Below, in pieces: positions 1 to 64,000 of a DNA stretch of 64,000 nucleotides. Source of the stretch: Ascidiella aspersa. Taxonomy: Eukaryota. Positions within the stretch are counted from its first letter, which is position 1, and every line of letters begins with the position of its first letter. Made by a program: the position numbers and the translations under genes. The stretch spans positions 30,442,001 to 30,506,000 of the forward strand of contig OZ004608.1 of assembly GCA_963924565.1 (NCBI GenBank). The letters run 5' to 3'. The notes beneath the pieces are model-generated. The model was not told the origin of the DNA and made no database searches. It was given only the letters and a program-made list of their open reading frames with translations.

Positions 1-1114
1 AGGTATCGGACATCCCTCAACAAAACCATGAAACGGCCTTTACCTTTTGTAGCGCGGCGGGGAAACAATAAAATATACAACAGTTTAACCCGACAGTAAA
101 AAATGCGCAGCCCGCGTGATAGTGGCCCGAAAAAAGGTGTTTAAAGCTTCGTTATTGATACATGTAGACATGTGATGGTTATCTAATCCATTACTGTGGT
201 TATGTAGTCAAAAGTAAAATCCGCATCTGAAAATTGAATATGCCAAATTTAGTGCAGGTTTTGTTAACCAGGGGTACGTGTACCCCTTGGTGGTACACCC
301 CTTGGTGGGATGCACCAAAACAGGCGTACGACATGCAGTGTGAAATTATGCGCTCTTTGGGCATATTTGTGAACAAGGCGTAATTACGAAAAGCAACAAC
401 AAAAAAGCCATTAGTATACAAGCATGTTTTTAATGCATGCATTCAACACGTAATTTATAAATACACTGAGTTTAACTCCTATTATTACAATTTGATTTAC
501 TTCCGTCGACCATCGTAGACAGGGGTACGAGAAAATTTCATGAAAACTCGTAGGGTAGGCAATGGTTAAGAGACACTGACTTAATGTCTGGCTAAAGCGG
601 ATACGACGTATCACGAAATTAGACCACATAATTTGTTATAATTTTTTTTTTAAATGTTACCAGAGTTGGATCTTGTAAGTAATGTTTTTTGACCACCAGC
701 TTGGCGTCTTCCACGATACAAAGACTTTAAAATCCACGACGGTGATCCGAGGGTTTTCGATATCTGCCAACCACAAAAATATAAAACAGAGATAGTAACA
801 AATTAATGGTGCATATAAATAGCCTTTAAAAAAGTTTTAGCAAAACTATCCTTTTTATACACGTTGCAATTGTAAACTTTTCTAACGATGCCGTGTTGAT
901 TGTTAAAAAACAAAAAAACAAATAGAAACTGTAATGTTAACAGATAAAGAACGTATCTGCACATTTAAGCCCATATTTACAATGTTATGGTTAATAATTA
1001 CCGAGCCCGGGCCTTACGGTAATTTGTAGATGGCGTAGAAGTGTTAGTGGCATCAACCTTCTGTGACAATACATTGAACAGTAAAACGAAAACGCTGAAG
1101 TTTAAAGCGTCCAT
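1..1114 (-). CDS. 5' part of a secreted/type I membrane FN3-domain protein resembling class II cytokine receptors (IL-10RB/IFNR/tissue factor family); runs off the left edge
   Basis: Exons 1114-1018 (ends phase 1), 763-661 (ends phase 2) and probably 37-<1, all GT-AG. They splice in frame to MDALNFSVFVLLFNVLSQKVDA-TNTSTPSTNYHIENPRITVVDFKVFVSWKTPSWWSKNITYKIQLWPFHGFVEGCPIP. This is a signal peptide followed by an ENxRxxxVxFKxxxxWxxP...NxTYxxQ...C pattern. The third-exon acceptor is less certain. Confidence 0.65.
255..578. mobile_element. Degenerate hAT-type MITE in intron 2 of the receptor-like gene (same family as 27700-28059)
   Basis: Ends are CAGGTTTTGTTAACC...GGTTAAGAGACACTG. The interior closely matches 27700-28059 (e.g. 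GGGGTACGAGAAAATTTCATGAAA). Degenerate 8-bp flanks ATTTAGTG/ACTTAATG. Confidence 0.75.
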
Positions 1115-3254
1115 GCTTCGCTGATGAAGATATCAAGAAACTATCGCAAAAGCAAATTAATATTAATAGATATTTTTTACGGTTATCCCAAAATGTCAAT
1201 TTGCTTAAACTTGAACAAATATTCTCACGATAAATCCTTTTAAAGTGGCATAAGAAAACTAAACACGCCAAACTTTTATGTGGGTTTGCTTCAATACAAT
1301 CAAAGACTAAATTAAAGCAAATTATTGAGTGTTACTATAGCATAAACTCTGCTGGCGCTTCAATCAGGATAAGGTACAAAAAACGTCTAGGAAATTGTCG
1401 TTGGACGTTCGTTGTTTCAACAATACAAACAACCATTTTACTATTTGCAAACTAAATTGCGCCGCAAATTTTTAGAAAAGTTGCTTAAATCTATTGTTAA
1501 AAACTAAATCAAAGCAAAAAATGCTGACAAAAGTAGTCTTCGTTAGTGCTCGCATCTAGATATCCTCTATCTGATAAACCAAAGTCCAACAAAACATCTT
1601 CTCTCCCTCATTAATAATAGCGACAACGACTGTTCTACAGGCAACAAGCTTGGAACAGTAAAGCTGTGACCTTAGCATACGTAGCCTTCTCCTGTATATA
1701 TAGACACAACCGGCGCGCCCCTTATCAAGTGTTGTTAAACAACGAGTGTATGCGGCAAGACGTCGGCAAAAGAAAAAAGGGTTGAACAACACAAAAATAC
1801 TTTCAGGTAAGCGACAGAAAAATAGGTTAAACGTCACCAATTGTAACAGCTTCATATTAAACCTTATTACATTGATACGGATGTCGAGACAAACTTGTAA
1901 ATCATTTACCAAAAGAAAACTCGAGCTATTGTTTACAAAACCTCTTAGCTTTAATCGTCGGCAACTCCGGTATGTAAGGATATTAAATGTATTGCAGAGG
2001 TTAAAAAGACAAAAACGTGACTCTTTTGTATTAAAAAAAAACAATTTTTTTAACCACGTGTACTTCATTTTAAGTTGTCTACGGAAGGTAGTATCCGTTC
2101 TTGTTCGACACCAGGGTGGTATCCGTGACGATTCGATACCAAATAAATGTATGTGTTTTAGTCAATATTTGTGTTTTTTGTAAGTTAAAGTTCAATTTCT
2201 CAAAAAAAAACTTTTATTTTCTCAAAGAAAAACAATCAAAGCAACCCCGTTTAAACAACACTTGCCTAAAAGATTATAGCAATCACGTATTTGGCATCGG
2301 ATTTGATCTCAAAACTTTTGCTCAAAATATCAGGTATCGGTATAAAATACGAAATATCTTTAAGTATCAGTCATGTATAGGCTAACGACTTAAGTCAATG
2401 ACCTGACTTAATTGCACTGTTTTCAAATGACTTGGCATAACTCAAGTCTTTTGGGCAAACACTTGACTTGGACTTATTTCATTTTTGCTGTTAAAACAAT
2501 TTGCTTGTAATATGTTGTTTTTTGTTTAGTTTTCGGTTGATTTATAGTAACCATAATCGGTCGAGTTTACCAAATTTAGGGGGGGAGGAGTTGACTTGCT
2601 CTAATAATGACTTAATGTGTTTTATGCTTTCACTTTCACAAGGCAGATTATTTTCGCGTTGGTGTAGGCTAACAATTTTAAAACTGTTTTTTATTTTAAC
2701 AGCAAATAGCTAGACTCGCCATGTCTGGGTCTTCGATTGCTAAATGATTACCATTGCCTACTCAATTTGACTTAAAGTAAAAGTTACTCCATTCAGCGGA
2801 AACATTGTGGATTTTCGTTTCCATTTGAAAAACCTGCTGCTGCCACTTACATAAAAAGCCAACATAGGATTAATGTAAACTGATTTGTGACTTACTATTT
2901 GACCTCATGATCTATCTTGAAGTCGGTTTGTGCGTATGTCAGCCACGGCAATAAAAAATAGTAGGTTTAAATCGAAATCAGCTTTTCGACGTAAAACAGT
3001 TAAAAGCAAACAATTGTTGACACCCGAGTTCGCCGACAAACGAGTAGGACCTCCTAGAGATTTTAATGTATTTTAATTGTAGTGATGCTGTGCTGTTCTG
3101 CGCTAAGAAGTAGGCTAGGTTTTATTACAGGGTAAGTCGAAAACGGAGGGACTCGATTCTCCGAACGTCGTTTACAGACCTGTGGATCGGGGCCTTTTTA
3201 GCTTCCAGAAATCTGTTACAAAACTATTCGTGAAAATTTGGCTTGGTCGGAATT

Positions 3255-3320
3255 ACCAGTTTTGACGTAGATTGTGATGCCATGGGTTGACATGACATCA
3301 CAATGTACGTCAAAACTGGT
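3255..3320. repeat. Near-perfect 66-nt hairpin (30-bp stem, 6-nt loop)
   Basis: ACCAGTTTTGACGTAGATTGTGATGCCATG-GGTTGA-CATGACATCACAATGTACGTCAAAACTGGT, with two mismatches in the stem. Confidence 0.85.
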
Positions 3321-4966
3321 CATTCAACTTTGAACAAATGCGTATACGTCTTAATACTGCGTCCCACGAGCGTCTTCAAAGTAGTTGCCACTCAAATGCG
3401 TCCGAATTACCAAGGATCTTGTTAAAAAGGTCTTTGCAAATGTCCTGAGTAAAAAAAAATGGCCTAATTTGGGATGAAAAGAGGACATCTTCCTAATAAT
3501 AGGCGTAACATTAAGTTAATGTTATTAAAGGGTAACGTACCATAATGAACGTGCAAACAATTGACTAAGTGAGCACACAAAAAATCAATTTTAACACAAA
3601 TTATCCTTTTTTAATAGTTTTATTGTTGCGGTAACGCGTAACATTTACCAACAAAATTTGTAGAAAGCATAAATATAGCATTAGTTTCGATTAGCAAGAC
3701 GTTTAACCTGGATAGGTTATCGAAACGTCGGTACAGAATAAATAATTGTCGGAAGAACCTTCTTTATAATTAATATAATGCCTGGCAGCAACAGTTTATT
3801 CAAGACGTTTAATTGTTTAATTTAAATGGCGCCGTGAAAAAAAAATTAGCCTAAAAAACAGCCAAACTCAGCCTATTAGCCTACAATGAAACGGAAACAA
3901 ACGAAGTTTAATAAAATAAAGGCCGATTCGTATGCCCAGCCTTTCTTTATAATAAACTGTATAAAATACTTCGGAATGTAGTTGGGTCAGCAAATTACGG
4001 CGCGCACCATCTTTTCCAAATGATTCTAGAATAGGTCATTAATAGTTTATCCTTGAAAGTTTACCGGGTGCAAATCGAAGCTGAAATTTTTAAGAAATTT
4101 TAAACTAAGCAGCGATTTAACAAATCTCGTATAAAATAATATTTTAGAAAATACTTTGTGGAGTTTTCTTTTATTGATAGTAATAAAGTCAATTGACTTC
4201 GAAACAAAACTTTAAATCCGGCCCACGATCTTGAATTGTTGTAATACTCCGGCCCGCTCTCACCGATCTGAACAGTTACTCTGCTTATATATAAATAAGT
4301 TTGGTGACCCCCTGCTTTACACGCTTAAAGGCACCTAGGAGAGTATCACGGTAAACAGAAACGTTTCCAATTTTCGCATTACCTCACAAAAGTGGTTAAC
4401 AACGTTTTAATTCTAGAGCCCTCAAGTATAACACAAAATTGCTTGTAAGTTTACAAGCCGATGAAGAAATGCGTAGGCTAGCAATCTCAACTAAGCTTAC
4501 ACAGCAATACATACCAGAGTCGTGCAAACAATCTGGTCCTATTTTGTGACCCTCGTTAAACTAAATTTTATGAATGACTAGTTTTGACGACCTTGGTTGG
4601 AATTCGGTCACCTGGTATAAGAGAAAAAATATTTAGGAATTTCGGTCTTGTAAAAATACTACTAATCGGACGGTAAAAAATGTATGTCAAACTTTAGCAA
4701 ACTTAATCTAAATGAGCTTTCTTGTAGTTTAGTCACCTTGAATATTCTGAACATTATGTTGCCACTCTTTTCAATAATCATTTGTTTTCCTATTTTATAT
4801 GAGGTCATACGGACCCCGGCCCTTTACTTAATAAAAGTAAACCACCTCAGCAAGGCAAGCTTTTTTAAGTGATGTTTTTTTGCAACGCTGGATTAAAAGG
4901 CGATATATAACAACAATGCCGAGCCTAAATAAAATAATTTTCTAAAACTAAAATCATGGGTTAGCC

Positions 4967-5257
4967 CAGGGATGTCCAACATTTTATTATAGTTGGCCGC
5001 ATTGACACTTGAAATAATTTAATGGGCCGCAGAGCCTATTAAATTTCAAGATTAAGTATTGCTCTTTTGAGCTATAACGGGCCATTAGACTTATATATAT
5101 ATATTTTTTGCCCATACTATACTATTAGTGCGCCCCTAAAAGCTGACTGGTGCATTTTAATTGGGCTAATATTGAACGTTTAAAATACTACTTGGGTGTG
5201 AAAATAACTAGCGGGCCGCACAAAAATTTCAGACGGGCCGCAGGTTGGACATCCCTG
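4967..5257. mobile_element. hAT-type MITE
   Basis: Perfect TIRs CAGGGATGTCCAAC/GTTGGACATCCCTG and a perfect 8-bp TSD GGTTAGCC. Confidence 0.92.
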
Positions 5258-5970
5258 GGTTAGCCACTTGCTGATCGGCCCTGACCTGAGCGTACACTAC
5301 AGAACGAAAGGGGTAATATTTATGCCGATTAGGGAGACGTATTGTGTAACGAACAACTGTATTTGCGGTTAAACAACTCTTAAACCACGCAGCTTAAACA
5401 GCAACTTTCCGTTTCTGAACACGCCTAAAAACAAAGACAATAAAAATAAAGAAAGGAAAATCGCTGAATTGCCACAACATTGGTGACTTAACCAGTTATA
5501 ACCAAGTAAAGCTGGGTGACTCATGGAAGTGAAGGAGAAAATGGAGCGTTTCAAACAAGTCATTTTTAAGGAGCCTAAGTCCAAGTCAATTCATTTGCGA
5601 AGTAAAGTAGCAGTCCAAGTCATTGTCATGGCGACCCTGCATACGATAGTTTGGTTCGAAAACAACAGAAACATAAGATATAACGAACAGCGATCAAACT
5701 GTTTAAACAGAAGAAATTGGGGTGGAAGATGAAATTTCAATAAAAGTGATTTCACGAAAACACTCGAAGTGAAGTCATGTAAAATCAGTGATCTAAGCGC
5801 ACTTAAGTCCGCACGTCACTAATAAAGGTATAAGTTTTTGATAAAATTCTACAGGTTGAAGTTTAATTTCGAATCCGCCAAACTCCCAGCATTTGATTGC
5901 GGTGTAGTTAAGATTGCACGCGCGATGTTCAGTTGTGACAAAGGTCTTGAAGTTTTTTGTTTAGGTTCTT

Positions 5971-8420
5971 TCACGATCCTTCTTCGACGCGTTCCACGTC
6001 CAAAACATCACGATACTGAGACTTCCAAACAGTGATGTCCGACTTGCCGTACAACTTAAGACAACAAAAGACTGAGATGTAAAATTCATATATAAAACTG
6101 CATTAAAATGTTACGGACATGCACGAGTAAACGTAGGTAACATTATGTAAACGTTTAGAATGTTGGAGTTTTAATTTTTTGGTTTATTTTTAACATCTTA
6201 TATTGTTCAACACTAGACCTTTATAGTGATGCTAATTCAGCTAATAAAATAATAATAAGGTAATCATTATGCTAAACCGTGAAAAAATTAACTGAATTGT
6301 AGCGATCATTGGGTGTGTTTGTTTTGTTTGACAATAAGTATACCTTTGTTACGAACTCAAGTATCTGTCTTCTGCTGATCTCATGTGGTGTTCTCAGACC
6401 CCAACTATATTCAAACTGGGGCGGGTCACAGTTTGGAACTTTGGATGCTTCAATATACCTAAACAAATATTTAGATTTTTGTGTCTTAGTTTAAGAACAT
6501 GTCATTAGATGCCAACAGATAAGGGTGTAACTGTAAACAAAGTCCAAGATAAAGTGATACGATTGATGAAAATGTAAATGGTTTTCTCTGGATTCCAACT
6601 AATTGCGCGATTAATCAAGATTGGTGCAAAGCACATACATTTTTGCATTTACATACGTAAAATATGCCAAAAATACAGTTACACTTGTGGACTCCATAAA
6701 TCCGAACTGACCCATAAGTCCACCATTTCTTTTATCAGTACTACTTACATCTGTCTTGAAAATTCAGTAATAAGTTTTTTGGCATCGCCAAAAACAGGGT
6801 GTGGCTTGTCCTTTAAAATTCCAAGGTTCTTTAATGCATTCCAAAGAAGCCCTGTCAAAGTTGACATATATTAAATGATATGTATACAGTTGGGGCAATA
6901 TGGCTAAAATTACCATCACCAAGTGATCCTCCAGACATAAATATAAGTGTCAAAATTGTCATCAACAATCCCCGCTTTGCATTTCCTCTCCTGTGAGAAT
7001 ACAAATAAATAAAATGCCAAACAAAAAACAATAGAGCCACCGTGACACTTATATATATATATCACATATCAAACATTTCAATTGGTGTTTTAATTTTGTA
7101 CCAGTTGTTATATAATGTATCACGGAATACCCAAAAAGCTCTTAGATTCCAAAAAAACATTTATTAACAATTAAAAAATGCAAAATAATTTTGAAACAAA
7201 AATTTTACAAACCACTGCATGAGATGCATTGTGTCTGTGTGATCAAGTTCGGAAACAAGAATAAACGCTTTTTTCGCTCCCTCGCCAATTTCTACCAGCT
7301 TGAGGCCAAAGACAGAGCTAAGGTTTTTTTCAACGTGTTTCATAACTTCGGCATACGAAGATCGGTGATCCTGGTTTGTACAGGTAAAAGTATTTCTACT
7401 GTTTCACAACTTTGGCTAATTAGAATATTAAAAATATATATAAAAAATATGCATAACCAAAATATGTAATGTGCTTTTTTATTTTTTGTCAACAACCATA
7501 AGTTACAACAAATACAAATTACTTTTAAGTGTACTCACCTTCATAACATATTTGTTTATATCAGCTCGCTTAATTGGGATTTTTCTTTGCTCCCAAACAA
7601 GAATCAAGTGGATCACATCATTTGCCTACACAAATTTTAGTTTAATGGTTTTGATCATGCTTTGTTTACTGAATTTTGTGGCATTAGTCTGCATTATATC
7701 GCACTTCACACCAAGGTTTCTGGTTTGCAGTGCCAGATTTAACAGGGTGGAGATGTGCAATCAGGGTTTTATACACACCTGAAGTTCAGGAATTTAGCAC
7801 AACTCAACCTTTTTATAGAATTTAGGTGTGCAAATTGCTAATTAAAGTGTGCACACAAATTGCTTTCATAAAATCTCGGGGTGCACCCGCCACAAAATGC
7901 AGACTGGGTGTGGCCGGTGTACACATAGGATTTAATAAAGCAATTTGTGTGCGCATCATTTAAATTAGTACCTAAATTTCGCAATTAGGTTAAATTGTGG
8001 CAGTATTCTCAACCTCAGGCGTGCAATTAAAAATGATTGCATACCTGCACATCTCAAATTTGGCGCTGCACATAGAAGATCTCATTTTGGCACTGCACAT
8101 AGAAGATAAAGTGCCATGAAATGCAACTGGCTGACTGACGGCATAAAACTATTACTTGAAATTAATGGCCTTTAAGTCCACTAAAATGATAGGTTGAGCT
8201 CAAGGATAAATACTCATCTGTATCAATGTTTCTTGCTTATTGGAGTTTTAAAATTGTATTAGGAATGCTTCAGGTTTGGGGATTTTACTTATTTTTCTAG
8301 TCCACCCAAAATTTCTTACACAGATTATATTGTTTCATATCAACTATATCATAATTGCTCAAAAGAGAACATACGCACCTTACGAGTTATTTCGCTGCTT
8401 GGAAGGGATTGAGAAGACAT
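5971..8420 (-). CDS. NSMCE3: MAGE-domain protein, NSE3 subunit of the SMC5/6 complex (221 aa, 7 coding exons)
   Basis: Exons 8420-8379, 7625-7539, 7370-7213, 6990-6914, 6851-6749, 6458-6344 and 6054-5971, all GT-AG and in frame (666 nt). MAGE motifs KIPIKRADI, VFGLKLVEI, GLLMTILTLIFM, HPVFGDAKKLITEF, KVPNCDPPQFEYSWGLR and ILEFVTK. Confidence 0.92.
7728..8095. mobile_element. Old MITE-like element in NSMCE3 intron 1 with a duplicated right end
   Basis: Left end CAGTGCCAGATTT. Right ends AAATTTGGCGCTG (8068) and ATTTTGGCACTG (8095), each followed by CACATAGAAGAT. Confidence 0.5.
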
Positions 8421-9172
8421 TGTAGTGAAAATTTTGATCAGTAAGTTATATTATCACAAATCGCGCGTAATGTAATCATAAAGGGTAATACCCCATCATG
8501 TTTATGTACCTCGGCTAAAATCAGTTAAAATATTTATTATGCGTAATTAGATTTTGCTAAAAAAGACTAGTTTGTGCTAAGATATCAAACTTGCATTTTA
8601 ATAATTTGTCTATATAATAATTTAGAGAAAACACTAGCTTTGCGTGAAAAGTAATTTACCTGAAATACTATTATAATTTTTCTAAATAAATCCGATTTTG
8701 GTATAGGATCTTTAATAAAATTTTGCCTAGTGTTTGTTTTTCTCAACTAACTTTTTAGAAACCAAAACGAAACAGAAAAGGCATGATATTTTATTTACGG
8801 TAAATAATAAAATAATTAATTTTTGTCACATGACAATTGCACTAGTCGTTGTGAATAAAACGGTTACTTTTAATTGCAATCCAAAGCCGTAAAGTGTTAC
8901 TTATGACCAATATTTAATTAAAGTTTTTTGTGATTTTGAATATATTTCGTAAGTTTGTGATCCTATTATCTTAACTGATTTTAGTTTAACTATACCGGTA
9001 TACTTTACAGCTTTGTATTTTATAAATAATAATCGTGATAGTTCTGTTGTTTTGGATTTATTATAATGTAAAATTAATTTTGTGATGTTTTTCTTCTAGA
9101 TACGCTGACAAAATTTGCTGTTAACAAATTTTTTCTGCATTATTTTAGAGTTTTTTGGATTATCTTAGATCT
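8421..9172. promoter_or_regulatory. Probable shared (bidirectional) promoter and 5' UTR region of NSMCE3 and ATP6V0E
   Basis: The NSMCE3 ATG is at 8420 (-). A plus-strand donor GTAAGT at 9173 pairs plausibly with the acceptor at 11085, just upstream of the ATP6V0E ATG. The promoter itself is inferred from gene orientation. Confidence 0.45.
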
Positions 9173-9275
9173 GTAAGTATCTTTAATCTAAAACGTAGAA
9201 AGTAATTGTGTGCCTTACAATTGTTAAAAAAAATCATGTTTAACAAGGTAACGAATTTCGGGTAAAAATAAATGG

Positions 9276-9900
9276 AAGTGGCTATTTGACCGGATCGCTC
9301 TTTTTCGCTTAGGCTAACACGTAATTATTGATTAAGTTGGTTTAGGGTGTGGGTTAGCGTTTGGGTAGTGGTAGTATTGAGTGTTGTAAACAAGTCATTT
9401 GTAAAAATACCTTTCGTTCAAGTCAAGTCTTTTCAAAAAGTTCTGGTCATCAACTGTCAGGTCATTATTAGAGCAGGTCATCTCCAGACTCCAAGTCAAA
9501 CCACTTCTATAATAATGAAACTAAAAATAAACAAAGCAACAACATGCAGTAACCTAATCGTTTTCGTACAAAACTTTAGATAAATAACTCAATTTTTTAA
9601 TAAAATGTTGAATGAAAACATTTAATTTTAGCCCTAATCATTCTACTCAAGTTCAAGTCAAGGCATTTGTCTTAAAGACTTTAGTCAAGGCGAAGTGATT
9701 TTACCAAAACGAAGTTAAGTCATTTGAAAACAGTGACTTAAGTTAAGTCATTCACTTAATTTATTACAACACTGGTAGTGTTAGATTTAATTTTCCGAGT
9801 TTTGCATAGTTTGAATATTTTTTTTTCAAAAATGGATTTAAATTACTTTGTTTTTCACTGAACTCTCATAAAGGCTATTTGGCCGGATCTTTCTTTTGTC
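9276..9900. repeat. Dispersed repeat with a GT-rich (TTAGGG-like) core, interrupted by a MITE; uninterrupted copy at 41586-41805
   Basis: Both copies share GAAGTGGCTATTTGAC...ATCGCTCTTTT, AGCGTTTGGG, TTAGATTTAATTTTC, GATTTAAATTACTTTGTT and GGCTATTTGGCCGGATC. Confidence 0.75.
9379..9774. mobile_element. GACTT-rich hAT MITE family copy
   Basis: Ends are GAGTGTTGTAAAC...TTACAACACTG, with TSD GTAGTATT/GTAGTGTT. Same family as 46001-46506, in opposite orientation. Confidence 0.85.
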
Positions 9901-11110
9901 CTGCATCGTTAGTTGAACTTTTACTCTTGCACCTATTTTGAGTAACTGGCTTCTTCCATAATAAATATGACTGTGCTCTGTGACACTAAATTTTTTAAGT
10001 CAAGTATTATTGTTATATATTTATTCTTCCATATTTGTTTCTTTATTGCAATTTTAATGAAACTCGTTTTGTTACTGGCTCAAAACTAGTAGGATTCTAG
10101 ACCAGCGTCAGGTTGGAAAGTAAGGCCATATTAGCTGTGAAATGATTGACTACCCAAAACCAGTACACGACTAATGTTTTGCATGTTTGATTGACTTTTG
10201 GCAGTTGAATGCATTTAGCAGCATTTTCTATGAATGTTCTTTTATTGTCACGTCTAAGGACGGCAGATTGCTAGTGGAACTGTTTGGGGGATTTATTTCT
10301 AAACTTTACAATCTGGTAGCAGTGGTGGTCAAAACTTTTCACTTCTAAGGAGCCATTTTTCTTTCTTGATATAATGAATGTTTCCTTAATTTTAAAGACC
10401 AAAAAAGACCTGCTGCAATACCATTTGATACGCAAATTATACAAACTACTTGCGTTATAAACTACAATTTATATTATTGGTCAATTAATTTAAACATTTT
10501 ACATGAACCCATTGAATCTTTCTCACAGTCCAGTAGTACCTAAATTTAGAGACTTTCTTTCTGTAAATTTTCTTGTTGCAATGTTTAGTTTATTAAAGTT
10601 ATTGCATGTTCATCAGAGTGTCATTTGTTTTTTAAAATCTTCAGGGTTGACCTTTAATTAAAATTTACTCTCCCCAATTGGGGAAGGTCCACCAACTGCA
10701 ATTTCTGTCCACTAAAACACATAGCCTTGATTGTTTACCAGACTATTGAATGTGTAGGACTTTTTGGCCAAAAATCGAAATGTTAGTTTAATTCTCTAAA
10801 TGCGATGTGTGTATTATTACAGATTCATGCAATCATAAGCCTTTAATCTGCGACGTTTCACACAATTTTTTGCAAATTTAGTCCAATAGGCTGGCCAAGA
10901 ACAACTGACTTTTGCGTATTTCACTCGCATTGGCGAGCAGGCGAGAGCAAAACCAAAACCCTGATCTTTACCTTAGTGTTAATTTGGAAACTAACGTTAA
11001 ATGAGTGTTTTTTGACTTGCAAACCAACTTTGATTTATTAATTAATTAAACCAAAGATTTTAATCTGTTGTATTATTGATTTTAGAAATTCTTCCATCAA
11101 TCACCTAAAA

Positions 11111-11350
11111 ATGTTGAGTACGTGGGTTGTCTTTGCTATCATCAGTGGATTTTGGCTTGGTGTTGGAGCAATCGGGCCATGGCTTGTGCCAAAAGGTTAC
11201 TACAAGGGTGTCTACCAGACAATGATCGTTACCACCGCTGTGTGCTGCTGGCTCCATTGGTTTATCACCTACTGCTCACAAATAAACCCCCTCATCGGCC
11301 CTCAACTGACCAATGGCATGATCTACATGATGATGTGGGTCTGGGATTAA
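11111..11350 (+). CDS. ATP6V0E: V-type proton ATPase subunit e (79 aa), single coding exon
   Basis: Two TM helices with family motifs FWLGVGAIGPWLVPKG and TTAVCCWLHWFITYCSQINPLIGPQL. Start context AAAATG; splice acceptor TTTTAG ending at 11085. Confidence 0.95.
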   Translation: MLSTWVVFAIISGFWLGVGAIGPWLVPKGYYKGVYQTMIVTTAVCCWLHWFITYCSQINPLIGPQLTNGMIYMMMWVWD

Positions 11351-13496
11351 CTCTTTGACTTTTTGATCAACCAGTTTTCCTGTGCAATACAAATGCGCTT
11401 CTACGAGCTTGGAGCCCACCAATTTTATCACTTTATTTTGTTTCCTTTGTTTAAGTTGTACAGATCCTATAAAAATTAATCAAGTTGCGCAAAAAGATTA
11501 TATGCCCACAATTTGGGTAAAATAGAGTTGAACGTTGTGGTTAACTGTGGTGGGTTTTTTGTTTTGTTGGCTGTTGCATAGGCCGATTATTTTATTCTCA
11601 ACACATTTATTTTGATGTGATTTATGTTCTGCAAATACAAATGTTGTCTTTAATGTAGCTGATGTTACATTTTTATTGCTATTTACTGTATTTCTGCTAT
11701 TAGTCACAGCTTTGATCAACCTGTCCTAGCCAAAGTGTTTATTTTTGTTTTGTCATAGTGTAAAACATAGGGCTTAAATAATTATTAAATTGGGGTTGGA
11801 TGGATATAACACAAACATATGAATTTTGTTCAAACGTTTAAGTAGGGTAAATAGAGATAAAAAATCAAGGATTAAAGCGAAATGTGAATAGATTTATCGT
11901 AATGCCTAATCCTTGAGATTTTACATAAATAAAGACCTTAAAAACTTTCAGAATGCTTTAATTAGGCTGAACAAATTGAATGACATAAGATACTAATCTA
12001 GAGTGACAAGAGAAAATGGGGCCACATGTGTGCATAATTTACAATTATTGAAACCGAAAATTTTGAATCCAAAAGGATATAAGTGGACTGCACATCTCGA
12101 ACTTAACAACTACATTTCTATTATTAGCTTGAATGTGTCATTAATTGTATTTTGCAACAAAATAGACCGGAAAGTTTATTAAATCGAGCTGAATGATAGT
12201 CTGATGTCCAATTATATAGTGTAAAGAGGAAGGTTGGATTTCCTCTATATTTTTTGGCTCGAATTATTTCCACAATTAAAAAAAATCTAGAGATTTCCTT
12301 TGTTGGCAGACCATATCTTATGTGTTTCTGCTGGAGGTAAGGAAAATATAATTCGTTCACTTTGAAGGTTAGGTACATAACAAAGGTATCAACGCGTAAC
12401 AAAATAAAGTGTACAAATAGTGTAATGGCTTACACAGCTAAGAAATATTTCCTAAATACCCACGCCCCGTTAGGTAGATAGAGACAGAGAAAAAAATTAG
12501 ACAGCGACATAATGAACAATTTATCAAACCCAGGGTAAATTTATCCCCAAACTTAAGGGTGAAGTGATTAAGCAAAAATATGTAAACCTTTTAAATTACG
12601 CCGTCTATTTAAATAGTAATACTTAGAGATTTCCGGTTGTATCAGATAAGAATCAACACCCGAAACATAAGTTTTTGCTCGACACTAGGCTGGTATCGTT
12701 GAGGATTTGATACAAAATTTAGGGATTCATCCATGATTTGACCATTCTATGCACATCGGTATAAAATCTCACGTGTCGGACAACTCCATTTACCTGAACA
12801 ATTAGTAATTTTATTTAAAACAACTAGCTAACAACTCAGCAACTATGGTTGTCGATCTTTTATGGATTAGTTATTGATTAGTTACCTTCAAAGACTTTGC
12901 CACGGTCCACGATTATCTCGAATTGAAAGCAGTAATAACCACTCATTGACTACCGCTACATAAATAAACGATTGTTTGAACAATGATACTATCATTGGTT
13001 TAAAGCTGCTATCTTTCCAGATGAAACATCTAAGTGCAATGAAGTTCTTTAAATGTTATTTGTACAATACTTACTAATGCGCCGCTAGGTGTGTTTAGAA
13101 TTTAGACTAACATTAGACATGATGTACAAATACATTTAAAACAATAATTACATATTATGCCCTAATCCAGTGGTTCTCAAACTTAAAAAAAAATTGCAAC
13201 GGTCCAGCAGCAATATTTTAAGGTGCTCACGGTCCCCTTAAAAATATACACAAATAAACACAAAATAACACGTTGTTTAGTACTGCAACGCTATCACTTT
13301 ATTTGAGTGAAGTAATCACGAACAGTTTTAAAACCGTGACCGTACAGCCCACAGTAGTGACAGGCTGGCAGCGCAGCAACAGCAAGTTGTAATACGGAAT
13401 TCTCATTAGCACAATGCACAACTATGACGTCACAATGCACAATTCAACTCAAAGCATGCCGCAAACACGTTTAACTTACGTTAGTTTAGTTTAGTG

Positions 13497-15875
13497 CAGT
13501 GGTTCTCAAACTGTGGTACGCGTACCACTAGTGGTACGCAAGAGCTTTTTAAGTGGTACGCGAAGATTTTGGCGTTATTTTATTGTATTTAATCTACAAT
13601 TTGCCATTCTTTGCAGTAGCTAAAACTACTATAAATACACGACAATATAACAATAAGTTAACTGTAGAACAATTTCACGTTGGCATTATTGCGTCATAGT
13701 TGATCCTAACAAACAAAACTAAGCAACTGATGAGATGAGCTCATTAGTAACTGGAGCTATAACAGGTTAATAGATCAGTATAGTAAGCAGGATATATTTT
13801 AAGCATGTCGAAACGAATAAAATCCAGAAATACATCAAGTATGGGTTCATTGCAATCGAACATGCAGGAGAGTGTTTGCCACAGTGTGTGGTTTGCATGA
13901 AAACCCTTTCTAATGCGGCCATGAAGCCAAGTTTGTTAAAACGGCACCTTGACTCAAATCATGCAGAAAAAAAGAACCGAGATCAGAGTTATTTTGAGCG
14001 ACTTGGGGTGAACACGAAAAGACAACGCCTAGACAAGACAGGCCAGTTTCATCAAAAGAAAGTAGGGATAGTAAAATCGTCATATGAAGTGTCTCTTCTG
14101 GTAGCTCAGAATATGAAAGCTTATACAATCGCTGAGTCCCTGGTTTTACCAGCAGCAAAAATCCTAGTCAAGAACCTGATCGGAGAAGAGGCAGCGGACA
14201 AACTGAACAGCGTGTCCCTTTCTAACGACTGTAAAACGACGTATTCAAGATATGTCTGTTGACATTGCTGAACAAGTGATTGCTGGAGCAAAAGACTCAA
14301 AGTTTGGATTTTCCATTCAACTCGATGAGTCAACAGATGTCTCCAAGTGTAGCCAACTGCTAGTTTATGTCCGCTTTATCCAAAATGACACGGTAAAAAC
14401 GGAGTTAATGTTGAGTCAGGAGCTGGCTACTACAACAAAAGGAAAGATGTATTCAACGTTTTGGACAATTTTTTCAAGGAGAATGACCTGGATTGGAAAA
14501 TGTTAGTTGGATGCACGACGGATGGTACTCCAGCAATGCTTGGAAGAAAGTCAGGATTTCAAGCATATGTGAAAGATGTATCACCAAAAGCTACCTTTGT
14601 CCACTGTTTTATCCATAGATTTGCACTTTGCGCCAAAGTGCTTCCTTCTGATTTAATGTCATGCTTGAACAAAATAATTAAGATTGTGAATTTTATAAAA
14701 ACATCAGCTCTAAATACTCGGCTATTTGCAGGGCTCTGTGAAGATGTCGGTTCTGATCATAAGTGTCTTCTCTTTCACACAGAGGTTCGCTGGCTTTTCC
14801 GCGGGAATGTGACAATGAGGGTCTTTGAACTTAGGCATGAATTACTGACCTTTTTCAAAAAGAAAAAACACGACTTTAAATATGATTTAGAGAACGAAGA
14901 GTTTATTTTACAGCTGGCCTACATGTCGGACATTTTTCAGGCCCTAAACTTTGTAAATCTTTCGTTCCAAGGACCGAACAGCAATATAACAGTTTTTATT
15001 ACAAAACTGAAAGCATTTATTTGCAAACTTGATATATGGACTAAAAACGTGGAAAATAAACAATACGGAATGTTTAAACAGCTTAGCACTCTTTCAGTTG
15101 ACCCCAGTGACAAATTATCTCAAGAAATTGCTGACCACCTTAAGTTGCTCAAAACGGAATTGGTGCATTATTTTCCAGATTTTGAAAGTTGCACCTACGC
15201 TGTCAATCCATTCTGCACCAATCCAGTTGTTCTACCCGTAGGAACAGGAGAACAAGAAGACGTAATAAGAATATCAAAGCCCATACAGAAGTAGGTATCA
15301 TTTTGAACGTTTCGAATAACTCTTTATTTCATTTTCAACATTTCATTTTTCAACATCTTATTACGTCTTACTACAACCTCCAACCATTATGCTCCAAAGA
15401 ACAAGAAGAGATAATTGATATTCAGGTTGACGAAACAGCAAAAGCAAAGCAGAAGGAATGCTCTTCTATAAATTTCTGGTTATCCATAAGTTCCACTTAC
15501 CCAACATTGGCCCGAAATGCTGTTCCTCAGCTATTAGTTTTCCCCTCGACATGGGAGTGTGAGTAAGGGTTCTCGGCCTTAATGGCCATTAAGTCGAAGA
15601 GCCGGAATCGTCTAACTGAGCCTAAAAACGATTTTCGATGTGCTGTGACTAATGTTGTGCCCCGGATAGACAAGCTTGTGCAAAAGAAACAGTTGCACCT
15701 ATCACATTAAAATGTGTTTTCTTGCTGTTAACTCGTATTGCGTTATAGTAATAACGGTAATAACTAATAAATACTGGTACATTTGAGTATAGTAATTTAT
15801 TCAGAGCCAGGTGGTACGCAAGGTAGTAGTGAATGAAGAAGTGGTACGCCATCGGAAAAAGTTTGAGAAACACTG
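13497..15875 (+). mobile_element. Full-length-type Buster/Charlie hAT DNA transposon
   Basis: TIRs CAGTGGTTCTCAAACT/AGTTTGAGAAACACTG, perfect TSD GTTTAGTG, subterminal GTGGTACGC repeats, and transposase sequence inside. Confidence 0.93.
13805..15710 (+). pseudogene. Inactivated Buster-group hAT transposase (ZBED5/ZBED8/SCAND3-like)
   Basis: Motifs: BED finger PQCVVC...KPSLLKRHL..H, IQLDESTD, CTTDG, HCFIHR, HTEVRWL, STWECE*GFS and a C-terminal KQLHLSH. Lesions: frameshifts near 13820, 14230 and 14445, a 149-nt insertion at 15261-15409 and a premature TAA near 15564. Confidence 0.92.
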
Positions 15876-15888
15876 GTTTAGTGTAATG

Positions 15889-16437
15889 CAGGGGTGTCCA
15901 ACCTGCGGCCCATCTGATGTTTACGTGCGGCCCACCACTTATGCTCAGTTTCAGTAGCCTTTATTTAAAACAATTGTTCCGACTAACATCAAACGTGTAT
16001 AACGCGCAGTATTTGATATAGGCCTAATCTTATATGTTTTCTGAGATTATAATCGAGGCTAATGTCGCATTTCGACATCCATCGAACGCTTGTGCACCCA
16101 TCATTTTTAAGCAAGATGTGTGTTTTTCTAAGTGTGTGTTTTTGCGGACCATTTTAAGGAAATATGTCCGCCCAAAGGTGCGTACCATGGCATGATACAG
16201 CATGTAAACTTAATTTTTTGCGCTTCACCAAAAAATAGGGCTGCGATTTAGGCTATTGGAGTACTTGCACATAAGGCCGAGATTTATGTTTAGGCGCGAG
16301 TTAACTCTCGAAGGATGGGTGTTTACTGCTTGTTAACGTAACTTAGGACGTCACCCCTTATGTTTAATAGGTTTTGCGGCCCATTGAATTTTAAATGTGC
16401 AATGCGGCCCATTCTGCTGAAAGGTTGTACATTCCTG
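15889..16437. mobile_element. hAT MITE nested next to the transposase-bearing element
   Basis: Ends are CAGGGGTGTCCAACCT/AGGTTGTACATTCCTG, with a perfect TSD GTGTAATG. Confidence 0.88.
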
Positions 16438-17803
16438 GTGTAATGTCACTTTCGCGCGTATGGTTCGAGCCTAAGTTTGACTTTCTTTTGTCCGTCAATT
16501 AGGCCTATGTACGGCATGGTTATTATTATTTTGTTTGTTAAGCTTGGAAAAGTAAGTTGCCTGAAAACGTTATCGCCCAAAAATGTTTCTTCTTCAGGAG
16601 CGTCGTGTTGTTTTTATGTTCGTTGCTTCGCGGTCCCAGGATATTGTCTCGTGGACCCCAGTTTGAGAGCCACTGCCCTAATCTGATATTTTTGAATTGA
16701 AATAAACGTCAAATGTAGTTCAGCTTTACCTTGATCACAAAGAACAAACCAATTGCCGATGAGGAAAAGGCAGATATAAATGTTTGGCCGAGCTGTGACC
16801 TCATTTAATTTGAACTTCTATGTGGTGTTGTATTAATTGGCTTGATACTGGCATTCGGATCTTTATAGTCCAAAGTATTCCGCGTGTTTAACCTTAACAT
16901 TGAGTAAAAATGGTTTGGCACTTTCGCAACAAAGGTGTAATTTTTTATTCTACCTTTCCGATCACATATATAAGAAAATCTACTCTAATAATTAACAGTT
17001 TGCGGCCCTCAGTTTCAAAAATTGGAACTAAACATGCGCGCGTCGGGCTCGGCACTCTTGTAGTCTGTAATCTTACTCGACAGCCCTGGCTTAAAATTTC
17101 CCATGCAGAATTATTTCATGGATGACTTTTATTAACTCATTTGATTAAAAAGGACAATGCAATAAAAGAGCTGCTGCAAAGAAAAAAACGCATTTCATAT
17201 TGGCCTTACTACAAAGTAGTTATGCATAGCGCTGTTAACAAATGCAGTGTCTCCTCGAAAAGCGCATTCAAAACTTAAGATTGCCGGCGGTAATCTCTAC
17301 ATTCTTGTTTGATTACGGTATTTCTCAAGGAATAAAAAGGAATAACAGCAGAAACGAAAAACAGAGAAATTGATTAGGGTGTAAGCCACTCACAATGATC
17401 AGTAATGAAAGGAGAGAGCAGTTGGTTGAATTATTTCACACGAATACACCAAGACAATTGCAAAGAAACGAAGAAAGCGAAAATCTCACAAAAATGAAAT
17501 GGCTAAAATGACGGATTATTTGGCTTCTCAAACTGGGCCATGAAACGGATTTTTACAAGCAATGATTACGGGTCAATAGAACACTAACGTTCTTCTGCCT
17601 TTCGTTATACAAATGTCATAAAACAAATATTGTAAAACAAAATTTAAGATATTAGACCACAATAAAAGTTATGTTTAACTCTTTACTGTCGAAACTGAAG
17701 GGTCGCCGAGATTTTTCAGGAAAAAAATAATCGAAAAGCCCCACAAGATTAGGTGATATATTGGGATTTACACAGGAAAGGATGGCGACCGACCACAACA
17801 GGA

Positions 17804-20800
17804 TTACTTCATCTCTGGCATACCGGCCACCATTGCCCCTTCGATTCCACACTCGTTGTGACCGCGCCTGATCTTGAAGAAGCCCTTGGCACCCCAGTCG
17901 CTGTTCCAGCTGTTGGCCACCAGCCAGTAAGGGGTGTTGTCTTCAGTGCCCCACCCGATGATCTTGACGGCATGCCCGCCCAGCTCACCACCAGTTACGT
18001 GCTGGTAGACGCCTGGAGAATTTAGGAATTTTTTAGGTGCGCCGCGGGACATTGACTTGGATGGGCAATTTACGTTATATAACTGACAAGGAGCTTGATA
18101 AAAATGAAAAAGCCCAAAAAGCGTTTGCGATACGTTTTTGTATCATCAGTTAGTGTTATATTATTCATTTTGGCTTTCAGATTCATTATCAATCTACATT
18201 ACAGATCCGTGCATAGTGTGACTAAATAACTGATAATACTGCGGTATTTATTTAACCATGGCGTTGCCGCGTGGTAAGGGTATTTGTCAAATTATTATTT
18301 TTTTTTTAATTTTAATAAAAGTGTTCCGCTTTATATTTCTTTTTTCACTTGTATGAACGAATCTTTTCTGAAGGATTTTGAAGTCCACAGTCATTCGGCA
18401 AAAGTTAGTAAGTTAAAAAAAATTCCGGCCAAAATTCGACCCGCAAATTTTCGAAGAACCGGCCAAATTCAGTAAAGGCCAAATTAATGACACCCGCTAA
18501 CAAACAAAAACTTTTTTTAAGTGACACAATCCCCATTTACCGGATCTGTAAGTCGGGAAGTCGGCGTAAACGGTGAAAGAGGCTTCGACCGGCCCGTGGT
18601 TCATGATCTCCATCTGGATCTGGGCAACGTCTTCGGGCAGCTCGTACGAGTGCTTGCCTTTGTGCACGTCCTTGGCGAAGTTCATGGTCGTGTTGCCGGT
18701 GCACTTGTCCTTGCACTTTGGCGTCTCACCACCCTCGCTGCATTTTGGGCGAGTGCCTGAATAAACAGGTGCACGTAACAATATTATGTTTGTGATCTTT
18801 AGTGTTGTGAACAAGTCATTCTGAAATGACTCGAGTCTCAGTCAAGTCATAAGTCTCAAACTCCTTAGGAATAAACCAAGACACTTCTTTGTCATTAAAA
18901 TTTGTTAACTCTTCCGATTGTGAGAAATATTAAAACTAAAAAATAACACAAAACGCAACTTATAGAAAGCTTATTGTTTTACATCCACACATTGAGATAA
19001 ATAGTTCAATTTTACAAAAATATGCCTAATAAAAACACTTCATTTAAACCGAAGTTATTTGTCAAAAAGACCTTAATTAAGTTAAGTAAAGTCATTTGTC
19101 CTAAAGACTTAAGTCAAGTCATTTGAAAATAGTGACTTAAGTGCATTGACTTAAGTCATTACAACACTGGTAATCCTAGTCCGGGGCTTAACTGAGGGTC
19201 TCCACCATACAGGAGTTCGCTTGTAGGCACATAAAAATTTCCCGCAAAGTTTGAAAAGACTTTCAGATGTCCATTTATACATGTACTTTTTAACATTTGG
19301 TTTGTAAAAATCAAAAACTAAAATAACACAATTCCATGGTACGCGGGGCGTTGTTTAAAGAAATGTGTCTGGAAGCAGACATCGCAAAAGGTTCTAAAAA
19401 TTTGGGAAATGTTTTAAAAAATTAAGAAAGGTTTTAAAAATTGGAGAAACCCCCGAGTATGTTTGAAAGCGTAATGGCCAACAATAACGGTAGACATATA
19501 ATAACGAAACCGATATCTTTATTATTTGAAAGCTACTGGAACGAAATTACATCTCAGATTTTTATGAAAAACGTTTTGCGAAAAAAATTGTGTTACTCTC
19601 CTGTATGAAACTCATTTTAATTGTAAGCGATATGTTACCGTTGTAAGCATACAAGGACATGGCCTACGCTAAAAAAGTGAATTATAAAGGTGTTTGGATG
19701 GTAAAGCCCAAACTAATTAAGTGAGCTGGCATTTTTGCTTGATAGACACTTTTCCGTTTTGCAAGTGTTGCAAACTCAGAAGACCTTACAAAGCTGCCAG
19801 ACATTTTCGTTGTACTTGCTTAGAATGTAACAAGAACCTACCAAAATAGCATTTTCGTGCTTTGAAAACACGTCGCGATGGCCAAGTGTTTGAAACGCAA
19901 GAAGTAGAAAATCACAGGGAAATGAAAACTGACCATGCAAAAGGAACTAGCTAGAAACTGATGTGGCCTACGTATGTGGTAATTTCTCGTTCCAAATAGG
20001 CTGGAGGCTACAAACCTTTTTGTCTCATGGTAAAACGAAAAACGTGTGTACTTGCGTGACGTTTATTGGCGACCATGTAATAAGTTACCCCCAAACACAT
20101 GATTATTTAAAAGGACCATAAAAGAATTGTTGAATTGGATTTTTAGAAGACATATTGCTTTTACCATTTGAAATTATGTCACCATAAGAATACATTTTTC
20201 TCTATGTTTTGGTACCGCATATTAGGTTACATATTAATATGTGTATATTATGGCGGAGTATCAACTTAGGTTTAAGATATAGAGCAGTGTAAGGCTCTGT
20301 TGCTTGAAGCTTTGTTTTTGGAAGTGGACTAACACGGAATCTTAACACGACGCCAAATCCGCCACGATAATGACGTTTAAGAATCAGGAAACGCACAATA
20401 ATTGGCCCACACAAGTTCTGTGACTGCAAACAAAGCTAAGCAAAGTGTTGTATTTGCGTGTGCCTAATAACCGCACCACGTTTTTACAGTTTTATATTGC
20501 AAAACAAATAAAACGCCTTGCAGGGTGGGTGGAATAGAAAAGCAACATCATCAAAAAACACGGCAGTTTTGGAACAATGCCAGCATGCAGGTGACTATTA
20601 AGGATTAATGGGTTTCGGCAATCGGTCTTGTGACTTAATTTCCTGGAAGTTTTTTTTCCTTATTAAATGCGTTTTTACGATTGGCATCTCTATACACCAA
20701 TACCATTTAAATGCAATAAACTGGGAAGAACAAAAGCAGGATACACACATATTTTCCTAGGTTTATCCGCCAATACAAAGGCACCTATTATGCAGACAAA

Positions 20801-23147
20801 ACTAGTGTTTAACGTCATGTGATGCTAAGTGTTTGTTCAGCTTCAATTGGTACCAGTTGGTGCCATCCTTAGCAAGTGTCTGCAACAATGTGTGCAATGT
20901 TGTACCCTATTGCTAAGTGCTCAATGCAACAAATGCCAACTCTTGTTGTTTTTGTTAAGAGAATGAATAATAAATGGGTCAACGCTTTCCACAACGTTAT
21001 GAAGCTAATGTATTGCAGCTAATTTGCAAGTAGTAAAACATCACAGATAACAATTAGTTGCTTCAACTTCCACAAAAGGCAACCAGGCATAAAATCATTG
21101 TTCCAACTGCATTGTGTTTACTTCCTGCTTATCACTGTAGCTGTTATTTAAAAACAGTATTAGATTGTCTGCCACTCATGTTACGCCAATAAACCTGCTG
21201 AGAGACTCTATGATGTCCGTCTTATTAAACCAGGAAATATTTTTGAATTCTATACAGTAGTGCAATTAAAAGGTACCTTCAACATGGTGTTCACAAGGCG
21301 CAATCGAGTATGGCTGACAGTACTCTGTGTCCTTGTACAAGAAACCAGTTACCAGGCCAGTCTTCAACCAGTACTGCCATGCAGCAGCTGGAAAACCACC
21401 GTTACATCTTAAAAAAAAGATAAATGTTGAGGGTACTTTTTGGATTATGAAACAAAACAAGCTTAGCTTCTTTATAATTCCAACATATCTAGGAGTAAAC
21501 ACATCTAAGATGTAAAACAGCCAATATACTACAAATAACTGCAGGAGGCCAATTAAAAAACAAACATTGGCCTTAATTTGCAGCAAATTACATATAACAG
21601 TCAGGGCCTCAAACCAAAAAATAAAAATGTAGAAGCACAATAGTTATCAGAACAAGTTTTACTACGGCAAAACAACAAAATTAAAAAATGTTTTACCCAT
21701 CTCCACATTCTCTACAGCAGCTAGTCAGATCTTCGGCAGAGATTTCTGTGATAACTGAACCGTTGCTGGCAATGCAAATCCGATCAGAGATGGCTTCAAC
21801 AGCACCAAAGGCCCAGCAAGATCCACATGAGCCCTTCAGGTAAGTTTTGTTTACTAATAGCCAGGCTTCCAGTTTTATTAAGATATATATTATACCAATT
21901 AGGTTTTATTAAAGAAAATATATCTCATAGAAGTGTAACTCTTTAGGATTTTTACTCGCTTTTATTATCTACCTCTCATAATCCACTTTTACCAGAATGA
22001 AATTTACAGTTTATAATACAGTTAATAACAGATGAAATGGCTAAAAAATAACTTGAAAGATATGATGCATACAATTTGAATTGTTTACCTGGTCTCGGAT
22101 GGCCTTAATTGACGGACAATTTGGCCATTTAGTCCTTGAGTCAAATGTCTCTGGTACCTTGCTGGCATCAATTTTGCGGAACCTTGTTGCAACAATTAAA
22201 AAGCATTAAAAGTGTAGAATGTTTTTTGAACTATAAACTATTATAAAGCTATAAGTAAACTTCCGAAGTATGTGGAAAGTATATATGTATGGCTAACAGA
22301 TAATCTTTATTGGCTAAAAAAGTACAAAATATAAGGAAATTTTCAAGGTTTTCAATATTTTATATTTAGCTGTAGTATGCCTTAATTGTTCTTGAAATAC
22401 ACTTATTTCTTTATAATAAAACATACAAATAGCTGTGTATCTAATTAAATAAAACTGTTATATATAATAAATAAAAAAGGATTGCTCAATCCTACATAAG
22501 AGGGAGCCTAGCTTGAGGGTCATCATTCTTCTTCACACCGCACAAGTGTTTCAGAGATTGTGGTGTGTAGTATTCTGGATCGAAGTTGTGGGTTGCCTGA
22601 GAGGGAGCAAAATTAAAATGCTGAATACAGGTATAACCAATTTGTATATTTTGGAAGCATTTTTCTTACTCTACTAAAACAAAGCTTTGTGGTAAATCAT
22701 GAGATTATACATATATACTTGAAATATATGAGTTACATTTCTCCTTTATCACTGGTTAATTGTGTATGAGACTTTATCAGGATTTGGGTGGTGTCAAATT
22801 AGTGTTTTAAAATCATAGGACCCCACTGCATTTCATAACTTATGGTGGCCAAGAAAAAAACAAAATATGAGTAAAAATTTATTATCCACATTGCTCTGTC
22901 CAATTACTAACTAAGATTTCAAACAAATTGCTTCTCAGTTAAGCAATTCCCACATTTCAGACTATTGATGAAAGTTGGTTGAAGAAATAACCAATAGCTT
23001 AACAAACAAGAAATTAGTTACCTTCCAAGTTGTTTTCATAGAATTCACGGTTTCAACAATATCATAGAAGTTCTCTTCTTTTTCAAAGACGACGAGGCCT
23101 CGGACTGCACAAAACAGGCAAAACGCAAGGGCAATGCTAACACGCAT
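17804..23147 (-). CDS. CTSB: Cathepsin B, canonical active copy (337 aa, 7 coding exons)
   Basis: Exons 23147-23022, 22596-22496, 22182-22089, 21833-21697, 21407-21277, 18756-18541 and 18012-17804, all GT-AG (1014 nt). Contains signal peptide, propeptide, [13 protein letters not shown] (Gln, Cys), occluding loop PCEHH, GGHAV (His) and ANSW (Asn). Confidence 0.96.
18800..19169. mobile_element. GACTT-rich hAT MITE family copy in CTSB intron 5
   Basis: Ends are TAGTGTTGTGAAC...TTACAACACTG, with degenerate TSD GTGATCTT/GTAATCCT and AAGTC-rich internal repeats. Confidence 0.8.
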
Positions 23148-24858
23148 TGTGACAACGAAAATGTTTAAAACAAACTAAAATAACTGGTTTCTTCATAGAA
23201 AAACAACACAATTCGAATTAGCTTGTTATAATTTATTAACGGTAAACCAAATGACTATTGCACTGCACAGCGAGGCACAACGCACATACACAGACAAGCG
23301 GAACATAGGCTATGTTAGTGAAGTGTTTCGTAACTACATTTCTTTGTTTACTGCAAGCCTTTTTCTTTAAAAACACGCCATGCATGACTAAGCAGAGTCG
23401 CAGACCTTAACAACAAATGACTTTTGTTCTATGATTTTTCACCACTGTTTTTTCTCAAAGGGTAGTTGATACAAACTAGATTGTAAACGCGCATATTCAT
23501 TACCGAGCAACAGCTGTCGTTACATATCATGCGCCTCTATTTCACTTACGGTACTACTTGCTATTATTTTATGACATTGTTTGTGCTCAACAGACTTTTT
23601 ATCCAAAACAAAAATTTGCCGCTGATTTTCATCATCGTTTTTCAAAGTTTTATTGCAAATAAATTCGAAATTTGTATTTACAATAACACAGAAAGACACA
23701 ATAAAAAACGTATCACTTCAACAAAAGCAGCGAATTCGACTTAAGATTTTTTAATGTTATGATTGTTTGCAAGTTATATCGGTAAATAATATTATCTGTT
23801 TTCGTATCTATTTTATTTTAGTCAATTAGTATATTAAATGATTAAGCATTTTTAACGCTGTTAATCCTATTGTCGAAAAAAGCCTAAATAGTTGTACATT
23901 TGAACAGTGAGCAATGACCAGCAGAATTATCTTACTCCAATTAAAACTGAACAAACTGTCACAGCATTTCAGAGTGCATTGTCAGACTGCGAATTGTAAA
24001 TATGCAAGAACGATTTTTAACAGAAATTTCCTCTACACCCGCGTAACAAACACGTTACAATTACAAAGAGAGATGCTCGCTCGCTATACATAGTAAATAC
24101 AATTATGGCATTTTAAGATTTCAATGCAGTACATGAGAACTGATCTAACACATCACATATCGAAAATTAATCATAACACTGCAACTAGGGATTTCCAATT
24201 AAATAAATTCTTTTTGTCCATTTTCCTCCCCAGTTTATCCCTGGAACAAATTTTCTCCCGTAATTAAAAAAATGATCCCTAAGGAGGCCATGTGGCTCCC
24301 TTTGAGAATCACTGGTCCAGCCAGCACAATTATTGCCTGTTTTTGATAAGACACAGCCGAAGGCACTTCACTGCGCCGCAAACCTGCCATGCGGGCGGGA
24401 ATTACTCGGCCAATAAAGGATTTTATAGCAAACAAGTCTAGCCTAGAAAAGCATAGCATGTCATGTCGTTGTAAGTAAAACCTCGCCTTAACGGGCCCGT
24501 CTCTTTACCAACTGAACTATACGCGGGATCAGGCGGGAGAGCAAGTCGAGGAAGAAGCAGAGCAATTTTGCCTGTTACATCCCGAACAACTTAAAATCCA
24601 ACGACGGTGCATATCAAGTCATCGACGCATTCATGCACAGGTGTTTACAGTTGCCATTCATCCATTTTGTAGAACAAAGAAGACAGCAGTGTTTTTTAAG
24701 GTGAAACGGTCCCCCAAATTTCTCCAGTGGTTTCCCAAATTTTGGACTTGCAACTTTTTGCTATTGAAATGAAACACTTGCGGTATCTTAAAACTACTTA
24801 GCGGTCACCCAAACCAAACCTTAAAAAAAAACCTGAAAGACAGTGTAACAAAGTTTAT

Positions 24859-26239
24859 CCGAAGTCGCATTTCCATCCGCAGCAGGTAAGGATATCCTGT
24901 GCCGACATCTCGGTGACAATCCTGGCCTGGCTGAAGATGCACTGCCGATCGGACATGACTTGCGCCGCCGCGATCGCCCGACTAGCACTGCATGCTACCC
25001 TGTATTACACACAGAGATCGGTGATGCCAATTTAAGTCAATTGCCTATATAGTCCGGCGCAAAACAGTGGTGTTCTGTCCATTGGCGATACACGAATTGA
25101 TAAGCACTGGCATGCTCTTCGTTTTTTTAGATTAAATTGTAGCTCTTCTGTATTGAAATGCGTTGTAGGGCCTATAAAATGAGACAAAATACGAGATACT
25201 ATATACGGCGTAATATCGATAGTTTCTTTGGATACAAGTTGCATTTTGAAGCCCATTAGAAGGCATTTCAAGGATAGTTGGCGAGATGTCACAGACATGC
25301 TTAATTTGAAAGATATACGTTTAAAAATAGCATTTTCACAATAGATAAGTAGGTAGTGTAAAACTTCAATGCATTAATGGTACACTTCCACTACAGCAAT
25401 AGCAAAAACAAACACATTTGTAAAGTGAGGGCCTATGACCACTGTTGACAAGCCCCTACATAAACGTAATTCTGATATTAGCCACTAGTAAATTTTAGTG
25501 TCTAAAGCCTATACCTGATCCATTGTAACACCGATCGAAGGACAATACGGCCAGTGGCCACGGGCATCGAATGCGGTGGGGATTACCCCATGTAGAGATT
25601 CCCTTTCGTTATATCTACACAGATGGGTCAAAGTTCACTCTAGCCTGAAACAACATGACAAAGCACTTTCTGGTAAATGAATTCCGATAAATCGATCCAT
25701 TTATAACTAACTATTGTTTACATAAAGCAGGGGTGTCCAACTTAAACATGCTGACGTGCCAATTTTTATCTTATAACTTCTTCCCGTGCCAAAGTTTAGC
25801 AACTATTTTTTTTCTAATTTTTAAAGGGCTTTTATGCAAAAAATGAAAACAGTATAGTGTTATCAGAAGTAATTGTCTGTGTCGCAATTGTTTTGTATTG
25901 TGAATAAACAATGACAATATGCTGTATAACAAATTTAGCTTTTTTGACAAATGGCTGTATTTTTGGGGGGCTTGCGTGCCATGCTGGACACCCCTGACCT
26001 AAAAGGGTCTCCTATAAACAGAGAGCCGTATAGGCCAAAAGTGTCGTTGGTTTAAAATTGAAATTCTATTTACAAAATGTAACACAAGTATTACCCACAC
26101 TAACCTGCCGAGAGAATTGCCTCGTATTGACGAATTCTATTAATGCATACCAGTCTGACGAGTTACCGATTCTGGATGTCAAGCCTTTATTAAACAACAC
26201 AAGCTCGAGAAAGACTAAGTAGAAAATATTTAACAGCAT
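24859..26239 (-). pseudogene. Truncated cathepsin B-like pseudogene (copy D); exons 1, 3 and 4 recognisable
   Basis: Exon 1 is 26239-26105 (MLLNIFYLVF...LIEFVNTRQFSRQ). Exon 3 is 25614-25515 (IPTAFDARGHWPYCPSIGVTMDQ). Exon 4 is 24999-24859 with a +1 frameshift, CSASRAI in place of CGSCWAF, and a donor mutated GT->AT. Exons 5-7 were not found. Confidence 0.85.
25728..25996. mobile_element. hAT MITE inside cathepsin pseudogene D
   Basis: Ends are CAGGGGTGTCCAAC/GCTGGACACCCCTG, with degenerate TSD ACATAAAG/ACCTAAAA. Confidence 0.8.
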
Positions 26240-26650
26240 GTTCTGCAAATTCACAAAGCATAAGGTAATTCGGGTTATATTTTACAACAGACTTGCGTTA
26301 AACTTTTTTTATATGGTGTCCGTGATGGATTGATACATAATTCACGCTTTGTGGTACGAGAGTGTTCTGCTATCAGCGCGGGATGCTTTTTGCACACGCT
26401 TTTGTCTGAATTAACAAAGCCGTTGGTATAACGTTGCATATTTGTTATTGGGGTCAGCTAGTGATCGTGTACTTTAATTTGGTTTAGTCGCAACAAAGTT
26501 TTACGTGCCTCATTTTCTGACTACAATTAATTTGTTTTATAATTGCATGCTATCCGTATATAGGTTGCATGTGCTTCATATTTATGTAATTTTGGTTACT
26601 TTCTGCTGACAACCAAACCTATAATATTATGAATTAAAACTGTAAAATGG

Positions 26651-29600
26651 TTAATTTAGAAACTCTACAAGTACAGTTCGACCCCAGCCGATGACCTTGA
26701 CCGCGTGACCCCCGACCTCGTTCCCGGTCACGTGATGATAAACACCTGGAAATAAAAACTTTTGAGAGTTAACAGGATCCCGCATTTTGCGACGCCGGTT
26801 GATGTCGCTGTACGATCTATTTCCAGAGTTGCAAACGACTCATATTAAAATATTTGAAGTCCCAGTCAGTTTATTTGTAAAATAACTTAAGTCAAGCCAA
26901 GTCCTTGTCATAACAGTAAACTTTAAAGAACTAAACTTTTAAAGAACCTTAAAGAACTAAAAATTGGTAAACCACAAGTCTGATTACGAGCAATAACTCA
27001 CAGAGAAACTAAATTTAATCAAAACAATATGCTTAATGAAAACATCACATTATTACCGAAGTCAGTTGTCCAAAGACTTAAGTCACATTAAGTCATTTTT
27101 CTGAAACGACTTAAGTCAAGTCAAGTCATTTAAAAACAGTGACTTAAGTAAAGTCACTGACTAACGTTATTAAAACATCGACTATTATCGCTTTCATATG
27201 TCTTTACCAAGGTAACAAATTTAACATCCAGACGCCGTATAACTTTGATTTTTAGCGACATGTGATTTACGTTGAGTTAGACTGGTGGTTCTTAACTCTT
27301 TAGTGACGTTACATTTGAGAACAACTTTAGTGGAAAAAGGTGATTTAAGATCCTGAGAAAGTTTAGTCGTACGGACTGCGCGTCCGTTTCTATTTCGACA
27401 AATGTTTTAAAAGTTTTTTTTAAGCTTAACTTGCTTCTTTTCTTAATATTTTTACCTCCTTTATACGCGAAGAAGTCCGAGTGGACGGTGAACGTGGCTT
27501 CCACCGGGCCGTTCTTGAAGATTTCCATCTGGATGTTGGCCACCCGACTGTCCACCTCGTACGCGTCCAGCGCAAAGTATTTGTCGCTCTTGTAATCAAT
27601 CGACTTATTTCCAAGACACGATCGCGAGCACTCGGGCGTGACGCTTGTGGAGGTCCGATTGCAATCGTGTTTCTTACCTGCTGAAAGGTCGGACTATAGC
27701 AGGGATTCTTAACCAGAGGAACCCCTTGGTGATACGAAGCACCACAACAGGGGGTACGACATAAAGTGTGAAGTTATGCGCTATTTAGGCATATTTGTGA
27801 AGAATGCACATTTTACTAAAAGATACAACAAAAAAGACAATAGTAAATTGACTGTTTGTTTGCGTGTTGTCAATTTTGTTGAATTTACAAAACTGTTTAA
27901 TGCATGCATTCTACTCGTAAGTTATAAATACACTGAGTTTGCTTCCTAATGTTACAATTTTATTTACTTCCTTCGGGCATTGTAGGCAGGGGTACGAGAA
28001 AATTTCATGAAAGCTCAAAGGGTAAAGGGTACGAGCGCTAAAACGGTTAAGAAACACTGGACTATAATATTTGTGCCGGATACAGCATAAATAATGTTCC
28101 ATATACAGAGTGTGGTGGTTGCCCTGGCCTATATAAGCAGATAAGTCACACTTTGTAAATGCTATGACCTGGATAAATTGTATTGGTAAATTACTTGACT
28201 TAAACTCAAGTGAGTATATTTCAGCGTTTTTAAATTTTAAGTAAACAAATTATTTTTGTAAATTACCTGACTTGGACTCAAGTGCGTATTTATAAATGAC
28301 ATTAGTGAATAAATTATTTTGGTAAATTAGGTATTCGTTTTAGACTTAAGTGTGTATTCATTTCTATTTTTAAATAACCTCGGTGAACTAATAAATTTGG
28401 AAAATTACGTGATTTTTTAACATGAGTAAATAGATTTTCTTAAGATGATTAGTTGAATTTACTTATACTCGATTAAAAAAATTAAAATTATGAAAATTGG
28501 CCAAATTTTGTTAAGTGTAATTTGGAAAGCATGCATTAGAAATAATTTGACTCGATAACCGATTTTGGTAACCATTTTGCTATATTGATGCATTGGTAGC
28601 CTAAGTTAGTTGGTTTTCATTTTGCAAAAAGTATATGTATACTGGCTTAAGGGTTATAAACTTTTAAATTGCATTGCGAACCATATGAAAGGAAAATAAT
28701 GATGATGCCTTTGTAATTTAACATAAAAGATTGCGGTGGGATTTGATGTCAGGTCTGCACCTCTCTTCAGCTTGTGGTGTTCACAAACTTTGTAGAATGG
28801 AGAATAGCAGGTTAAAATTCAGATTGGAGGCCTTTGGAGTCAATGTGAAAAATCTAGCTCACCATTGCTGGCATGGTGACACGGCGAAATGGAATACGGT
28901 TGGCAGTATTTATGGCGTCCGTAACCCTGTCCGGTTACAATTCCGTTGTACTGAAATGGAGTCTAAATACAGTCAGTGCAAACCGTTTGCTTTCTTTGAA
29001 AAAATGATTATTTTTTAAATATACACTAATATTCATGGACCCCAGTTTAAGGACCCCTAATCTATATGCTTTCAATACCAACCTACCGCTAATCGGTTTG
29101 GGAGCTTAATGCATCTGTTCCGTAAAACTCTACAATCTGAATAGACAACGCACCCAAATCCACACTCTTCGCCGCAACAGGACAGAAGATCTTGGGCGGA
29201 CAGCTGCGTTGTGATTCTTCCCTCGCTGAAAATGCACAGACGGTCGGTCATCGCTTGCACGGCGCTGATCGCCCAACTTGAGGAGCACCAGCCCTGATAG
29301 GTAAAGTTGACAGACAATTCATCAAAATTGACTGGGCTGGATTATAGGATAAAACTCGCCTTGGATCCAATTTGTACAGCAAATAGTACTGAAGCCAACG
29401 AATGACCTTGATATATTTTCAGAGAATGACACTGAATGTAGCTGACAAACCGAAATAATAACAGCTATAGAGTTTCCACTTTAGGTTATTTAAAATTTCT
29501 ACTTTTATTTAAATTTGCTTTAGTCGTTTTCAAACATATCAATATTTGCTTTTTCGAGTGCCATGCACTACAGCTTTTTTTAATTTGGTAAATGATCGCC

Positions 29601-30526
29601 CATCTGCGTCAATATAGCATCGATAAGGTTTGTTAAATTTTAAATAAAATTAATTGATCAACCAGCCCACCAGGATTTAGTTTACGGTTTACATTTATTT
29701 CTCATATGTTGCTTTTTAAAACGTACAAAAATATTGATGTCGATCTTTTCGAGTAAACTTTAGTAAATTTGAATATGACTTACCTGATCTTGAATTGAAA
29801 CGAGCGATGGGCAGTTGATCCAGTGTTCTCTTCCGTCGAAAAGCAACGGCATGCCTTTCAAGTTATTATGCAACCTGCATTCCGTAAACTAAAAAGTTCA
29901 AGTTTGACAAAACAAGTTAAAACAATGAACTGATTTAGTTTTAGTAAAGTGGCTGTAGTATTGTTAAAATAAGACGATTAAAATCATTGAAGCAAACAGT
30001 TAGGTTGTATTAAACTGTTATAGAGCATATATATCTGACTATTTTGACTTTTTTATGTAGCCTACAAAACAATTTTCCAGTTGTTAAACAATTTTGAATG
30101 TAAAGTGTACCGTGTTGCTGAAAAACATTTTGCTTTAATTTTTCATTTATTTTATTAGGCTGAATAACAGTTAGCTTACATTTTAGGCGCACGCTGTACT
30201 TTTGACTTGTTTGCCCCACAGAGTTTTTTCAAGTCGTGGGGTCTGTACAGGTCTGGATCAAAGTTGTGTCCCGCCTAAAATCAAAAGTTAAATTTAAACA
30301 TTGCTGGTTAGCATATAACTTCCTTCGTACAACTTTTTGCTGCTTGACAATCTTGCCATAAGGCTTTTAAAACATACGAAAGATGTGTTATCTGTGTACT
30401 TACCGTCCACGTTGTGTTGAGACTGTTAACATACTCCACGATATCATGGAAGTTTTCTTGTGATATAGTTGATGCACTCGACTTTAAAACTCCAACAGCA
30501 ATGAGCAAAGGCAAACAAATGAACGT
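26651..30526 (-). pseudogene. Cathepsin B-like pseudogene (copy B) with Cys->Ser nucleophile
   Basis: Exons 30526-30404 (ACG where the ATG is expected), 30274-30180, 29874-29784, 29293-29154 (QGWCSSSWAISA), ~28953-28863 (the 5' CxGGxPxxAW part is missing), 27677-27456 and 26745-26651. Homology stops after GGHAVKVIGWG and there is no ANSW. Confidence 0.88.
27700..28059. mobile_element. hAT MITE inserted about 20 nt from the exon 6 acceptor of pseudogene B
   Basis: TIRs CAGGGATTCTTAACC/GGTTAAGAAACACTG, with TSD GACTATAG/GACTATAA. Confidence 0.88.
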
Positions 30527-31303
30527 CGGAACTTTTGCCGAACTGCTCTTGTATAGTTTTAAAACAGCGTTTTTGGCCAGCCTTACCCCGATAACACAGC
30601 AACGTTTACAGTCAGGGGAGTGTCTACACTTTGATTGTACCTCAAAAAACAACTAGTCGAATGAAGGCTACATCATTATTGCTCCAGGCTACTCAGTCCA
30701 CTGATGCAACACTTTAAGTGGAAATTTGACGTACCTTTTAACACTGACATGTGAAAACCTTTAGCAGTTGGCGCTTCACAGGTCTTACCAAAAATTAAAA
30801 AACAACTTTTAGAAGCAGTATAGCCTATAGTTTATATGTCTAACTGAGCACTTGTTTCGCCGTAGTCCTTACATTTAGCTGTTTTCTTCCAGCTTGTAAA
30901 TCTAATTACCCTTTTTGGAACAGTTCAGCAACATGTTTAACCGGATGAAGCAAAGTTGAGCGAAAACCTTGTCATTATTTTAACACAATTTTTTGTGAAA
31001 GAGTGTCGCCTGATTCCCTATTTTTTGGTAATATCGGTTGCATTATTGTGTAAACTAGTGCGACGTTAATCTCTGATATAAAAGGAACTTACAAATTCGT
31101 TCGTCTGTGGCACACAAAGTGGAAATTGAACAAAACAAAAGCACAAAACTGCAAAACGTGTAAGCTCGTAACAAAGTTTTATTGGCATCAGATGAAATAT
31201 TAAAACAATTTTGCATCAAAAATACGATTGCATTGTGTTATACATTGCACACCACGAAGATGGAAGTGTAAAAAGAAAACTAGAAACAACTTTATCACTC
31301 AGA

Positions 31304-34300
31304 TTAAAGGATGCTATTCTCCACGATTTCACCAAGAGGCGTCTTCTTTCGTTTCTCCTCCTCCCAACTGCGTTTCATTAAATCATCGTCGATCCTTGGT
31401 CTTCCGGCAATCACAGAGGACTCGATGCCACACTCATTCACCTCCCGGAGAATCTTAAAGAATCCCTTCTCCCCCCAGTCGCTGTTCCAGGAGTTGGCCA
31501 CCGTCCAGTAGCGGATGTTCTGTTCTTCTCCCCAGCCGACGATCCGGACCGAGTGGATGCCGAGAAATTTTCCAGCAACGTGCTGGTACACTCCTGAAAA
31601 ATAAAACTGTTTAAGACCCGACAACTGTATAGCCTACATCTCAATAATGCGAGCAGTGACGATTTTAGGTTTGAAGTCACGCTGACAAACACTCCAAAAC
31701 TAGAAGATCATCTTGTATTCGCTATTCGGTTTATAAGTTTTCAGTTTTCGGTGTCTACAACATTTATTCGTCGACTTGTTCTTCTGTATTTACAATATAA
31801 GCTTTTCTTTATTTTTTAACTAGGCGTAATAACTAATCTACAGCATTTGATCTTTTTTCTTTGGCTGCTTTTTCTTGAAGACAATTCTCGAAATATAATT
31901 TCCGATTCTTACCAATGTCCCCGGGTCCGTTTTGAACTGACTTTACCCGATGAAACATTACAATGCCGTTGCCATTACCGATTTACTGTACTTCATGAAT
32001 ATATCGTAACGGCAATAACAAGCAACAACGAACAAACTAAAAGTTAACCATTCGTTGAAGACGCCCATTGAGGCACATATACTCCAATCTTTGACCGGCG
32101 CGATTTAAATCTCGACCTCCAGATGGTATAATGGCCTATGGAATAACTTCTTTAAATCTGATTTCATAGTGATATCAATTGAAAGGTGTCTGATACGCCT
32201 ATAAACAGTTTTTTTGAAAAAAAGTAGGAATAAACAACTCACAGAAGTAGCCTACATGAGGGGTAAAACTTCCCGAAACTAGAACACCAGGTTGTATTAG
32301 GTATATTGAAATCAGTAAGACACCAAGGATTCCTAAAAAGCCAGGAAGTAAGACATTTTTTTAATTGCTTACCGACTTTGTAGGTTAGAAAATCGGCGTA
32401 GACCTTCATGGTGGCTTGCACCGGACCGTTGATGAACATCTCCATCTGGATTTGGGCCACGTCGCTGCTTACTTTGTACGTGTCAACGCCGAAGTACTTG
32501 TCCTGCTCGTACACCAAAGACTTGTTTCCCTGGCAGGTTCCGCTGCACTGCGGAGTTTCGTTGGTTTCGTTGCAAAGCGGCCTGGGCCCTACACGGAAAT
32601 CAATGTGTAATATATGACTTACTTTTGAAGTCCAATACAAATTTATTGATTTTCGGCTAATCCGGTTGGTGAGAGAATCTTTAAATATAGTTGACATGAC
32701 AAATTTTAGCTGCATTCTAAATTAAACAAGCGTTAGGTTTTAAAAATTATAATCGCGGTTAGTGTTTTCCTAAAGGTGTATTGGAATTATTTATTTATTT
32801 CAATTGGATAAAAAAGTGCCAAATGACATAAAATCATTAATCGTACATATTACATTTTTAGACAGCCCAATTTAAAATTATTTTTGTTTAGAATTTAAGG
32901 TATTTTCTTTTTAATGTTATTTGATGGTCACCAAACACAATTTGGACTGTTTGACTAAATAACCAAATAATGGCAAATTAATTTATTAACTTGACTTATG
33001 TCCACTTGATTAACTGCTTTGAAATAACTTAGGTCTTTTTGGTAAAATTAATTGACTTAAGTCTTTTGACCAAATAAATTGGGTTAAATTAAGTGTTTTT
33101 TTCCTTTTTTGTGATTTGAATTAGACTGGGACTTGACTTGGACTTAAGGTATTTAAAAATGAGTTGTTTACAATGCTGGAATTTTATCGCAAAACCACTG
33201 AGATAAAAGCGCCAAGCTGGATAAAATATAGGTATAGACTACCTGAGCCGTTATGACTGCAGGGTGGAAACGCGTAGGGCTGACAGTATTTCTTGTCATT
33301 GTAGCTAGATCCGCTCACAATGCCGGTCCACTGCCAATAGTTCCACGCTGCAAGCGGGTAACCACCTCGACATCTAAATGTATTAAATAAAACAATAAAT
33401 ATTTTAAATTTTTGTAGAGAAACTTTTTTCAGTGGAAGATAAATCCCCTATTTTTGCGTTATTTTAACCCCTATTTTTGCGTTATTTTAGTGTACATCGT
33501 GTCAAATAACGCTGATTTTAAGAAATTAAGCGAAAGAGATGACTTAAAAACAAGGGTCATTGAAAGACAGATATAACAATGGGTTTAAACTTTGTTACCT
33601 TTATTATTATTAAACTATAAAGACGATTTTTTTCACAAAATATGGGGTAAATCGTGAAAATATAATCGTTTTGTAAAACACGTTCTTAAAATTTAGTCTA
33701 CATTTCCATCCCAAAAACACGTCGCTCATTAAACTACCATTAACAGTTTTTAATTCAATAAGAGAATATGTCGCTCGGGGTCCGTATAGTTGATTGAACC
33801 CTGCAAGGGTAGTAAAAGGCTTATATACATATTTTATTTTCATGAGTAAAAAAATGCACGAAACAACAAATGTGAAAATTTTTTAACACAAACTTTTTTT
33901 CTGCAAGCTCCTACCCTTGACCGCATCTCCATCCGCAACAAGATAGCAGGTCTTCGGCGGAGAGCTGGGTGACGACCCGGCCTTGACTGAAAATGCAGAT
34001 CCGGTCACTCATTGTGTGCGCTGCGCCCACGGCCCAGTCCGAGCCACAGGAACCCTTCAATAGAAGATATTTTGGACCTAAGGCTTCAACTGCAATATGT
34101 TTTTTACTCTAAAAGGCATAGGATCGATATTAATAGGTTTTTGCCTAAAACAATGTTTTGTATACATTGTATAGAAATTTTCGTTCACGATTAACTGGAC
34201 AAGACTTCTTTAACAGCGCACATGCATCGCATGCACTATAGCTTTCGTTTTTACCATTGACGGTTTTAAATGCATTGTATGCATCACTGCACAGATGTTA

Positions 34301-35648
34301 TTCGTATGGTTTAACAAATTAATCGATTTAAAATCACAGGTGGTAAAACTACTTCGTTCAGATATATAACCAGACCGATACTTTATATCTTATTCGGATA
34401 GCGATGTTTGACATTGCGGGAAGAGATTATGGCGTTCTAATCTTATAACAAATGACGTCATTACTGTGATCAAACAGGCACAATTAATTAAGTTCGACCG
34501 TGAAAAGGAATGTTGCCAGGCTAAAATTTATTTTAGATGGAAGACGCTAAGTTGCATTTACATGGCGTTTTGCTATTTTTCGATCAAAGAGTGCCGCGTT
34601 GTATTGCAAACTATCGACTGAAATGCCCTTTTTTGGTATTGGACAGAACCGATATTACCCTATAGTAACGGACAAGTACTTGACATCGGGTATCCCGTAC
34701 AATATACGATACTATCAGACATACCTTCTATGTGGGCTCGGTTTTACTACTCAAGCTAGCTGGCTGTTAAAAAATGGATCGAAGATACCATAATAGTTAT
34801 CTTGTTTCAGTAAAACCACTTCGTTAAAGTCTTACCTGGTCGCTCACTTGTTTGATTGTCGGGCAAAACGGCCAATGCCCACCCGATTGAAAGAGAAACG
34901 GGATTTTGATCTTGAACTGGCGGTATCTAAGCACAAATGCATTTCCTTAAATTGTTGTCTAACAAGTTGGAGAAGAAATATATCATTCTCTTTTCTTACA
35001 TCGTCGGTATTATTTCTTCATTGTTTGGATTATTCTTTTGAAGCGTCCCGCATAGATACGATAGATCATCAGGGACGTACTGCTCCGGATTAAAGTTATG
35101 GCCTGCCTTCAGATAATAAAAAAACGTTAATTACGTTCCTTTACTTTATCTCCTATAAATTGATATGCAGAGTATATGCCTTTATTGCTTCTTAGATAAA
35201 AAAATGAAAAATTGATTGTACGAACTTATACAATCACAACTAAACATTACGAAAAGTCTCATACTAAAACGGAAGCTGTTGTTTTTCTTTAAAACTAACA
35301 AAACAACCCTAATCGTGACACGTTTTGCATGAAGCAGACTTTTAGCAACTTGTAGGGCTGTAAGCCAGGCATTGCTGACCTGCCGAATCGCATTTTTTTA
35401 TTTTTCATGACTTTGCTGTGTGATGTCACATCCGCATAAGCACAATCAACCCCTAAGTTAATCCATTTACTTGGTCAGTGCCTGAAATTATCCGCGGCGT
35501 TCAAAATGATCAAACTTCGAACAAAGCTTACCTTCCATGTAGTATTGACGCCGTTCACGTCGTTGATTAATTCCTGAAAGGCGTTGATACTTCCTGCTGA
35601 TATCTGACTGGCGACGCATATAAAAACAATAAATCCGATCAACCACAT
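31304..35648 (-). CDS. Intact cathepsin B-like protein (copy C, 363 aa) with catalytic Cys replaced by Asp; probable pseudopeptidase
   Basis: Exons 35648-35532, 35106-35000, 34926-34836, 34054-33915, 33373-33243, 32588-32373 and 31593-31304, all GT-AG and in frame (1092 nt). Motifs are [12 protein letters not shown] (GAC at 34039-34037), occluding loop PCSHN, GIHSV and ANSW, plus a C-terminal extension. Confidence 0.9.
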
Positions 35649-37094
35649 TGTGCAATTTCGTAACAGTCCTAAGCAACCCACTAGCGTTTCGTTATGTCAA
35701 CTGACTTTCCATTGAATGGAAACGTTTATAATAGTTCCTCGCCTTTTGTAAGATCAAAGCACAGTGAAAGTTTATCGAATAGGTTTTAAACCAAAACCAA
35801 AGCCACCCATCAACAATCAATCAATGCTCTTTCATTATCACGCCCCGGGGCAGGCTGCGAACGACTGGTTTTGGACTGTCATTTGTGTACATTAACCGCA
35901 AACGAACGGTTTTACAGCAAAACACGTGCTACATTTATCTGATTTAAGTTAGCAAAAATAGTAATTTAAATATGGACGTTATACTATCGGTGTTAAGGAA
36001 AATATTGGCAAAAAATGGCAGAAGCAGCGATTAAATTGGCAAAATATCTATGAAGTAATGCTATGTTGTCTGTGGGTAAAAATATTGAGGCCTAAAACCT
36101 ACAGATATTTATTTCTGATTACTGTCTGTTCTTTTTTCTTAAAATCAGTATGCCCTACTATATAATCAACTATTGACTGATAATATTGAATCGCAAAGAG
36201 TAGGAGAAGGCTTTGCAATTCACTATCAAGCTAAATTGCAGATCCGTGTATAGTGTACCCAACTGTAAACTGCCTAATCGAAAAGCTTTGGTTTTGTTCG
36301 ATTTTGCGCACTGTCGCCAGAATAGTCTGTCAAAACTACAGATATGAAACACGCTTACATTGCTGCACGATTGAAAGTCCAAAACAACAGTTTTTTCCGC
36401 CGCAGCTTCCGATTATGTGACAAACGCAGGCGTATGACTTAGCCCAGTCTAGGGTATGCTGTGATTAGCACGCCCACGTCGCCCAGTCAACGCAATGTTG
36501 GGTCTCATATCAAGTGACGCATTTCACCCCATGTTTACCGACACGTGTCGATTTTTGCTGGCAACGTACAGAACAAAATATTACATGCAAATGCGCATTT
36601 GCAATTACAAGTTCATAACATTGGACAGCGTTGTAACGACTTGTCAATGACTTGACTTAACTGTACTTAAACCACTGTTTATAAATGACTCCACTTGAAT
36701 TAAGTCGTTTTTTTGTAAACTGACTTGACTGACATACTCTGGACAAACGACTTGACTTGGACCTAGCTGATAAATAAAAATTTTAATTGAATTTATTCAT
36801 CATTTGATTATAAACAAGGTGTATTTTCAAGTTTTTTTACGTCAAATGATTACATTGTAACATGTTAGTTTTTTGTCATGTTTAAGTTGAATATTATTGC
36901 TCGTTAAAATCGGACGAGTTTACTTGTTTTAAAAGACTTGACTTGGTTATCACTTTGCATTGGGTTCCGAATCGGATATCGCTAGAAAACATGGCCACAA
37001 CCGATTTTGGGTGTATAACACATGTTCGTGCAAGAATAGCGCACGAGTCGCGGGTATTTCAAATGTTTTTTATTCCTTGGACACATATACAAAC

Positions 37095-40000
37095 TCAAGT
37101 AAACCAGTACACCAGCAGCGCTAATGCAACGACAAAGGACGCGACCAGGGCGCGTAAAATCTCGCCTTTGGCCTTTTTGACGATCCACGTTTCCTGCATA
37201 ATCTTGTCGGTGATGTTTTCCGGACACTGCGCCGTGTTCTCGAACGGGAACGCTTCTTCCGGAATATTCTTGTCGAGAAAACGACAGAGCGGCTCCCAGC
37301 CCTAAAGCGTGGAGTAATTTCATCAGTTTTTTAGTTAAACTCATTTAAGGTTTTCTATGTAGCGAATTCTGAAGCAGATTTGACCGGAGTTGAAAAGTAG
37401 CGAGGTTGATAGAAAATGGTTTAAAAATAGTGACAATACGACGTCGTATACCCTGTAATTACATAAAGGTTATAACCAATTAAATAAAACAAAGCATTGC
37501 ATGATTTTTTGGGCCCCATGTTTCTTTCTTACTGCCCTTCTTATATTCACTATATCGATTAATTATTTCATGTTGATTGTTTATAATTATGGAGCCAGTG
37601 AAGCCGGATATAAATTAGGGATTTCTTAATATAATTTGCTCAAAACTTTTTAAATAACTCTGTGTGAACGATTTAAAAATGATTTGACTTGACTCAAGTC
37701 TTTAGAACATTGACTTAACTAAAGTCGTTTGGATAAATGACTTGGGTTGCAATGAAGTGTTTTCATTAAGCATATTTTGTATCAAATGGGTTGATAATCT
37801 TAATTTTTGCAAAAAATAATTTGAGTGCTATTTAATGCGCTTCTGTTATTATTTTATTGAGTAAATGCTCATAAATTGGAAGAGTTAGTCAATTTTAATA
37901 GCTTAAGGTAAAATTTTATGACAAGGACTGGACTTGGAATTGACTTGCTTTTATTATGACTTGAGTGGGACTTTTTATGAAGTGGCTACTCTTATTACAA
38001 CTTGACTGGGATTTTGAGCAACCGCAGGGACTGGAATTAAGTTATTTCAAAATGACTTGTTTATAGCACTGTTTTTTATCACTACATTTCAAGAGTAGGG
38101 TTAAACATTACCAAGTTTCACGCCGAAGTTTACCTCTTTAACGTTAAACTCGAACAGTTGATCATCGGGCATCGTGGCACGGACGTGGCTGTTGTGGCGT
38201 CGGTACCATGATTTCCACAGGAACTCGTTGGGATATGGTTCGCCCTTTTGAAACACAATCGCGCTTCAGCCAAAATAACACTTTATCGAAAATTTAGACT
38301 AGAGGGTCTCATTTTACAAAAAAACATAGAGCGCTTAATTAGGCATATAGAGGAGGAGAATTACCACTTACCAGTTTACTTATTAGCCAACAACAGTTTA
38401 TTACGTTTTCAATTGATTAGCTGGACTTATATTAAATCAAGTTGACTTAATTCTAAAAAAAAGGAAGTGCCTTGCATATAAACAAATTTGTTTCTAAATA
38501 TTCTCTCAATTTTCCAACGCAGAATTTCTTAAACTGGAGGTAGCGCACTATGTTTCAGGTTCTCGATTTAGGCGACATAAATTTTAAACTAAGTGCTCTA
38601 TCATATAACATTGTACGTTTTTTTGGCATTTTAGACAGCATAGTTTCAAAACCAATTCAACACCAACCTCAATTGAATTAATTATTAAAAAAAAACAAAG
38701 CTTGCAGGGGACGACAACAAAGGAATACTGTCAAATATAATTATAATTGTTTCATAGTCAAAAAACCGCAAAACCCCCCAAAAACCCAGGGGTAACTAAA
38801 CTACGTCCTGGACGCTAGATCCTCCCACAGACTTAGTTCTACCCGCCCACGCCATATTTCAATAATGAAGAAGAAGTACAGTTGGAATATTGTCGATTGC
38901 TAAATGTTCCAAACTAAATTGCGATAATTTTTTTAATGGTGCGATAATTTAAGAAGGATCAATATAGTTTGTGGTACATACTACATAGTAATATTTCCCC
39001 GTTACGATAATTAATCAAATTAATCAATTTCAAAGCCAAAAAGGTCGAGTAGATCGACATAATCTTGTTTAGGACGTTTTGATACAAAATTCAGAATTGG
39101 GTATCACCATTGTTTTGAATTACTTCGTAGTCATATCAACTGAAGATGACACAAGTTCGTAGTGTACCTGAGTTAATAAAGTTAGACACAAGAATTTATA
39201 TCTAACCACCGATCGTCAATCCTATAACAGTTTTCCAACCGGCCAAGACCCGGCCCTTGGAGACAAAACTTTGATGACTACTGTTCTTACTGAGAGAAAT
39301 GTTTTTTTTTACTTCTAACGTACCACTGTAATCGCGAAAAGCTTCATCATGTATCCCCGAAAGCGAGTCATGGTGGGCGAGAGCTTGCCCAGGATCGCTA
39401 CCACGGTTGTGTACTTTTCGCCGGCGCTGACAACCATCTTCTTGTAGCTCTTGTACCAATCGTCTTCGTCTCGCGTCATTAAAATTACCTAACTGCCAAG
39501 AATGGTAAAACCGAAAGGTAAAATTTGAATTGCAGAACGTTACAATTTAAATGTATAATTTTTCATCGTTATACGTACATACAATATATGGTCAGTTACA
39601 TACGGATTTAAAAAATGTTAAAACCAAAAAGCAACCTGATGGTAAAACTTTCATTGTAATAAGATATATGACATATGTGTTGTCTGGAAAATTTTTAATC
39701 AAGTTTAGATAGGGTTTAAAAAGGGGCGAAATTAAAATGATTTCCATACTAAAAATTTCATACCGAAATGCACAATAATTTTTATACGTAACGTCAAAAA
39801 TTCATAACGGGACGTCATAAAATATGCATTGGATTCAAATCAGTTAAAAAAAAATTAGTATGGACATACTCATTGGCTAACCCCAAAGGTCGCACTTTGC
39901 ACGACAAAATAGTATTAATTTATTTTCGCAATACCGGTACCGTATATAAAATAAGCTCAATATATTATTTTAAAACACTAATAAAATATATTGTTTTGGA

Positions 40001-41117
40001 ACGTTACCTTGTAAAAAACGATATATATTTATAAACAGAACAGCGTGCCGGTGTTAAACTGTATTTCAGACTGCTTTGGTTTACATTGACCACTAGTTTA
40101 AACTCTAACAGTTTGCAAAGCGTGGCCTAAGTATATGCACACATGTGAATTTAAACTTGCCTTTGCATCAGGCCAGTGGTTCAGGAACTCAGGAACGAAA
40201 TTGGCGTGAGGCATGTCAACCACGGCTTCGACCTTGTCGTATTTGTCCAATATTGCACCAAAGTCAGTCCGTCGACCTTCAAACAAGTCCTCCCACTCAC
40301 CGAAAGCGAATTCGATTGCCTCCTCAGCATCGTACACTAAACAAATAATATTATTATCAATATTGTTCTTGGTGATGGCCGTACTGTTACCTGATGAACA
40401 ATAGAACTCAAGTTTAAAAACCCGAGTAAAACCAGGATCAGACATTTTTTAAAGGAATATATATGTCGCCTGTACTGGCATCGCCAGTTCCTACAAGTAA
40501 AGTAAAATACATAGCCTATACATAGCAAAGTCACAATGAAATCAATAAAATAGTAAAAAAACATATGAAGTCAGTATAGATTAACAATAAGTGACCTGAT
40601 GAAACACGGTTGTACAAAAGCAGGTCAACAGTGCCACTTGTTTTCAATTTTTATCACTATGTTTTTAAATTATCATACGTGTTTGGCTCTTGATGCTATG
40701 TAAAAAAAGTTTTTAAACACGTTCGTCGTTCGTAGTCTTCGTATTTAAATTTGGCGGGACAAGTGGTGAAAGAAAGAACGTGCTCATTGGAGTGAAACGA
40801 CACGAAAGCGAGCCATTTTTTCTTAAAGACTTATAGGAGATTTCACCACAGTTGGCAAGTTAAAAACGGTTTTTAAAAAGGATTTTACTCCAAAACAGTT
40901 AAACAAAATGCAGCACATAGATTTGGTAATATATTCTAGTGATTCGCTACACAAGAAACAACATAATATTTACATTTTAGCGTTTGACTTGTAGCGAAAC
41001 ATGTAGTGCAACTCAACTTTATATATAATGTATACCTGGATCGTAGCCAAGCCTTCGTAAGGCCTTCGCCATTGACTTGGTACCAGTCTTTGGAGCTCCC
41101 GCACATATTATTTTCAT
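37095..41117 (-). CDS. Sulfotransfer_4-like P-loop sulfotransferase S1 (246 aa, 5 exons, C-terminal TM)
   Basis: Exons 41117-41036, 40336-40161 (GC donor), 39488-39324, 38244-38134 and 37301-37095. Motifs MKIICAGAPKTGTKS, AVVDMP, WPDAKVILMTRD..DWYKS, YRRHN..V and NVKEGWEPLC.FL...IP...FP..N. Hydrophobic tail ALVASFVVALALLVYWF. Confidence 0.87.
40404..40530. repeat. Dispersed repeat fragment shared with 58094-58215
   Basis: AAACCCGAGT(A/G)AAACCAGGATCAGA(C/T)ATTTTTT..AAGGAATATAT..TCGCCT occurs in intron 1 of both S1 and S3. Confidence 0.75.
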
Positions 41118-41956
41118 CACCGGGCAGCAATAAGCTCGCACAAAACGATTAAAATACAGCAAAAGCAGAAACGGCTAGCATTACATATCAGCAGAAGCGG
41201 CAAGTGCTTGTTTAGGCAGTTCATTTGCCTTCTTCTCGAAAGCGTACTTCCCGCAGGGTAAACTAAGCCAGCCGGTTGCTGGCGAATTGAATTACACAAC
41301 TCTTGCTCATTCTGCACTTTTGGCTTAAGCCAGCGGTCTTTAGGTTTGTTTTTTACGTTGGTGTTGTTGTTATTGTATAATCACCAGGCATTTCCGTGGT
41401 TTTGCAGGCATTACTGTTTTTTAGTAAGCTGTTGCTTTATACGCTTGTTATGTGAGACTTGGCAGCAATTGTTGGTAACTTTATGTGCTTACTGATATCA
41501 AAAAATGCACGGGGCGCTATGTCTAGAATTGTTTTGTTTTTCTCACAAGTCGTGTCTTATCAGCTACCCTCTGACAGTACTTTAAGAAGTGGCTATTTGA
41601 CTGCATCGCTCTTTTACGCTTCCAGCAATACGTCTACTTGATTATTTGTTGATTTAGGTTAGGGTTGAGGTGAGCGTTTGGGTTTGGGTAGTGGTGGTGG
41701 TGGTATTAGATTTAATTTTCTGAAAATAGATTTAAATTACTTTGTTAGCCGGGTAAACAGCCTTAGGAGGTGCCTATGGGCTATTTGGCCGGATCGCTCT
41801 TCACCGCTTGCACCCGTTAGTGATTAATGTCGATTTTAATTATTTTGGTGTCTGGGTGAATGGCTTCTTCCAGAATTTTAACAAGACTATATATGAACTT
41901 GTATTTGTGTAAACTGTGTAGATTAATCTCACAGCAAAAATTGGCTATTTGACGAG
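41118..41956. promoter_or_regulatory. About 840-bp divergent promoter region between S1 and S2, containing the dispersed GT-rich repeat (41586-41805)
   Basis: Head-to-head ATGs at 41117 (-) and 41957 (+). Confidence 0.55.
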
Positions 41957-44900
41957 ATGAAAGTCATTTGTGCTGGAGCGCCCAAAACAGGCACGAAATC
42001 TATTGCAAAGGCGCTAAGGATTCTTGGATATGATGAAGGTACGAAATTAAGCTTCTATAATATAGTCATGCCTAGAAATCAAGGATTAAACATCCAGGCC
42101 TACTAACCCCTCTTTAAAAAATATCAATATTTCACTGCAAATATCATACGATGAAAATATTCAAAACGCTTGAATGATGTTGTACTTAAAAATGTAGAGT
42201 TGCTATTGATTAGGAATTTTAGTAGATTTGTTGGCGCTGGTTAGAATCCTATCATCTGTTTCGTCCGGGCGTTTATATTGCTAACTTTATGTTAAGAAAG
42301 TTGTCCTAATTTTAATTGTGTATAACCCAATGAAAGAAAAAATCAAATAGCCCATGTGTCCTTGAAGCAAAATACATTTCGACCAAACGCAAGGTTACGT
42401 TTCAAAATCCTTGTGGCCTATTTAACATTATCCGCCTGTATAACATATTAGTAAAGACACTATAGAGAGGAGCTTTGTTGTTTGACAGATTGTAAACTTT
42501 CTATTCCAACCTCTCTTATAAACTTTGTATTCCAATCTTTTGCGAAATGTAATACACAGTGAGTTAAAGGCTAGAGAGTTCTAAGTTAAGCGATGAGTTG
42601 GCTGATTATTCATTTAATCAAATTTTACTGATACTTTGTAGTTTCATTTGCAAAAAGTAATGTTTCGTGCTTTAGCTTTCCGCGGTAATTTAACGCAGCC
42701 GCAGTAAACGTGACCCAGTGTATCAATCGGACTCTGTCGACTTCTCAAACGCGAAAGCTACTTGATCTGTAGCGACGTCTAGCGGTATGCAATTTAGCTT
42801 TTAAAAATCGCAAAAAACGTTCCTTACCTGTTGCTGGAAAACCGCAGTGTACGACGTTGAGGAGGCGATCGAGTTCGGCTTCAACGAGTGGGAAGCTGTT
42901 TTCCAGAACCGAGAGCCAAACCTCGACAAACTGCTGGACACTGTCTACTCGAAGAAGGTGGAAGCGGTGGTCGACGCACCGCACTCCTACTTCTTCGACA
43001 AGTTTCTGGAGCGCTGGCCTGACGCAAAGGTATTTTTTGCGAACTGTTTTCTAAAAGCTTCTGCCGACGAAAGTTGTCCTGCAAATTGGTAGATAATTTT
43101 TTGTATTATTAGTTACCTAAAATTTAATACAATTCCACGTTTCATATAATCAATTTTACTTCACTTGACCGTAGCAATTCCGTTATTGTTCGTCGGATTG
43201 AACCATGGTACTTTTTGCCAAGAATTTATAGTATAGTTAGGTATCGAAAAACGAGAATTGGATATCTCTCCACAATAGTAAGGGTGACAAAACATTTTCA
43301 CCATTGCTGTAAGTCAGGTCTTCAACTTTCAGTGTACGATAACTTTTCTTTAATAAACTTTGACTTTATACTTTATGACAGTTTTTTAATTGCTTAAGGT
43401 ATTTATGTAGTACTAGAAAACCAATTCGTCGTTTTTAAGCCTAACTACACTTCGTTAAGCCGATACACTTGACCATTGTCAGTTGCCTTTTCACTGCCCC
43501 AATTAGAACGATATGTCGCATTCACGCTTGCCGAAAGTGCAATTCAGTTTGTCTATATCTATATTACTCAATCTTACAAAACAGCCAGGTATATACAGAC
43601 GTTTGTAAACCACACATCGCAAGCTTTCGACTATTGTTTTAACCAGGGCTGGGGAGCCGGAGCCGGAGCTGGAGCCCGGAGCCCGGAGCTAAGCATTTTC
43701 TCTGGAGCCGGAGCCGGAGCCGGAGCCATTGTTATTATTTTTGTGGAGCTGGAGCCGGAGCCGGAGCCATTTTTATTATTTTTGTGGAGCTGGAGCCGGA
43801 GCTGGAGCCATTTTTATTATTTTTGTGTAGCTGGAGCCATTTTTCAATTTGTGGTGTTAAAGCTAAGAAATTATATTTTGTTCCATCTCCAACGTTAGTG
43901 AGACAAAAGCAATTTTTAAAACTTGCCATTGAATAAGTGACTGGTGGCACCGGAGCTGGAGCCGGAGTCATTGGGTGTATGTTTGATGGCTCCGGAGCTG
44001 GAGCCGGAGCCAAGGGATATGAGTTTTACTACTCCGGAGCTGGAGCCGGAGCCATTTAATAATTGCCTGATGGCTCCGGAGCTGGAGCCGGAGCTAATGC
44101 TATTTTACGGTGGCTCCCCAGCCCTGGTTTTAACCAGGGCTGCGGAGTTGGACACGGGATTCGAGTTCGGCTATCCCGACTCCGACGTGCGCATGCGCAG
44201 TATCAAATTTTAAAACTGATAAGGCCGCAAACTTTAAATTTTAAGAGTGGAATAGCATACATCCGGAATATTTTCCAACCATGTATTTTGGGTGACTAAT
44301 TTATATGACACGTATTTGGGTGGGTTGCTGACTATCTTTGCTAAAGGGTTCAGTTTCTTGACCGTAGTAGGACTCAGCCTTTTTTAACGTACTTCGAAAG
44401 GCCTTTTTTAACGTACAAGGAAAGCTCTTGGTTTTCAATTCCGTTTGATGTGCCACCGAGAAACTCGCCCTGTTTAAGGAAACGTTTTCAATACAATCAG
44501 GTGATTTTGATGGTGCGTGATGAAGACGAATGGTTCACCAGCTTCAGCAATATGATGAACGAAGGCAGTGCAGCTTTCAAGTACATGGTTTTTCTCAGGC
44601 CACTGTCCAAGTCATTGCGAAGAATGCTGGAATGGACGACATTCCTGTTTACAATGACTGTGGTATAGAAAAAGCTGTTTTTAATGCTAAAATGTCACTG
44701 TTAAGGTTGTTCAAGGTAGAATTTAGGATCCTTAGATTTGAATCCAATTGGATTTTAAACTTTGTCGTTTATATCGGACAGAAGTAGGTTGTGCCCAATT
44801 CTAAATACGCAAACTCGCAAAAGTAACATTCCATTGTAAAACGTGCTACTTGCGCTACGGGGTTACTCAAGGTCAAATTTAGCGAGGTATTCAGCGAGGT

Positions 44901-45889
44901 TCGCCAACGGTGTAATAACACTTTTTTGATGTTTTTTTTGTGTTTTCCTTTTAAAATTCTGGATTCGTTATTCTAAATTCGAAACCTATTATTCCAGAAT
45001 ACTTTGGGATTTACTTTGAACTTCCTATCCTTGACTTTATGTCTTTAGTAATAACGTTGAAAATTGTATTGCACTAGATTTACGTAGATTGCATACCTTA
45101 TATAGCTATTTACTTGTTTTATATAGCGAAACTACTGCTATAGAAGACAACGAGTGAAATAATAATTTCGTTATTAGATAAAATTAGTATAACAATTACA
45201 TTTCTATCTTATTAGGGTACACCCAGGCCTCATGAACTGCTGTGGAAAGTCTGGTATAGGCGCCACAACGCTTATGTCAAGGCAACCGTACCTGAAAAGC
45301 AGCTTCTAATATACAATGTACAAGAGGTGAGTTTATCCTAATATATACGTCTAAAAGCCTCCAACCATTGAACACATGTGTGTGTGTAATGTGTATCTTT
45401 CCCGGTATGCCCGTAGGTTGTGAATTCGAACCTCACTGCAGGCTAGTTGTTATTTTAGCCTGCCTTCCTTACATCATTGATCGACAGATTCTATGAGTCC
45501 GTGGTGGATTTCGGTGTACTAATAATACGTAAACCGTAATCATTGGCCAAAAATCAGCTTTAGAAGGACTAGATGACAGTTGTTGAACACCACATATGTG
45601 TGTGTATCTTTCATTGTGCTCCCAAACATTTCAAATGTTATTTAATTAATACAATTTAAAGGCCTGGGAGCCTCTGTGCGAATTTCTGGAGCGTCCAGTC
45701 CCGGATGACGACTTTCCCTTCGAAAACCGAGCGGTCACAAGCTCCAAGAAAAGGATCCTGCATCGGATGATGACTGACGTGTGGGTGGTGAAGAAAGCTC
45801 AGCGCGAAGTCAAAAGATCGCTGCTTCTGATTGGCTCGGGCGTGGGCGTGGGTGTGATGATTGGCGTTTATTTTGCCTACTTTAGGTAG
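41957..45889 (+). CDS. Sulfotransfer_4-like P-loop sulfotransferase S2 (254 aa, 5 exons, C-terminal TM)
   Basis: Exons 41957-42038, 42848-43029, 44501-44662, 45216-45326 and 45662-45889, all GT-AG and in frame. Motifs MKVICAGAPKTGTKS, VVDAP, WPDAKVILMVRDEDEWFTS and WEPLCEFL. Tail LLLIGSGVGVGVMIGVYFAYFR. Confidence 0.88.
43644..44126. mobile_element. Young hAT MITE with internal GGAGCC/GGAGCT arrays, in S2 intron 2
   Basis: Perfect 15-bp TIRs CAGGGCTGGGGAGCC/GGCTCCCCAGCCCTG and a perfect TSD GTTTTAAC. Immediately followed by another CAGGGCTG-starting element end at 44135. Confidence 0.92.
45369..45612 (+). mobile_element. Possible tRNA-derived SINE fragment in S2 intron 4
   Basis: B-box-like GTGAATTCGAACCTC. 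Bracketed by imperfect direct repeats TTGAACAC...ATGTGTGTG...TATCTTTC. Confidence 0.35.
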
Positions 45890-46000
45890 CGCCTGTTGTC
45901 CGGTTTGTCGGATTAGTAGGCTTTTGTCGATGCGGCTTTATCGCCCAAGGGAAAGCTTTATCTTGCGTTTTCCCCGCATTATATATTTATTGTCGATCAA

Positions 46001-46506
46001 CAGTGTTGTAATGACTTAAGTCAATGACTTGACTTAAGTGCACTTAAGTCACTGTTTTCAAACGACTTGACTTGACTTAAGTCATTTGGGAAAAATGACT
46101 TGACTTGACTTAAGTCTTTCGGATAAATGACTTGACTTGACTTGACTTAAGTCATTTGGACAAATGACTTGGGTTAAAATGAAGCGTTTTTTTTTCAAGT
46201 ATTTTTTTATAAAATTGAGCTATTTATCCAAATTTTAGCACATAAAACAAATTGCTTGCTATATGTTGCGTTTTTTCTTATTTTTTAGTTCAGTTATTGC
46301 TCATAATCATACAAATTTAAAAATTTTAATAGTTTAAAATTTTATTTTTTAACAAGAACATGACATGAAGTTGACTTGCTCTAATTATGACTTGACTGGG
46401 ACTTGACTTGTTACGTATTCAAAAAGACTTGACTTGGACTTAAGTTGTTTTACAAATGACTTGACTGGGACTTAAGTCAATTTAAAATGACTTGTTTACA
46501 ACACTG
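46001..46506. mobile_element. Best-preserved copy of the GACTT-rich hAT MITE family
   Basis: TIRs CAGTGTTGTAA/TTACAACACTG, a perfect TSD TCGATCAA and tandem GACTT(AAGTC) units. Related degenerate copies lie near 2385-2700, 5500-5640, 9379, 18800, 26830-27180, 32940-33180, 36627-36950, 37660-38070 and 63005-63080. Confidence 0.93.
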
Positions 46507-47463
46507 TCGATCAATAAGGAAGGTAGCAATAACTATCGAAAAATGTAAACGCTTTGTATTATGTTGTAACTCCCTAAAAGCAAAACAGCAACTTACGCGT
46601 AGTATTATAAAAATAATGGAAGCTTTTAAAACCTAATCTACGGACCACATAAAAATAAAATGGCAAACAGACTTGCAATTAGATGAAACAGCGTTTAATG
46701 CGTCGCAATAAACAGAGTCTATTTCTATGAATTGAACTTTTCGGTCTGTTTGGATTTTGAGACACAATTACAGTTCTAAGCTTCACGGGTCCAGCAAGTC
46801 GATAACCAACCGTAACGCCAATGCTTGTTACATTCCGTTAGTACAAACAGTAATATAACAAACTGGGTTTGCAAGCTCAGACTATTGATTTATGGTGACG
46901 TTTCACGGAGCTTAAAATTTGTTTGAGACCTGCAGCAGCAAACTTAGGAAACCATCGAAGTGGAAAATCTGTTTAAATGTCACTGCTTCCAGTGTCAACC
47001 TGAGGTTATGCCGTCTAGACGCCAGACATAACGTTTGCTAATGCCAAGTGTGGTAAAGTTTACTCATTAAATTGCGGTACCTGGAACTTTTGAGACCCAT
47101 TGGTTTTCGCAGATTTGGTGAAAAACAACATCACAGCTCAAAAGTTGTAAATACAGGAAAAAGTCGACTAACACTAAAATTTATTTTTTATTTCTCAATT
47201 ACATGTATGAATGCTCGTAGAGATGTAGCCTAAAAGTAAACAATAAACTAAAAATAAAAACTGCCGACAGGGCCGTAACTTTGTGAGTTGGGCCATGCTG
47301 CCTCCACCAAACAGTCGCATTTCTTTGTAATTAACTTACTTTTCTGCTGTTGAATGCGAACGTTGCTTTTGCACGAAAAAACTTCTGTGTAATGTTACTT
47401 AAAATCCAAATCTGTGAGGCGCGTTGTTGGAAAAAAACGCTCATATTATACACTATAGGCTAC

Positions 47464-48831
47464 CAGGGATGGCGAACCACTGACCCGCGCCAAAATATTT
47501 TTAATGACCCACTTGTCTCTCTAGATTAGAAATACAGAAATGTTATCCATCATTTTCAGGAATAGTTAAATGTAAAAAACATCGTTAGATAGCACTATAC
47601 AAATCAGGGCTACCCAATCTGTTTGTTGTGCAAAAGTATTTTATGTAGGGTTGGCAAGTCTGTCAATTGACCGGTCAAATACGGTCAATTGACCGCACTT
47701 TATTTAACCGGTCAAATACTCATATTGGAAGCAAATTTTGTAAATTTTTTAAAAATTGTTTTTTGATTTAAACTTGATTGTAACTGTTTTAAAGAATTTA
47801 AATATAAAATGGTAGGGTTTGCCTGATGCAAACATATATGGTAATAACTAAGTGTTTGTAATAGCGAAGTATATTTATTTTGTTTAAAATAAATGCACGT
47901 ATATGATGAATCGCGTTTGTCATAAAAGGAAACACTAGTTGGGGTATACCACAATCTTAGGCTACTTAGAAATTTAGGAGAACCGAATTCCTTGTCTCCA
48001 GTGGACCCTGGTGATGATTTAGAAAATTCACATAGTCACAAAAGTTATGACGAGTAGTAAAAATATTATTTTACTGATGCATTTACTGGTTGTTAAATTT
48101 CGTTAATAAACTTGTTGTCTTAACTTGTTGGTTGTAGTAATGGTAAAAATTACTACAATACTGCTATAGTATTGCTTGCAAGATGGGCATGGTTTTGCAG
48201 AAATTCTTATTGATAGTCGAAAATAATTGTTTTTGTTTTACAAACCATTGTACTTTGAGCCAAAATGTTCATTTATAAATCAAGGTTTATTTTTAACTTC
48301 AATTGCATTTTGATTTATAAATATTTGACGAGTATTTGACCGGTCAATTAACCGGATTTTATTTAACCGGTCAAATGCCCAAGTTTTAGGGGTGACGAGT
48401 AGGCCAACATTAACTGCATTTCAACAAATATGTGCAGGAACGCAGACTAAAGGCATTTTGTTTATCGCTGTAAAACGTAAGGGTGGCGATCCGATCCTTT
48501 TAAGAGAAATTAAGAACTCACAGACAGAAAATTCTGAGGTCCCTGGTTAAACCTTGCTGAAACGCTTTCTGTTGAACTCCTGTAATCCCATAAAAAAAAA
48601 AACAACAAGGCATTTGTTCACTATTTAGGTTCTTAATATTTGTGGGAACCCAAATTTGAAAACCGTCCAAAAACCCTGCATTACCAACCCAGACAAAATA
48701 ACACTTACACGACACAGCAAAAAAGTTTCGCATAAAATTAGAATAGCATTAAACATATGACCCACTTGTGCATTTTGTAGGGATTAAGGTCGTGTTTGTG
48801 ACCCGCGCAACAAAAAGGTTCGCCATCCCTG
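47464..48831. mobile_element. hAT MITE containing a nested inverted-repeat element (~47647-48390)
   Basis: Perfect TIRs CAGGGATGGCGAACC/GGTTCGCCATCCCTG. CACTATA occurs on both flanks, with the left copy offset by about 5 nt. The inner element has inverted ACCGGTCAAATACTC/GAGTATTTGACCGGT ends. Confidence 0.75.
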
Positions 48832-51800
48832 CACTATATATGGAAAATATTAAGAAAAAATGCATCCCATTTTAAACCAACTATAGCTGCTGTCAGACCA
48901 GGCTAAATTACGTGGCACTTTTTGCCAAGATACCTGTCGTGCAGGTGTGCGTTTAAGTCGATAAAAATTGCAATTCCAATAGGGCCGTGATGCTCTCGTT
49001 CCGAAAACAGTGCATTTGCTAAGTTTTCAAAACTTACTAAGCTCAAGAAAGAAAACAGCGAATTTGTGCCTTTGGGTGGTTCAGACAGGCAAAAATATAT
49101 AAATATTGTTGCGCATGCCCGTGCCTAATTTCTTTTAGTAAATATATATACGGAAATAAGTAAATATAAATCGCATCGAATAGATGTTTGTTCCTAGCCA
49201 AATAAAAACATTTACTTTTGCTATACGCTGCAGTCTATAAAAGTGCGCACGTTACATCAGTTCAATTTAAATTGCAACTATTCAGTCAAACAGTAAATAT
49301 TTCGAAGCCTGTAAAATTGGCTGAAATCAGTATAAATGTGATTTAGGTATGCAAAAGTGTTTGGAACAAGGCTTTTCGTATGCGGCAATACAAATTGGCT
49401 CGCGTAAAATAAACGAAAATGCAAAGTTTAGCCAAACACATTGGTGTTTGCCCCGTTACGATATGCTTTGTGAATTTCAACTTTTTGCGCAGCACAACTG
49501 TTTATGCCACTTTACACCGGCGGTGCAAACATGGCTGAAAGGCAGCCATTTTTCGTCGAAATCATTTAAGATAGAATTGCGTCAACAGTTTTTTTTTATC
49601 GGGCTCGCGATAGGAAAATGTCATTTGCAGCACGATCGACTGGAAACACGTTCTTTATTGACACTTCAAGCGTGTCGACAATTGCTTCGAGGTTTTTCAT
49701 TTGGGATCCCTTTTTAGTGAATTACTGCCAAGGCCCATCAATTCTGGTGAAGAAATAGACAGGTTTTGTTCGAAAATTGTTTTCAGTCGTAATTTGGTAT
49801 ATCCGATAATATCGGAACGGAACCAATCCCGATACCAAGTGGTACTATCGGTACTGATTCGATACCAAGTTAAGATAGGTATTTTGGATTTCACATTGTC
49901 ATGCATCCAATGCTGCAATTTTTTTCTTAAAATGGTCGATTCACCAAAAACCGTAGGTTAATAGTAGTAAAAGTGATAATTAAACTGGTTTTATAATTCT
50001 CTACATTTATGACCCACATTTTTAGCTTTAACGCCACTCCTAATACATTCGAACAGGAGCTTCATAAACCGGTTTAAAAATAAATCTAGTCAAACCGGAG
50101 CTAAACCGGACCATTTGAATTTCTCCGAACTGAAACCAGAACTTATCCGGATTTCGAAAAACCCTTGAACCCGAACCGAACTTGAACCAGAAAAGTCAAA
50201 ACGCTTCGACCCCCGGCCTAAAAACAATTCCTTCGAATATCGACATTATGGTGTAACTTGGAATCGCTTGTTTGGATTTCTTTGTTTTATTAGCTTTTTT
50301 CCCTCCGCTTTTTTATTTCTTTTGTAGCAATATTCTTCACGCGAAAGCTGTCAGAAGAATCCACCAAAGTCAAAGTATGTTCTGCACGAGTAGGCCTAGA
50401 CAGGCGCTGACTGAAATAAAAATATATTTTCTTGCTGAATGAAAAACATGTCTCTTATTCCAAACTCTTGATAACAAAAATTTATTCTTTACTAAATAAT
50501 ATTCTGTAGAGGAGTAAAAAACGAATATGAACGAAACATATTCCTTACCTTCAGCATAAAGTTCGTTGACCCATCTACGAAAAAATAACAAGAAGTATTA
50601 AAGTATGTTATTTTTCACGGTTGAACCTTAACACTAAATTTATATACTTACTGGTTTAACTGCACCATGAAGATCCATACGGAATGCCCAACGTTATCCC
50701 TAAACTAGAATGAACGAAAATATGCCGATACAAACGTTGACACACGTTTTCATATTTTTCTGAAATGCAAAAATGACCTGAAATATATACGACCTGTTAA
50801 TAAAGGTTTTTTTTTTTTATTTTAGTATTTCCTGCGTTATATTAGCTGTTTGTTCGTTGATTTTACCGTTATTGAATTCTCATAATATTGGCCCTATACC
50901 TTTGTAAAGAAAACCCTGCCTATACTCTGTACTGTTCCAAATTAATAATGCCGTTTTTTTATGTGAATCATGTAAACATACATAAAAAAATTCGCGAGCA
51001 TTATTGTAAAGCACAATTATAGACAGTCATATTTTTACTGCTCTGCACTTTATTGAAAACTCAAGCGGAAAGAAATTTTCGCAATCGTTTATCTCTTGGG
51101 AAGTTTACACCCATTCTTAGAATTGTTCCGCATCGCCGTGTTTTCAACTGTACAGCGCCAACGTCACGTTCTAACCAAGCGTGCCTCTCGTACAGTGTTA
51201 GTATGCCAGGCGTGCAGGCTCTTTTAGATATGTTCGTTGGATCAGGTTTTGCCAATTATAGCGGTAGTTCAAAACCGAGGTAGCGTCTCGAATACTTATT
51301 TATGCTGATAGATATTTTGGATCTTTTAAAATCCTAATTTCTGCTGTATTGCCGAGGTGGCCAACACGCGACTCGTTTTAACGTTCATGCTGTATTTGAG
51401 ATTTCAGAATAATGAACAAATCAATAGATAATTTCAGAAGCTTCGACAGCGTGGTGGTATTTATTTGACAAGTCTATTACTCTGAATAACAATTCACGTT
51501 AAAGTATGTCTATGGTTAATTTTGTTACTCTCCAATATTTGTAATACGTATGTGTGTGACTAAGAAAAAAAGTGATATTAATTTATGCCCACGGTGTGTG
51601 AGCCATATGGAATTTTTTGTGCACAATTTAAGTGCTATAAATAAAACAAAAACAATTCCAACATTGTGCACAGTTGAAATGCATTGTCGGATACTTGTGA
51701 CATTAAATTATCCGGGGTCACATAACCTATTAAAAGACGATGAAGACCACTAATCTATAGCATTTGGTAGTTTCGAAACTATTTTAGTATAACCTGTTTA

Positions 51801-53256
51801 AAATATAGCATTTGTTTGATGGAATCTTGTTTGACAAAACAGTCGCATAGTTTCAAGACATTTTCAGGTTAAAAAAACATTATTTTGACCATTTAGCAAA
51901 ATTTGTACGGGGGCATAATTAAGTGTACCGTATTAAAAGTTATAAAATAAACGATATTTGCTGCTTTAAACCGCTAAATTACAACTTTAATCAAAATTGC
52001 TGAGTGAATGGAGGACAATTTAATGTGAATAATGCACAAATTTTGAGAAACACAATAGTGTGTTCACCCAAGGCAAGGTATTGGGATTTGACATATTTAC
52101 CATACTGACAAAAATCGAACAAGAAACAAAAAAAACATGGCATATAAAAATAAAAAACAAATCGATTGAATAACTGGCGTAAAAATAGGGATGCAGGCAA
52201 GAATGAGCAAAACAACGCCGTTTTCATTTTTCTAACGTATTTTTTCTTTTTTTCACGCCTATTAAACCTATTCCTTGCACCTCTTTTTATGCTTTTAAAC
52301 CTGGTGTGGGCAGTCATTTTTGAAAGCAGGATGCATGACAAAGAAAAAATTTCTTGGTTGGCCGAATAACAAAGTCGATCTAAAACACAAAGAATACCTT
52401 GTGTAATTCGTTTTAAAATTATGCTTTAAATATCGTTGTTTTGACAGGCTGGTAAGAGTAGCAGTAGGTTCTATACGTAGAAGTAGGTAGGATGCCTTAC
52501 AAATGTAATGCTTCTAATAAAATATTGTGACATTTTATTGAAAATGAGCCATGGGACGGATTATATTGCTTGGCGGGCTGAATCCGGCCCGCGGCCGTGG
52601 TTAGTCCAGGTATGTTTTAAACTGCATACTCGCATATAAACAAACTTCGCGAAATCTGTCTCGACTAATTTTCGTGACGTATTTAGTTTGGTGAAACAGC
52701 ACCCGGCCATTTTTTACAGTAAGACCTTTTTGCCCGCTTCGGTGTTCTAATGCAAATTACACATTTAATTGTGTGTTAAATACTCTGTTTATCAGTTAAC
52801 AAAGTGTAAACAGTTTTTTACTCGTTTGTTGGCTAAAACTTCTAAAAATGTTTGAAGATTTATTAACACTTTATTATTTATGCTAATTGTTATCATATAA
52901 AAGTGATCATCTTGTTAAACAAGTTGAAGAGGTGTTAATAACGGTACATTATCACGTCTGGAAAACAAGACCCTTGACCTTCGGTCGTTTGTTTTGCTTG
53001 TTTGGAAGGTTCGAGCAAACAATCTTTTTTCGTCTCTGGTACGGCCAGGTATGCCTCTGCGGCATTTGACGGTCTGCAGAGGAAAAAAGGCGGCGCAGCG
53101 AAAAGGCGCGCGTTCAAACAAACAGAATACCTTTTCTCCTTTTCTTTGCATTAAAAAACAACTTACAGCGCTTTACTGCAGTGCTTCATCTTAGGACGAC
53201 CTACACTCTCCTCTTGAATCTCTGCCATGGCGAACTAGAATACAAGCGTCGCAATA

Positions 53257-56200
53257 ATGAAGGTGATTTGCGCCGGAGCGCCCAAAACTGGCACCAAATC
53301 GATAGCGAAGGCGCTGAGAATTTTGGGATACGATCAAGGTAGGCGTTTATGATTTATATGTTATCTCTAACTTGCCAAATTTCAGGCTAATTTGACGTTC
53401 TGCGAGGTGCGACGTTTCTCTACACAAATTAATGGAACCGAGAGCCAGTACTTAATTATGTTGCCTAATCAACTGCTATTTCCCCACGCGAATGTGTAAA
53501 TTATTATTTAATCGGGCCTATACGCTTTGCCTATTTAACCCTGACAGCAATATCTAGCCCAGCGGTTCTCAACCAGTGGGCCATAAGAACATTTGAAGTA
53601 GGCCACAGACCAATTTATAAAAGCTAGATTTTGTTTCATTTGTGTCACTATATTTAATTTTACAGAATTAATGACTTGCGGACGATTTAAAAAGGAATGT
53701 AAATTTATTGTTCAGCCGCAAGTATCCACGATTGAATAATTAACCTGTTTTGAAATACGTTCTACTGTGTTTTGTTCTAAACCTATTTTGGAGTTTTTTT
53801 TCATAAAAAATTATTGGGCCACAGAATTTTTTTGCAACGTAAATGGGTCACGAAAAAAAAAGGTTGAGAACCACTGATCTAGCCCAACTAATCTTGCTGG
53901 AAGAAGTTCTAGCAATGAAAACCGTACACGGCAGCTAGTTAGCTATTGCTCATTTGGCATATCAATATTCGGCTATAGGGCTAGACAAATGTAAATACCG
54001 TGGTTTTTCTGTAGCCCATGACCCCTGCATGTGTTGAGGAATGTGACATCGTTTAGTTTGTAGCAGTAATTTGGTGTTTTAGTTAAATGCGCTAATCTTA
54101 GCCCGCCAAATCCCCAACAGGACTCAAATCCTAAACGTGCACATTGTGCACTTGCGATATGTACGCGAACCAAAATGTGCACATTGTGTGCACAACGTGC
54201 ACTTGCGATATGTGGCCATAAAGTGCATATTGTACTATCGCTCAACGTACAATTTACAATGTATCAGTGCACGTTATACAGTAAAATAAATGACTTCATA
54301 TTAAACGATTTTTCCGATGATGTTTATTGTATTGAGAAGATCAAGTAATGCATGTTATCTTTCGTGCAATTCTTTTTATTATTATATATTTTTTAATTGC
54401 GTCCCAATTCTATAGATTTCCGATTATATGGGGTAAATTTACTAAATAAATAAGTTAGCAACTGGAGGTAACTAAACCTGCAAATTTAGCCGTAAAAATA
54501 GTTTTAAATGTTCATAACTTTTATCTAGTCTGCTTATGTGGTAATGGTTATGACGTCATTGGGTATCGGATTGTGGTACTTTTTGTCCACGATATTGGTT
54601 ATCGAAATAAAATGTCAAGTTTTGTGCACCCCTACCCAATTGCATGTTGATAGGACCTTTAAACGAAAGGCAACACTTCTTTTATGGAAAATTTATGTTT
54701 GACCATTTTTAATCTAATTCAAGTGAAATATTGCATTGTTTGTTTTTTAAATGACCAATGACTCCTAAAAACAACTTTCGTAATTCGTTGATAGACCTCT
54801 CTGATTCACTGCATATAAAAATATACGAGCATTTTTCTTTATTATGAAATACATTTAAAATGAGTGATTGTACAACGTTAAGTCAGGCCATAATTCCGTA
54901 AATTTAAAAAAACTTGAACACAAAAGTTTATTTTACAAAACCAGAAAATTGAAGGCGTCGCGGCACGCATATAGCACAAAAACAATTAAGGGAACAAAAA
55001 ATACTGACTACAGGGCGAAAACCAGTCGTAAGATAAAAAGTTGGAAATGGTCGAATAGAAATTTTTTAAACGGAAAGCGCAATCTAAACTGCAGTAGCAA
55101 TATTTGCGAAATACTTTAAGTAAGATTATAAACGAAATACTATTGATAGATAGATAATATGAAAATGCGACAGAAAAAAAATAACGTTAACCTCAAATCA
55201 CAAAGGGAAATGGAATTATAGTAAAAATAAATTAAAGATGAACAAAAAATGAAAGGCTATCGCAATAAAAACAATAAAAATCAACTACACTGAAGGATAA
55301 TTGAAGACGAACGTAGAAAAATGCTACAGAAACATAAAAAAAAATATGTAATGTTAAATATGTAATACAGAGAAAAAAATAATTACTGAAAATAAAAAGT
55401 AAAGGCATACATTTATGCATCATCCAAAAAGATAAAGAATCAAACACACACTAGACAACGTTTCCAGCTTTCGTTTGCAATTTTTTCCACATTAATTAAT
55501 TGCAAATTGCAAACCTATTTTTTGGCACGTTAGCATAAAAACTCTTGAATGTATTCATTTTCCCTTTCACCAAATACTTCGAGCAATCAATGCTTGCTTA
55601 ACAGCCCTACAGGCATGGGCGCCCGCACGGGGGGGGGGGGGGCACTTGCCCCCCCCCTGGAATTTCAAAATGCGATTATTAGTATTATTTATAAGTGTAA
55701 TATGTTAAAAATTATACATTATTCATTGACCCCAGTGGCGTATCCAGGGGGCAGGAGTTCTTACCCCCTTTTTGTAAGTGATATTATCGTTTTCTGTTCG
55801 TTGTTGTCATGGTTTAACAAATTCTTCGAAGCGGCGTGCTTTTTAAGCAATTGGGTCACGCGTCTTAATCTAATGCGAAACCAAATTCGAGTGCAAAACG
55901 CCGTTTTTCTTCTTTTGTTTGGTCGACCGTAAACGCTGGAAGTTTTTCTCTTTTGTGATTTGTTTAGGTTGACTGATCAGCAGGGTGTATTCGACAATTG
56001 ATAACGCTAAGTCAAACCTTCTTTCTTTTTTTCTCGCTAAAAACGTCGAGTTATACGCAGTATGTTCCTCGCCGTTCGATCTCTGCGCTAATATCCGATG
56101 TTGGTGTAACATCGACATTTGTTTAACTGAAGCAGTTTCTTAAAAGGAGGTATAATGGTGACTGTCGTGCGCGTTTCAAAATCTCCATTTTTAAGTAATG

Positions 56201-59200
56201 ATGATTAACGCAAAATTGTGCTCTTTAAGCATACTACAAGACCATGTGCTAAGTGTGCAATGGACACAACTTATTTCCCCTCAACCGCAGCTTGTAATTT
56301 AGCTGACTTGGCACACAGCTCGGCGCAGATGTTGCGCTAATCGTGGCATAATAACACCCGGAAAAAACGATCTTCGTTTAGTATTGCAGGTGGTGAACGA
56401 CGTGCTTGTAATTTAGCGCTCGTTCCGTTCATGGAAATTGAAAACTGCGCTGCTGATAGTCGAATTATGTGTGATTCTACCACAATTAAACACACATATT
56501 TCACGGTTTTGGTTTTTTTGTTTGCCTGAAGTTAACGATTGCACACCGTGATTTCGCAGCTGGCGCCTGACAGGATTGTCGACGACGCACGTGGTCGCTT
56601 TTGCTGGACGTATTTGGCTGTTTGTGATTAGTTTTTTGATCACGTCTTGCAATCACCAGTCTATGACGTCATACTGTCACTGTTTTATGACGTCATTATT
56701 CATTAACGTAAGACGAAACATAGGGGAATTCCCTAAGTTGAATATTCAGGACCCCCCTTTTTGATTTTCTGGTTACGCCCCTGATTGCCCCCCCCTGGAA
56801 AATTTTCTGCGGGCGCCCCTGCCTGCAGGTGACATTATCTGACGAGGCATGACATAGCATTGCGATTTTACATTCAAATATTTCCTTTCGTGTTTGTAAA
56901 TATATAGGCTATTTCAGAATTTATCATACAATTTTAAGTAACAAAAAATCACATTGTGTGCACAATGTGCACATTTTGGTTTTGAGTCCGTCTCCAAATC
57001 CCCCTGTAAAGCAAACCGTTTGACCACAATACTATAGCCGTTTCTCCCTATCGTTTTATTTATTTACGTGAAAGCATAATCCGCCAGCCTCGGTTAAGCA
57101 CGCGTTAATCGAATTGTTTGCCGTTAATGATCATATTGTAAATACAAATCTGTGCATATAGGTAGGATTCGGCGACGAGCCTATTCCGCAATTTGCTGTA
57201 TCAAACAGCATTTGGGTAATTTAGCGTTTCGTTTGTAGAGGCGTTCAACCGCCTATATATAATAGCTTCTTTGGAACGGAAGTCGAATAATAACAGGTAA
57301 ATGTTTCCAAAACAACAATGCCGGGCAAAATTGTATTTTCATGACAGGCCGGATCCGCTTTGTTTTGTGTTTTTTGACCTGAATGAAATGTCTCATGCGC
57401 GATTCATTGCTTACATCACAGGGCAAAAGGATGTAAATTGGGATTCGCAACAATGTACGAGATGCGGAAAACTTCGCTTTGTATGGTTTGGGATGCCATA
57501 ATGCGGCGGCCGAGCAACTTTAGGACATAACAGTCAATTAAAAAACTAAACAAAACTTTTAAATATATCATCCCAAAACTTACACGGTAAAAAAATGTGT
57601 TGCCGATACCGAGTGCGCAGCAAGGCAAGTTTATCACATATATTTATAGTACATTAAACGTACAACGCTATAAGTTCTATATGAAGCCACATAAACTATA
57701 TGAAGCCACATAAACACTTAAAATGTTCTTGATACATATTTATAAGGTCCAATATATGCTTTGTCCGCGCAAAACAATTCAAAACAAGCTTTCTGATATA
57801 ATTACTTAAAATTGTATAATGGGATGAGGTACGAAATAAATCATTTATCTTCCATTACAGCACATTTTCGTTTTGGGGTCATATCTTTAAAGAAACTACT
57901 GACTTCAGATTACTCGCTATAATTGTTACCTCTGCTGACACAAAGATAATAAACTAAACAATCAATATGGGTATAATAAATGTAGAGAAAAAGGTGTCAA
58001 CATTTGTTTTAGTGATACGCATATTTCGGATTGTTAGTAAACTATTCAAATAGATTATAAGCCTTTAGATAAGAGAGTGATGGAAAACAACAAAACTCAA
58101 AAATTTGAAAACCCGAGTGAAACCAGGATCAGATATTTTTTGAAGGAATATATTTTTCGCCTATACCGGCATCGTCAGGTCATATAAGTAAAATACGCAT
58201 ACATAGCGAAGTAATAATTAAATTGATAAATAAAGTCGAAAACGTATAAAAGCTAATGGAATGGATGTTTCTCAATCGACATTCTAAATATCCGGGATTT
58301 TTATCGGTAAACCCATAACGATCACGTTTGTAGAGCCGAGTATTAGTCAATGAATCCGTCCCAGTTGTCTCTATAGGCGGCAATATGAGCATCAGCGAAT
58401 AATGACCAGTTAAACATTAACACTTTTGTTACTGAATAAATGAGGCGAAATGAGTTTGTCATGGGACTGCCCTCGTTTTTATTTTTAGTATTTCACGTTG
58501 TGGCGTAATTGCTGTTGTTGATGTCAGGTCGATTGTGATACTGCAAGCTTCACTCTTGCCTAGGCATGACATCAGAGTATGGACATCTGCATAAATCTCG
58601 ATATTGCGCAATATGACGAAATCACTCAAACGTCAGACAATCAATCGGGGATATCATAGTTTTTACGCATAATATTGAAGTAACCTTCACACTGTACTAA
58701 AAATGCTGGGTGAGGTCATTTTGGTAAGATATTCATAGGATAAAATTATTAAGAAAAAGCAACATCAGCCTTTTTCTTTAGTTGTTCAATATTTAGGTAA
58801 TCTTTATCCTTAATTACCTCGTAAGACTTAATCTTATAAGCTTTCTGAACAAATTGAAAATTTTTTTGATTTCATTCCTAATCGTTTTTATCATTAGTTT
58901 ACAAAGGATTGGATAATATGTTTTGTTTAACACTCAATGAAATACCAGGCCTTGCCCAGGTATAATAGATTATTTACTAGTTTAATTCTAAATGGTAAAA
59001 GCCTAATGTTGTACCGTCTATGTACATTGAATACTCTTGCCATAAGCGCGATAATTAGCGAACTAAACCTGAAGCTTGCGAAGGTAAACAAAGTGAAGCA
59101 ATCCGACATGCTTTAGGCTCTTTATACCTATTGGAAATTACGTTGTACCATGTCCGTGTAAATAAGCTAGCCTCTTGAAAATTTGTTTGATTTGAGGCTG

Positions 59201-62200
59201 ACCATGTCTATGAAAGACGAATGTGGCAATTTACATGTAACCCGTGACCGGCTAAAAGTTAAAATTGCTACGAATATTTTTTATCATTGCTCCGTCTTTC
59301 TCTCATAAAAAGCAACTCCCTTTATTCTGTCTGAGTAAATGGGATTTTTTTTCTATATTATCGTATTGCAGCACGTCTTGCATCAGACGAAACACTGTGC
59401 GCGACGTGTTCGGCACGTTGCTCTGTCTCTCTCTTGTTATATATGAACGTATGGCGGCCGGCGGACAAACCAAGCCCAATATTATAGTTAGAGATTCGTA
59501 GTACGTTAGTTAAAACTTTCTACTCTAGGAATGTGATGGTTCATTCACCCAGGTAACAAAAATTATATTCCGCTTACACGGGCTTATCAACAGTTAGTTC
59601 AATCGCGATTTAATGTCGTTATTTTTTGTCAGAATGTGAAGGCTCCGTCTGTATATAAGTACCACTCTTTAAGTAGCTTTTACACAGTTAGTAAAATAGT
59701 CAATCTTTCCCACGCAGTGTTTGACTTCGAAGAGGCCATAGAGTTTGCTTTCGACCAATGGGAAGAGGTCTTTAAAGGTCAGCAACCCAACCTTGACCGG
59801 GTTTTGGACGAGGTTTACTCGAAAAACGTGGAGGCCGTGGTGGACACACCGCACTCGTATTTCTTTGACAAGTTTTTGGAACGATGGCCCAAAGCGAAGG
59901 TAATACGGCGAATTGACCTGCACGAAATATGTACCAGTGAAGTTTTTTGCGTTTTGCACTATTTTAGCATCTGAAATCTACGTATAATATATATGGGCTA
60001 CCAGTCGAGACAAACAGCCACATTTTTTACTTGGTTAACCGCAAGAGCCACACATTTTACAGGGGCAGAAATTAGTATCACACTATTTTACCTCATTAAA
60101 ACAAATAACTTTGCTGCGCTAGATTTATTATAGATGTTGTAGATTAGTAATATTGCGTATAATACTTTAAAGCGATTTTTTATTCCTAGTACCCTGCTTC
60201 GAACAAAATGGTAAGCTGTCAACGTTTCTTGAATCATTTAAACTTTTTCTACAAAATAAAATTTGAGGAGGGTTTGAATCCGTAATTTTGTTTTGAGAGG
60301 TCATGGCAAAAACGTGACGCCATAAAATAGGATTCATGCGAAAGGTTTTAAGCCACCCATGTGTTTAGCCACTTCTGTACGTAGGTGTAAGAAAAGAAAT
60401 TCTAAGTATGCGGATCTAGAATTACGCCCTATCAAGCTAGTGCACGAAACATTTCGTACGCTGTTATGTCTTAACGTCCCCTTAATATGCCCCTAGGTAT
60501 AAAATTAATGTAGAACAACGCACAAACATCTTCAAATATTTTAAAATTTTATAGTTCAGGACTCTGCGACACGTTACAAGAAGCATATTGCTGGATTAAT
60601 ATCACTAACAATTAAACGACACCTTGCAAAATTATATTCTCTATTTTAAACGGTTTTATACTTCCAAGTTAAATTTTATTTTATTTTGAAGCTAAATTGT
60701 AACCCCGCCTGGTATTTTAGTTTACTACTTCAACCTAAAATGTAAAGAACAGTGCCACAAGCTGGATGCTCGTATAGCAGAAACGCGATTATCTGTAACA
60801 AAGCATCTAAATCAGTTCACGGAGAAGAACTCTGCCAGAATAAAACCCACAACTCTTCATCTAGATTTCTCCGAATATCTGTTCTTTTTTAGGCCGCATA
60901 TTCCTTTGCAGGCGTTATTCTGATTATAAAGTCGTTTTATTTTTATGTTGTTCGATTGCGTAGATTAGCCTTCGTATATAAATATTGGTTGGTAAATAGG
61001 ATGCCTCTGATATTTCTTAACTTTATAATTACTCTTGTTTAGATTAGTATTGTGTTTTTTTCACAATCAGTTGAATGTTCTGAGAAAATTAAAATCTTTC
61101 ATACCTGACAGGGATGCGTTATCCAGAAATTAAAAATACAATAAATCGGTTCAATTAATCTTTAAAATGCTATTTTAATCTGGTCTTCATGTTTATGTGT
61201 GTGTGTCCATGTTTATATAAATTATGTTTCCTTCTCCTAAAATGTAAAACAAGAAAGTTTTTACGTGCGCATCTCTAAAACGTTAGCTTAAGTTGTCTGT
61301 CCGGTATAGGCTTTTGTTTTTAGTGTAGTCAATTCGGAGGAAAGAGTAGGACCAAGTGGCTCTTTGATTGTTTGCTTGCCGACACATTGTGCAGATGCAT
61401 GTGCGGTGAACAGGAATGCGGCCCTGCTAAACTCGCGGTCTGGCCATACAGTAGCTCGATAGCCCGGGGTGCTGGGCGCTAACCTTTGTACACCGTACAT
61501 CGCTTGAACATCATTGACACTTGGTTAAATTGTTTGCCGAATGAACGGCCCGCGTGTCTATGTCTAGTCTGGTTCTCAAAAGAAGACGTCATCACAAGCA
61601 TCCAATCGGAAAGAAGTACGATCATGTGTCGGCTCACGTAGTTACCCGTATAGTCATAGCAACTTCGTTCGTGATGTAACAGGCCGGTAAAGTATTTAAG
61701 GAAAGTATTTTTTGCGCGTATAAGGCCTAACCAACAAACCAAAATAGGTGGCAGAGACCGATCTTAAAATAAATTGCGGATAATTAGCCATACGGGTAAA
61801 CTTATAGGGTGTCATTTTGACAATGTATAACATACAAAAGTTGGCATTTTATTTTATTGAGACACATCGATACGTTATTCTTGTTTGCGTTTTTCATATA
61901 TAATTGCAGGCGACAATATGAGAAGGTAAATAAAAATAACAACAATAAAATGTTACTTCATCACACGCCCCTCGAAGTTGTTACACGAAAATCGACCCAC
62001 AAATATTGTTTTGCATCGTGGGGTACGTAAGTTTGCATTATTCGGAAATTTGCGCTACAATATCACTCCCGAACGTTAAACAAATGCCAAATTTACAGTC
62101 ACGGAACGGAAGTTACCATACCGCCTTATACTAAAGCAATTTAAAAATGAGCGACATCATATTAAACAGAATTGCTGCTTTTATTCTACATAGTTTTGTA

Positions 62201-63761
62201 GAATTTAACTGGAAAAATTTGCTGTGCGACTAGCATGTTTTATTCGATTAGACAAGAAAACTACCGAAAATTTGTGTTGCTGGCCCAAAGTAATACCCAT
62301 ATACTTCGGTCCGAATATGTTCGCTCTGCCACACATCCCTGGAATAACATTACAACCCAAAGGCGAGAGTAACAGTTTCCAGCCGTTTTAATCATTTCAA
62401 TGGGTCGCAAGAAGATTTCTCATATGACTATCTACTTGTGCTACACCGTGGCCGCTTGCATTCAAATTAGATGGTGAACAGGTTAAAATACAAATACCTC
62501 TCAAACATGTGCTACTGTCGAATAGGGTCACTGTTTATAAAAAACGTGTATGTGACCTACATTTGGCTGTTTTTACTACTTTTAACGTAGTTATTCACAT
62601 TAAAAATATCACAGCAAATAATTAAATGGGTTAAAATTGACGGTAACACCTATACTTTATTTTGGAAACCACTCTACAGAGCAACAACTATACACAATTA
62701 CTCGTCAAAACAATATTGGACTTTCAAAATACATTATTTTACAACACTGATGATTGCCTTTTTCTCGAAGGTGATCTTGATGGTCCGCGAGGAGAACGCG
62801 TGGTTTAACAGCTACAAAAACATGGTCGAGGAAGGCGCGAAGACATACAGCCACATGAACTACCTTAAGCACCTCTCCCGCTCGCTTACTCGTCTGATTG
62901 ACTGGAGTACTGCGCTTTTCTCTTATACAGTGGTAAGATTTGAACGAACGGCCTCTTTAAGTAGTGCTCTAATATCGAGCTATATTTTAAGTCATCGTAG
63001 TAATTAGACTTGAGAAATTTAGGCCGAAATTGCCGGCTTGCTTTGACTTGGGTCATTCAAAGAGCTGATGTGACTTGAATCCTTGGCAATTTTGGCAGAT
63101 TTCTCTTTATTTAGACTATTAAAACAGTTTGTCTGCTAAACAGAGTTTATTAGGATTTTACCATTGTTAATGACTGAATGATTTGACTTAAAATTACAAA
63201 CGACCAACTTAAAATCTGACACGGCAAAAGCTGACTTGATATGGCACGACACTGACTTGGCTTGGTAAAGGACTGCCTCGGCATGGCAAAAGACTGATTC
63301 GGCATGGCAAAAGACTGACTTGGCATGGCAAAAGACTGACTTGCCTTGGCAAAAGACGGACTTACCATGGAAAAGGACTGACTTGCCATGGCAAAAGACT
63401 AACTTAGCTTGGCAAAAAATGAGAATTTATGACAATGCAATATTATAGACCAATAGATTTCGACAAACAATTGTTGTAAACAGACAAAAATCGACTTGTT
63501 TACAACCCTGAACTTGTGTGTTGGTCGTCGCATTATTAAAGCTAAAGTTAATCTGTGTTGAGGTGCAACATTTAAAAGAGACAAAACGCAATAAATTTAC
63601 CTTATAGCGACTGAGGGTTGGTTTTCAGTTGGTTTATTTTGATAAAGGGTGACGCATCCGAACCTAAGGCGTTTTTGTGGAAGACCTGGTATCGACGTCA
63701 TAACGCTTACGTCAAGTCCGTCGTTCCGGAAGACCAGCTGCTCGTCTATGACGTCAGATCG
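53257..63761 (+). CDS. Sulfotransfer_4-like P-loop sulfotransferase S3 (partial; last exon beyond the window)
   Basis: Exons 53257-53338, 59718-59899, 62771-62932 and 63648-63761, all GT-AG, with the same intron positions and phases as S1/S2. Motifs MKVICAGAPKTGTKS, VVDTP, WPKAKVILMVREENAWFNS and WYRRHNAYV. Confidence 0.85.
53560..53876. mobile_element. hAT (Charlie-type) MITE in S3 intron 1
   Basis: TIRs CAGCGGTTCTCAACC/GGTTGAGAACCACTG and a perfect TSD ATCTAGCC. Confidence 0.92.
55614..56821. mobile_element. hAT MITE nested in 54116-56993
   Basis: Ends are CATGGGCGCCCGCA/TGCGGGCGCCCCTG, with TSD CCTACAGG/CCTGCAGG. Confidence 0.82.
55733..56783. mobile_element. hAT non-autonomous element nested in 55614-56821
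   Basis: Ends are CAGTGGCGTATCCAG/CTGGTTACGCCCCTG, with TSD ATTGACCC/ATTGCCCC. Confidence 0.82.
63220..63418. repeat. 21-bp minisatellite (about 9 units) in S3 intron 3
   Basis: Consensus GACTGACTTGGCATGGCAAAA. Confidence 0.88.
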
Positions 63762-64000
63762 GTTTGTCAATTTGATCTCTGTTTTACACTATGGCCATGG
63801 CTCTTAACTGTTTGACACTTGCGGACCAGTAAAATACAAAAATCCTTTTACGGTTTGGTAACCAGAATTTTAAAGGCACGGAAGTGAACATAATTTTAGG
63901 CAAAATCTTCTTTTTCGTCCGTTGAAAACGAAAATTGCTAATATTTTTTTTGTCGCGACACATCAATACGCTATTCTTGTGAGGACTTGACTTATTGATA

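What the first reader, a model, noticed from the sequence alone, without database searches (positions are those of the whole stretch)
1..1114. Hidden class II cytokine receptor-like (IL-10RB/interferon receptor/tissue factor) gene in an apparently invertebrate genome
Seen: three short minus-strand exons, absent from the ORF track, splice into a signal peptide plus HIENPRITVVDFKVFVSWKTPSWWSKNITYKIQLWPFHGFVEGC. Known (recalled from memory, not searched): human IL-10RB begins PPENVRMNSVNFKNILQWESPAFAKGNLTFTAQYLSYRIFQDKC. The two align without gaps at EN, R, V.FK, W..P, N.T, Q, F and C. The intron phases also follow the class II receptor pattern: phase 1 after the signal exon, phase 2 shortly after the TYxxQ strand. 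Inference: this may be a pre-vertebrate member of the interferon/IL-10 receptor family, whose ligands and function outside jawed vertebrates are poorly known.
Basis: partly seen in the sequence, partly recalled or inferred. Interest (0 to 1): 0.85.

Follow-up and report, generated by a model that had tools for sequence, protein, structure and literature searches.

The report
Divergent receptor-like gene in sea squirt

Summary
Exons 1 (1114-1018) and 2 (763-661, minus strand) read as stated, with canonical splice sites and phases 1 and 2. The third exon (37-1) is rejected. Its acceptor is poor, it meets a stop 34 nt left of the window with no usable donor, and its 'GCPI' is coded by the inverted end of a dispersed MITE-like repeat.

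A better exon 3 lies 290 nt left of the window. Eight in-frame junctions then give a 1119-nt reading frame: signal peptide, about 175 aa of beta-sandwich ectodomain, a strong membrane helix, and a tail of about 140 aa. Forced intron phases (1-2-?-0-1-0) and cysteine motifs fit class II cytokine receptors.

Sequence tests do not show membership. No exon hits Pfam Tissue_fac, while single exons of two genuine paralogues in this genome score 28-29 bits. IL-10RB is the only PDB hit for exon 2, at E 0.9. Domain 1 as modelled lacks its last strands, three donors are weak, and no RNA evidence could be obtained.

The genome is a tunicate. Class II receptors are published for Ciona and amphioxus, and this scan already noted four such genes elsewhere in this genome. 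Verdict: plausible divergent member of a known kind, unproven.

The parts
1018..1114 (-). Exon 1: start codon, signal peptide (hydrophobic core FSVFVLLFNVL) and about 15 further residues; donor C|GTAAGG, phase 1
   Evidence: In-frame TGA 21 nt upstream of the ATG. Codon-usage score in the top 3.4% of stop-free random segments.
764..1017 (-). Intron 1 (254 nt), GT...AG
661..763 (-). Exon 2: first half of module 1 (strands A-C, ...DFKVFVSW...NITYKIQL); phase 1 in, phase 2 out
   Evidence: The only PDB hits are IL-10RB residues 6-36, E 0.9. Codon score in the top 2.9%. No Pfam hit.
250..580 (.). SINE-like dispersed repeat inside intron 2
   Evidence: At least 40 copies at 71-81% identity across the chromosomes.
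21..170 (.).
4..17 (.).
   Evidence: 13 of 14 nt complementary; dispersed copies whose matches end at this terminus. A second copy lies in intron 5.
1..37 (-).
   Evidence: codon score not different from random, 0.36.
1..660 (-). Window part of intron 2. The gene continues left of the window on the minus strand. Exon 3 is C2:30441601-30441710 (window -399 to -290). Exon 4 is 30438500-30438651. Exon 5 is 30435349-30435514. Exon 6 (membrane helix) is 30434540-30434673. Exon 7 is 30434056-30434126. Exon 8 is 30433836-30433909. Exon 9 with its stop is 30432461-30432672.
   Evidence: Exon lengths sum to 1119 nt, which is 373 codons with the stop.

Best explanation
The finding is the 5' end of a real, unannotated gene of about 10.7 kb and nine exons on the minus strand of a tunicate chromosome.

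What the sequence shows: the gene encodes a type I membrane glycoprotein of about 372 aa. It has a signal peptide, an ectodomain of about 175 aa built from beta-sandwich (fibronectin-III-like) modules each split over two exons, one membrane helix followed by a basic stop-transfer stretch, and a cytoplasmic tail of about 140 aa that is acidic, serine-rich and carries several tyrosines.

What is inferred: it is most likely a very divergent, lineage-specific relative of the class II helical cytokine receptors (the interferon/IL-10 receptor and tissue factor group). If so, it would bind a secreted helical ligand at the elbow between the two modules and signal through a kinase docked on the tail. 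No ligand, no kinase-binding box and no expression have been shown.

The true third exon starts 290 nt left of the window, directly after a MITE insertion.
For: Gene reality:
- Eight splice junctions keep one frame over 1119 nt.
- All acceptors and the donors of exons 1, 2, 6, 7 and 8 are good.
- The two longest open frames on this strand in 10 kb (113 and 115 codons, about 0.2 expected by chance) are exon 5 and the membrane exon.
- All nine exons score above the null mean on a codon-usage measure (individual tails 0.03-0.20; Fisher combined p about 3e-4).
- Exon 6 has a 19-residue hydropathy of 2.28.
- There are 8 N-glycosylation sequons in the ectodomain exons against 2.8 expected from shuffles (P 0.003), and only 1 in the tail.

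Class II resemblance:
- The phases forced by the open frames are 1, 2, 0, 1, 0. The third is 1 with the best acceptor of exon 4. The published pattern is 1-2-1-0-1-0 (PMC8863823; bioRxiv 10.64898/2026.05.30.728932).
- A genuine paralogue's first-module exon has the same 1-to-2 phases and ends at the same strand.
- Exon 2's only PDB hits are IL-10RB at the homologous N-terminal position.
- Exon 3 carries W-x4-C-x10-C-E-F, like the C-x7-C-D-L of the paralogue.
- Exon 5 carries 'NYCVWA', like the paralogue's 'EYCVTM'.
- There is no WSXWS motif.
- Exon 5 resembles the C-terminal half of an Ig-like sandwich (Pfam Big_3_5, 19.9 bits; Atlas).
Against: - No exon hits PF01108 or PF09294, even at E 10, and the genome-wide six-frame scans with those families do not pick this locus. 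Single first-module exons of two genuine paralogues score 28-29 bits.
- There is no pairwise or profile similarity to those paralogues, and no paralogue of exon 2 or exon 5 anywhere in the genome.
- The IL-10RB match (E 0.9) is not significant, and it is the feature the finding was selected on.
- Module 1 as modelled has only about 71 residues and lacks recognisable F and G strands.
- A nest of repeats starts 59 nt after exon 3.
- The donors of exons 3, 4 and 5 (GTATTC, GTATAG, GTTGCT) are weak, and stronger out-of-phase donors sit nearby.
- The usual C-terminal cysteine partner in module 2 is present only if exon 5 runs 6 nt further to an even weaker donor.
- No proline-rich kinase-binding box is evident.
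- No related protein was found among 1.84 billion representatives. This is uninformative, because this species' own proteins are not in that library.
Confidence: 0.45

Rival explanations
1. It is a real gene for a lineage-specific type I membrane glycoprotein with FN3- or Ig-like modules that is not homologous to cytokine receptors, for example an adhesion or recognition molecule. The phase pattern and cysteine motifs are convergent or generic beta-sandwich features.
For: Every sequence and profile test for class II membership failed, while the controls passed. The only family-level signals for exon 5 are generic Ig-like sandwiches. An alternative parsing (module 1 = exons 2, 3 and the first half of exon 4; a short 80-residue module 2) would move the phase-1 intron off the domain boundary. 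No kinase-binding box is seen.
Against: Five forced intron phases match the class II and class I receptor pattern (about 1 in 240 if phases were random). Both modules are split at the canonical strands. The W...C...C-E-F and YC motifs sit where class II receptors have them. The only PDB hit of exon 2 is a class II receptor at the homologous position.
Confidence: 0.3
2. It is a damaged or decaying copy of such a receptor gene. Repeat insertions after exon 3 removed or separated the end of module 1, and three donors have drifted, so no full-length receptor is made.
For: Module 1 lacks its last strands. A high-copy repeat begins at L009:9542, and the in-frame stop at 9526 lies inside it. The donors of exons 3-5 are weak. 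No extra exon with coding-like composition was found in intron 3.
Against: All nine exons stay open over 372 codons in a 36% GC genome where stops arise easily. All acceptors and the 3' donors are intact. Codon usage is coding-like in every exon. Sequon enrichment is confined to the ectodomain.
Confidence: 0.17
3. It is a chance chain of open frames and splice-like sites, not a gene.
For: No transcript, no homologue and no annotation were available. The individual exons are short.
Against: Nine in-frame exons with a signal peptide, a membrane helix of hydropathy 2.28, topology-consistent sequons, a combined codon-usage p of about 3e-4, and strong splice sites at the 3' exons.
Confidence: 0.08

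Closest known systems
Class II helical cytokine receptors (CRF2/CRFB: IL-10R2, IFNAR, IFNGR, IL-22R and others; Pfam Tissue_fac plus Interfer-bind)
   Same: Type I topology. Two roughly 100-aa modules each split over two exons. Intron phases 1-2-1-0-1-0. A Trp...Cys...Cys-[DE]-[LF] motif in module 1. 'YC' in the F strand of module 2. No WSXWS. Exon 2 aligns without gaps to IL-10R2 residues 6-36 (E 0.9).
   Different: No profile match for any exon. Module 1 is about 30 residues short as modelled. The Cys-Cys loop is 10 residues rather than 7. The second cysteine of module 2 is doubtful. The tail is spread over three extra exons (nine exons rather than seven). No recognisable kinase-binding box. 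The ligand is unknown.
Tissue factor (F3)
   Same: It belongs to the same fold family and has the same phases in the ectodomain exons. Its D1 Pfam model (PF01108) is the one genuine tunicate paralogues match.
   Different: Tissue factor has a 21-residue tail in the same exon as the membrane helix. Here the helix exon splices on to a tail of about 140 aa. There is no profile match.
Ascidian and amphioxus class II receptors already reported (Ciona GI:198428337, Branchiostoma GI:260796075; PMC3210801), and the genuine paralogues of this genome at C7:10318294 and C1:16248406
   Same: Same phylum-level context. The first-module exon has the same phases (1 to 2), and the motifs are similar (...L-x-W..., C...C-D-L, LTYK, YC).
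   Different: Those paralogues pass Pfam's Tissue_fac cut-off with single exons (28-29 bits). This gene does not, and it shows no BLASTP or hhalign similarity to them.
Class I cytokine receptors (gp130, Domeless type)
   Same: A related two-module fold and a similar exon-phase logic.
   Different: No WSXWS motif, and no pair of cysteine bridges in the first strands of module 1.

Membership tests
Class II cytokine receptor (CRF2) | Module 1 matches Pfam Tissue_fac (PF01108) | tested here: not met
   Exons 2 and 3 give no hit at E up to 10, and the locus is not picked by the six-frame genome scan. Positive controls: single exons of two paralogues score 28.4 and 29 bits. The test was done exon by exon only; the joined product was not searched.
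Class II cytokine receptor (CRF2) | Module 2 matches Pfam Interfer-bind (PF09294) | tested here: inconclusive
   Exons 4 and 5 give no hit. The module 2 exons of a genuine paralogue also give no hit at exon level, so the test has no power here.
Class II cytokine receptor (CRF2) | Gene structure with intron phases 1-2-1-0-1-0 (PMC8863823) | tested here: met
   Phases 1, 2, 0, 1, 0 are forced by the open frames and AG/GT positions. The third is 1 with the best acceptor of exon 4. Caveat: the in-phase donors of exons 3-5 are weak, and there is no RNA confirmation.
Class II cytokine receptor (CRF2) | Signal peptide, D200 ectodomain (two complete FN3 modules of about 100 aa), single membrane helix | tested here: inconclusive
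   The signal peptide and the helix (hydropathy 2.28) are present. The ectodomain is about 175 aa. Module 2 is about 105 aa, but module 1 is only about 71 aa, with no F or G strands found.
Class II cytokine receptor (CRF2) | Module 1 disulfide pair (C'-E strands, Cys-x7-Cys-Asp-Leu/Phe after a Trp) | tested here: met
   Exon 3 reads W-x4-C-x10-C-E-F. The paralogue reads W-x5-C-x7-C-D-L. The loop is 3 residues longer here. This is a motif reading only.
Class II cytokine receptor (CRF2) | Module 2 disulfide ('YC' in strand F paired with a Cys after strand G) | tested here: inconclusive
   'NYCVWA' is present. A later Cys (...HVPGC) is coded only if exon 5 extends 6 nt to the donor T|GTTTGC, which scores -5.1.
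Class II cytokine receptor (CRF2) | Membrane-proximal kinase (JAK) binding box and STAT-docking tyrosines; cytokine binding | not testable with these tools
   The tail has tyrosines (for example ...NPYIRL...) but no obvious proline box, and no Pfam hit. Function needs experiments.
Class I cytokine receptor | WSXWS motif before the membrane helix | tested here: not met
   The end of exon 5 reads ...NESPKSYATVNVQHVP. There is no WSXWS.
Generic fibronectin type III (PF00041) | Profile match to fn3 | tested here: not met
   No fn3 hit for any exon. Whole FN3 repeats elsewhere in this genome sit in single exons.

The most novel reading that the evidence does not exclude
Sea squirts carry, beside their Pfam-recognisable class II receptors, at least one further paralogue that has diverged beyond sequence recognition and keeps only the family's exon-phase skeleton and cysteine motifs. 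That would mean the pre-vertebrate interferon/IL-10-type receptor repertoire is larger and faster-evolving than catalogues based on profile searches suggest, with ligands still undiscovered.
Probability: 0.35. Interest if true: 0.5.

Novelty: new member of a known kind. Interest (0 to 1): 0.3.

Why it matters
How the interferon/IL-10 cytokine system arose before vertebrates is an open question. Receptors of this class are reported in Ciona and amphioxus, but their ligands and signalling are unknown. A recent preprint places interferon-like ligands in lancelets but not in other invertebrates (bioRxiv 10.64898/2026.05.30.728932).

If this gene is a genuine, expressed, very divergent paralogue, it adds a candidate receptor chain to test against candidate tunicate ligands. 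It would also show that profile-based counts underestimate the family. If it is only a generic FN3 protein or a damaged copy, it is ordinary.

Tried and rejected
I did not resend trimmed letters, and read laying was therefore not used.

2. Joined product.

3. Library search with exon 5. phmmer against 1.84 billion representatives gave only bacterial MBG-repeat proteins that share a YTVSxLTxAGNY-like strand motif. I rejected these as analogy. The library lacks this species' own proteins: the best match to a conserved V-ATPase subunit is 80%.

4. PDB searches. Exons 3, 4 and 5 gave nothing. A candidate extra exon (L009:8753-8625) gave only archaemetzincin at E 0.2.

5. Completing module 1. Five routes were tried:
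   - Reading through the donor at L009:9601. This has non-coding-like codon usage and runs into a repeat and a stop.
   - Treating the repeat as an insertion into the exon. Alignment of the copies shows the supposed 'resumed exon' is still repeat.
   - Extra exon L009:8753-8625. Weak splice sites and a random codon score.
   - Extra exon L009:8874-8793. Strong sites and fitting phases, but the worst codon score (0.98 tail).
   - Extra exon L009:8252-8162. Random codon score.
   None is accepted.

6. Short tail. A tissue-factor-like short tail, made by reading through the membrane exon to the stop at L009:2365, is rejected. It is non-coding-like (0.85 tail), whereas the donor CTG|GTAGGA joins three well-spliced tail exons in frame.

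7. Interfer-bind hits. The six-frame hits on C8 and at C2:15.16 Mb are ordinary single-exon FN3 repeats, not class II receptors.

8. No neighbouring receptor genes. The flanks hold a MINDY-3/4 gene and a V-ATPase subunit e gene.

Full report
Location and organism. The window is G000:C2:30442001-30506000 of a 308.6-Mb assembly. GC content is about 36%. The genome is a tunicate, on two lines of evidence. First, a chromosome-scale contig carries an exon matching glycoside hydrolase family 6 at 33.8 bits; among animals this domain is known only from the tunicate cellulose synthase (established knowledge). Second, a conserved V-ATPase subunit e encoded in the window has Clavelina lepadiformis as its best named relative (66%), ahead of Branchiostoma (50%). 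No 100% match exists in the protein library, so this species' own proteins are not in it. Earlier notes of this scan also call the genome a sea squirt.

The observation. On the minus strand, ATG at 1114 follows an in-frame TGA 21 nt upstream. Exon 1 (1114-1018) encodes a hydrophobic leader and ends C|GTAAGG in phase 1. Exon 2 (763-661) follows ...ttggcag| and ends TG|GTAACA in phase 2.

- Its acceptor (aaaggtaaag|) has no pyrimidine tract and scores -1.9, against +2.4 to +4.1 for the other acceptors.
- Its frame meets TAA 34-36 nt left of the window, and the only GTs before that give phases 0 or 1.
- Window 4-17 is the 14-nt terminal inverted repeat of a 259-bp MITE-like element whose other end is at L009:9759-9772. 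The genome holds at least 40 dispersed partial copies, several ending exactly at this terminus. This repeat end codes the 'GCPI'.
- Window 21-170 recurs at 97-99% identity on chromosome C6.
Its codon usage is indistinguishable from random.

The gene as I read it. L009 is the 10 kb left of the window; genome coordinate = 30432000 + L009 position.
- Exon 3 (L009:9710-9601). Directly after the MITE, a strong tandem acceptor (ttttttcag|cag|) opens this exon. The TG left by exon 2 plus C gives Cys, and the exon reads ...W-x4-C-x10-C-E-F...LTYKP.
- Exon 4 (6651-6500). It starts in phase 1 behind a good acceptor and reads like FN3 strands A-C.
- Exon 5 (3514-3349). It starts in phase 0 behind ...ttattccccag| and reads like strands C'-G, with NLTHAGNYCVWA.
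- Exon 6 (2673-2540). It enters in phase 1, encodes a 23-residue hydrophobic helix (hydropathy 2.28) followed by SRKAVKRIKR, and leaves in phase 0 at CTG|GTAGGA.
- Exons 7 (2126-2056), 8 (1909-1836) and 9 (672-461, including the stop). They have good sites on both sides and continue the frame into an acidic tail rich in serine and tyrosine.
The nine exons sum to 1119 nt, or 373 codons.

Is this more than chance?
- The two longest open frames on this strand in 10 kb are exon 5 and the membrane exon. About 0.2 frames of that length are expected.
- I built a crude codon-usage log-odds from 895 codons of other genes of this genome. It places all nine exons above the null mean of stop-free random segments, with tails of 0.03-0.20 and a Fisher combined p of about 3e-4.
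The training set is small and partly made of beta-sandwich exons, so this is supportive rather than decisive.
- N-glycosylation sequons number 8 in the ectodomain exons (2.8 expected, P 0.003) and 1 in the tail, as expected for this topology.

Weak points of the model.
- The in-phase donors of exons 3, 4 and 5 (GTATTC, GTATAG, GTTGCT) are poor, and better out-of-phase donors lie within 22 nt.
- Module 1 (exon 2 plus exon 3) has only about 71 residues and stops at the start of the F strand.
- A high-copy repeat built of TGACGTCA-containing units starts at L009:9542. The stop that closes the read-through lies inside it, and further repeats follow to about 8896.
- I found no credible exon for the missing strands.
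The gene may therefore have an exon I cannot see, a non-canonical first module, or damage.

Family tests.
- Pfam finds nothing for exons 1-5 at E up to 10.
- The genome-wide six-frame scans with PF01108 and PF09294 do not pick this locus.
- The test has power for module 1. The PF01108 scan finds two genuine class II-type genes, at C7:10318294 and C1:16248406, whose single exons score 29 and 28.4 bits.
- The test has no power for module 2, because the genuine paralogue's module 2 exons also give no hit.
- BLASTP and hhalign between my exons and those paralogues find nothing beyond the B-strand tryptophan.
- Exon 2 and exon 5 have no paralogue in the genome.
- Against all PDB chains, exon 2 returns only IL-10 receptor beta, residues 6-36, at E 0.9-1.4. 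Exons 3-5 return nothing.
- Exon 5 weakly resembles the C-terminal half of Ig-like sandwiches.
- Its best hits among 1.84 billion representatives are bacterial repeat proteins that share a strand motif.

What does speak for class II.
- The phases forced by the frames are 1, 2, (1), 0, 1, 0. This is the pattern given for class II receptor genes (PMC8863823) and called ancestral for them (bioRxiv 10.64898/2026.05.30.728932).
- The genuine paralogue's first-module exon has the same phases and ends after the same strand.
- The Trp...Cys...Cys-Glu-Phe and Tyr-Cys motifs sit where the paralogue has Trp...Cys...Cys-Asp-Leu and Tyr-Cys.
- WSXWS is absent.
Class I receptors share much of this exon logic, and other FN3 genes can too, so this is suggestive only.

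Steps left out. That joined profile search and structure prediction is the decisive computation, and it was left out. 

Novelty. One class II receptor each has been pointed out in Ciona intestinalis and Branchiostoma floridae (PMC3210801, citing Krause and Pestka 2005). This scan has already noted four class II-like receptor genes on other pieces of this same genome, and one of them was followed up as an intact seven-exon gene. I confirmed two Pfam-positive ones myself. If the present gene is accepted, it would be a further and far more divergent member of a known kind.

Verdict. Interest is modest.

Noticed in passing
window 4-17 with L009:9759-9772; second copy at L009:2988-3258: A MITE-like family of about 260-270 bp with terminal inverted repeats TAGGGATGTCC(G/A)ATA. 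One copy sits just upstream of exon 3 and another lies in intron 5. Many partial copies are spread over the genome.
   Followed up: partly
L009:9542-9271 and L009:6466-6284 (C2:30441271-30441542 and 30438284-30438466): A high-copy repeat (762 first-look candidates) whose 5' part is made of tandem units containing the palindrome TGACGTCA (a CRE-like site). Copies lie 59 nt after exon 3 and 34 nt after exon 4.
   Followed up: partly
window 21-170 and C6:5121617-5121767 (L030:1494-1644): A 150-bp stretch that is 97-99% identical between two chromosomes, with unrelated flanks. It is too similar for the old repeats around it. Its origin is unexplained (a recent capture, a gene conversion or a young element).
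   Followed up: partly
window 250-580: A SINE-like repeat in intron 2 with at least 40 copies at 71-81% identity.
   Followed up: no
L009:9711-9705: The acceptor of exon 3 is a tandem cag|cag (NAGNAG). Both choices stay in frame and differ by one serine.
   Followed up: no
window 11111-11350 (+): A single-exon gene for V-ATPase subunit e (Pfam ATP_synt_H, 74.9 bits). The closest library protein is 80% identical, and the best named one is from Clavelina lepadiformis at 66%.
   Followed up: yes
window 13876-15566 (+): Overlapping long open frames (128, 84, 277 and 125 aa) that look transposase-like by eye, but the two frames scanned have no Pfam hit.
   Followed up: partly
L010:7310-7531 (+) (C2:30429310-30429531): An exon of a MINDY-3/4 deubiquitinase gene (71.5 bits). 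It is the left neighbour of the receptor-like gene.
   Followed up: partly
C7:10318294-10318428 (L011) and C1:16246936-16250100 (L012): Two genuine class II cytokine receptor/tissue factor-type genes whose single exons pass Pfam's Tissue_fac cut-off. In L012 the module 2 end and the membrane helix share one 126-aa open frame.
   Followed up: partly
C5:19613851-19614090 (L039:1501-1740): A glycoside hydrolase family 6 exon (33.8 bits), presumably part of the tunicate cellulose synthase gene.
   Followed up: partly

Follow-up and report, generated by a model that had tools for sequence, protein, structure and literature searches.

Gene structures at the locus

The window analyzed here, a stretch of 64,000 nucleotides of the Ascidiella aspersa genome, holds four cathepsin-B-type copies on the minus strand: a canonical cathepsin B gene (A), an intact gene with Asp in place of the catalytic Cys (C), a pseudogene with Ser at that position (B), and a two-exon fragment that also has Ser (D). 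No other cathepsin-B-type nucleophile exons occur in the 308.6 Mb genome. A genome-wide census at the level of exon 4 matched four of six candidates, which are copies A, B, C and D only; at the level of exon 6 all three candidates matched, representing three copies only. Exons from all four copies match the Pfam family Peptidase_C1, and no Rfam match was found within positions 17000-37000. Two places on other chromosomes that match exon 7 were examined, non-exhaustively, as possible TINAG orthologues. One is cathepsin-C-like (GSCGSCY, L005/L007) and was rejected, and the second (L006) is a weaker match to C1 peptidases.

Gene A (17804..23147, minus strand) has seven coding exons (23147-23022, 22596-22496, 22182-22089, 21833-21697, 21407-21277, 18756-18541 and 18012-17804). 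The catalytic Cys29 is present, encoded by TGC at 21818-21816 on the minus strand, and the gene carries the motifs CGSCW, GGHAV and ANSWN along with CEHHV in the occluding loop. Peptidase_C1 (PF00112) matches exons 4, 6 and 7. Counting a column as strongly conserved when nine or more of the 11 canonical outgroups share it gives 86 such columns, of which A retains 83. The propeptide profile PF08127 (Propeptide_C1) is split in the same way in A, B and C, with exon 1 falling on profile positions 3-17 and exon 2 on 18-39; the halves reach 15-20 bits each, below the 32.7-bit cut-off, as scored on separate, unjoined exons.

Copy C (31304..35648, minus strand) also has seven exons (35648-35532, 35106-35000, 34926-34836, 34054-33915, 33373-33243, 32588-32373 and 31593-31304). 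Its intron phases are those of A, every intron is bounded by GT and AG (12 of 12 splice sites canonical), and about 363 codons are open without a stop. The N-terminus reads as a hydrophobic leader or signal peptide followed by a propeptide. The codon at the nucleophile position is GAC (34037..34039, minus strand), as determined by codon reading and alignment: when exon 4 is aligned to mature cathepsin B chains such as 1cte_A (residues 24-68), the Asp falls at the position of Cys29. C keeps the Gln (in SDQ, followed by G), the His (GIHSV) and the Asn (ANSWN), as well as every cysteine visible in the exon translations. Of the aligned His pair in the occluding loop (His110-His111), a single residue remains in its motif, CSHNG, and the protein ends in a C-terminal extension of about 30 amino acids. 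Of the strongly conserved columns C retains 76/86, and the ten that changed include GGHA to GIHS, adjoining the catalytic His. Peptidase_C1 matches exons 4 and 7, while exon 6 scores 20.1 bits against a cut-off of 20.7 and exon 5 scores 18.3 bits. The best 15 PDB matches to exon 4 are all cathepsin B or procathepsin B. Exon 6 matched 22 PDB sequences; 20 of these bear the name cathepsin B or cathepsin B-like, one is listed as "pro cathepsin B S9" and one as "cysteine protease".

Copy B (26651..30535, minus strand) is a pseudogene with exon remnants at ?-30404, 30274-30180, 29874-29784, 29293-29154, (28950)-28863, 27680-27456 and 26745-26651. Its nucleophile codon is AGT (Ser; 29276..29278, minus strand, by codon reading), and Peptidase_C1 matches exon 4. 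Three lesions disable it. No in-frame ATG reads into exon 1, exon 5 is degenerate over its 5′ third to half and has no in-frame AG, and homology in exon 7 ends directly after GWG, with a stop nine codons on, leaving only residues 1-23 of that exon as a match. The catalytic Asn and the C-terminus are missing; the Gln and His are retained, and the occluding-loop motif is CHHAS. The remnant still runs for 239 codons without a stop. In a neutral simulation this outcome has a probability of 0.07 after 0.1 substitutions per site and of 0.005 after 0.2, which indicates that the decay is recent relative to the age of B.

Copy D (24859..25614, minus strand) is a pseudogene fragment consisting only of exon 3 (25614-25515) and exon 4 (24999-24859); no remnants of exons 1, 2, 5, 6 or 7 were found at E<1. 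Its nucleophile codon is likewise AGT (Ser; 24981..24983, minus strand, by codon reading), with Trp changed to Arg beside the Ser. Exon 4 carries one extra base after its first two codons, and the frame that reads CSASR lies one base out of register with both exon 3 and the acceptor of exon 4 itself; no in-frame AG was found. The splice donor is lost (GT to AT). The match of exon 4 to Peptidase_C1 is weak (18.3 bits), and of the Gln, His and Asn, D retains the Gln alone.

These readings agree with the original prediction as to the nucleophile motifs, all on the minus strand at the positions it gave: CGSDW with GAC in C, CSSSW with AGT in B, CSASR with AGT in D, and CGSCW in A. Comparison of the exon translations also bears out the proposed CIFS(Q/E) feature, which is common to B, C and D where A has CIAS. 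A second feature, CCG, is indeed common to the three copies (A has CCR), but it also occurs in some canonical outgroups (P0044) and is therefore probably ancestral and not derived in B, C and D. Without Cys29, C (Asp) and B and D (Ser) are non-peptidase homologues and not active members of the family. The three are unequal, C being intact and B and D decayed.

Assembly or sequencing errors are almost certainly not the source of the nucleophile substitutions. A 9062-base contig from DNA run X1 shows 0 differences from positions 29101-35100 and no other letters, although the assembly may have been built from that very run, which makes it weak as independent support. About half of all residues differ between each Cys-less copy and A, which a single-base error cannot explain.

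Age and kinship of the copies

Across all six copy pairs pS is saturated, at 0.71-0.90, against a pN of 0.31-0.40. These values show that the duplications are old and that the copies were under constraint for a long time.

The Cys-less copies cluster without A, both by per-exon likelihoods and by shared derived residues, as had been predicted. Summed per-exon log likelihoods were -7937.55 for B+C, -7966.09 for A+C and -7966.67 for A+B. D is placed with B/C at -2186.36 and with A at -2213.56. A grouping of A+B+C as one is disfavoured by the trees (-7956.41 constrained, -7937.55 unconstrained). Shared derived residues number 14 for BC, 8 for AC and 5 for AB. A clade of B and C, with D, is thus the favoured reading of the alignments, though long-branch attraction, given how short the exons are, could also have put B and C together.

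Order within the clade bears on how the nucleophile was lost. B+D leads the alternatives by only about 2 lnL. One possibility, which we entertain without preferring it, is that the Cys was lost twice after duplication relaxed selection, to Ser on the line of B and D and to Asp on the line of C, with no single ancestral dead gene. The original prediction placed the loss of the nucleophile ahead of further duplication, an order that the codons do not establish: GAC in C and AGT in B and D have no position in common, which leaves room for independent losses. B and D share not only the Ser but also a Gly to Ser change two residues earlier, and C has neither. Losses of this Cys are common as well: Ser, Gly or Asp stands in its place in 7 of the 30 listed database relatives for which the nucleophile region was found, the seven coming from a sea spider, schistosomes and a beetle. 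Against two losses, if B, C and D form a clade, a single loss followed by a change is equally parsimonious in protein-level events, and the likelihoods for the order within that clade lie close together.

The lesions in B and D make the predicted birth-and-death evolution real at this locus. The accompanying proposal, that a non-proteolytic subfamily had expanded, holds in part. The clade and the long past constraint stand, but "expanded" overstates the present state, since among the three Cys-less copies only C, whose expression is putative, is an intact gene.

Relatives and expression of copy C

An exhaustive HMMER search with C exon 6 returned 450 protein matches at E<=1e-3, the best of them 46-53% identical and drawn from nematodes, a sea spider, schistosomes and a beetle. 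A word search of the protein collections with the exon 4 open reading frame gave 0 candidates. With the exon 7 frame, 95 of 96 candidates scored E<=1e-5, but coverage of the query is at most 74%, and the C-terminal extension lies outside every match. Neither Ascidiella aspersa nor any near relative seems to be represented in these collections, and the length window applied (0.55-1.75x) drops full-length annotated proteins for exon queries; the absence of a close relative of C therefore says little. In one RNA run, sampled at about 6%, 11 reads fell on positions 29101-35100, a span that excludes gene A and a number too few for judging expression. The bin that includes C exon 6 had a depth of about 1; across the remaining C and B exons in the span, depth was 0.

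These observations are relevant to whether C is itself a pseudogene, with B, C and D all dead and C the youngest casualty, still free of stops and frameshifts. We consider this unlikely. The near-zero read count on C is what such a gene would give, both neighbours of the same clade have decayed, ten of the 86 conserved columns are changed in C as against three in A, and no orthologue was found in protein collections apparently without close kin. But the roughly 363 open codons and 12 canonical splice sites speak for an intact gene, as do the retained Gln, His, Asn and cysteines. Given the neutral simulation of 239 open codons at 0.1 substitutions per site, a pseudogene C would need to have been released from selection very recently.

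Discussion

The sequences show how the genes are built, which residues they carry, that B and D have decayed, that the copies are old and were constrained, and which of them group together. Beyond this, we propose that the array is an old tandem set of four cathepsin-B-type genes in which A is the working lysosomal protease and the others belong to a constrained, thiol-less side lineage, with C surviving as a non-cleaving binder. To this explanation as a whole we give slightly more than even weight. B, C and D would descend from a side lineage that lacked the thiol nucleophile and was long under purifying selection. Two of its members would now be dead, B disabled recently and D reduced to a two-exon wreck, leaving C as the sole surviving gene. 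We infer the expression of C as part of this explanation.

Judging from its translation, C is most likely a secreted or lysosomal proenzyme-like protein with the cathepsin B fold, and would be incapable of forming a thioester intermediate. The probable partner of the Asp29 carboxylate is the retained His; such a pair would imitate the thiolate-imidazolium pair and maintain the shape of the cleft. The propeptide may be cleaved off in trans, whether by A or by some other protease, and by analogy with TrCB1.6 the processed protein might bind substrates or inhibitors of the cystatin type without cleaving them. A more ambitious reading seems improbable to us: that C alone survives from an ancient tunicate lineage of thiol-less cathepsin B proteins with a selected non-proteolytic job, in which an Asp-His pair replaces the thiolate-imidazolium pair and either traps substrates or cystatins or performs a new carboxylate-based hydrolysis.

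It is very doubtful that C is still a hydrolase, with the Asp-His pair activating water or the carboxylate acting as nucleophile. The oxyanion Gln, the His and the Asn are all retained around the Asp, which would preserve the negative charge of the thiolate. Yet literature searches returned no papain-fold enzyme with an Asp nucleophile, and two schistosome proteins with Asp at this position (P0123 and P0152) are also without the catalytic His. The accompanying loss of His suggests that Asp is tolerated there as a filler of a dead site.

The array opens no new kind of biology and is an ordinary case of dead-enzyme duplication. Precedents for inactive cathepsin B paralogues exist in TINAG, the schistosome TrCB1.6 and insects, and the change from Cys to Asp is already present in public schistosome sequences. 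Dead cysteine-cathepsin paralogues recur across animals, few of them with a demonstrated role. An intact chordate Asp-His case that stands beside its active parent and two freshly decayed sisters would suit questions of retention and loss.

Comparison with known systems

Two known groups of papain-family proteins have Ser in place of the nucleophile Cys. Silicatein does so on a cathepsin-L-type backbone, whereas the copies described here are cathepsin B by their best solved relatives and by the presence of an occluding-loop exon. TINAG and TINAGL1 are vertebrate matricellular proteins with a cathepsin-B-type domain, preceded by an extra N-terminal cysteine-rich region. Exons 1 and 2 of B and C, in contrast, encode only a leader and the halves of a cathepsin B propeptide, and B and C, unlike TINAG, stand in tandem with cathepsin B. 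At the nucleophile position B and D have Ser, but the sole intact copy, C, has Asp. A TINAG-like database protein (P0102, CAASW at the nucleophile) ranks 102nd among the 150 listed matches to C exon 6. The likenesses to TINAG and silicatein are analogies and not membership.

The change from Cys to Asp at the nucleophile of a cathepsin-B-type protein recurs in Schistosoma, where cathepsin B proteins of the C01 family read CRADW (P0020 of S. bovis, P0123 of S. rodhaini and P0152 of S. mansoni). These proteins have lost the catalytic His (GWINL for GGHAV) and changed the oxyanion Gln to Glu, while C keeps both, and identity with C in exon 6 is about 40%. The Asp clearly arose independently in Schistosoma and in C.

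Lineage-specific expansions of cathepsin B, with members predicted inactive from active-site substitutions, are described in the beetles Tenebrio and Tribolium (PMC4336737). Those are digestive families of the gut, and the available text of that paper notes no Asp case.

TrCB1.6 of Trichobilharzia regenti carries Cys29Gly and, in the occluding loop, His110Asn; it is reported to lack activity, to undergo processing in trans and to bind chicken cystatin (PMC7054455). TrCB1.5 and TrCB1.6 resemble C in being paralogues beside active cathepsin B isoforms, in the replacement of Cys29 and of an occluding-loop His by Asn, and in keeping the propeptide and the rest of the cleft. With the propeptide kept, processing of C, too, would have to occur in trans. 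The replacing residue differs, being Gly in the parasite proteins and Asp (C) or Ser (B and D) here. High expression and cystatin binding were demonstrated by experiment for the Trichobilharzia proteins, whereas in C both are putative, and C comes not from a parasite but from a free-living chordate, Ascidiella aspersa (PMC7054455 for the parasite proteins).

Results

In the window (G000:C2:30442001-30506000), motif scanning in all six frames and tblastn of local ORFs located four cathepsin-B-type copies, all on the minus strand. They lie in the order C, B, D, A: an intact copy C without the catalytic cysteine (35.6-31.3 kb), a Cys-less pseudogene B (30.5-26.65 kb), a two-exon Cys-less pseudogene fragment D (25.6-24.86 kb) and the canonical cathepsin B gene A (23.15-17.8 kb). 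The nucleophile codon, read on the minus strand, is GAC in C (34039-34037), AGT in B (29278-29276), AGT in D (24983-24981) and TGC in A (21818-21816). The original prediction had identified the codons of C, B and D correctly, and its coordinates for them were exact on re-reading. In alignment with mature cathepsin B chains, C exon 4 covers residues 24-68, which places the Asp of C at Cys29. Exons from all four copies match Pfam Peptidase_C1. In the PDB, most sequences matched by C exons 4 and 6 carry the name cathepsin B or cathepsin B-like, and the remainder are other C1 cysteine peptidases. Across the whole 308.6 Mb genome, a profile built from the exon-4 peptides of A-D gave just 4 matches among 6 candidates, namely A-D themselves, and all three matches to C exon 6 are A, B and C, with no others. 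An exon-7 match on another chromosome (G000:C4:27926000-27941000, locus L005/L007) falls in a cathepsin-C-like gene whose GSCGSCY nucleophile motif is intact; the locus is not TINAG-like.

The seven coding exons of gene A are bounded by canonical GT/AG sites and encode a leader and the motifs CGSCW, CEHHV (occluding loop), GGHAV and ANSWN. C also has seven exons, with intron positions in the protein and phases identical to those of A, GT/AG at all splice sites and zero stops. Its N-terminus is a hydrophobic leader, and the cathepsin B propeptide profile is matched in two halves, each alone under the Pfam cut-off. C retains the oxyanion Gln (SDQ|G), the His (GIHSV), the Asn (ANSWN) and the cysteines visible in the exon alignments. 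The occluding loop reads CSHNG in C versus CEHHV in A, and C ends in a charged extension of about 30 residues. Among the 86 columns common to at least 9 of 11 canonical outgroups, C keeps 76 and A keeps 83.

B is disrupted at three sites. Of the 13 ATGs between 31300 and 30404, none gives an in-frame reading as far as the exon 1 donor: any in the exon-1 frame hits a stop beforehand, and just two run on to the end of the exon, both in another frame. In exon 5, the initial third, which bears the conserved CxGG...W helix, is not convincingly similar to A or C and includes a TAG, and no AG acceptor is compatible with the inherited phase. On paper, one in-frame rescue would pair a weak GTTGTC donor, with exon 4 running on to 29150, with a CAG acceptor before 28950, at a cost of about 14 residues. 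In exon 7, similarity ends immediately after GWG, with a stop nine codons on; the remaining ~45 residues, including the Asn, are absent across the whole window, and a genome search with exon 7 found no lost 3′ part beside B, only residues 1-23 matching. The 239 surviving codons of B are stop-free, for which neutral simulation gives P=0.25, 0.07 and 0.005 at 0.05, 0.1 and 0.2 substitutions/site, respectively. Function was therefore lost recently relative to the age of B.

Only exons 3 and 4 are present in D. One additional base following the first two codons of exon 4 puts the CSASR frame out of register with exon 3, the donor has AT in place of GT, and Arg replaces the Trp following the nucleophile position. 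Its 80 codons make neutral simulation a weak test (P=0.46 at 0.1 substitutions/site). D exon 3 starts about 1 kb past the truncated exon 7 of B (26650-25615). A single hypothetical deletion, from the middle of B exon 7 into the first two exons of D, would account for both truncations.

Nei-Gojobori counts, made per exon and then summed for the six copy pairs, gave pS of 0.71-0.90 and pN of 0.31-0.40. Synonymous sites are saturated, so no dN/dS value is obtainable; the gap between pN and pS shows that purifying selection acted on all copies, even B and D, for most of their history. Amino-acid identity is 0.51 for A-C, 0.47 for A-B, 0.48 for B-C, 0.53 for B-D, 0.50 for C-D and 0.40 for A-D.

Relationships were assessed against 11 canonical database proteins that we selected as outgroups. 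B+C share 14 derived residues, A+C 8 and A+B 5, and 10 are common to all three. Summed per-exon maximum likelihood likewise favors B+C (-7937.55) over A+C (-7966.09) and A+B (-7966.67), on short alignments in which B and C are long branches. D scores better with B/C (-2186.36) than with A (-2213.56), the scores leaving branching order within the clade unsettled. Forcing A+B+C together is ~19 lnL worse, so descent of B/C from A within this lineage does not follow from the trees alone. GAC and AGT differ at all three codon positions, and either one early nucleophile loss or two separate losses could thus have produced them.

One RNA run with the same species label was sampled (~6% read), with reads placed on 29101-35100. 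Eleven reads fell there. Mean depth was ~1 in the bin with C exon 6 and, in the opposite read orientation, ~3 within C intron 3; it was 0 across exons 1-4 of B and the remaining C exons in this interval. Gene A lies outside it, leaving no yardstick for depth on C, and the reads neither show nor exclude expression. The sole bin at depth ~3 is 34501-34700, where first mates are oriented opposite to those on C exon 6; it is single-copy in the genome except for a ~46-base repeat at its left edge, and its reads may represent a small plus-strand transcript. A contig from DNA sequencing run X1, perhaps the assembly's own source, spans the whole 6 kb (29101-35100) with zero differences. At 33062-33170, in C intron 5, X1 contig depth climbs from 65 to 120-370, and short contigs, joints and loose ends are numerous. 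A dispersed repeat or small transposon is the probable cause.

Discussion

The original prediction described a tandem clade of Cys-less cathepsin B paralogues that expanded as a subfamily and is undergoing birth-and-death evolution. Its sequence observation was correct and its interpretation half so: the copies do form a clade, one under long constraint in the past, but it is dying, with a single member remaining as a gene.

Searches of protein collections with C exons 4, 6 and 7 returned no close relatives of C. The nucleophile region could be located in 30 among the 150 matches listed, and Cys is absent in 7 of these 30. Ser stands at this position in P0002 (Nymphon), P0102 and P0103, Gly in P0076 (beetle) and P0110, and Asp in P0020 and P0123 (Schistosoma), plus a cluster member from S. 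mansoni. Such matches show how common nucleophile loss is. P0020 (Schistosoma bovis), P0123 (S. rodhaini) and P0152 (S. mansoni) read CRADW, the same Cys-to-Asp change as in C, and additionally lack the catalytic His and oxyanion Gln. They are an independent case of this change.

The result listings of literature searches on cathepsin B paralogues in tunicates or ascidians, and on Asp-substituted papain-like proteins, showed nothing on this case. The phenomenon of Cys-less cathepsin B paralogues is already known, and predicted inactive homologues occur within beetle gut families (PMC4336737). TINAG/TINAGL1 and silicatein are analogies only: B and C retain the leader and apparent propeptide of cathepsin B, carry no additional N-terminal domain, unlike TINAG/TINAGL1, and are B-type rather than L-type, unlike silicatein. 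The best functional model is TrCB1.6 of Trichobilharzia regenti. This inactive protein carries Cys29Gly and His110Asn, undergoes processing by active isoforms or an asparaginyl endopeptidase, and can complex chicken cystatin (PMC7054455).

Follow-up and report, generated by a model that had tools for sequence, protein, structure and literature searches.

We identified in the genome of the tunicate Ascidiella aspersa an intact gene, hereafter copy A, that encodes a procathepsin B with an aspartate at the position of the catalytic cysteine, Cys29. Copy A has been under purifying selection for nearly all its history and, judged by analogy, most likely serves as a binding protein that does not cut, of a kind known in parasites and insects. 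Together with copies B, C and D it forms a tandem array, no other cathepsin B-like genes being found in the genome, and the array lies on the minus strand of the 64-kb stretch of DNA that was analysed (the window), in which two long ORFs elsewhere matched no Pfam family. The features of the array are listed below.

35725..35730, minus strand: TATAAA, read by eye, some 80 bases before the copy A ATG
35532..35648, minus strand: copy A exon 1, 39 codons from the ATG at 35648, covering the putative signal peptide and the first part of the propeptide
35000..35106, minus strand: copy A exon 2, propeptide (AGHNF...), ending in phase 2
34836..34926, minus strand: copy A exon 3, last part of the propeptide, then mature residues 1-23
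33915..34054, minus strand: copy A exon 4, residues 24-69 and a split codon, including the nucleophile position
34037..34039, minus strand: copy A nucleophile-position codon, GAC (Asp) at the catalytic Cys29 site, within GSCGSDW
33243..33373, minus strand: copy A exon 5, residues 71-113, in which the occluding loop begins
32373..32588, minus strand: copy A exon 6, residues 115-185, with Arg116 and Cys119
31304..31593, minus strand: copy A exon 7, residues 187-254, then an extension and the stop codon TAA (31306-31304)
31307..31387, minus strand: copy A C-terminal extension past residue 254, 27 residues, charged
31178..31183, minus strand: AATAAA, about 125 bases past the copy A stop codon, read by eye
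26651..30526, minus strand: copy B, pseudogene, ACG (30526-30524) in place of the start codon
24855..26239, minus strand: copy C, pseudogene fragment, ATG at 26239, exons 5-7 absent
17804..23147, minus strand: copy D, canonical cathepsin B, seven exons, intron phases identical to those of copy A

Copy A runs from 35648 to 31304 in seven exons whose frames are all open, the whole codons by exon (39, 35, 30, 46, 43, 71 and 95) and four split codons adding up to 363 amino acids. All six introns are bounded by GT..AG, and no defect was found over the 363 codons, 12 splice dinucleotides, start and stop, bearing out the intact seven-exon gene proposed in an earlier sequence-only reading of the window. 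A putative signal peptide of 18 residues, followed by GS, was recognised by eye only. The C-terminal extension has no family match and is missing from copy D and from every fragment found.

The nucleophile codon GAC is confirmed at 34039-34037, two base changes from TGY. That it might be an assembly or sequencing error in what is really an ordinary second cathepsin B has next to no probability and is close to refuted by the reads. Over 31100-35900 the window agrees in every letter with a 9062-base contig from run X1, which has a depth of 65 and may itself be the source of the assembly. Raw DNA reads from run X7 stem from a second individual or a different haplotype, as fixed differences at 34027, 34364, 34374, 34495 and 34798 show, and list no alternative letter at 34037-34039 (bin mean depth about 6). 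A further 14 conserved positions are also altered in copy A. At 34027 all four X7 reads change Gly33 to Ser, the sole coding difference seen between the two individuals and a protein-altering one. Both Ser and Ala occur at residue 33 in canonical enzymes.

For every exon of copy A the best solved-structure match is cathepsin B or procathepsin B, and these matches place the protein collinear with mammalian cathepsin B residues 2-254 with no net indels (exon 3 residues 9-30 correspond to 2-23, exon 4 1-45 to 24-68, exon 5 1-41 to 71-111, exon 6 2-70 to 116-184 and exon 7 1-68 to 187-254). Searched against Pfam exon by exon, Peptidase_C1 (PF00112; cut-off 20.7 bits) was matched at successive profile positions by exon 4 (21-60; 32.5 bits, E = 1.2e-7), exon 5 (66-92; 18.3 bits, E = 0.0026), exon 6 (98-152; 19.1 bits, E = 0.0015) and exon 7 (166-218; 69.3 bits, E = 6.6e-19). 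Exons 1-3 matched Propeptide_C1 (PF08127) or no family only, the matches of exon 1 (positions 3-17; 16.2 bits) and exon 2 (18-39; 15.3 bits) adjoining each other and each alone falling below the 32.7-bit cut-off; the length is that of a procathepsin B.

Alignment of exon 4 to solved cathepsin B chains places the aspartate at residue 29; copy A thus cannot work as a cysteine peptidase, and the suggestion that it is a pseudopeptidase holds as far as cysteine chemistry is concerned. The rest of the active site was proposed to be retained, and the solved chains agree, with Gln23 (exon 3 residue 30; CAG 34838-34836), His199 (exon 7 residue 13; CAC 31555-31553) and Asn219 (exon 7 residue 33; AAC 31495-31493) all in place. 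The structural cysteines are likewise kept, the nucleophile being the only loss among 14 conserved Cys columns. Other changes include Arg21 to Ser in exon 3, Glu171 to Gln in exon 6, where two NET sequons follow Cys119, and Gly198 to Ile in exon 7, where GGHA has become GIHS. An altered occluding loop had also been claimed, which is right for residues 109 (Glu to Ser) and 111 (His to Asn; AAC 33252-33250) but overstated, as the loop has its canonical length and keeps the disulfide-forming Cys108 and Cys119, His110 (CAT 33255-33253), Arg116 and the partner residues Asp22 and Asp224. We assume that the S2 pocket may be narrower or differently shaped owing to Ile198, Ser200, Thr173 and Ser245, so that ordinary substrate binding by copy A is not assured.

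Of the three neighbouring copies only copy D is an intact gene, with the motifs GSCGSCW (TGC 21818-21816), CEHH, GGHA and ANSW. Copy B has no in-frame ATG from its ACG back to a TAG at 30655, lacks the first ~14 residues of exon 5 with a clash of frame, and ends after GWG in exon 7 at a TAA (26653-26651); its nucleophile codon is AGT, encoding Ser (29278-29276). Copy C carries a TAG in exon 2 (25617-25615) and a stop directly after exon 4 (24857-24855), and its nucleophile codon is also AGT (Ser; 24983-24981), the next residue having changed from Trp to Arg.

Synonymous sites are saturated between all copies while amino-acid differences are moderate. Copies A and D differ with pS 0.71 and pN 0.34 (omega about 0.2 over 329 codons) and copies A and B with pS 0.79 and pN 0.32 (229 codons), and across exons 3-4 all six copy pairs give pS 0.78-0.90 and pN 0.29-0.34. 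Branch-wise estimates of dN/dS are ruled out by this saturation, and we used relative-rate and conserved-column counts instead. Among columns identical in at least seven of eight canonical outgroups, copy A keeps 81/96 and copy D 93/96. Tajima counts of A-unique to D-unique changes with nine outgroups were 36:18, 31:17, 34:20, 34:16, 39:20, 25:23, 37:14, 29:17 and 32:19, so that copy A has evolved only about twice as fast as copy D. Simulated neutral evolution (4000 replicates per step) left the frame open with a probability that fell from 0.30 at 0.02 substitutions per site to 0.056 at 0.05 and then to 0.003 at 0.1, and in 0/4000 replicates at 0.2 or more. Since a neutral frame is lost within about 0.05 substitutions per site and synonymous sites are saturated, copy A must have been kept by selection until at least very recently. 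The contrast between exon GC3 (0.43-0.76) and intron GC (0.28-0.36) was counted as further evidence of selection on copy A.

Copies A, B and C probably form a cysteine-less group, the pattern of shared residues suggesting that the loss of catalysis dates from their common ancestor. Six invariant positions (Arg21, Cys29, Glu36, Gly92, His111 and Ser185) are altered in both A and B, where 13 and 10 changes, respectively, fall among 73 columns (Fisher p = 0.0014), and Arg21, Cys29 and Glu36 are altered in A, B and C alike. Pairs within the group have 7-10 derived states in common, against 2-3 with copy D. The nucleophile codons themselves (GAC, AGT, AGT and TGC in A to D) fit one ancestral loss of Cys and two separate losses equally, at four steps each.

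Aspartate at this site had been called unusual compared with Ser. It is indeed rare, yet the residue 29 column of the best 150 representatives holds nine Asp and ten Ser, a count biased towards Asp by the Asp-bearing query, and the Asp-types (P0151, P0001, P0029, P0033, P0087, P0110, P0112, P0117 and P0126) belong to unrelated lineages. P0151 is hydrozoan-like (78% to a Clytia hemisphaerica cathepsin B-like protein) and P0001 is a 'cathepsin B' of Schistosoma bovis (RTG85447.1). Like copy A, eight of the nine have lost Glu36, and all four that cover the region have replaced Gly198; P0151 retains the full set of Gln, Asp, His and Asn seen in copy A, whereas P0001, P0029 and P0033, three of these four, have lost His199. 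Copy A is no closer to the Asp-types (38-60% identity) than is copy D (37-57%), so Asp arose independently in copy A, and an ancient Asp clade is rejected on this ground and by the Cys found in 119 of the nearest 120 relatives of P0151. A Trp after Cys62-Cys63-Gly64 occurs in copy A and four Asp-types, which represents only two independent events, and also in five Cys-types. In a partial literature search no cathepsin B homologue was described with a Cys-to-Asp change, and there was no mention of an inactive ascidian cathepsin B; the wording 'replaced by aspartic' in PMC2625449 was rejected as a precedent as it refers to another motif.

Among the closest known parallels are two inactive cathepsin B1 paralogues, TrCB1.5 and TrCB1.6, from the schistosome Trichobilharzia regenti. 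In PMC7054455 these are stand-alone procathepsins B in which Cys29 has given way to another residue, Asn takes the place of one occluding-loop His out of two and active isoforms exist alongside, and binding of cystatin or substrate is proposed as their role; TrCB1.6, with Cys29Gly and His110Asn, is described there as highly expressed and forming complexes with chicken cystatin. Copy A has the same architecture, a procathepsin B with the nucleophile replaced and the fold-defining cysteines kept. The two differ in that Gly29 of TrCB1.6 is one base change away from Cys and Asp29 of copy A two, and in that TrCB1.6 alters His110 and Asp224 (PMC7054455), loosening the loop, whereas copy A keeps both, together with Arg116 and Asp22, and alters His111. 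TrCB1.6 is moreover ~98-99% like the group of its active sisters (PMC7054455), while copy A is anciently diverged with trace RNA, and its host is a free-living tunicate rather than a parasite.

Stand-alone homologues lacking the Cys also occur in insects, where Periplaneta americana XP_069692896.1 and Tenebrio molitor XP_068915047.1 carry Ser and Lycorma delicatula XP_075215313.1 carries Tyr in place of the Asp of copy A. They share with copy A the length of a procathepsin B and the loss of the nucleophile, have G-x-H-S in place of GGHA (GHHS and GLHS, compared with GIHS) and loops reading CDHN or CEHN (CSHN in copy A), and at ~48% identity are no closer to it in ancestry than canonical enzymes. 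An 'inactive cathepsin B homolog' of the Tenebrio gut is mentioned in PMC4336737. TINAG/TINAGL1 (bioRxiv 10.1101/2020.06.05.136747), with which we group a tick multidomain cathepsin B-like protein (PMC10665701), are secreted, contain a cathepsin B-like domain without the catalytic Cys and act by binding. They have N-terminal somatomedin B (and other) domains and Ser at the nucleophile site, in contrast to the signal peptide, propeptide and Asp of copy A. An Acipenser TINAG-like protein (P0057) was among the database relatives compared. Assignment of copy A itself to TINAG/TINAGL1 was rejected, there being no somatomedin B or other extra N-terminal domain in exons 1-3.

Expression was assessed in one RNA run, of which 7.8 million records (~6%) were read; ~230 bases fell on exons 6 and 7 of copy A and no spliced read was found. 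Exon 4 found nothing above 71% identity among 1.84 billion representatives, and exon 7, compared with fragment-sized proteins, gave 13 candidates, all at 57-72% identity and none covering the C-terminal extension. No database match was closer to copy A than its own neighbouring copies, and no orthologue was found by these single-exon protein searches, whose length filter hides full-length kin, so that orthologues may exist.

The reading we favour, with somewhat better than even confidence, is that copy A is a secreted or lysosomal non-catalytic procathepsin B-like paralogue which, like TrCB1.6, acts by binding. The selected secreted or lysosomal pseudopeptidase of the sequence-only reading agrees with this in its purifying selection (saturated pS, moderate pN), secretory-type N-terminus and cathepsin B propeptide, but falls short on expression, where only trace and unspliced RNA was seen. 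Under this reading copy A would have arisen by an ancient tandem duplication of the single canonical cathepsin B of the genome, copy D. It is the only member of the cysteine-less group still intact, and retains the papain fold in full and the greater part of the substrate cleft. We infer that its cleft may bind peptide substrates or inhibitors of the cystatin type, thereby modulating the active enzyme D, as proposed for TrCB1.6; the sequence-only reading also raised metal as a possible ligand. The carboxylate of Asp29 may pair with the imidazolium of His199, imitating the thiolate-imidazolium pair and preserving the charge pattern of the cleft, and removal of the propeptide would require another protease.

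A less probable but still credible reading is that copy A is a relic, a long-serving protein (a pseudoenzyme, or an enzyme that lost its Cys late) that was recently released from selection, is hardly transcribed and has not yet acquired a stop or frameshift. It stays alive because the neighbouring cysteine-less copies B and C are dead genes; the exons left to them have open frames and match copy A in conservation (unique changes in A and B are about 1:1 over nine outgroups, and B keeps 63/73 conserved columns), which indicates that gene death in the group is recent and ongoing. The trace of RNA without spliced reads and the non-synonymous nature of the sole coding variant point the same way, and in the simulation a frame can stay free of stops up to ~0.02-0.05 neutral substitutions per site. 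Set against this are the complete lack of defects in copy A, its 13 retained Cys columns, and TATAAA and AATAAA elements at fitting distances, albeit placed by eye, while the RNA sample is a single run read to 6%. With two other cysteine-less copies dead, the group as a whole may nevertheless be losing its use in A. aspersa.

In other hydrolase folds, such as those of haloalkane dehalogenases and epoxide hydrolases, an Asp-His pair provides the nucleophile and the base. By this precedent copy A could still be an enzyme, with Asp29, His199, Asn219 and the Gln23 oxyanion hole forming a carboxylate centre that works by general-base or acyl-aspartate chemistry on a peptide at acid pH, an ester or another substrate; we regard this as improbable. 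The surroundings of the Asp are retained (Gln23, His199, Asn219, Trp221 and the cleft), P0151 repeats the full set, and the appearance of a residue two base changes from TGY in nine of the best 150 relatives hints at selection for a carboxylate, although that number is inflated by the query. In most of the other Asp-types covering the region, however, the Asp stands outside any dyad owing to the loss of His199, the residue replacing Gly198 beside the His is bulky in copy A and all four Asp-types, as it is in plainly dead Ser-types, and the partial literature search found no activity report for such a variant. Similarly unlikely in our estimation is a wider proposal, that Asp is a selected state rather than a mere loss in at least six independent cathepsin B lineages (tunicate, hydrozoan, schistosome, a protist-like group and others), giving a working carboxylate-histidine centre in a papain fold. 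Such a centre might take the form of a new hydrolase or ligase with Asp as nucleophile or base, or of an ion-pair charge mimic that tightly traps substrates or inhibitors.

Most known dead cathepsin B paralogues come from parasites, insects or the TINAG family, and copy A adds a relative from a free-living chordate. It is an unusually clean example, with all fold-defining residues kept, no indel relative to the mammalian enzyme and a long history of purifying selection, and its nucleophile site holds a carboxylate instead of the usual Ser or Gly. The recurrence of Asp makes it testable whether an Asp-His pair in a papain fold supplies charge for binding only or also chemistry. Were copy A to prove silent and neutral, it would be an ordinary decaying duplicate. 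Comprising an active gene, an intact pseudoenzyme and two copies that died recently, the array offers a natural series on the retention and loss of pseudoenzymes.

The Cys29->Asp cathepsin B-like gene (copy A; residues are numbered as in mature mammalian cathepsin B, with nucleophile Cys29) occupies 35648-31304 on the minus strand and comprises seven exons with GT..AG at all borders, which together with four split codons encode 363 residues. Analysis of the spliced model exon by exon, using searches, alignments and structure matches, placed the cathepsin B propeptide (Pfam) on exons 1 and 2, whose matches adjoin on the profile, and Peptidase_C1 (Pfam) on exons 4-7, whose matches are collinear along it. 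Cathepsin B or procathepsin B structures were the top matches for each exon in ungapped alignments, and the alignment offsets match the exon lengths exactly, so that copy A has no net insertion or deletion relative to the mammalian enzyme.

Exons of copy A and their structure matches in mature cathepsin B
Exon 1: 35648-35532, minus strand, stop-free translation
Exon 2: 35106-35000, minus strand, stop-free translation
Exon 3: 34926-34836, minus strand, stop-free translation; residues 9-30 match 2-23
Exon 4: 34054-33915, minus strand, stop-free translation; residues 1-45 match 24-68
Exon 5: 33373-33243, minus strand, stop-free translation; residues 1-41 match 71-111
Exon 6: 32588-32373, minus strand, stop-free translation; residues 2-70 match 116-184
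Exon 7: 31593-31304, minus strand, stop-free translation; residues 1-68 match 187-254

Residue 29 is Asp, encoded by GAC at 34039-34037, while Asp22, Gln23, His110, Arg116, His199, Asn219, Trp221 and Asp224 are retained. Substitutions include Arg21->Ser, Glu36->His, His111->Asn, Glu171->Gln, Gly198->Ile and Ala200->Ser. The sequence-only reading, which had described the exons, the 363 residues, the Asp nucleophile and the retained Gln, His and Asn, was right in each detail checked. Its altered occluding loop is borne out at His111->Asn, but with His110, Arg116, Asp22 and Asp224 kept the alteration is smaller than had been implied. N-glycosylation sequons come directly after Cys119, where the occluding loop ends, in copy A (NET-NET, 32575-32558) and in a neighbouring copy B (~27660-27650), which shares one of the two as NRT, and are absent from a further copy D; a glycan at this place would lie above the primed side of the cleft.

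Three of the copies (A, B and D) have in their introns a high-copy short interspersed repeat around the palindrome GACTTAAGTC, a motif with 11 matches in the window vs 0.06 expected. DNA depth from run X7 in the repeat bins is ~100x that of the flanks, with many rearranged joints, and RNA reads also pile up there.

Sites of the GACTTAAGTC-type repeat
33032-33192 and 34320-34480: introns of copy A
27075-27117, 19106-19157, 2387 and 46013-46478: further sites in the window

We examined the nucleophile codon in sequencing reads, as the sequence-only reading had proposed. Across 31100-35900 the window agrees base for base with a contig from run X1 that is 9062 bases long at depth 65 and may be the source of the assembly itself. 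Raw DNA reads of run X7 show fixed differences from the window at 34027, 34364, 34374, 34495 and 34798 and thus come from a different individual or haplotype; at a mean depth of ~6 in the codon's bin they list no alternative letter at 34037-34039, and we regard a sequencing error at the Asp codon as practically negligible. The only coding change among the listed differences (48 more exist, so polymorphism counts are lower bounds) is 34027 C>T in 4/4 reads (Gly33->Ser, four residues past Asp29), at a position that is Gly, Ala or Ser among canonical enzymes. X7 also carries a 1-base deletion in a T run just ahead of exon 5 (33376) in 4/6 reads. X3 contigs, which bear another organism's label, match the region with 0-1 differences; they are from the same species and hold no cross-species information.

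Searching the window by tblastn with the seven exon peptides identified three additional copies on the same strand as copy A, and the only exon 4-like matches in the whole 308.6-Mb assembly are the four in the window. Copy D (23147-17804, minus strand) is an intact canonical cathepsin B with GSCGSCW, CEHH, GGHA and ANSW motifs, and shares its exon count (seven) and intron phases with copy A. Copy B is broken: it has ACG at the place of the start codon and no in-frame ATG between there and the nearest stop upstream, exon 5 has lost the stretch for residues 71-84 with a frame clash, and exon 7 terminates 9 codons past GWG, so that the Asn219 region is missing. Copy C, also broken, is interrupted by a TAG in exon 2 and by a stop immediately past exon 4, and lacks exons 5-7. 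Both have AGT (Ser) as nucleophile codon. As read from these sequences, the array consists of one active gene (D), one intact cysteine-less gene (A) and two dead cysteine-less genes (B and C). The GC3 of copy D is two-part (0.38-0.49 in exons 1-5 vs 0.76-0.80 in exons 6-7, with a 2.5-kb repeat-rich intron between), and A and D differ less at synonymous sites in exons 6-7 (0.61-0.63) than they do in exons 1-5 (0.77-0.80); an old episode of gene conversion within the array, or a GC3 bias that the copies have in common, could account for this.

Synonymous divergence (pS) was 0.71 for A-D (329 codons) and 0.79 for both A-B and B-D, and 0.78-0.90 across all six copy pairs in exons 3-4, with non-synonymous differences of 0.29-0.36. 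Saturated synonymous sites with moderate non-synonymous differences indicate that the duplications are old and that constraint acted on the copies during most of their subsequent history. The main rival to a selected, non-catalytic copy A holds that it is a recently released, nearly silent relic, resembling B and C except that it is still unbroken. Using an exon-by-exon alignment with nine full-length outgroups, unique changes in A exceeded those in D roughly 2:1 (e.g. 36:18, 34:16, 37:14; weakest 25:23) and equalled those in B (~20:20). Columns near-invariant in eight canonical enzymes were retained at 81/96 in A, 93/96 in D, 63/73 in B and 21/31 in C. About 230 bases of RNA run X8 (~6% read, 7.8 million records) fell on exons 6 and 7 of copy A, all oriented as a minus-strand gene predicts for a stranded library, and none of these records spanned its introns; copy A RNA is at trace level in this single sampled run. 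A few X8 reads in intron 3 (34481-34802; depths 2.93 and 0.92) have the opposite orientation; they could stem from the repeat, from antisense transcription or from unspliced RNA. Copy A keeps 13/14 cysteine columns, and exon GC3 (0.43-0.76) is well over intron GC (0.28-0.36). When neutral evolution of the 363-codon frame was simulated with intron base composition and, conservatively, no indels (4000 trials), the probability that the frame stayed open fell from 0.30 with 0.02 substitutions per site to 0.056 with 0.05 and 0.003 with 0.1, and 0/4000 trials kept it at >= 0.2. Any neutral phase can therefore have filled only a small final part of the history of copy A. We consider the relic possible but rather unlikely.

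Copies A, B and C have 7-10 derived states in common with each other and 2-3 with D. Among 73 columns, six invariant positions changed in both A and B, far beyond chance (Fisher p 0.0014): Arg21, Cys29, Glu36, Gly92, His111 and Ser185, mostly to differing residues; Arg21, Cys29 and Glu36 are also changed in C. The simplest reading of these patterns is that the catalysis-linked positions were freed from constraint a single time, in the A/B/C common ancestor, and that the cysteine-less proteins were then selectively kept long enough for synonymous saturation. At the codon level of residue 29, a single loss in the ancestor takes 4 steps, and so do two separate losses.

Exon-wise protein database searches found no orthologue of copy A. 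The closest full-length proteins, including insect and nematomorph enzymes by name, have ~50% identity to A and ~57% to D, consistent with a fast-evolving lineage poorly represented in the database. Among the 150 best exon 4 representatives, 125 alignments have Cys at the nucleophile column; 10 proteins have Ser there and 9 have Asp, a share inflated by the few extra bits that the query's own Asp gives to such proteins. Arg, Gly, Tyr and Pro occur in a single protein each, and 23 alignments do not reach the column. The Asp-types in this set (P0001, P0029, P0033, P0035/P0151, P0087, P0110, P0112, P0117 and P0126) are not related to A and largely not to one another, comprising a database match named 'cathepsin B' of Schistosoma bovis, the hydrozoan-like P0151, with Cys in 119/120 of its nearest relatives, and a GC-rich protist-like group plus several fragments. 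Glu36, kept by 85 Cys-type alignments, is lost in 8/9 of the Asp-types, with His in P0126 as in copy A. Gly198 is lost in 4/4 Asp-types covering it and also in insect Ser-types, which resemble copy A in their G-x-H-S and H-N motifs. P0151, like copy A, retains Gln, His and Asn alongside Asp; three other Asp-types have lost His199. That copy A is a working carboxylate-based enzyme seems very improbable. In the portion of the literature covered we found no published Asp variant at the cathepsin B nucleophile; earlier reports give good descriptions of inactive paralogues of cathepsin B and of proteins of the TINAG type (PMC7054455, PMC10665701, PMC4336737, bioRxiv 10.1101/2020.06.05.136747).

Selection has preserved the fold-defining residues, the propeptide, most residues of the cleft and the salt-bridge partners of the closed loop in copy A, and its nucleophile is gone. 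On balance we favour reading copy A as a non-catalytic cathepsin B that is secreted or lysosomal. Ile198, Ser200, Thr173 and Ser245 probably reshape what we take to be the S2 pocket, Asp29-His199 may mimic the charged thiolate-imidazolium pair, and removal of the propeptide would need another protease. A binding or modulating role has been proposed, and partly demonstrated, for the Cys29Gly paralogue TrCB1.6 of Trichobilharzia regenti (PMC7054455). A non-catalytic copy A may likewise bind the usual partners of cathepsin B, peptides or cystatin-type inhibitors, and by such binding would tune the adjoining sole active enzyme, copy D.

Follow-up and report, generated by a model that had tools for sequence, protein, structure and literature searches.

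The window, a 64,000-nucleotide stretch of the genome of the ascidian Ascidiella aspersa, holds a group of related genes with introns, whose products have the motifs of a sulfotransferase and a hydrophobic C-terminal tail. The questions raised by this locus are what family these genes belong to, what their products may act on and how the family came to be in an ascidian.

Gene models and the tandem unit at gene C

Genes A, B and C have five exons each, and their introns (phases 1,0,0,0) interrupt the three genes at matching codons, in agreement with an earlier note that had described three intron-containing paralogues with identical intron positions. The same models were obtained independently a second time with a spliced profile aligner. 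Gene A, on the minus strand, encodes a product of 246 aa. Its exon 1 (41036..41117) contains the ATG and the PAPS-binding loop with Lys10 and is followed by the phase-1 intron, while exon 2 (40161..40336) contains Asp30 and the DxP motif with Asp68, and the intron after it, intron 2, has a GC donor. Exon 3 (39324..39488) carries the 3'-phosphate motif Arg-x7-Ser (Arg92/Ser100) with the variable helices next to it, exon 4 is located at 38134..38244, and exon 5 (37095..37301) encodes WEPLCxFL, a predicted tail anchor at residues 226-244 and the stop. Gene B, on the plus strand, encodes a product of 254 aa in exons at 41957..42038, 42848..43029 (Asp70), 44501..44662 (Arg94/Ser102), 45216..45326 and 45662..45889, the last with a predicted tail anchor at residues 233-251 and the stop. 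Genes A and B are arranged head to head with 839 bases (41118..41956) between their start codons, and they may have a promoter in common.

Gene C is also on the plus strand, with exons at 53257..53338, 59718..59899 (Asp70), 62771..62932 (Arg94/Ser102) and 63648..63761. The view of the cluster as two complete copies and an incomplete third was correct for A and B and incorrect for C. Exon 5 of gene C, with the stop and the hydrophobic tail, starts 145 bases beyond the end of the window (L001:1145-1366) and 384 bases past exon 4, and it encodes WKPLCDFL followed by the tail, which rules out a truncated or tail-less gene C. Exons 2-5 of this gene, without exon 1, lie in a 9.27-kb unit on the plus strand, the in-window part of which is 56266..64000. 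A second copy of the unit, 97.7% identical, follows gene C head to tail just past the window. The two copies differ at 4 of 680 coding bases versus 116 of 8,542 other bases, and these differences are equally compatible with two constrained alleles (P 0.92) and with one decaying copy (P 0.32). The second unit is either a real duplication or an assembly artefact.

A total of 53 RNA reads were placed. For gene A, reads were found on all five exon bins and on one strand, and the reads on exons of B and C were on the opposite strand to those of A. None of the 53 reads fell on exon 2 of gene B, and at such depth no splice joints were seen among them, so that the transcript support is thin. Run X1 agrees with the window without a single difference; it may be the material from which the window was read and does not count as independent support.

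Family assignment, fold and conserved residues

The assignment of these proteins to Sulfotransfer_4 (PF17784) was upheld by the profile search. This family was the best Pfam match for 14 of 14 exon translations (E 1e-8 to 6e-4), the matches tiled profile positions 1-212 in order, and 11 of the 14 exons passed the 22.8-bit cut-off individually. The proteins are also distinct from cytosolic SULTs and Golgi sulfotransferases, as had been proposed, since no exon gave a PF00685 or PF03567 match at E 1 or below, and no Pfam match to a non-sulfotransferase P-loop family was found among the exons. An NCBIfam scan of four proteins gave no matches. All nine PDB sequence matches at E<1e-6 were schistosome sulfotransferases, Cpz8 or SgdX2, and the matches after those nine were noise (E 0.024 or worse). 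The structure model used was that of a Clavelina orthologue (P0001, pLDDT 79.7), a stand-in that is 65% identical to the gene B product. The top 19 results of the fold search with this model were the schistosome enzymes, Cpz8 and SgdX2, and human SULT2A1 matched its fold at a TM of only 0.32.

The motifs GAPKTGTKS, DxP and KVILMxRxxxxWxxS named in the earlier note were seen in A, B and C, and WEPLCxFL in A and B. The 5'-phosphosulfate loop, Lys10 followed by TGT, is present in all three, and a loop Lys or Arg together with the PB Ser is described as fold-defining in PMC11625862. The DxP Asp (Asp68 in A, Asp70 in B and C) corresponds in the alignment to residue 93 of 4MUA chain A (D91 of SmSULT; the numbering was checked against F39). 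Two papers term D91 catalytic and show a bond between it and the hydroxyl of the acceptor (PMC7167500, PMC4618941). Among 92 models from this genome, Lys10 is present in 92, the DxP Asp in 90, the Arg in 91 and the Ser in 91. The position of SmSULT His37, which adjoins pocket residue F39, is Asp in 87 of the 92 models, whereas 62 of 65 microbial-type loci have His there, and the pocket chemistry therefore differs.

SmSULT and its Sh and Sj homologues (4MUA, 5TIV, 5TIZ; type member of PF17784/IPR040632) share the Pfam family and the fold, and they match the orthologue model at E 5e-10 to 5e-8 and a TM of ~0.6-0.65, with the PAPS loop, D91 and the Arg...Ser motif aligned with the ascidian proteins. 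However, identity is 24-28%, the schistosome enzymes belong to another branch of the family, the ascidian loop has an Arg-to-Lys change and Asp in place of His37, and the match ends near residue 200, leaving the ascidian tail uncovered. The bacterial natural-product sulfotransferases Cpz8 (9KF1/9KF2) and SgdX2 (8Y9P) are of the same family, with a TM by target of 0.73-0.77, but they are 26-28% identical, of the Arg/His type and encoded by intronless genes; the solved Cpz8 chain has 212 aa, and its match ends ahead of the ascidian tail. Proteins from Clavelina (LOC143458952/4/6), Ciona (LOC100186200, LOC113474223, LOC100186284), Phallusia and Styela are 59-65% identical to A or B over ~200 columns, all have tails, and are found in databases as 'uncharacterized'; the literature searched gave no function for them. 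Anthozoan and Hydra PF17784 proteins resemble the ascidian ones in Lys/Asp type, length and C-terminal tail, but differ in identity (~35-45%) and in that coral-type loci are intronless. Aspergillus oryzae LdrG and LdrH, likened here by description, are PF17784 proteins associated with membrane on the cytosolic side and, according to a preprint, are placed on lipid droplets via amphipathic helices (bioRxiv 2022.11.24.517872).

C-terminal tail, exon 3 and proposed function

Hydropathy supported the description of a single C-terminal hydrophobic helix and no signal peptide for A and B, and likewise for C. The best 19-residue window is C-terminal (2.25 in A, 2.08 in B) and ends 2-3 residues before the stop, all other windows in A and B are at most 1.0, and no hydrophobic N-terminus or signal peptide was seen by hydropathy in A, B or C. 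The model of the Clavelina orthologue has a helix at 218-249. In the 84 intact models scored, the C-terminal window reached at least 1.15 in all, at least 1.6 in 67 and less than 1.6 in 17 (median 2.16), and no intact model of this genome had a body window of 1.6. Proteins that lack a signal peptide and carry such an anchor are as a rule inserted by the tail, and the sequences of A, B and C predict tail-anchored proteins with the domain toward the cytosol. A tail peculiar to this cluster was ruled out. Of 284 clade-type proteins 248 have one, as do 29 of 40 proteins of the Arg/His type, a set biased for tails because it was collected with a tail-bearing profile. A tail was also seen in 24 of 61 ORFs from non-animal metagenomes.

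The claim that exon 3 is the most divergent held within the catalytic domain (40-50% identity) but not overall, as exon 5 with the tail is equally divergent (38-41%). The suggestion that this divergence reflects different substrates is a weak argument, since the same segment has the lowest conservation in the main ascidian family and in the coral-type and bacterial-type groups (27-35% mean identity). Numerous microbial relatives have the tail as well, and every group varies in exon 3, so that neither feature gives a pointer to the substrate. In every exon pN was lower than pS; synonymous sites were saturated (pS 0.63-0.96), so that positive selection on exon 3 was not measurable.

The description of a local cluster of three missed the scale of the family, as A, B and C are a small corner of ~100 genes. 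This genome has at least 97 full-length PF17784 genes, of which 90 are intact and 7 have a stop or frameshift, and the family includes tandem arrays, recent copies and some broken members. Genes A, B and C are part of a six-gene, pan-ascidian subclade that has only one of six intron positions in common with the rest of the genome family and has orthologues in Clavelina, Ciona, Phallusia and Styela (tree support 100/97 for 8 rows). They are old paralogues of a subclade kept across ascidians, which makes a standing metabolic role more likely than for the fast-turnover main family. The cluster alone is ordinary: three old paralogues in a Pfam-covered family that is already predicted in several ascidian genomes.

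We infer the activity, location and acceptors of these proteins as follows. Genes A, B and C are intact PF17784 members whose products probably act as PAPS-dependent O-sulfotransferases, held by the predicted C-terminal anchor to an inner membrane on its cytosolic side, with small fat-soluble alcohols, sterols or phenols as likely acceptors. The proteins would be synthesised with no signal peptide and would enter the membrane by the C-terminal tail. Lys10-Thr-Gly-Thr would hold the 5'-phosphosulfate of cytosolic PAPS and Arg92/94 with Ser100/102 its 3'-phosphate, Asp68/70 would engage the acceptor hydroxyl like D91 of the schistosome enzyme, and the variable exon-3 helices would shape the acceptor pocket. 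Characterised relatives use small molecules, namely oxamniquine and, for the PAPS-dependent Cpz8, a triketide pyrone (PMC6731281). No measured activity for any member of the animal clade was found in the literature searched.

The genes could instead be general detoxifiers, that is, broad phase II sulfotransferases for phenols and toxins that reach a filter feeder with its water and diet, and with no dedicated endogenous product. The size of the family, its arrays, recent copies and broken members fit this reading, as do the drug used by the schistosome relative and the sulfation of resveratrol by a bacterial relative of Cpz8. However, it is the main family that is expanding, while the subclade in the window is small and old with orthologues in four other ascidian genera, and we regard a detoxifying role as unlikely. 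Glycans are the usual acceptors of sulfotransferases with a membrane anchor, sulfated matrices are secreted in both phyla where the clade occurs, and in protist relatives the protein is joined to a nucleotide transporter of the SLC35B type, all of which would suit secretory-pathway enzymes for tunic or mucus polysaccharides. This is highly improbable when set against the characterised members, which take small acceptors, the Gly that replaces the catalytic Asp in the protist fusions, and the N-termini: A, B and C lack both a signal peptide and an anchor at the N-terminus, and of 284 clade-type proteins just 3 have a hydrophobic window there, so that a domain on the cytosolic side is to be expected.

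It is also very unlikely that the proteins bind PAPS and yield no stable sulfate, whether through sulfation and elimination, as in retinol dehydratase, or in a structural lipid-droplet role. The His-to-Asp change beside the pocket, the spontaneous decay of oxamniquine sulfate and the lipid-droplet phenotypes of LdrG/LdrH, for which the available text of bioRxiv 2022.11.24.517872 gives no enzyme assay, are consistent with such a reading; the PAPS-binding and catalytic positions, needless for a purely structural role, are nevertheless kept in ~90 of 92 genes.

If the O-sulfotransferase reading is correct, the family is a testable candidate list for ascidian sulfated lipids and steroids: the proteins are short, their tail can be removed, and the conserved subclade is small. 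Ciona knockouts are routine, and the subclade has Ciona orthologues. Alkyl sulfates are abundant in ascidians, which also produce SAAF, a disulfated sterol sperm attractant, and a review among these papers terms alkyl sulfate biosynthesis poorly understood (PMC6780655, PMC9265791). No paper naming the enzymes for alkyl sulfates or SAAF was found in the literature searched, and none on the animal clade in that literature, which lay outside subscription journals and bioRxiv supplements. Genes A, B and C are tied to these products only by occurrence in the same animals.

Origin of the animal clade

The animal clade is marked by Arg-to-Lys in the PAPS loop and His-to-Asp near the acceptor pocket, and it ranges over anthozoans, Hydra, Oikopleura and three ascidian orders. 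Its species-named top matches were only tunicates and cnidarians; other animal phyla accounted for 0 of 37 and 0 of 45 named matches among the best 120 in two lists, where most matches are unnamed. Coral-type genomic loci had no coding intron in 16 of 16 cases, found by a ranking by match that favours intronless genes. All trees were made with LG+G4 without a mixture model, and the tests omitted rows that were long or redundant (10 of 71 in the cnidarian test, 12 in the tunicate test and 19 in a later tree). Neither cnidarian monophyly (p-AU 0.55) nor tunicate monophyly (p-AU 0.52) was rejected, and the animal rows formed one weak clade in one tree. With their deep branches poorly resolved, the trees are compatible both with vertical descent followed by losses and with transfer, and a horizontal origin is neither shown nor refuted.

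There is about an even chance that cnidarians and bilaterians inherited the clade from their common ancestor, with later loss in most bilaterian lines. Both monophyly results, the single weak clade and the breadth of the clade's range point this way, but many independent losses would be needed given the absence of other phyla among the named matches, and with intronless coral-type loci no ancestral intron ties the two phyla. A tentative alternative is that cnidarians and tunicates each received an intronless gene from related microbial eukaryotes, or that the gene moved from the stem of one phylum to that of the other, with the tunicate introns gained later. The two-phylum spread among named matches, the intronless coral-type loci and the differing intron sets inside ascidians agree with such a transfer, and the nearest non-animal tree rows are the gregarine-labelled P0147 and the protist fusions. 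On the other hand, the best prokaryote-genome matches are only 27-29% identical, no donor clade is supported, most matches have no species name, and the fusions shift between trees; their position inside ascidians in one tree was unstable, as they fell outside animals in another.

A far broader proposal, which we consider distinctly doubtful, is that these are a third kind of animal sulfotransferase besides soluble SULTs and Golgi-lumenal enzymes (tail-anchored, cytosol-facing and of the Lys/Asp type), acquired horizontally by tunicates and cnidarians, perhaps from alveolate symbionts or parasites, which live in both groups, and that the ~100 ascidian genes make alkyl sulfates and the species-specific SAAF.

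A Hydra-containing group placed as sister of the window clade (90/87) was dropped, cnidarian monophyly not being rejected. Hydra is the only named member of this group, and fragments of two others suggest introns elsewhere.

Gene structures and transcription of A, B and C

Genes A, B and C are ordinary members of the Lys/Asp animal clade of the PF17784 (Sulfotransfer_4) family. They were found by six-frame motif scans and were then modelled by hand. Gene A lies on the minus strand and encodes 246 amino acids, gene B lies on the plus strand and encodes 254 amino acids, and gene C is located downstream of B; A and B are arranged head to head with a spacer of 839 bases. The introns are GT-AG throughout, with the sole exception of a GC donor at intron 2 of A, and the identical layout described in the earlier note was confirmed, with phases 1,0,0,0 at the same codons in all three genes. 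A spliced profile aligner to which no exon coordinates were supplied reproduced identical models. The profile check bore out the family assignment as well, with PF17784 the top Pfam match in 14/14 exon translations, which tiled the profile in order.

The window was placed at G000:C2:30442001-30506000 within the 308.6-Mb assembly, and the nearest species-named proteins in the protein search were those of Clavelina, Ciona and Phallusia. Genes A and B are complete, as previously read, but the third gene had been taken to be incomplete; its exon 5 and hydrophobic tail lie just beyond the window, so all three genes are complete. A second copy of the segment 56266-65538 follows it head to tail, 97.7% identical, and holds exons 2-5 of C without exon 1. 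The pattern of differences fits a real partial duplicate and two alleles laid in tandem alike.

In the 6% of one RNA run that was read, 53 reads matched 37050-43100. Those outside repeats fell in the bins of all five A exons, with first mates on one strand, and on exon 1 of B, on the opposite strand; the bins that contain B exon 3 and C exon 1 showed the same pattern as B. No splice joint rose above the reporting threshold in this portion of the run. These reads weakly support the transcription of A, B and C. High-copy dispersed repeats occur at 43650-44120 (in B intron 2) and 46000-46506 (just past B), with GGAGCC-rich and GACTT-rich internal arrays and a read depth hundreds of times the single-copy level.

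Elsewhere in the window, a 301-codon open frame at 14389-15294 (plus strand) had no Pfam match at E 0.01, and an exon at 11042-11350 (plus strand) matched PF05493 (ATP_synt_H), the family of V-ATPase subunit e. The minus strand at 17800-32700 holds exons of a tandem series of at least three cysteine protease genes of the papain family, and a Propeptide_C1 match suggests that these are of the cathepsin B type.

Predicted active site, dimer and membrane tail

P0001, a Clavelina orthologue that shares 65% identity with B across 201 aligned columns, was used as a stand-in for the spliced A, B and C proteins in the structure work. Its only significant PDB sequence matches were the schistosome sulfotransferases and the bacterial natural-product sulfotransferases Cpz8 and SgdX2; the predicted model (pLDDT 79.7, pTM 0.72) matched the same set by fold, and its C-terminal end is a long helix that spans residues 218-249. 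In the ascidian proteins, the DxP Asp aligns with D91 of SmSULT, the oxamniquine-activating schistosome enzyme, which the available portions of two reports call catalytic and bonded to the acceptor hydroxyl (PMC7167500, PMC4618941). The loop Lys/Arg and the 3′-phosphate Ser, named as fold-defining residues in the available part of another report (PMC11625862), are present as well. Two positions set the ascidian proteins apart from their microbial-type and schistosome relatives. The PAPS loop carries Lys in place of Arg in 92/92 models of this genome, whereas 62 of 65 microbial-type loci have Arg there, and the position equivalent to SmSULT H37 is Asp in 87 of the 92 models and His in 62 of the 65 loci.

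The homodimer prediction for P0001 residues 1-215 gave a score of 0.50 against 0.00 for the best control, with a pLDDT of at least 80 and a contact agreement between runs of at least 91%. In a microbial benchmark, 21 of the 30 solved pairs and none of the 23 single chains attained a score of 0.50; in a eukaryote benchmark, 17 of 29 pairs did so. Since only 1 of the 7 eukaryote pairs lacking an older solved relative passed, the result for P0001 may reflect likeness to solved structures. The prediction lends support to a putative homodimer.

The single C-terminal hydrophobic helix reported earlier for A and B was recovered by hydropathy, the last 19-residue window being the sole hydrophobic one. 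The C-terminal window scored at least 1.15 in 84/84 intact models of this genome, and at least 1.6 in 67 of these 84 and in 112 of the first 122 database proteins. The tail is family-wide and is common in microbial relatives too (24 of 61). Because there is no signal peptide, the catalytic domain would be expected to face the cytosol.

According to the available parts of the literature, characterised PF17784 relatives sulfate small molecules, fungal members are sited on lipid droplets (bioRxiv 10.1101/2022.11.24.517872), and ascidians contain alkyl sulfates as well as SAAF, a sterol disulfate (PMC6780655, PMC9265791). Fat-soluble acceptors would suit a membrane-tethered, cytosol-facing enzyme, and PAPS-dependent O-sulfation of small lipophilic alcohols, sterols or phenols is a reasonably likely activity, while a tie to any named metabolite would be hypothetical. 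From exon 1 to exon 5, pairwise identity among A, B and C was 88-100%, 52-72%, 40-50%, 50-63% and 38-41%, respectively. Acceptor specificity would be expected to vary in the exon-3 segment. The earlier proposal that its divergence points to different substrates was not sustained: the segment was the lowest in conservation in 4/4 groups compared, and it gives no evidence for a difference among A, B and C.

The family in the Ascidiella aspersa genome

The family counts are lower bounds, since they cover 150 of the 158 profile matches and 150 of the 341 candidates. Among the matches listed, at least 108 include the domain start. The DNA around all 108, together with window-type copies, made up 118 targets, from which at least 97 full-length genes were modelled, 90 of them free of stops and frameshifts; the remaining targets were truncated at the end of the DNA retrieved, counted twice where stretches overlapped, or incomplete. 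The genes form tandem arrays spread over at least nine contigs.

The commonest intron set, found in most genes, falls at profile positions 83 (phase 0), 132 (phase 1) and 161 (phase 0), and the window-type set at positions 26 (phase 1), 83 (phase 0), 137 (phase 0) and 175 (phase 0). Only the intron at position 83 is common to both sets, and it is present in 89 of the 90 models. The exception, one intact intronless member (L091:4052-4804, minus strand; G000:C9:19838217-19838843), groups with the main ascidian family in the tree and is probably a retrocopy. Six complete window-type genes were found, namely A, B and C, two others on the same contig and one on C6. A window-type gene at G000:C2:4725328-4749500 (L104, L004, L005) has a first intron of 19.5 kb. 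At G000:C6:11476461-11497805, family genes are repeated at a period of 8,063 bases and two copies have identical proteins, which reflects either recent duplication or an assembly artefact.

The window subclade includes orthologues from Clavelina, Ciona and Styela, with support of 94/91 for its 10 rows and 100/97 for the inner 8. A, B and C are old, as synonymous sites among them are saturated. Three Clavelina orthologues have adjacent gene numbers on one contig, judged by names alone, a hint that the cluster itself is old.

Distribution and origin of the animal clade

Among the best 120 hits of the first protein search, 37 were species-named (25 ascidian and 12 anthozoan), and among the best 120 of the second, 45 were (39 ascidian and 6 cnidarian); the species-named hits of neither set included another animal phylum. 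Look-up of 30 representatives by name, 14 of which had none, placed Oikopleura and Hydra within the clade as well. Beside it were a gregarine-labelled sequence and protist transcripts, and outside it were fungi, a choanoflagellate, an amoeba, a brown alga and Ginkgo. The Atlas clusters closest by features were for the most part from Chordata and Cnidaria. One red-alga-labelled sequence sits among the anthozoan rows, and our guess is contamination. In 16 coral-type metagenome loci the gene is a single open frame, and the two that were checked had gene-poor flanks.

These data bear on the old horizontal origin raised as a possibility in the earlier note, and they agree with it as well as with vertical descent and losses. 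A spread across Metazoa, which would have counted against transfer, was not seen in the species-named hits, but no donor clade was found in the protein searches or trees. The top prokaryote-genome matches were 27-29% identical, with alignments ending near residue 203. A 71-row tree grouped the animals with a few protist rows at 92/92, its base lacking resolution, and cnidarian monophyly (p-AU 0.55), tunicate monophyly (0.52) and one ascidian clade (0.45) were not rejected. We give vertical descent with losses an even chance, and horizontal transfer is put forward more tentatively.

PF17784 is an already known family, and orthologues stand in databases as uncharacterised. Ascidian and cnidarian members are not treated in the available portions of the literature on PF17784, Sulfotransfer_4 and IPR040632, and nothing on the Lys/Asp clade came up among papers that link sulfotransferases to tunicates, to cnidarians, to family expansion or to gene transfer. 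Within the literature covered, neither the tail-bearing Lys/Asp animal clade nor its expansion seems to have been described.

Two further observations concern protist sequences. P0147 carries the label Lankesteria, a genus of gregarines that occurs in the guts of ascidians; it belongs to the Arg/His type and has no tail, yet it branches close to the base of the animals. In the protist transcripts P0172, P0316 and P0197, the Sulfotransfer_4 domain is fused to a transporter of the SLC35B/UAA family, which includes PAPS transporters. The catalytic Asp is replaced by Gly in these fusions, so their Sulfotransfer_4 domain may be a non-catalytic binder or sensor of PAPS.
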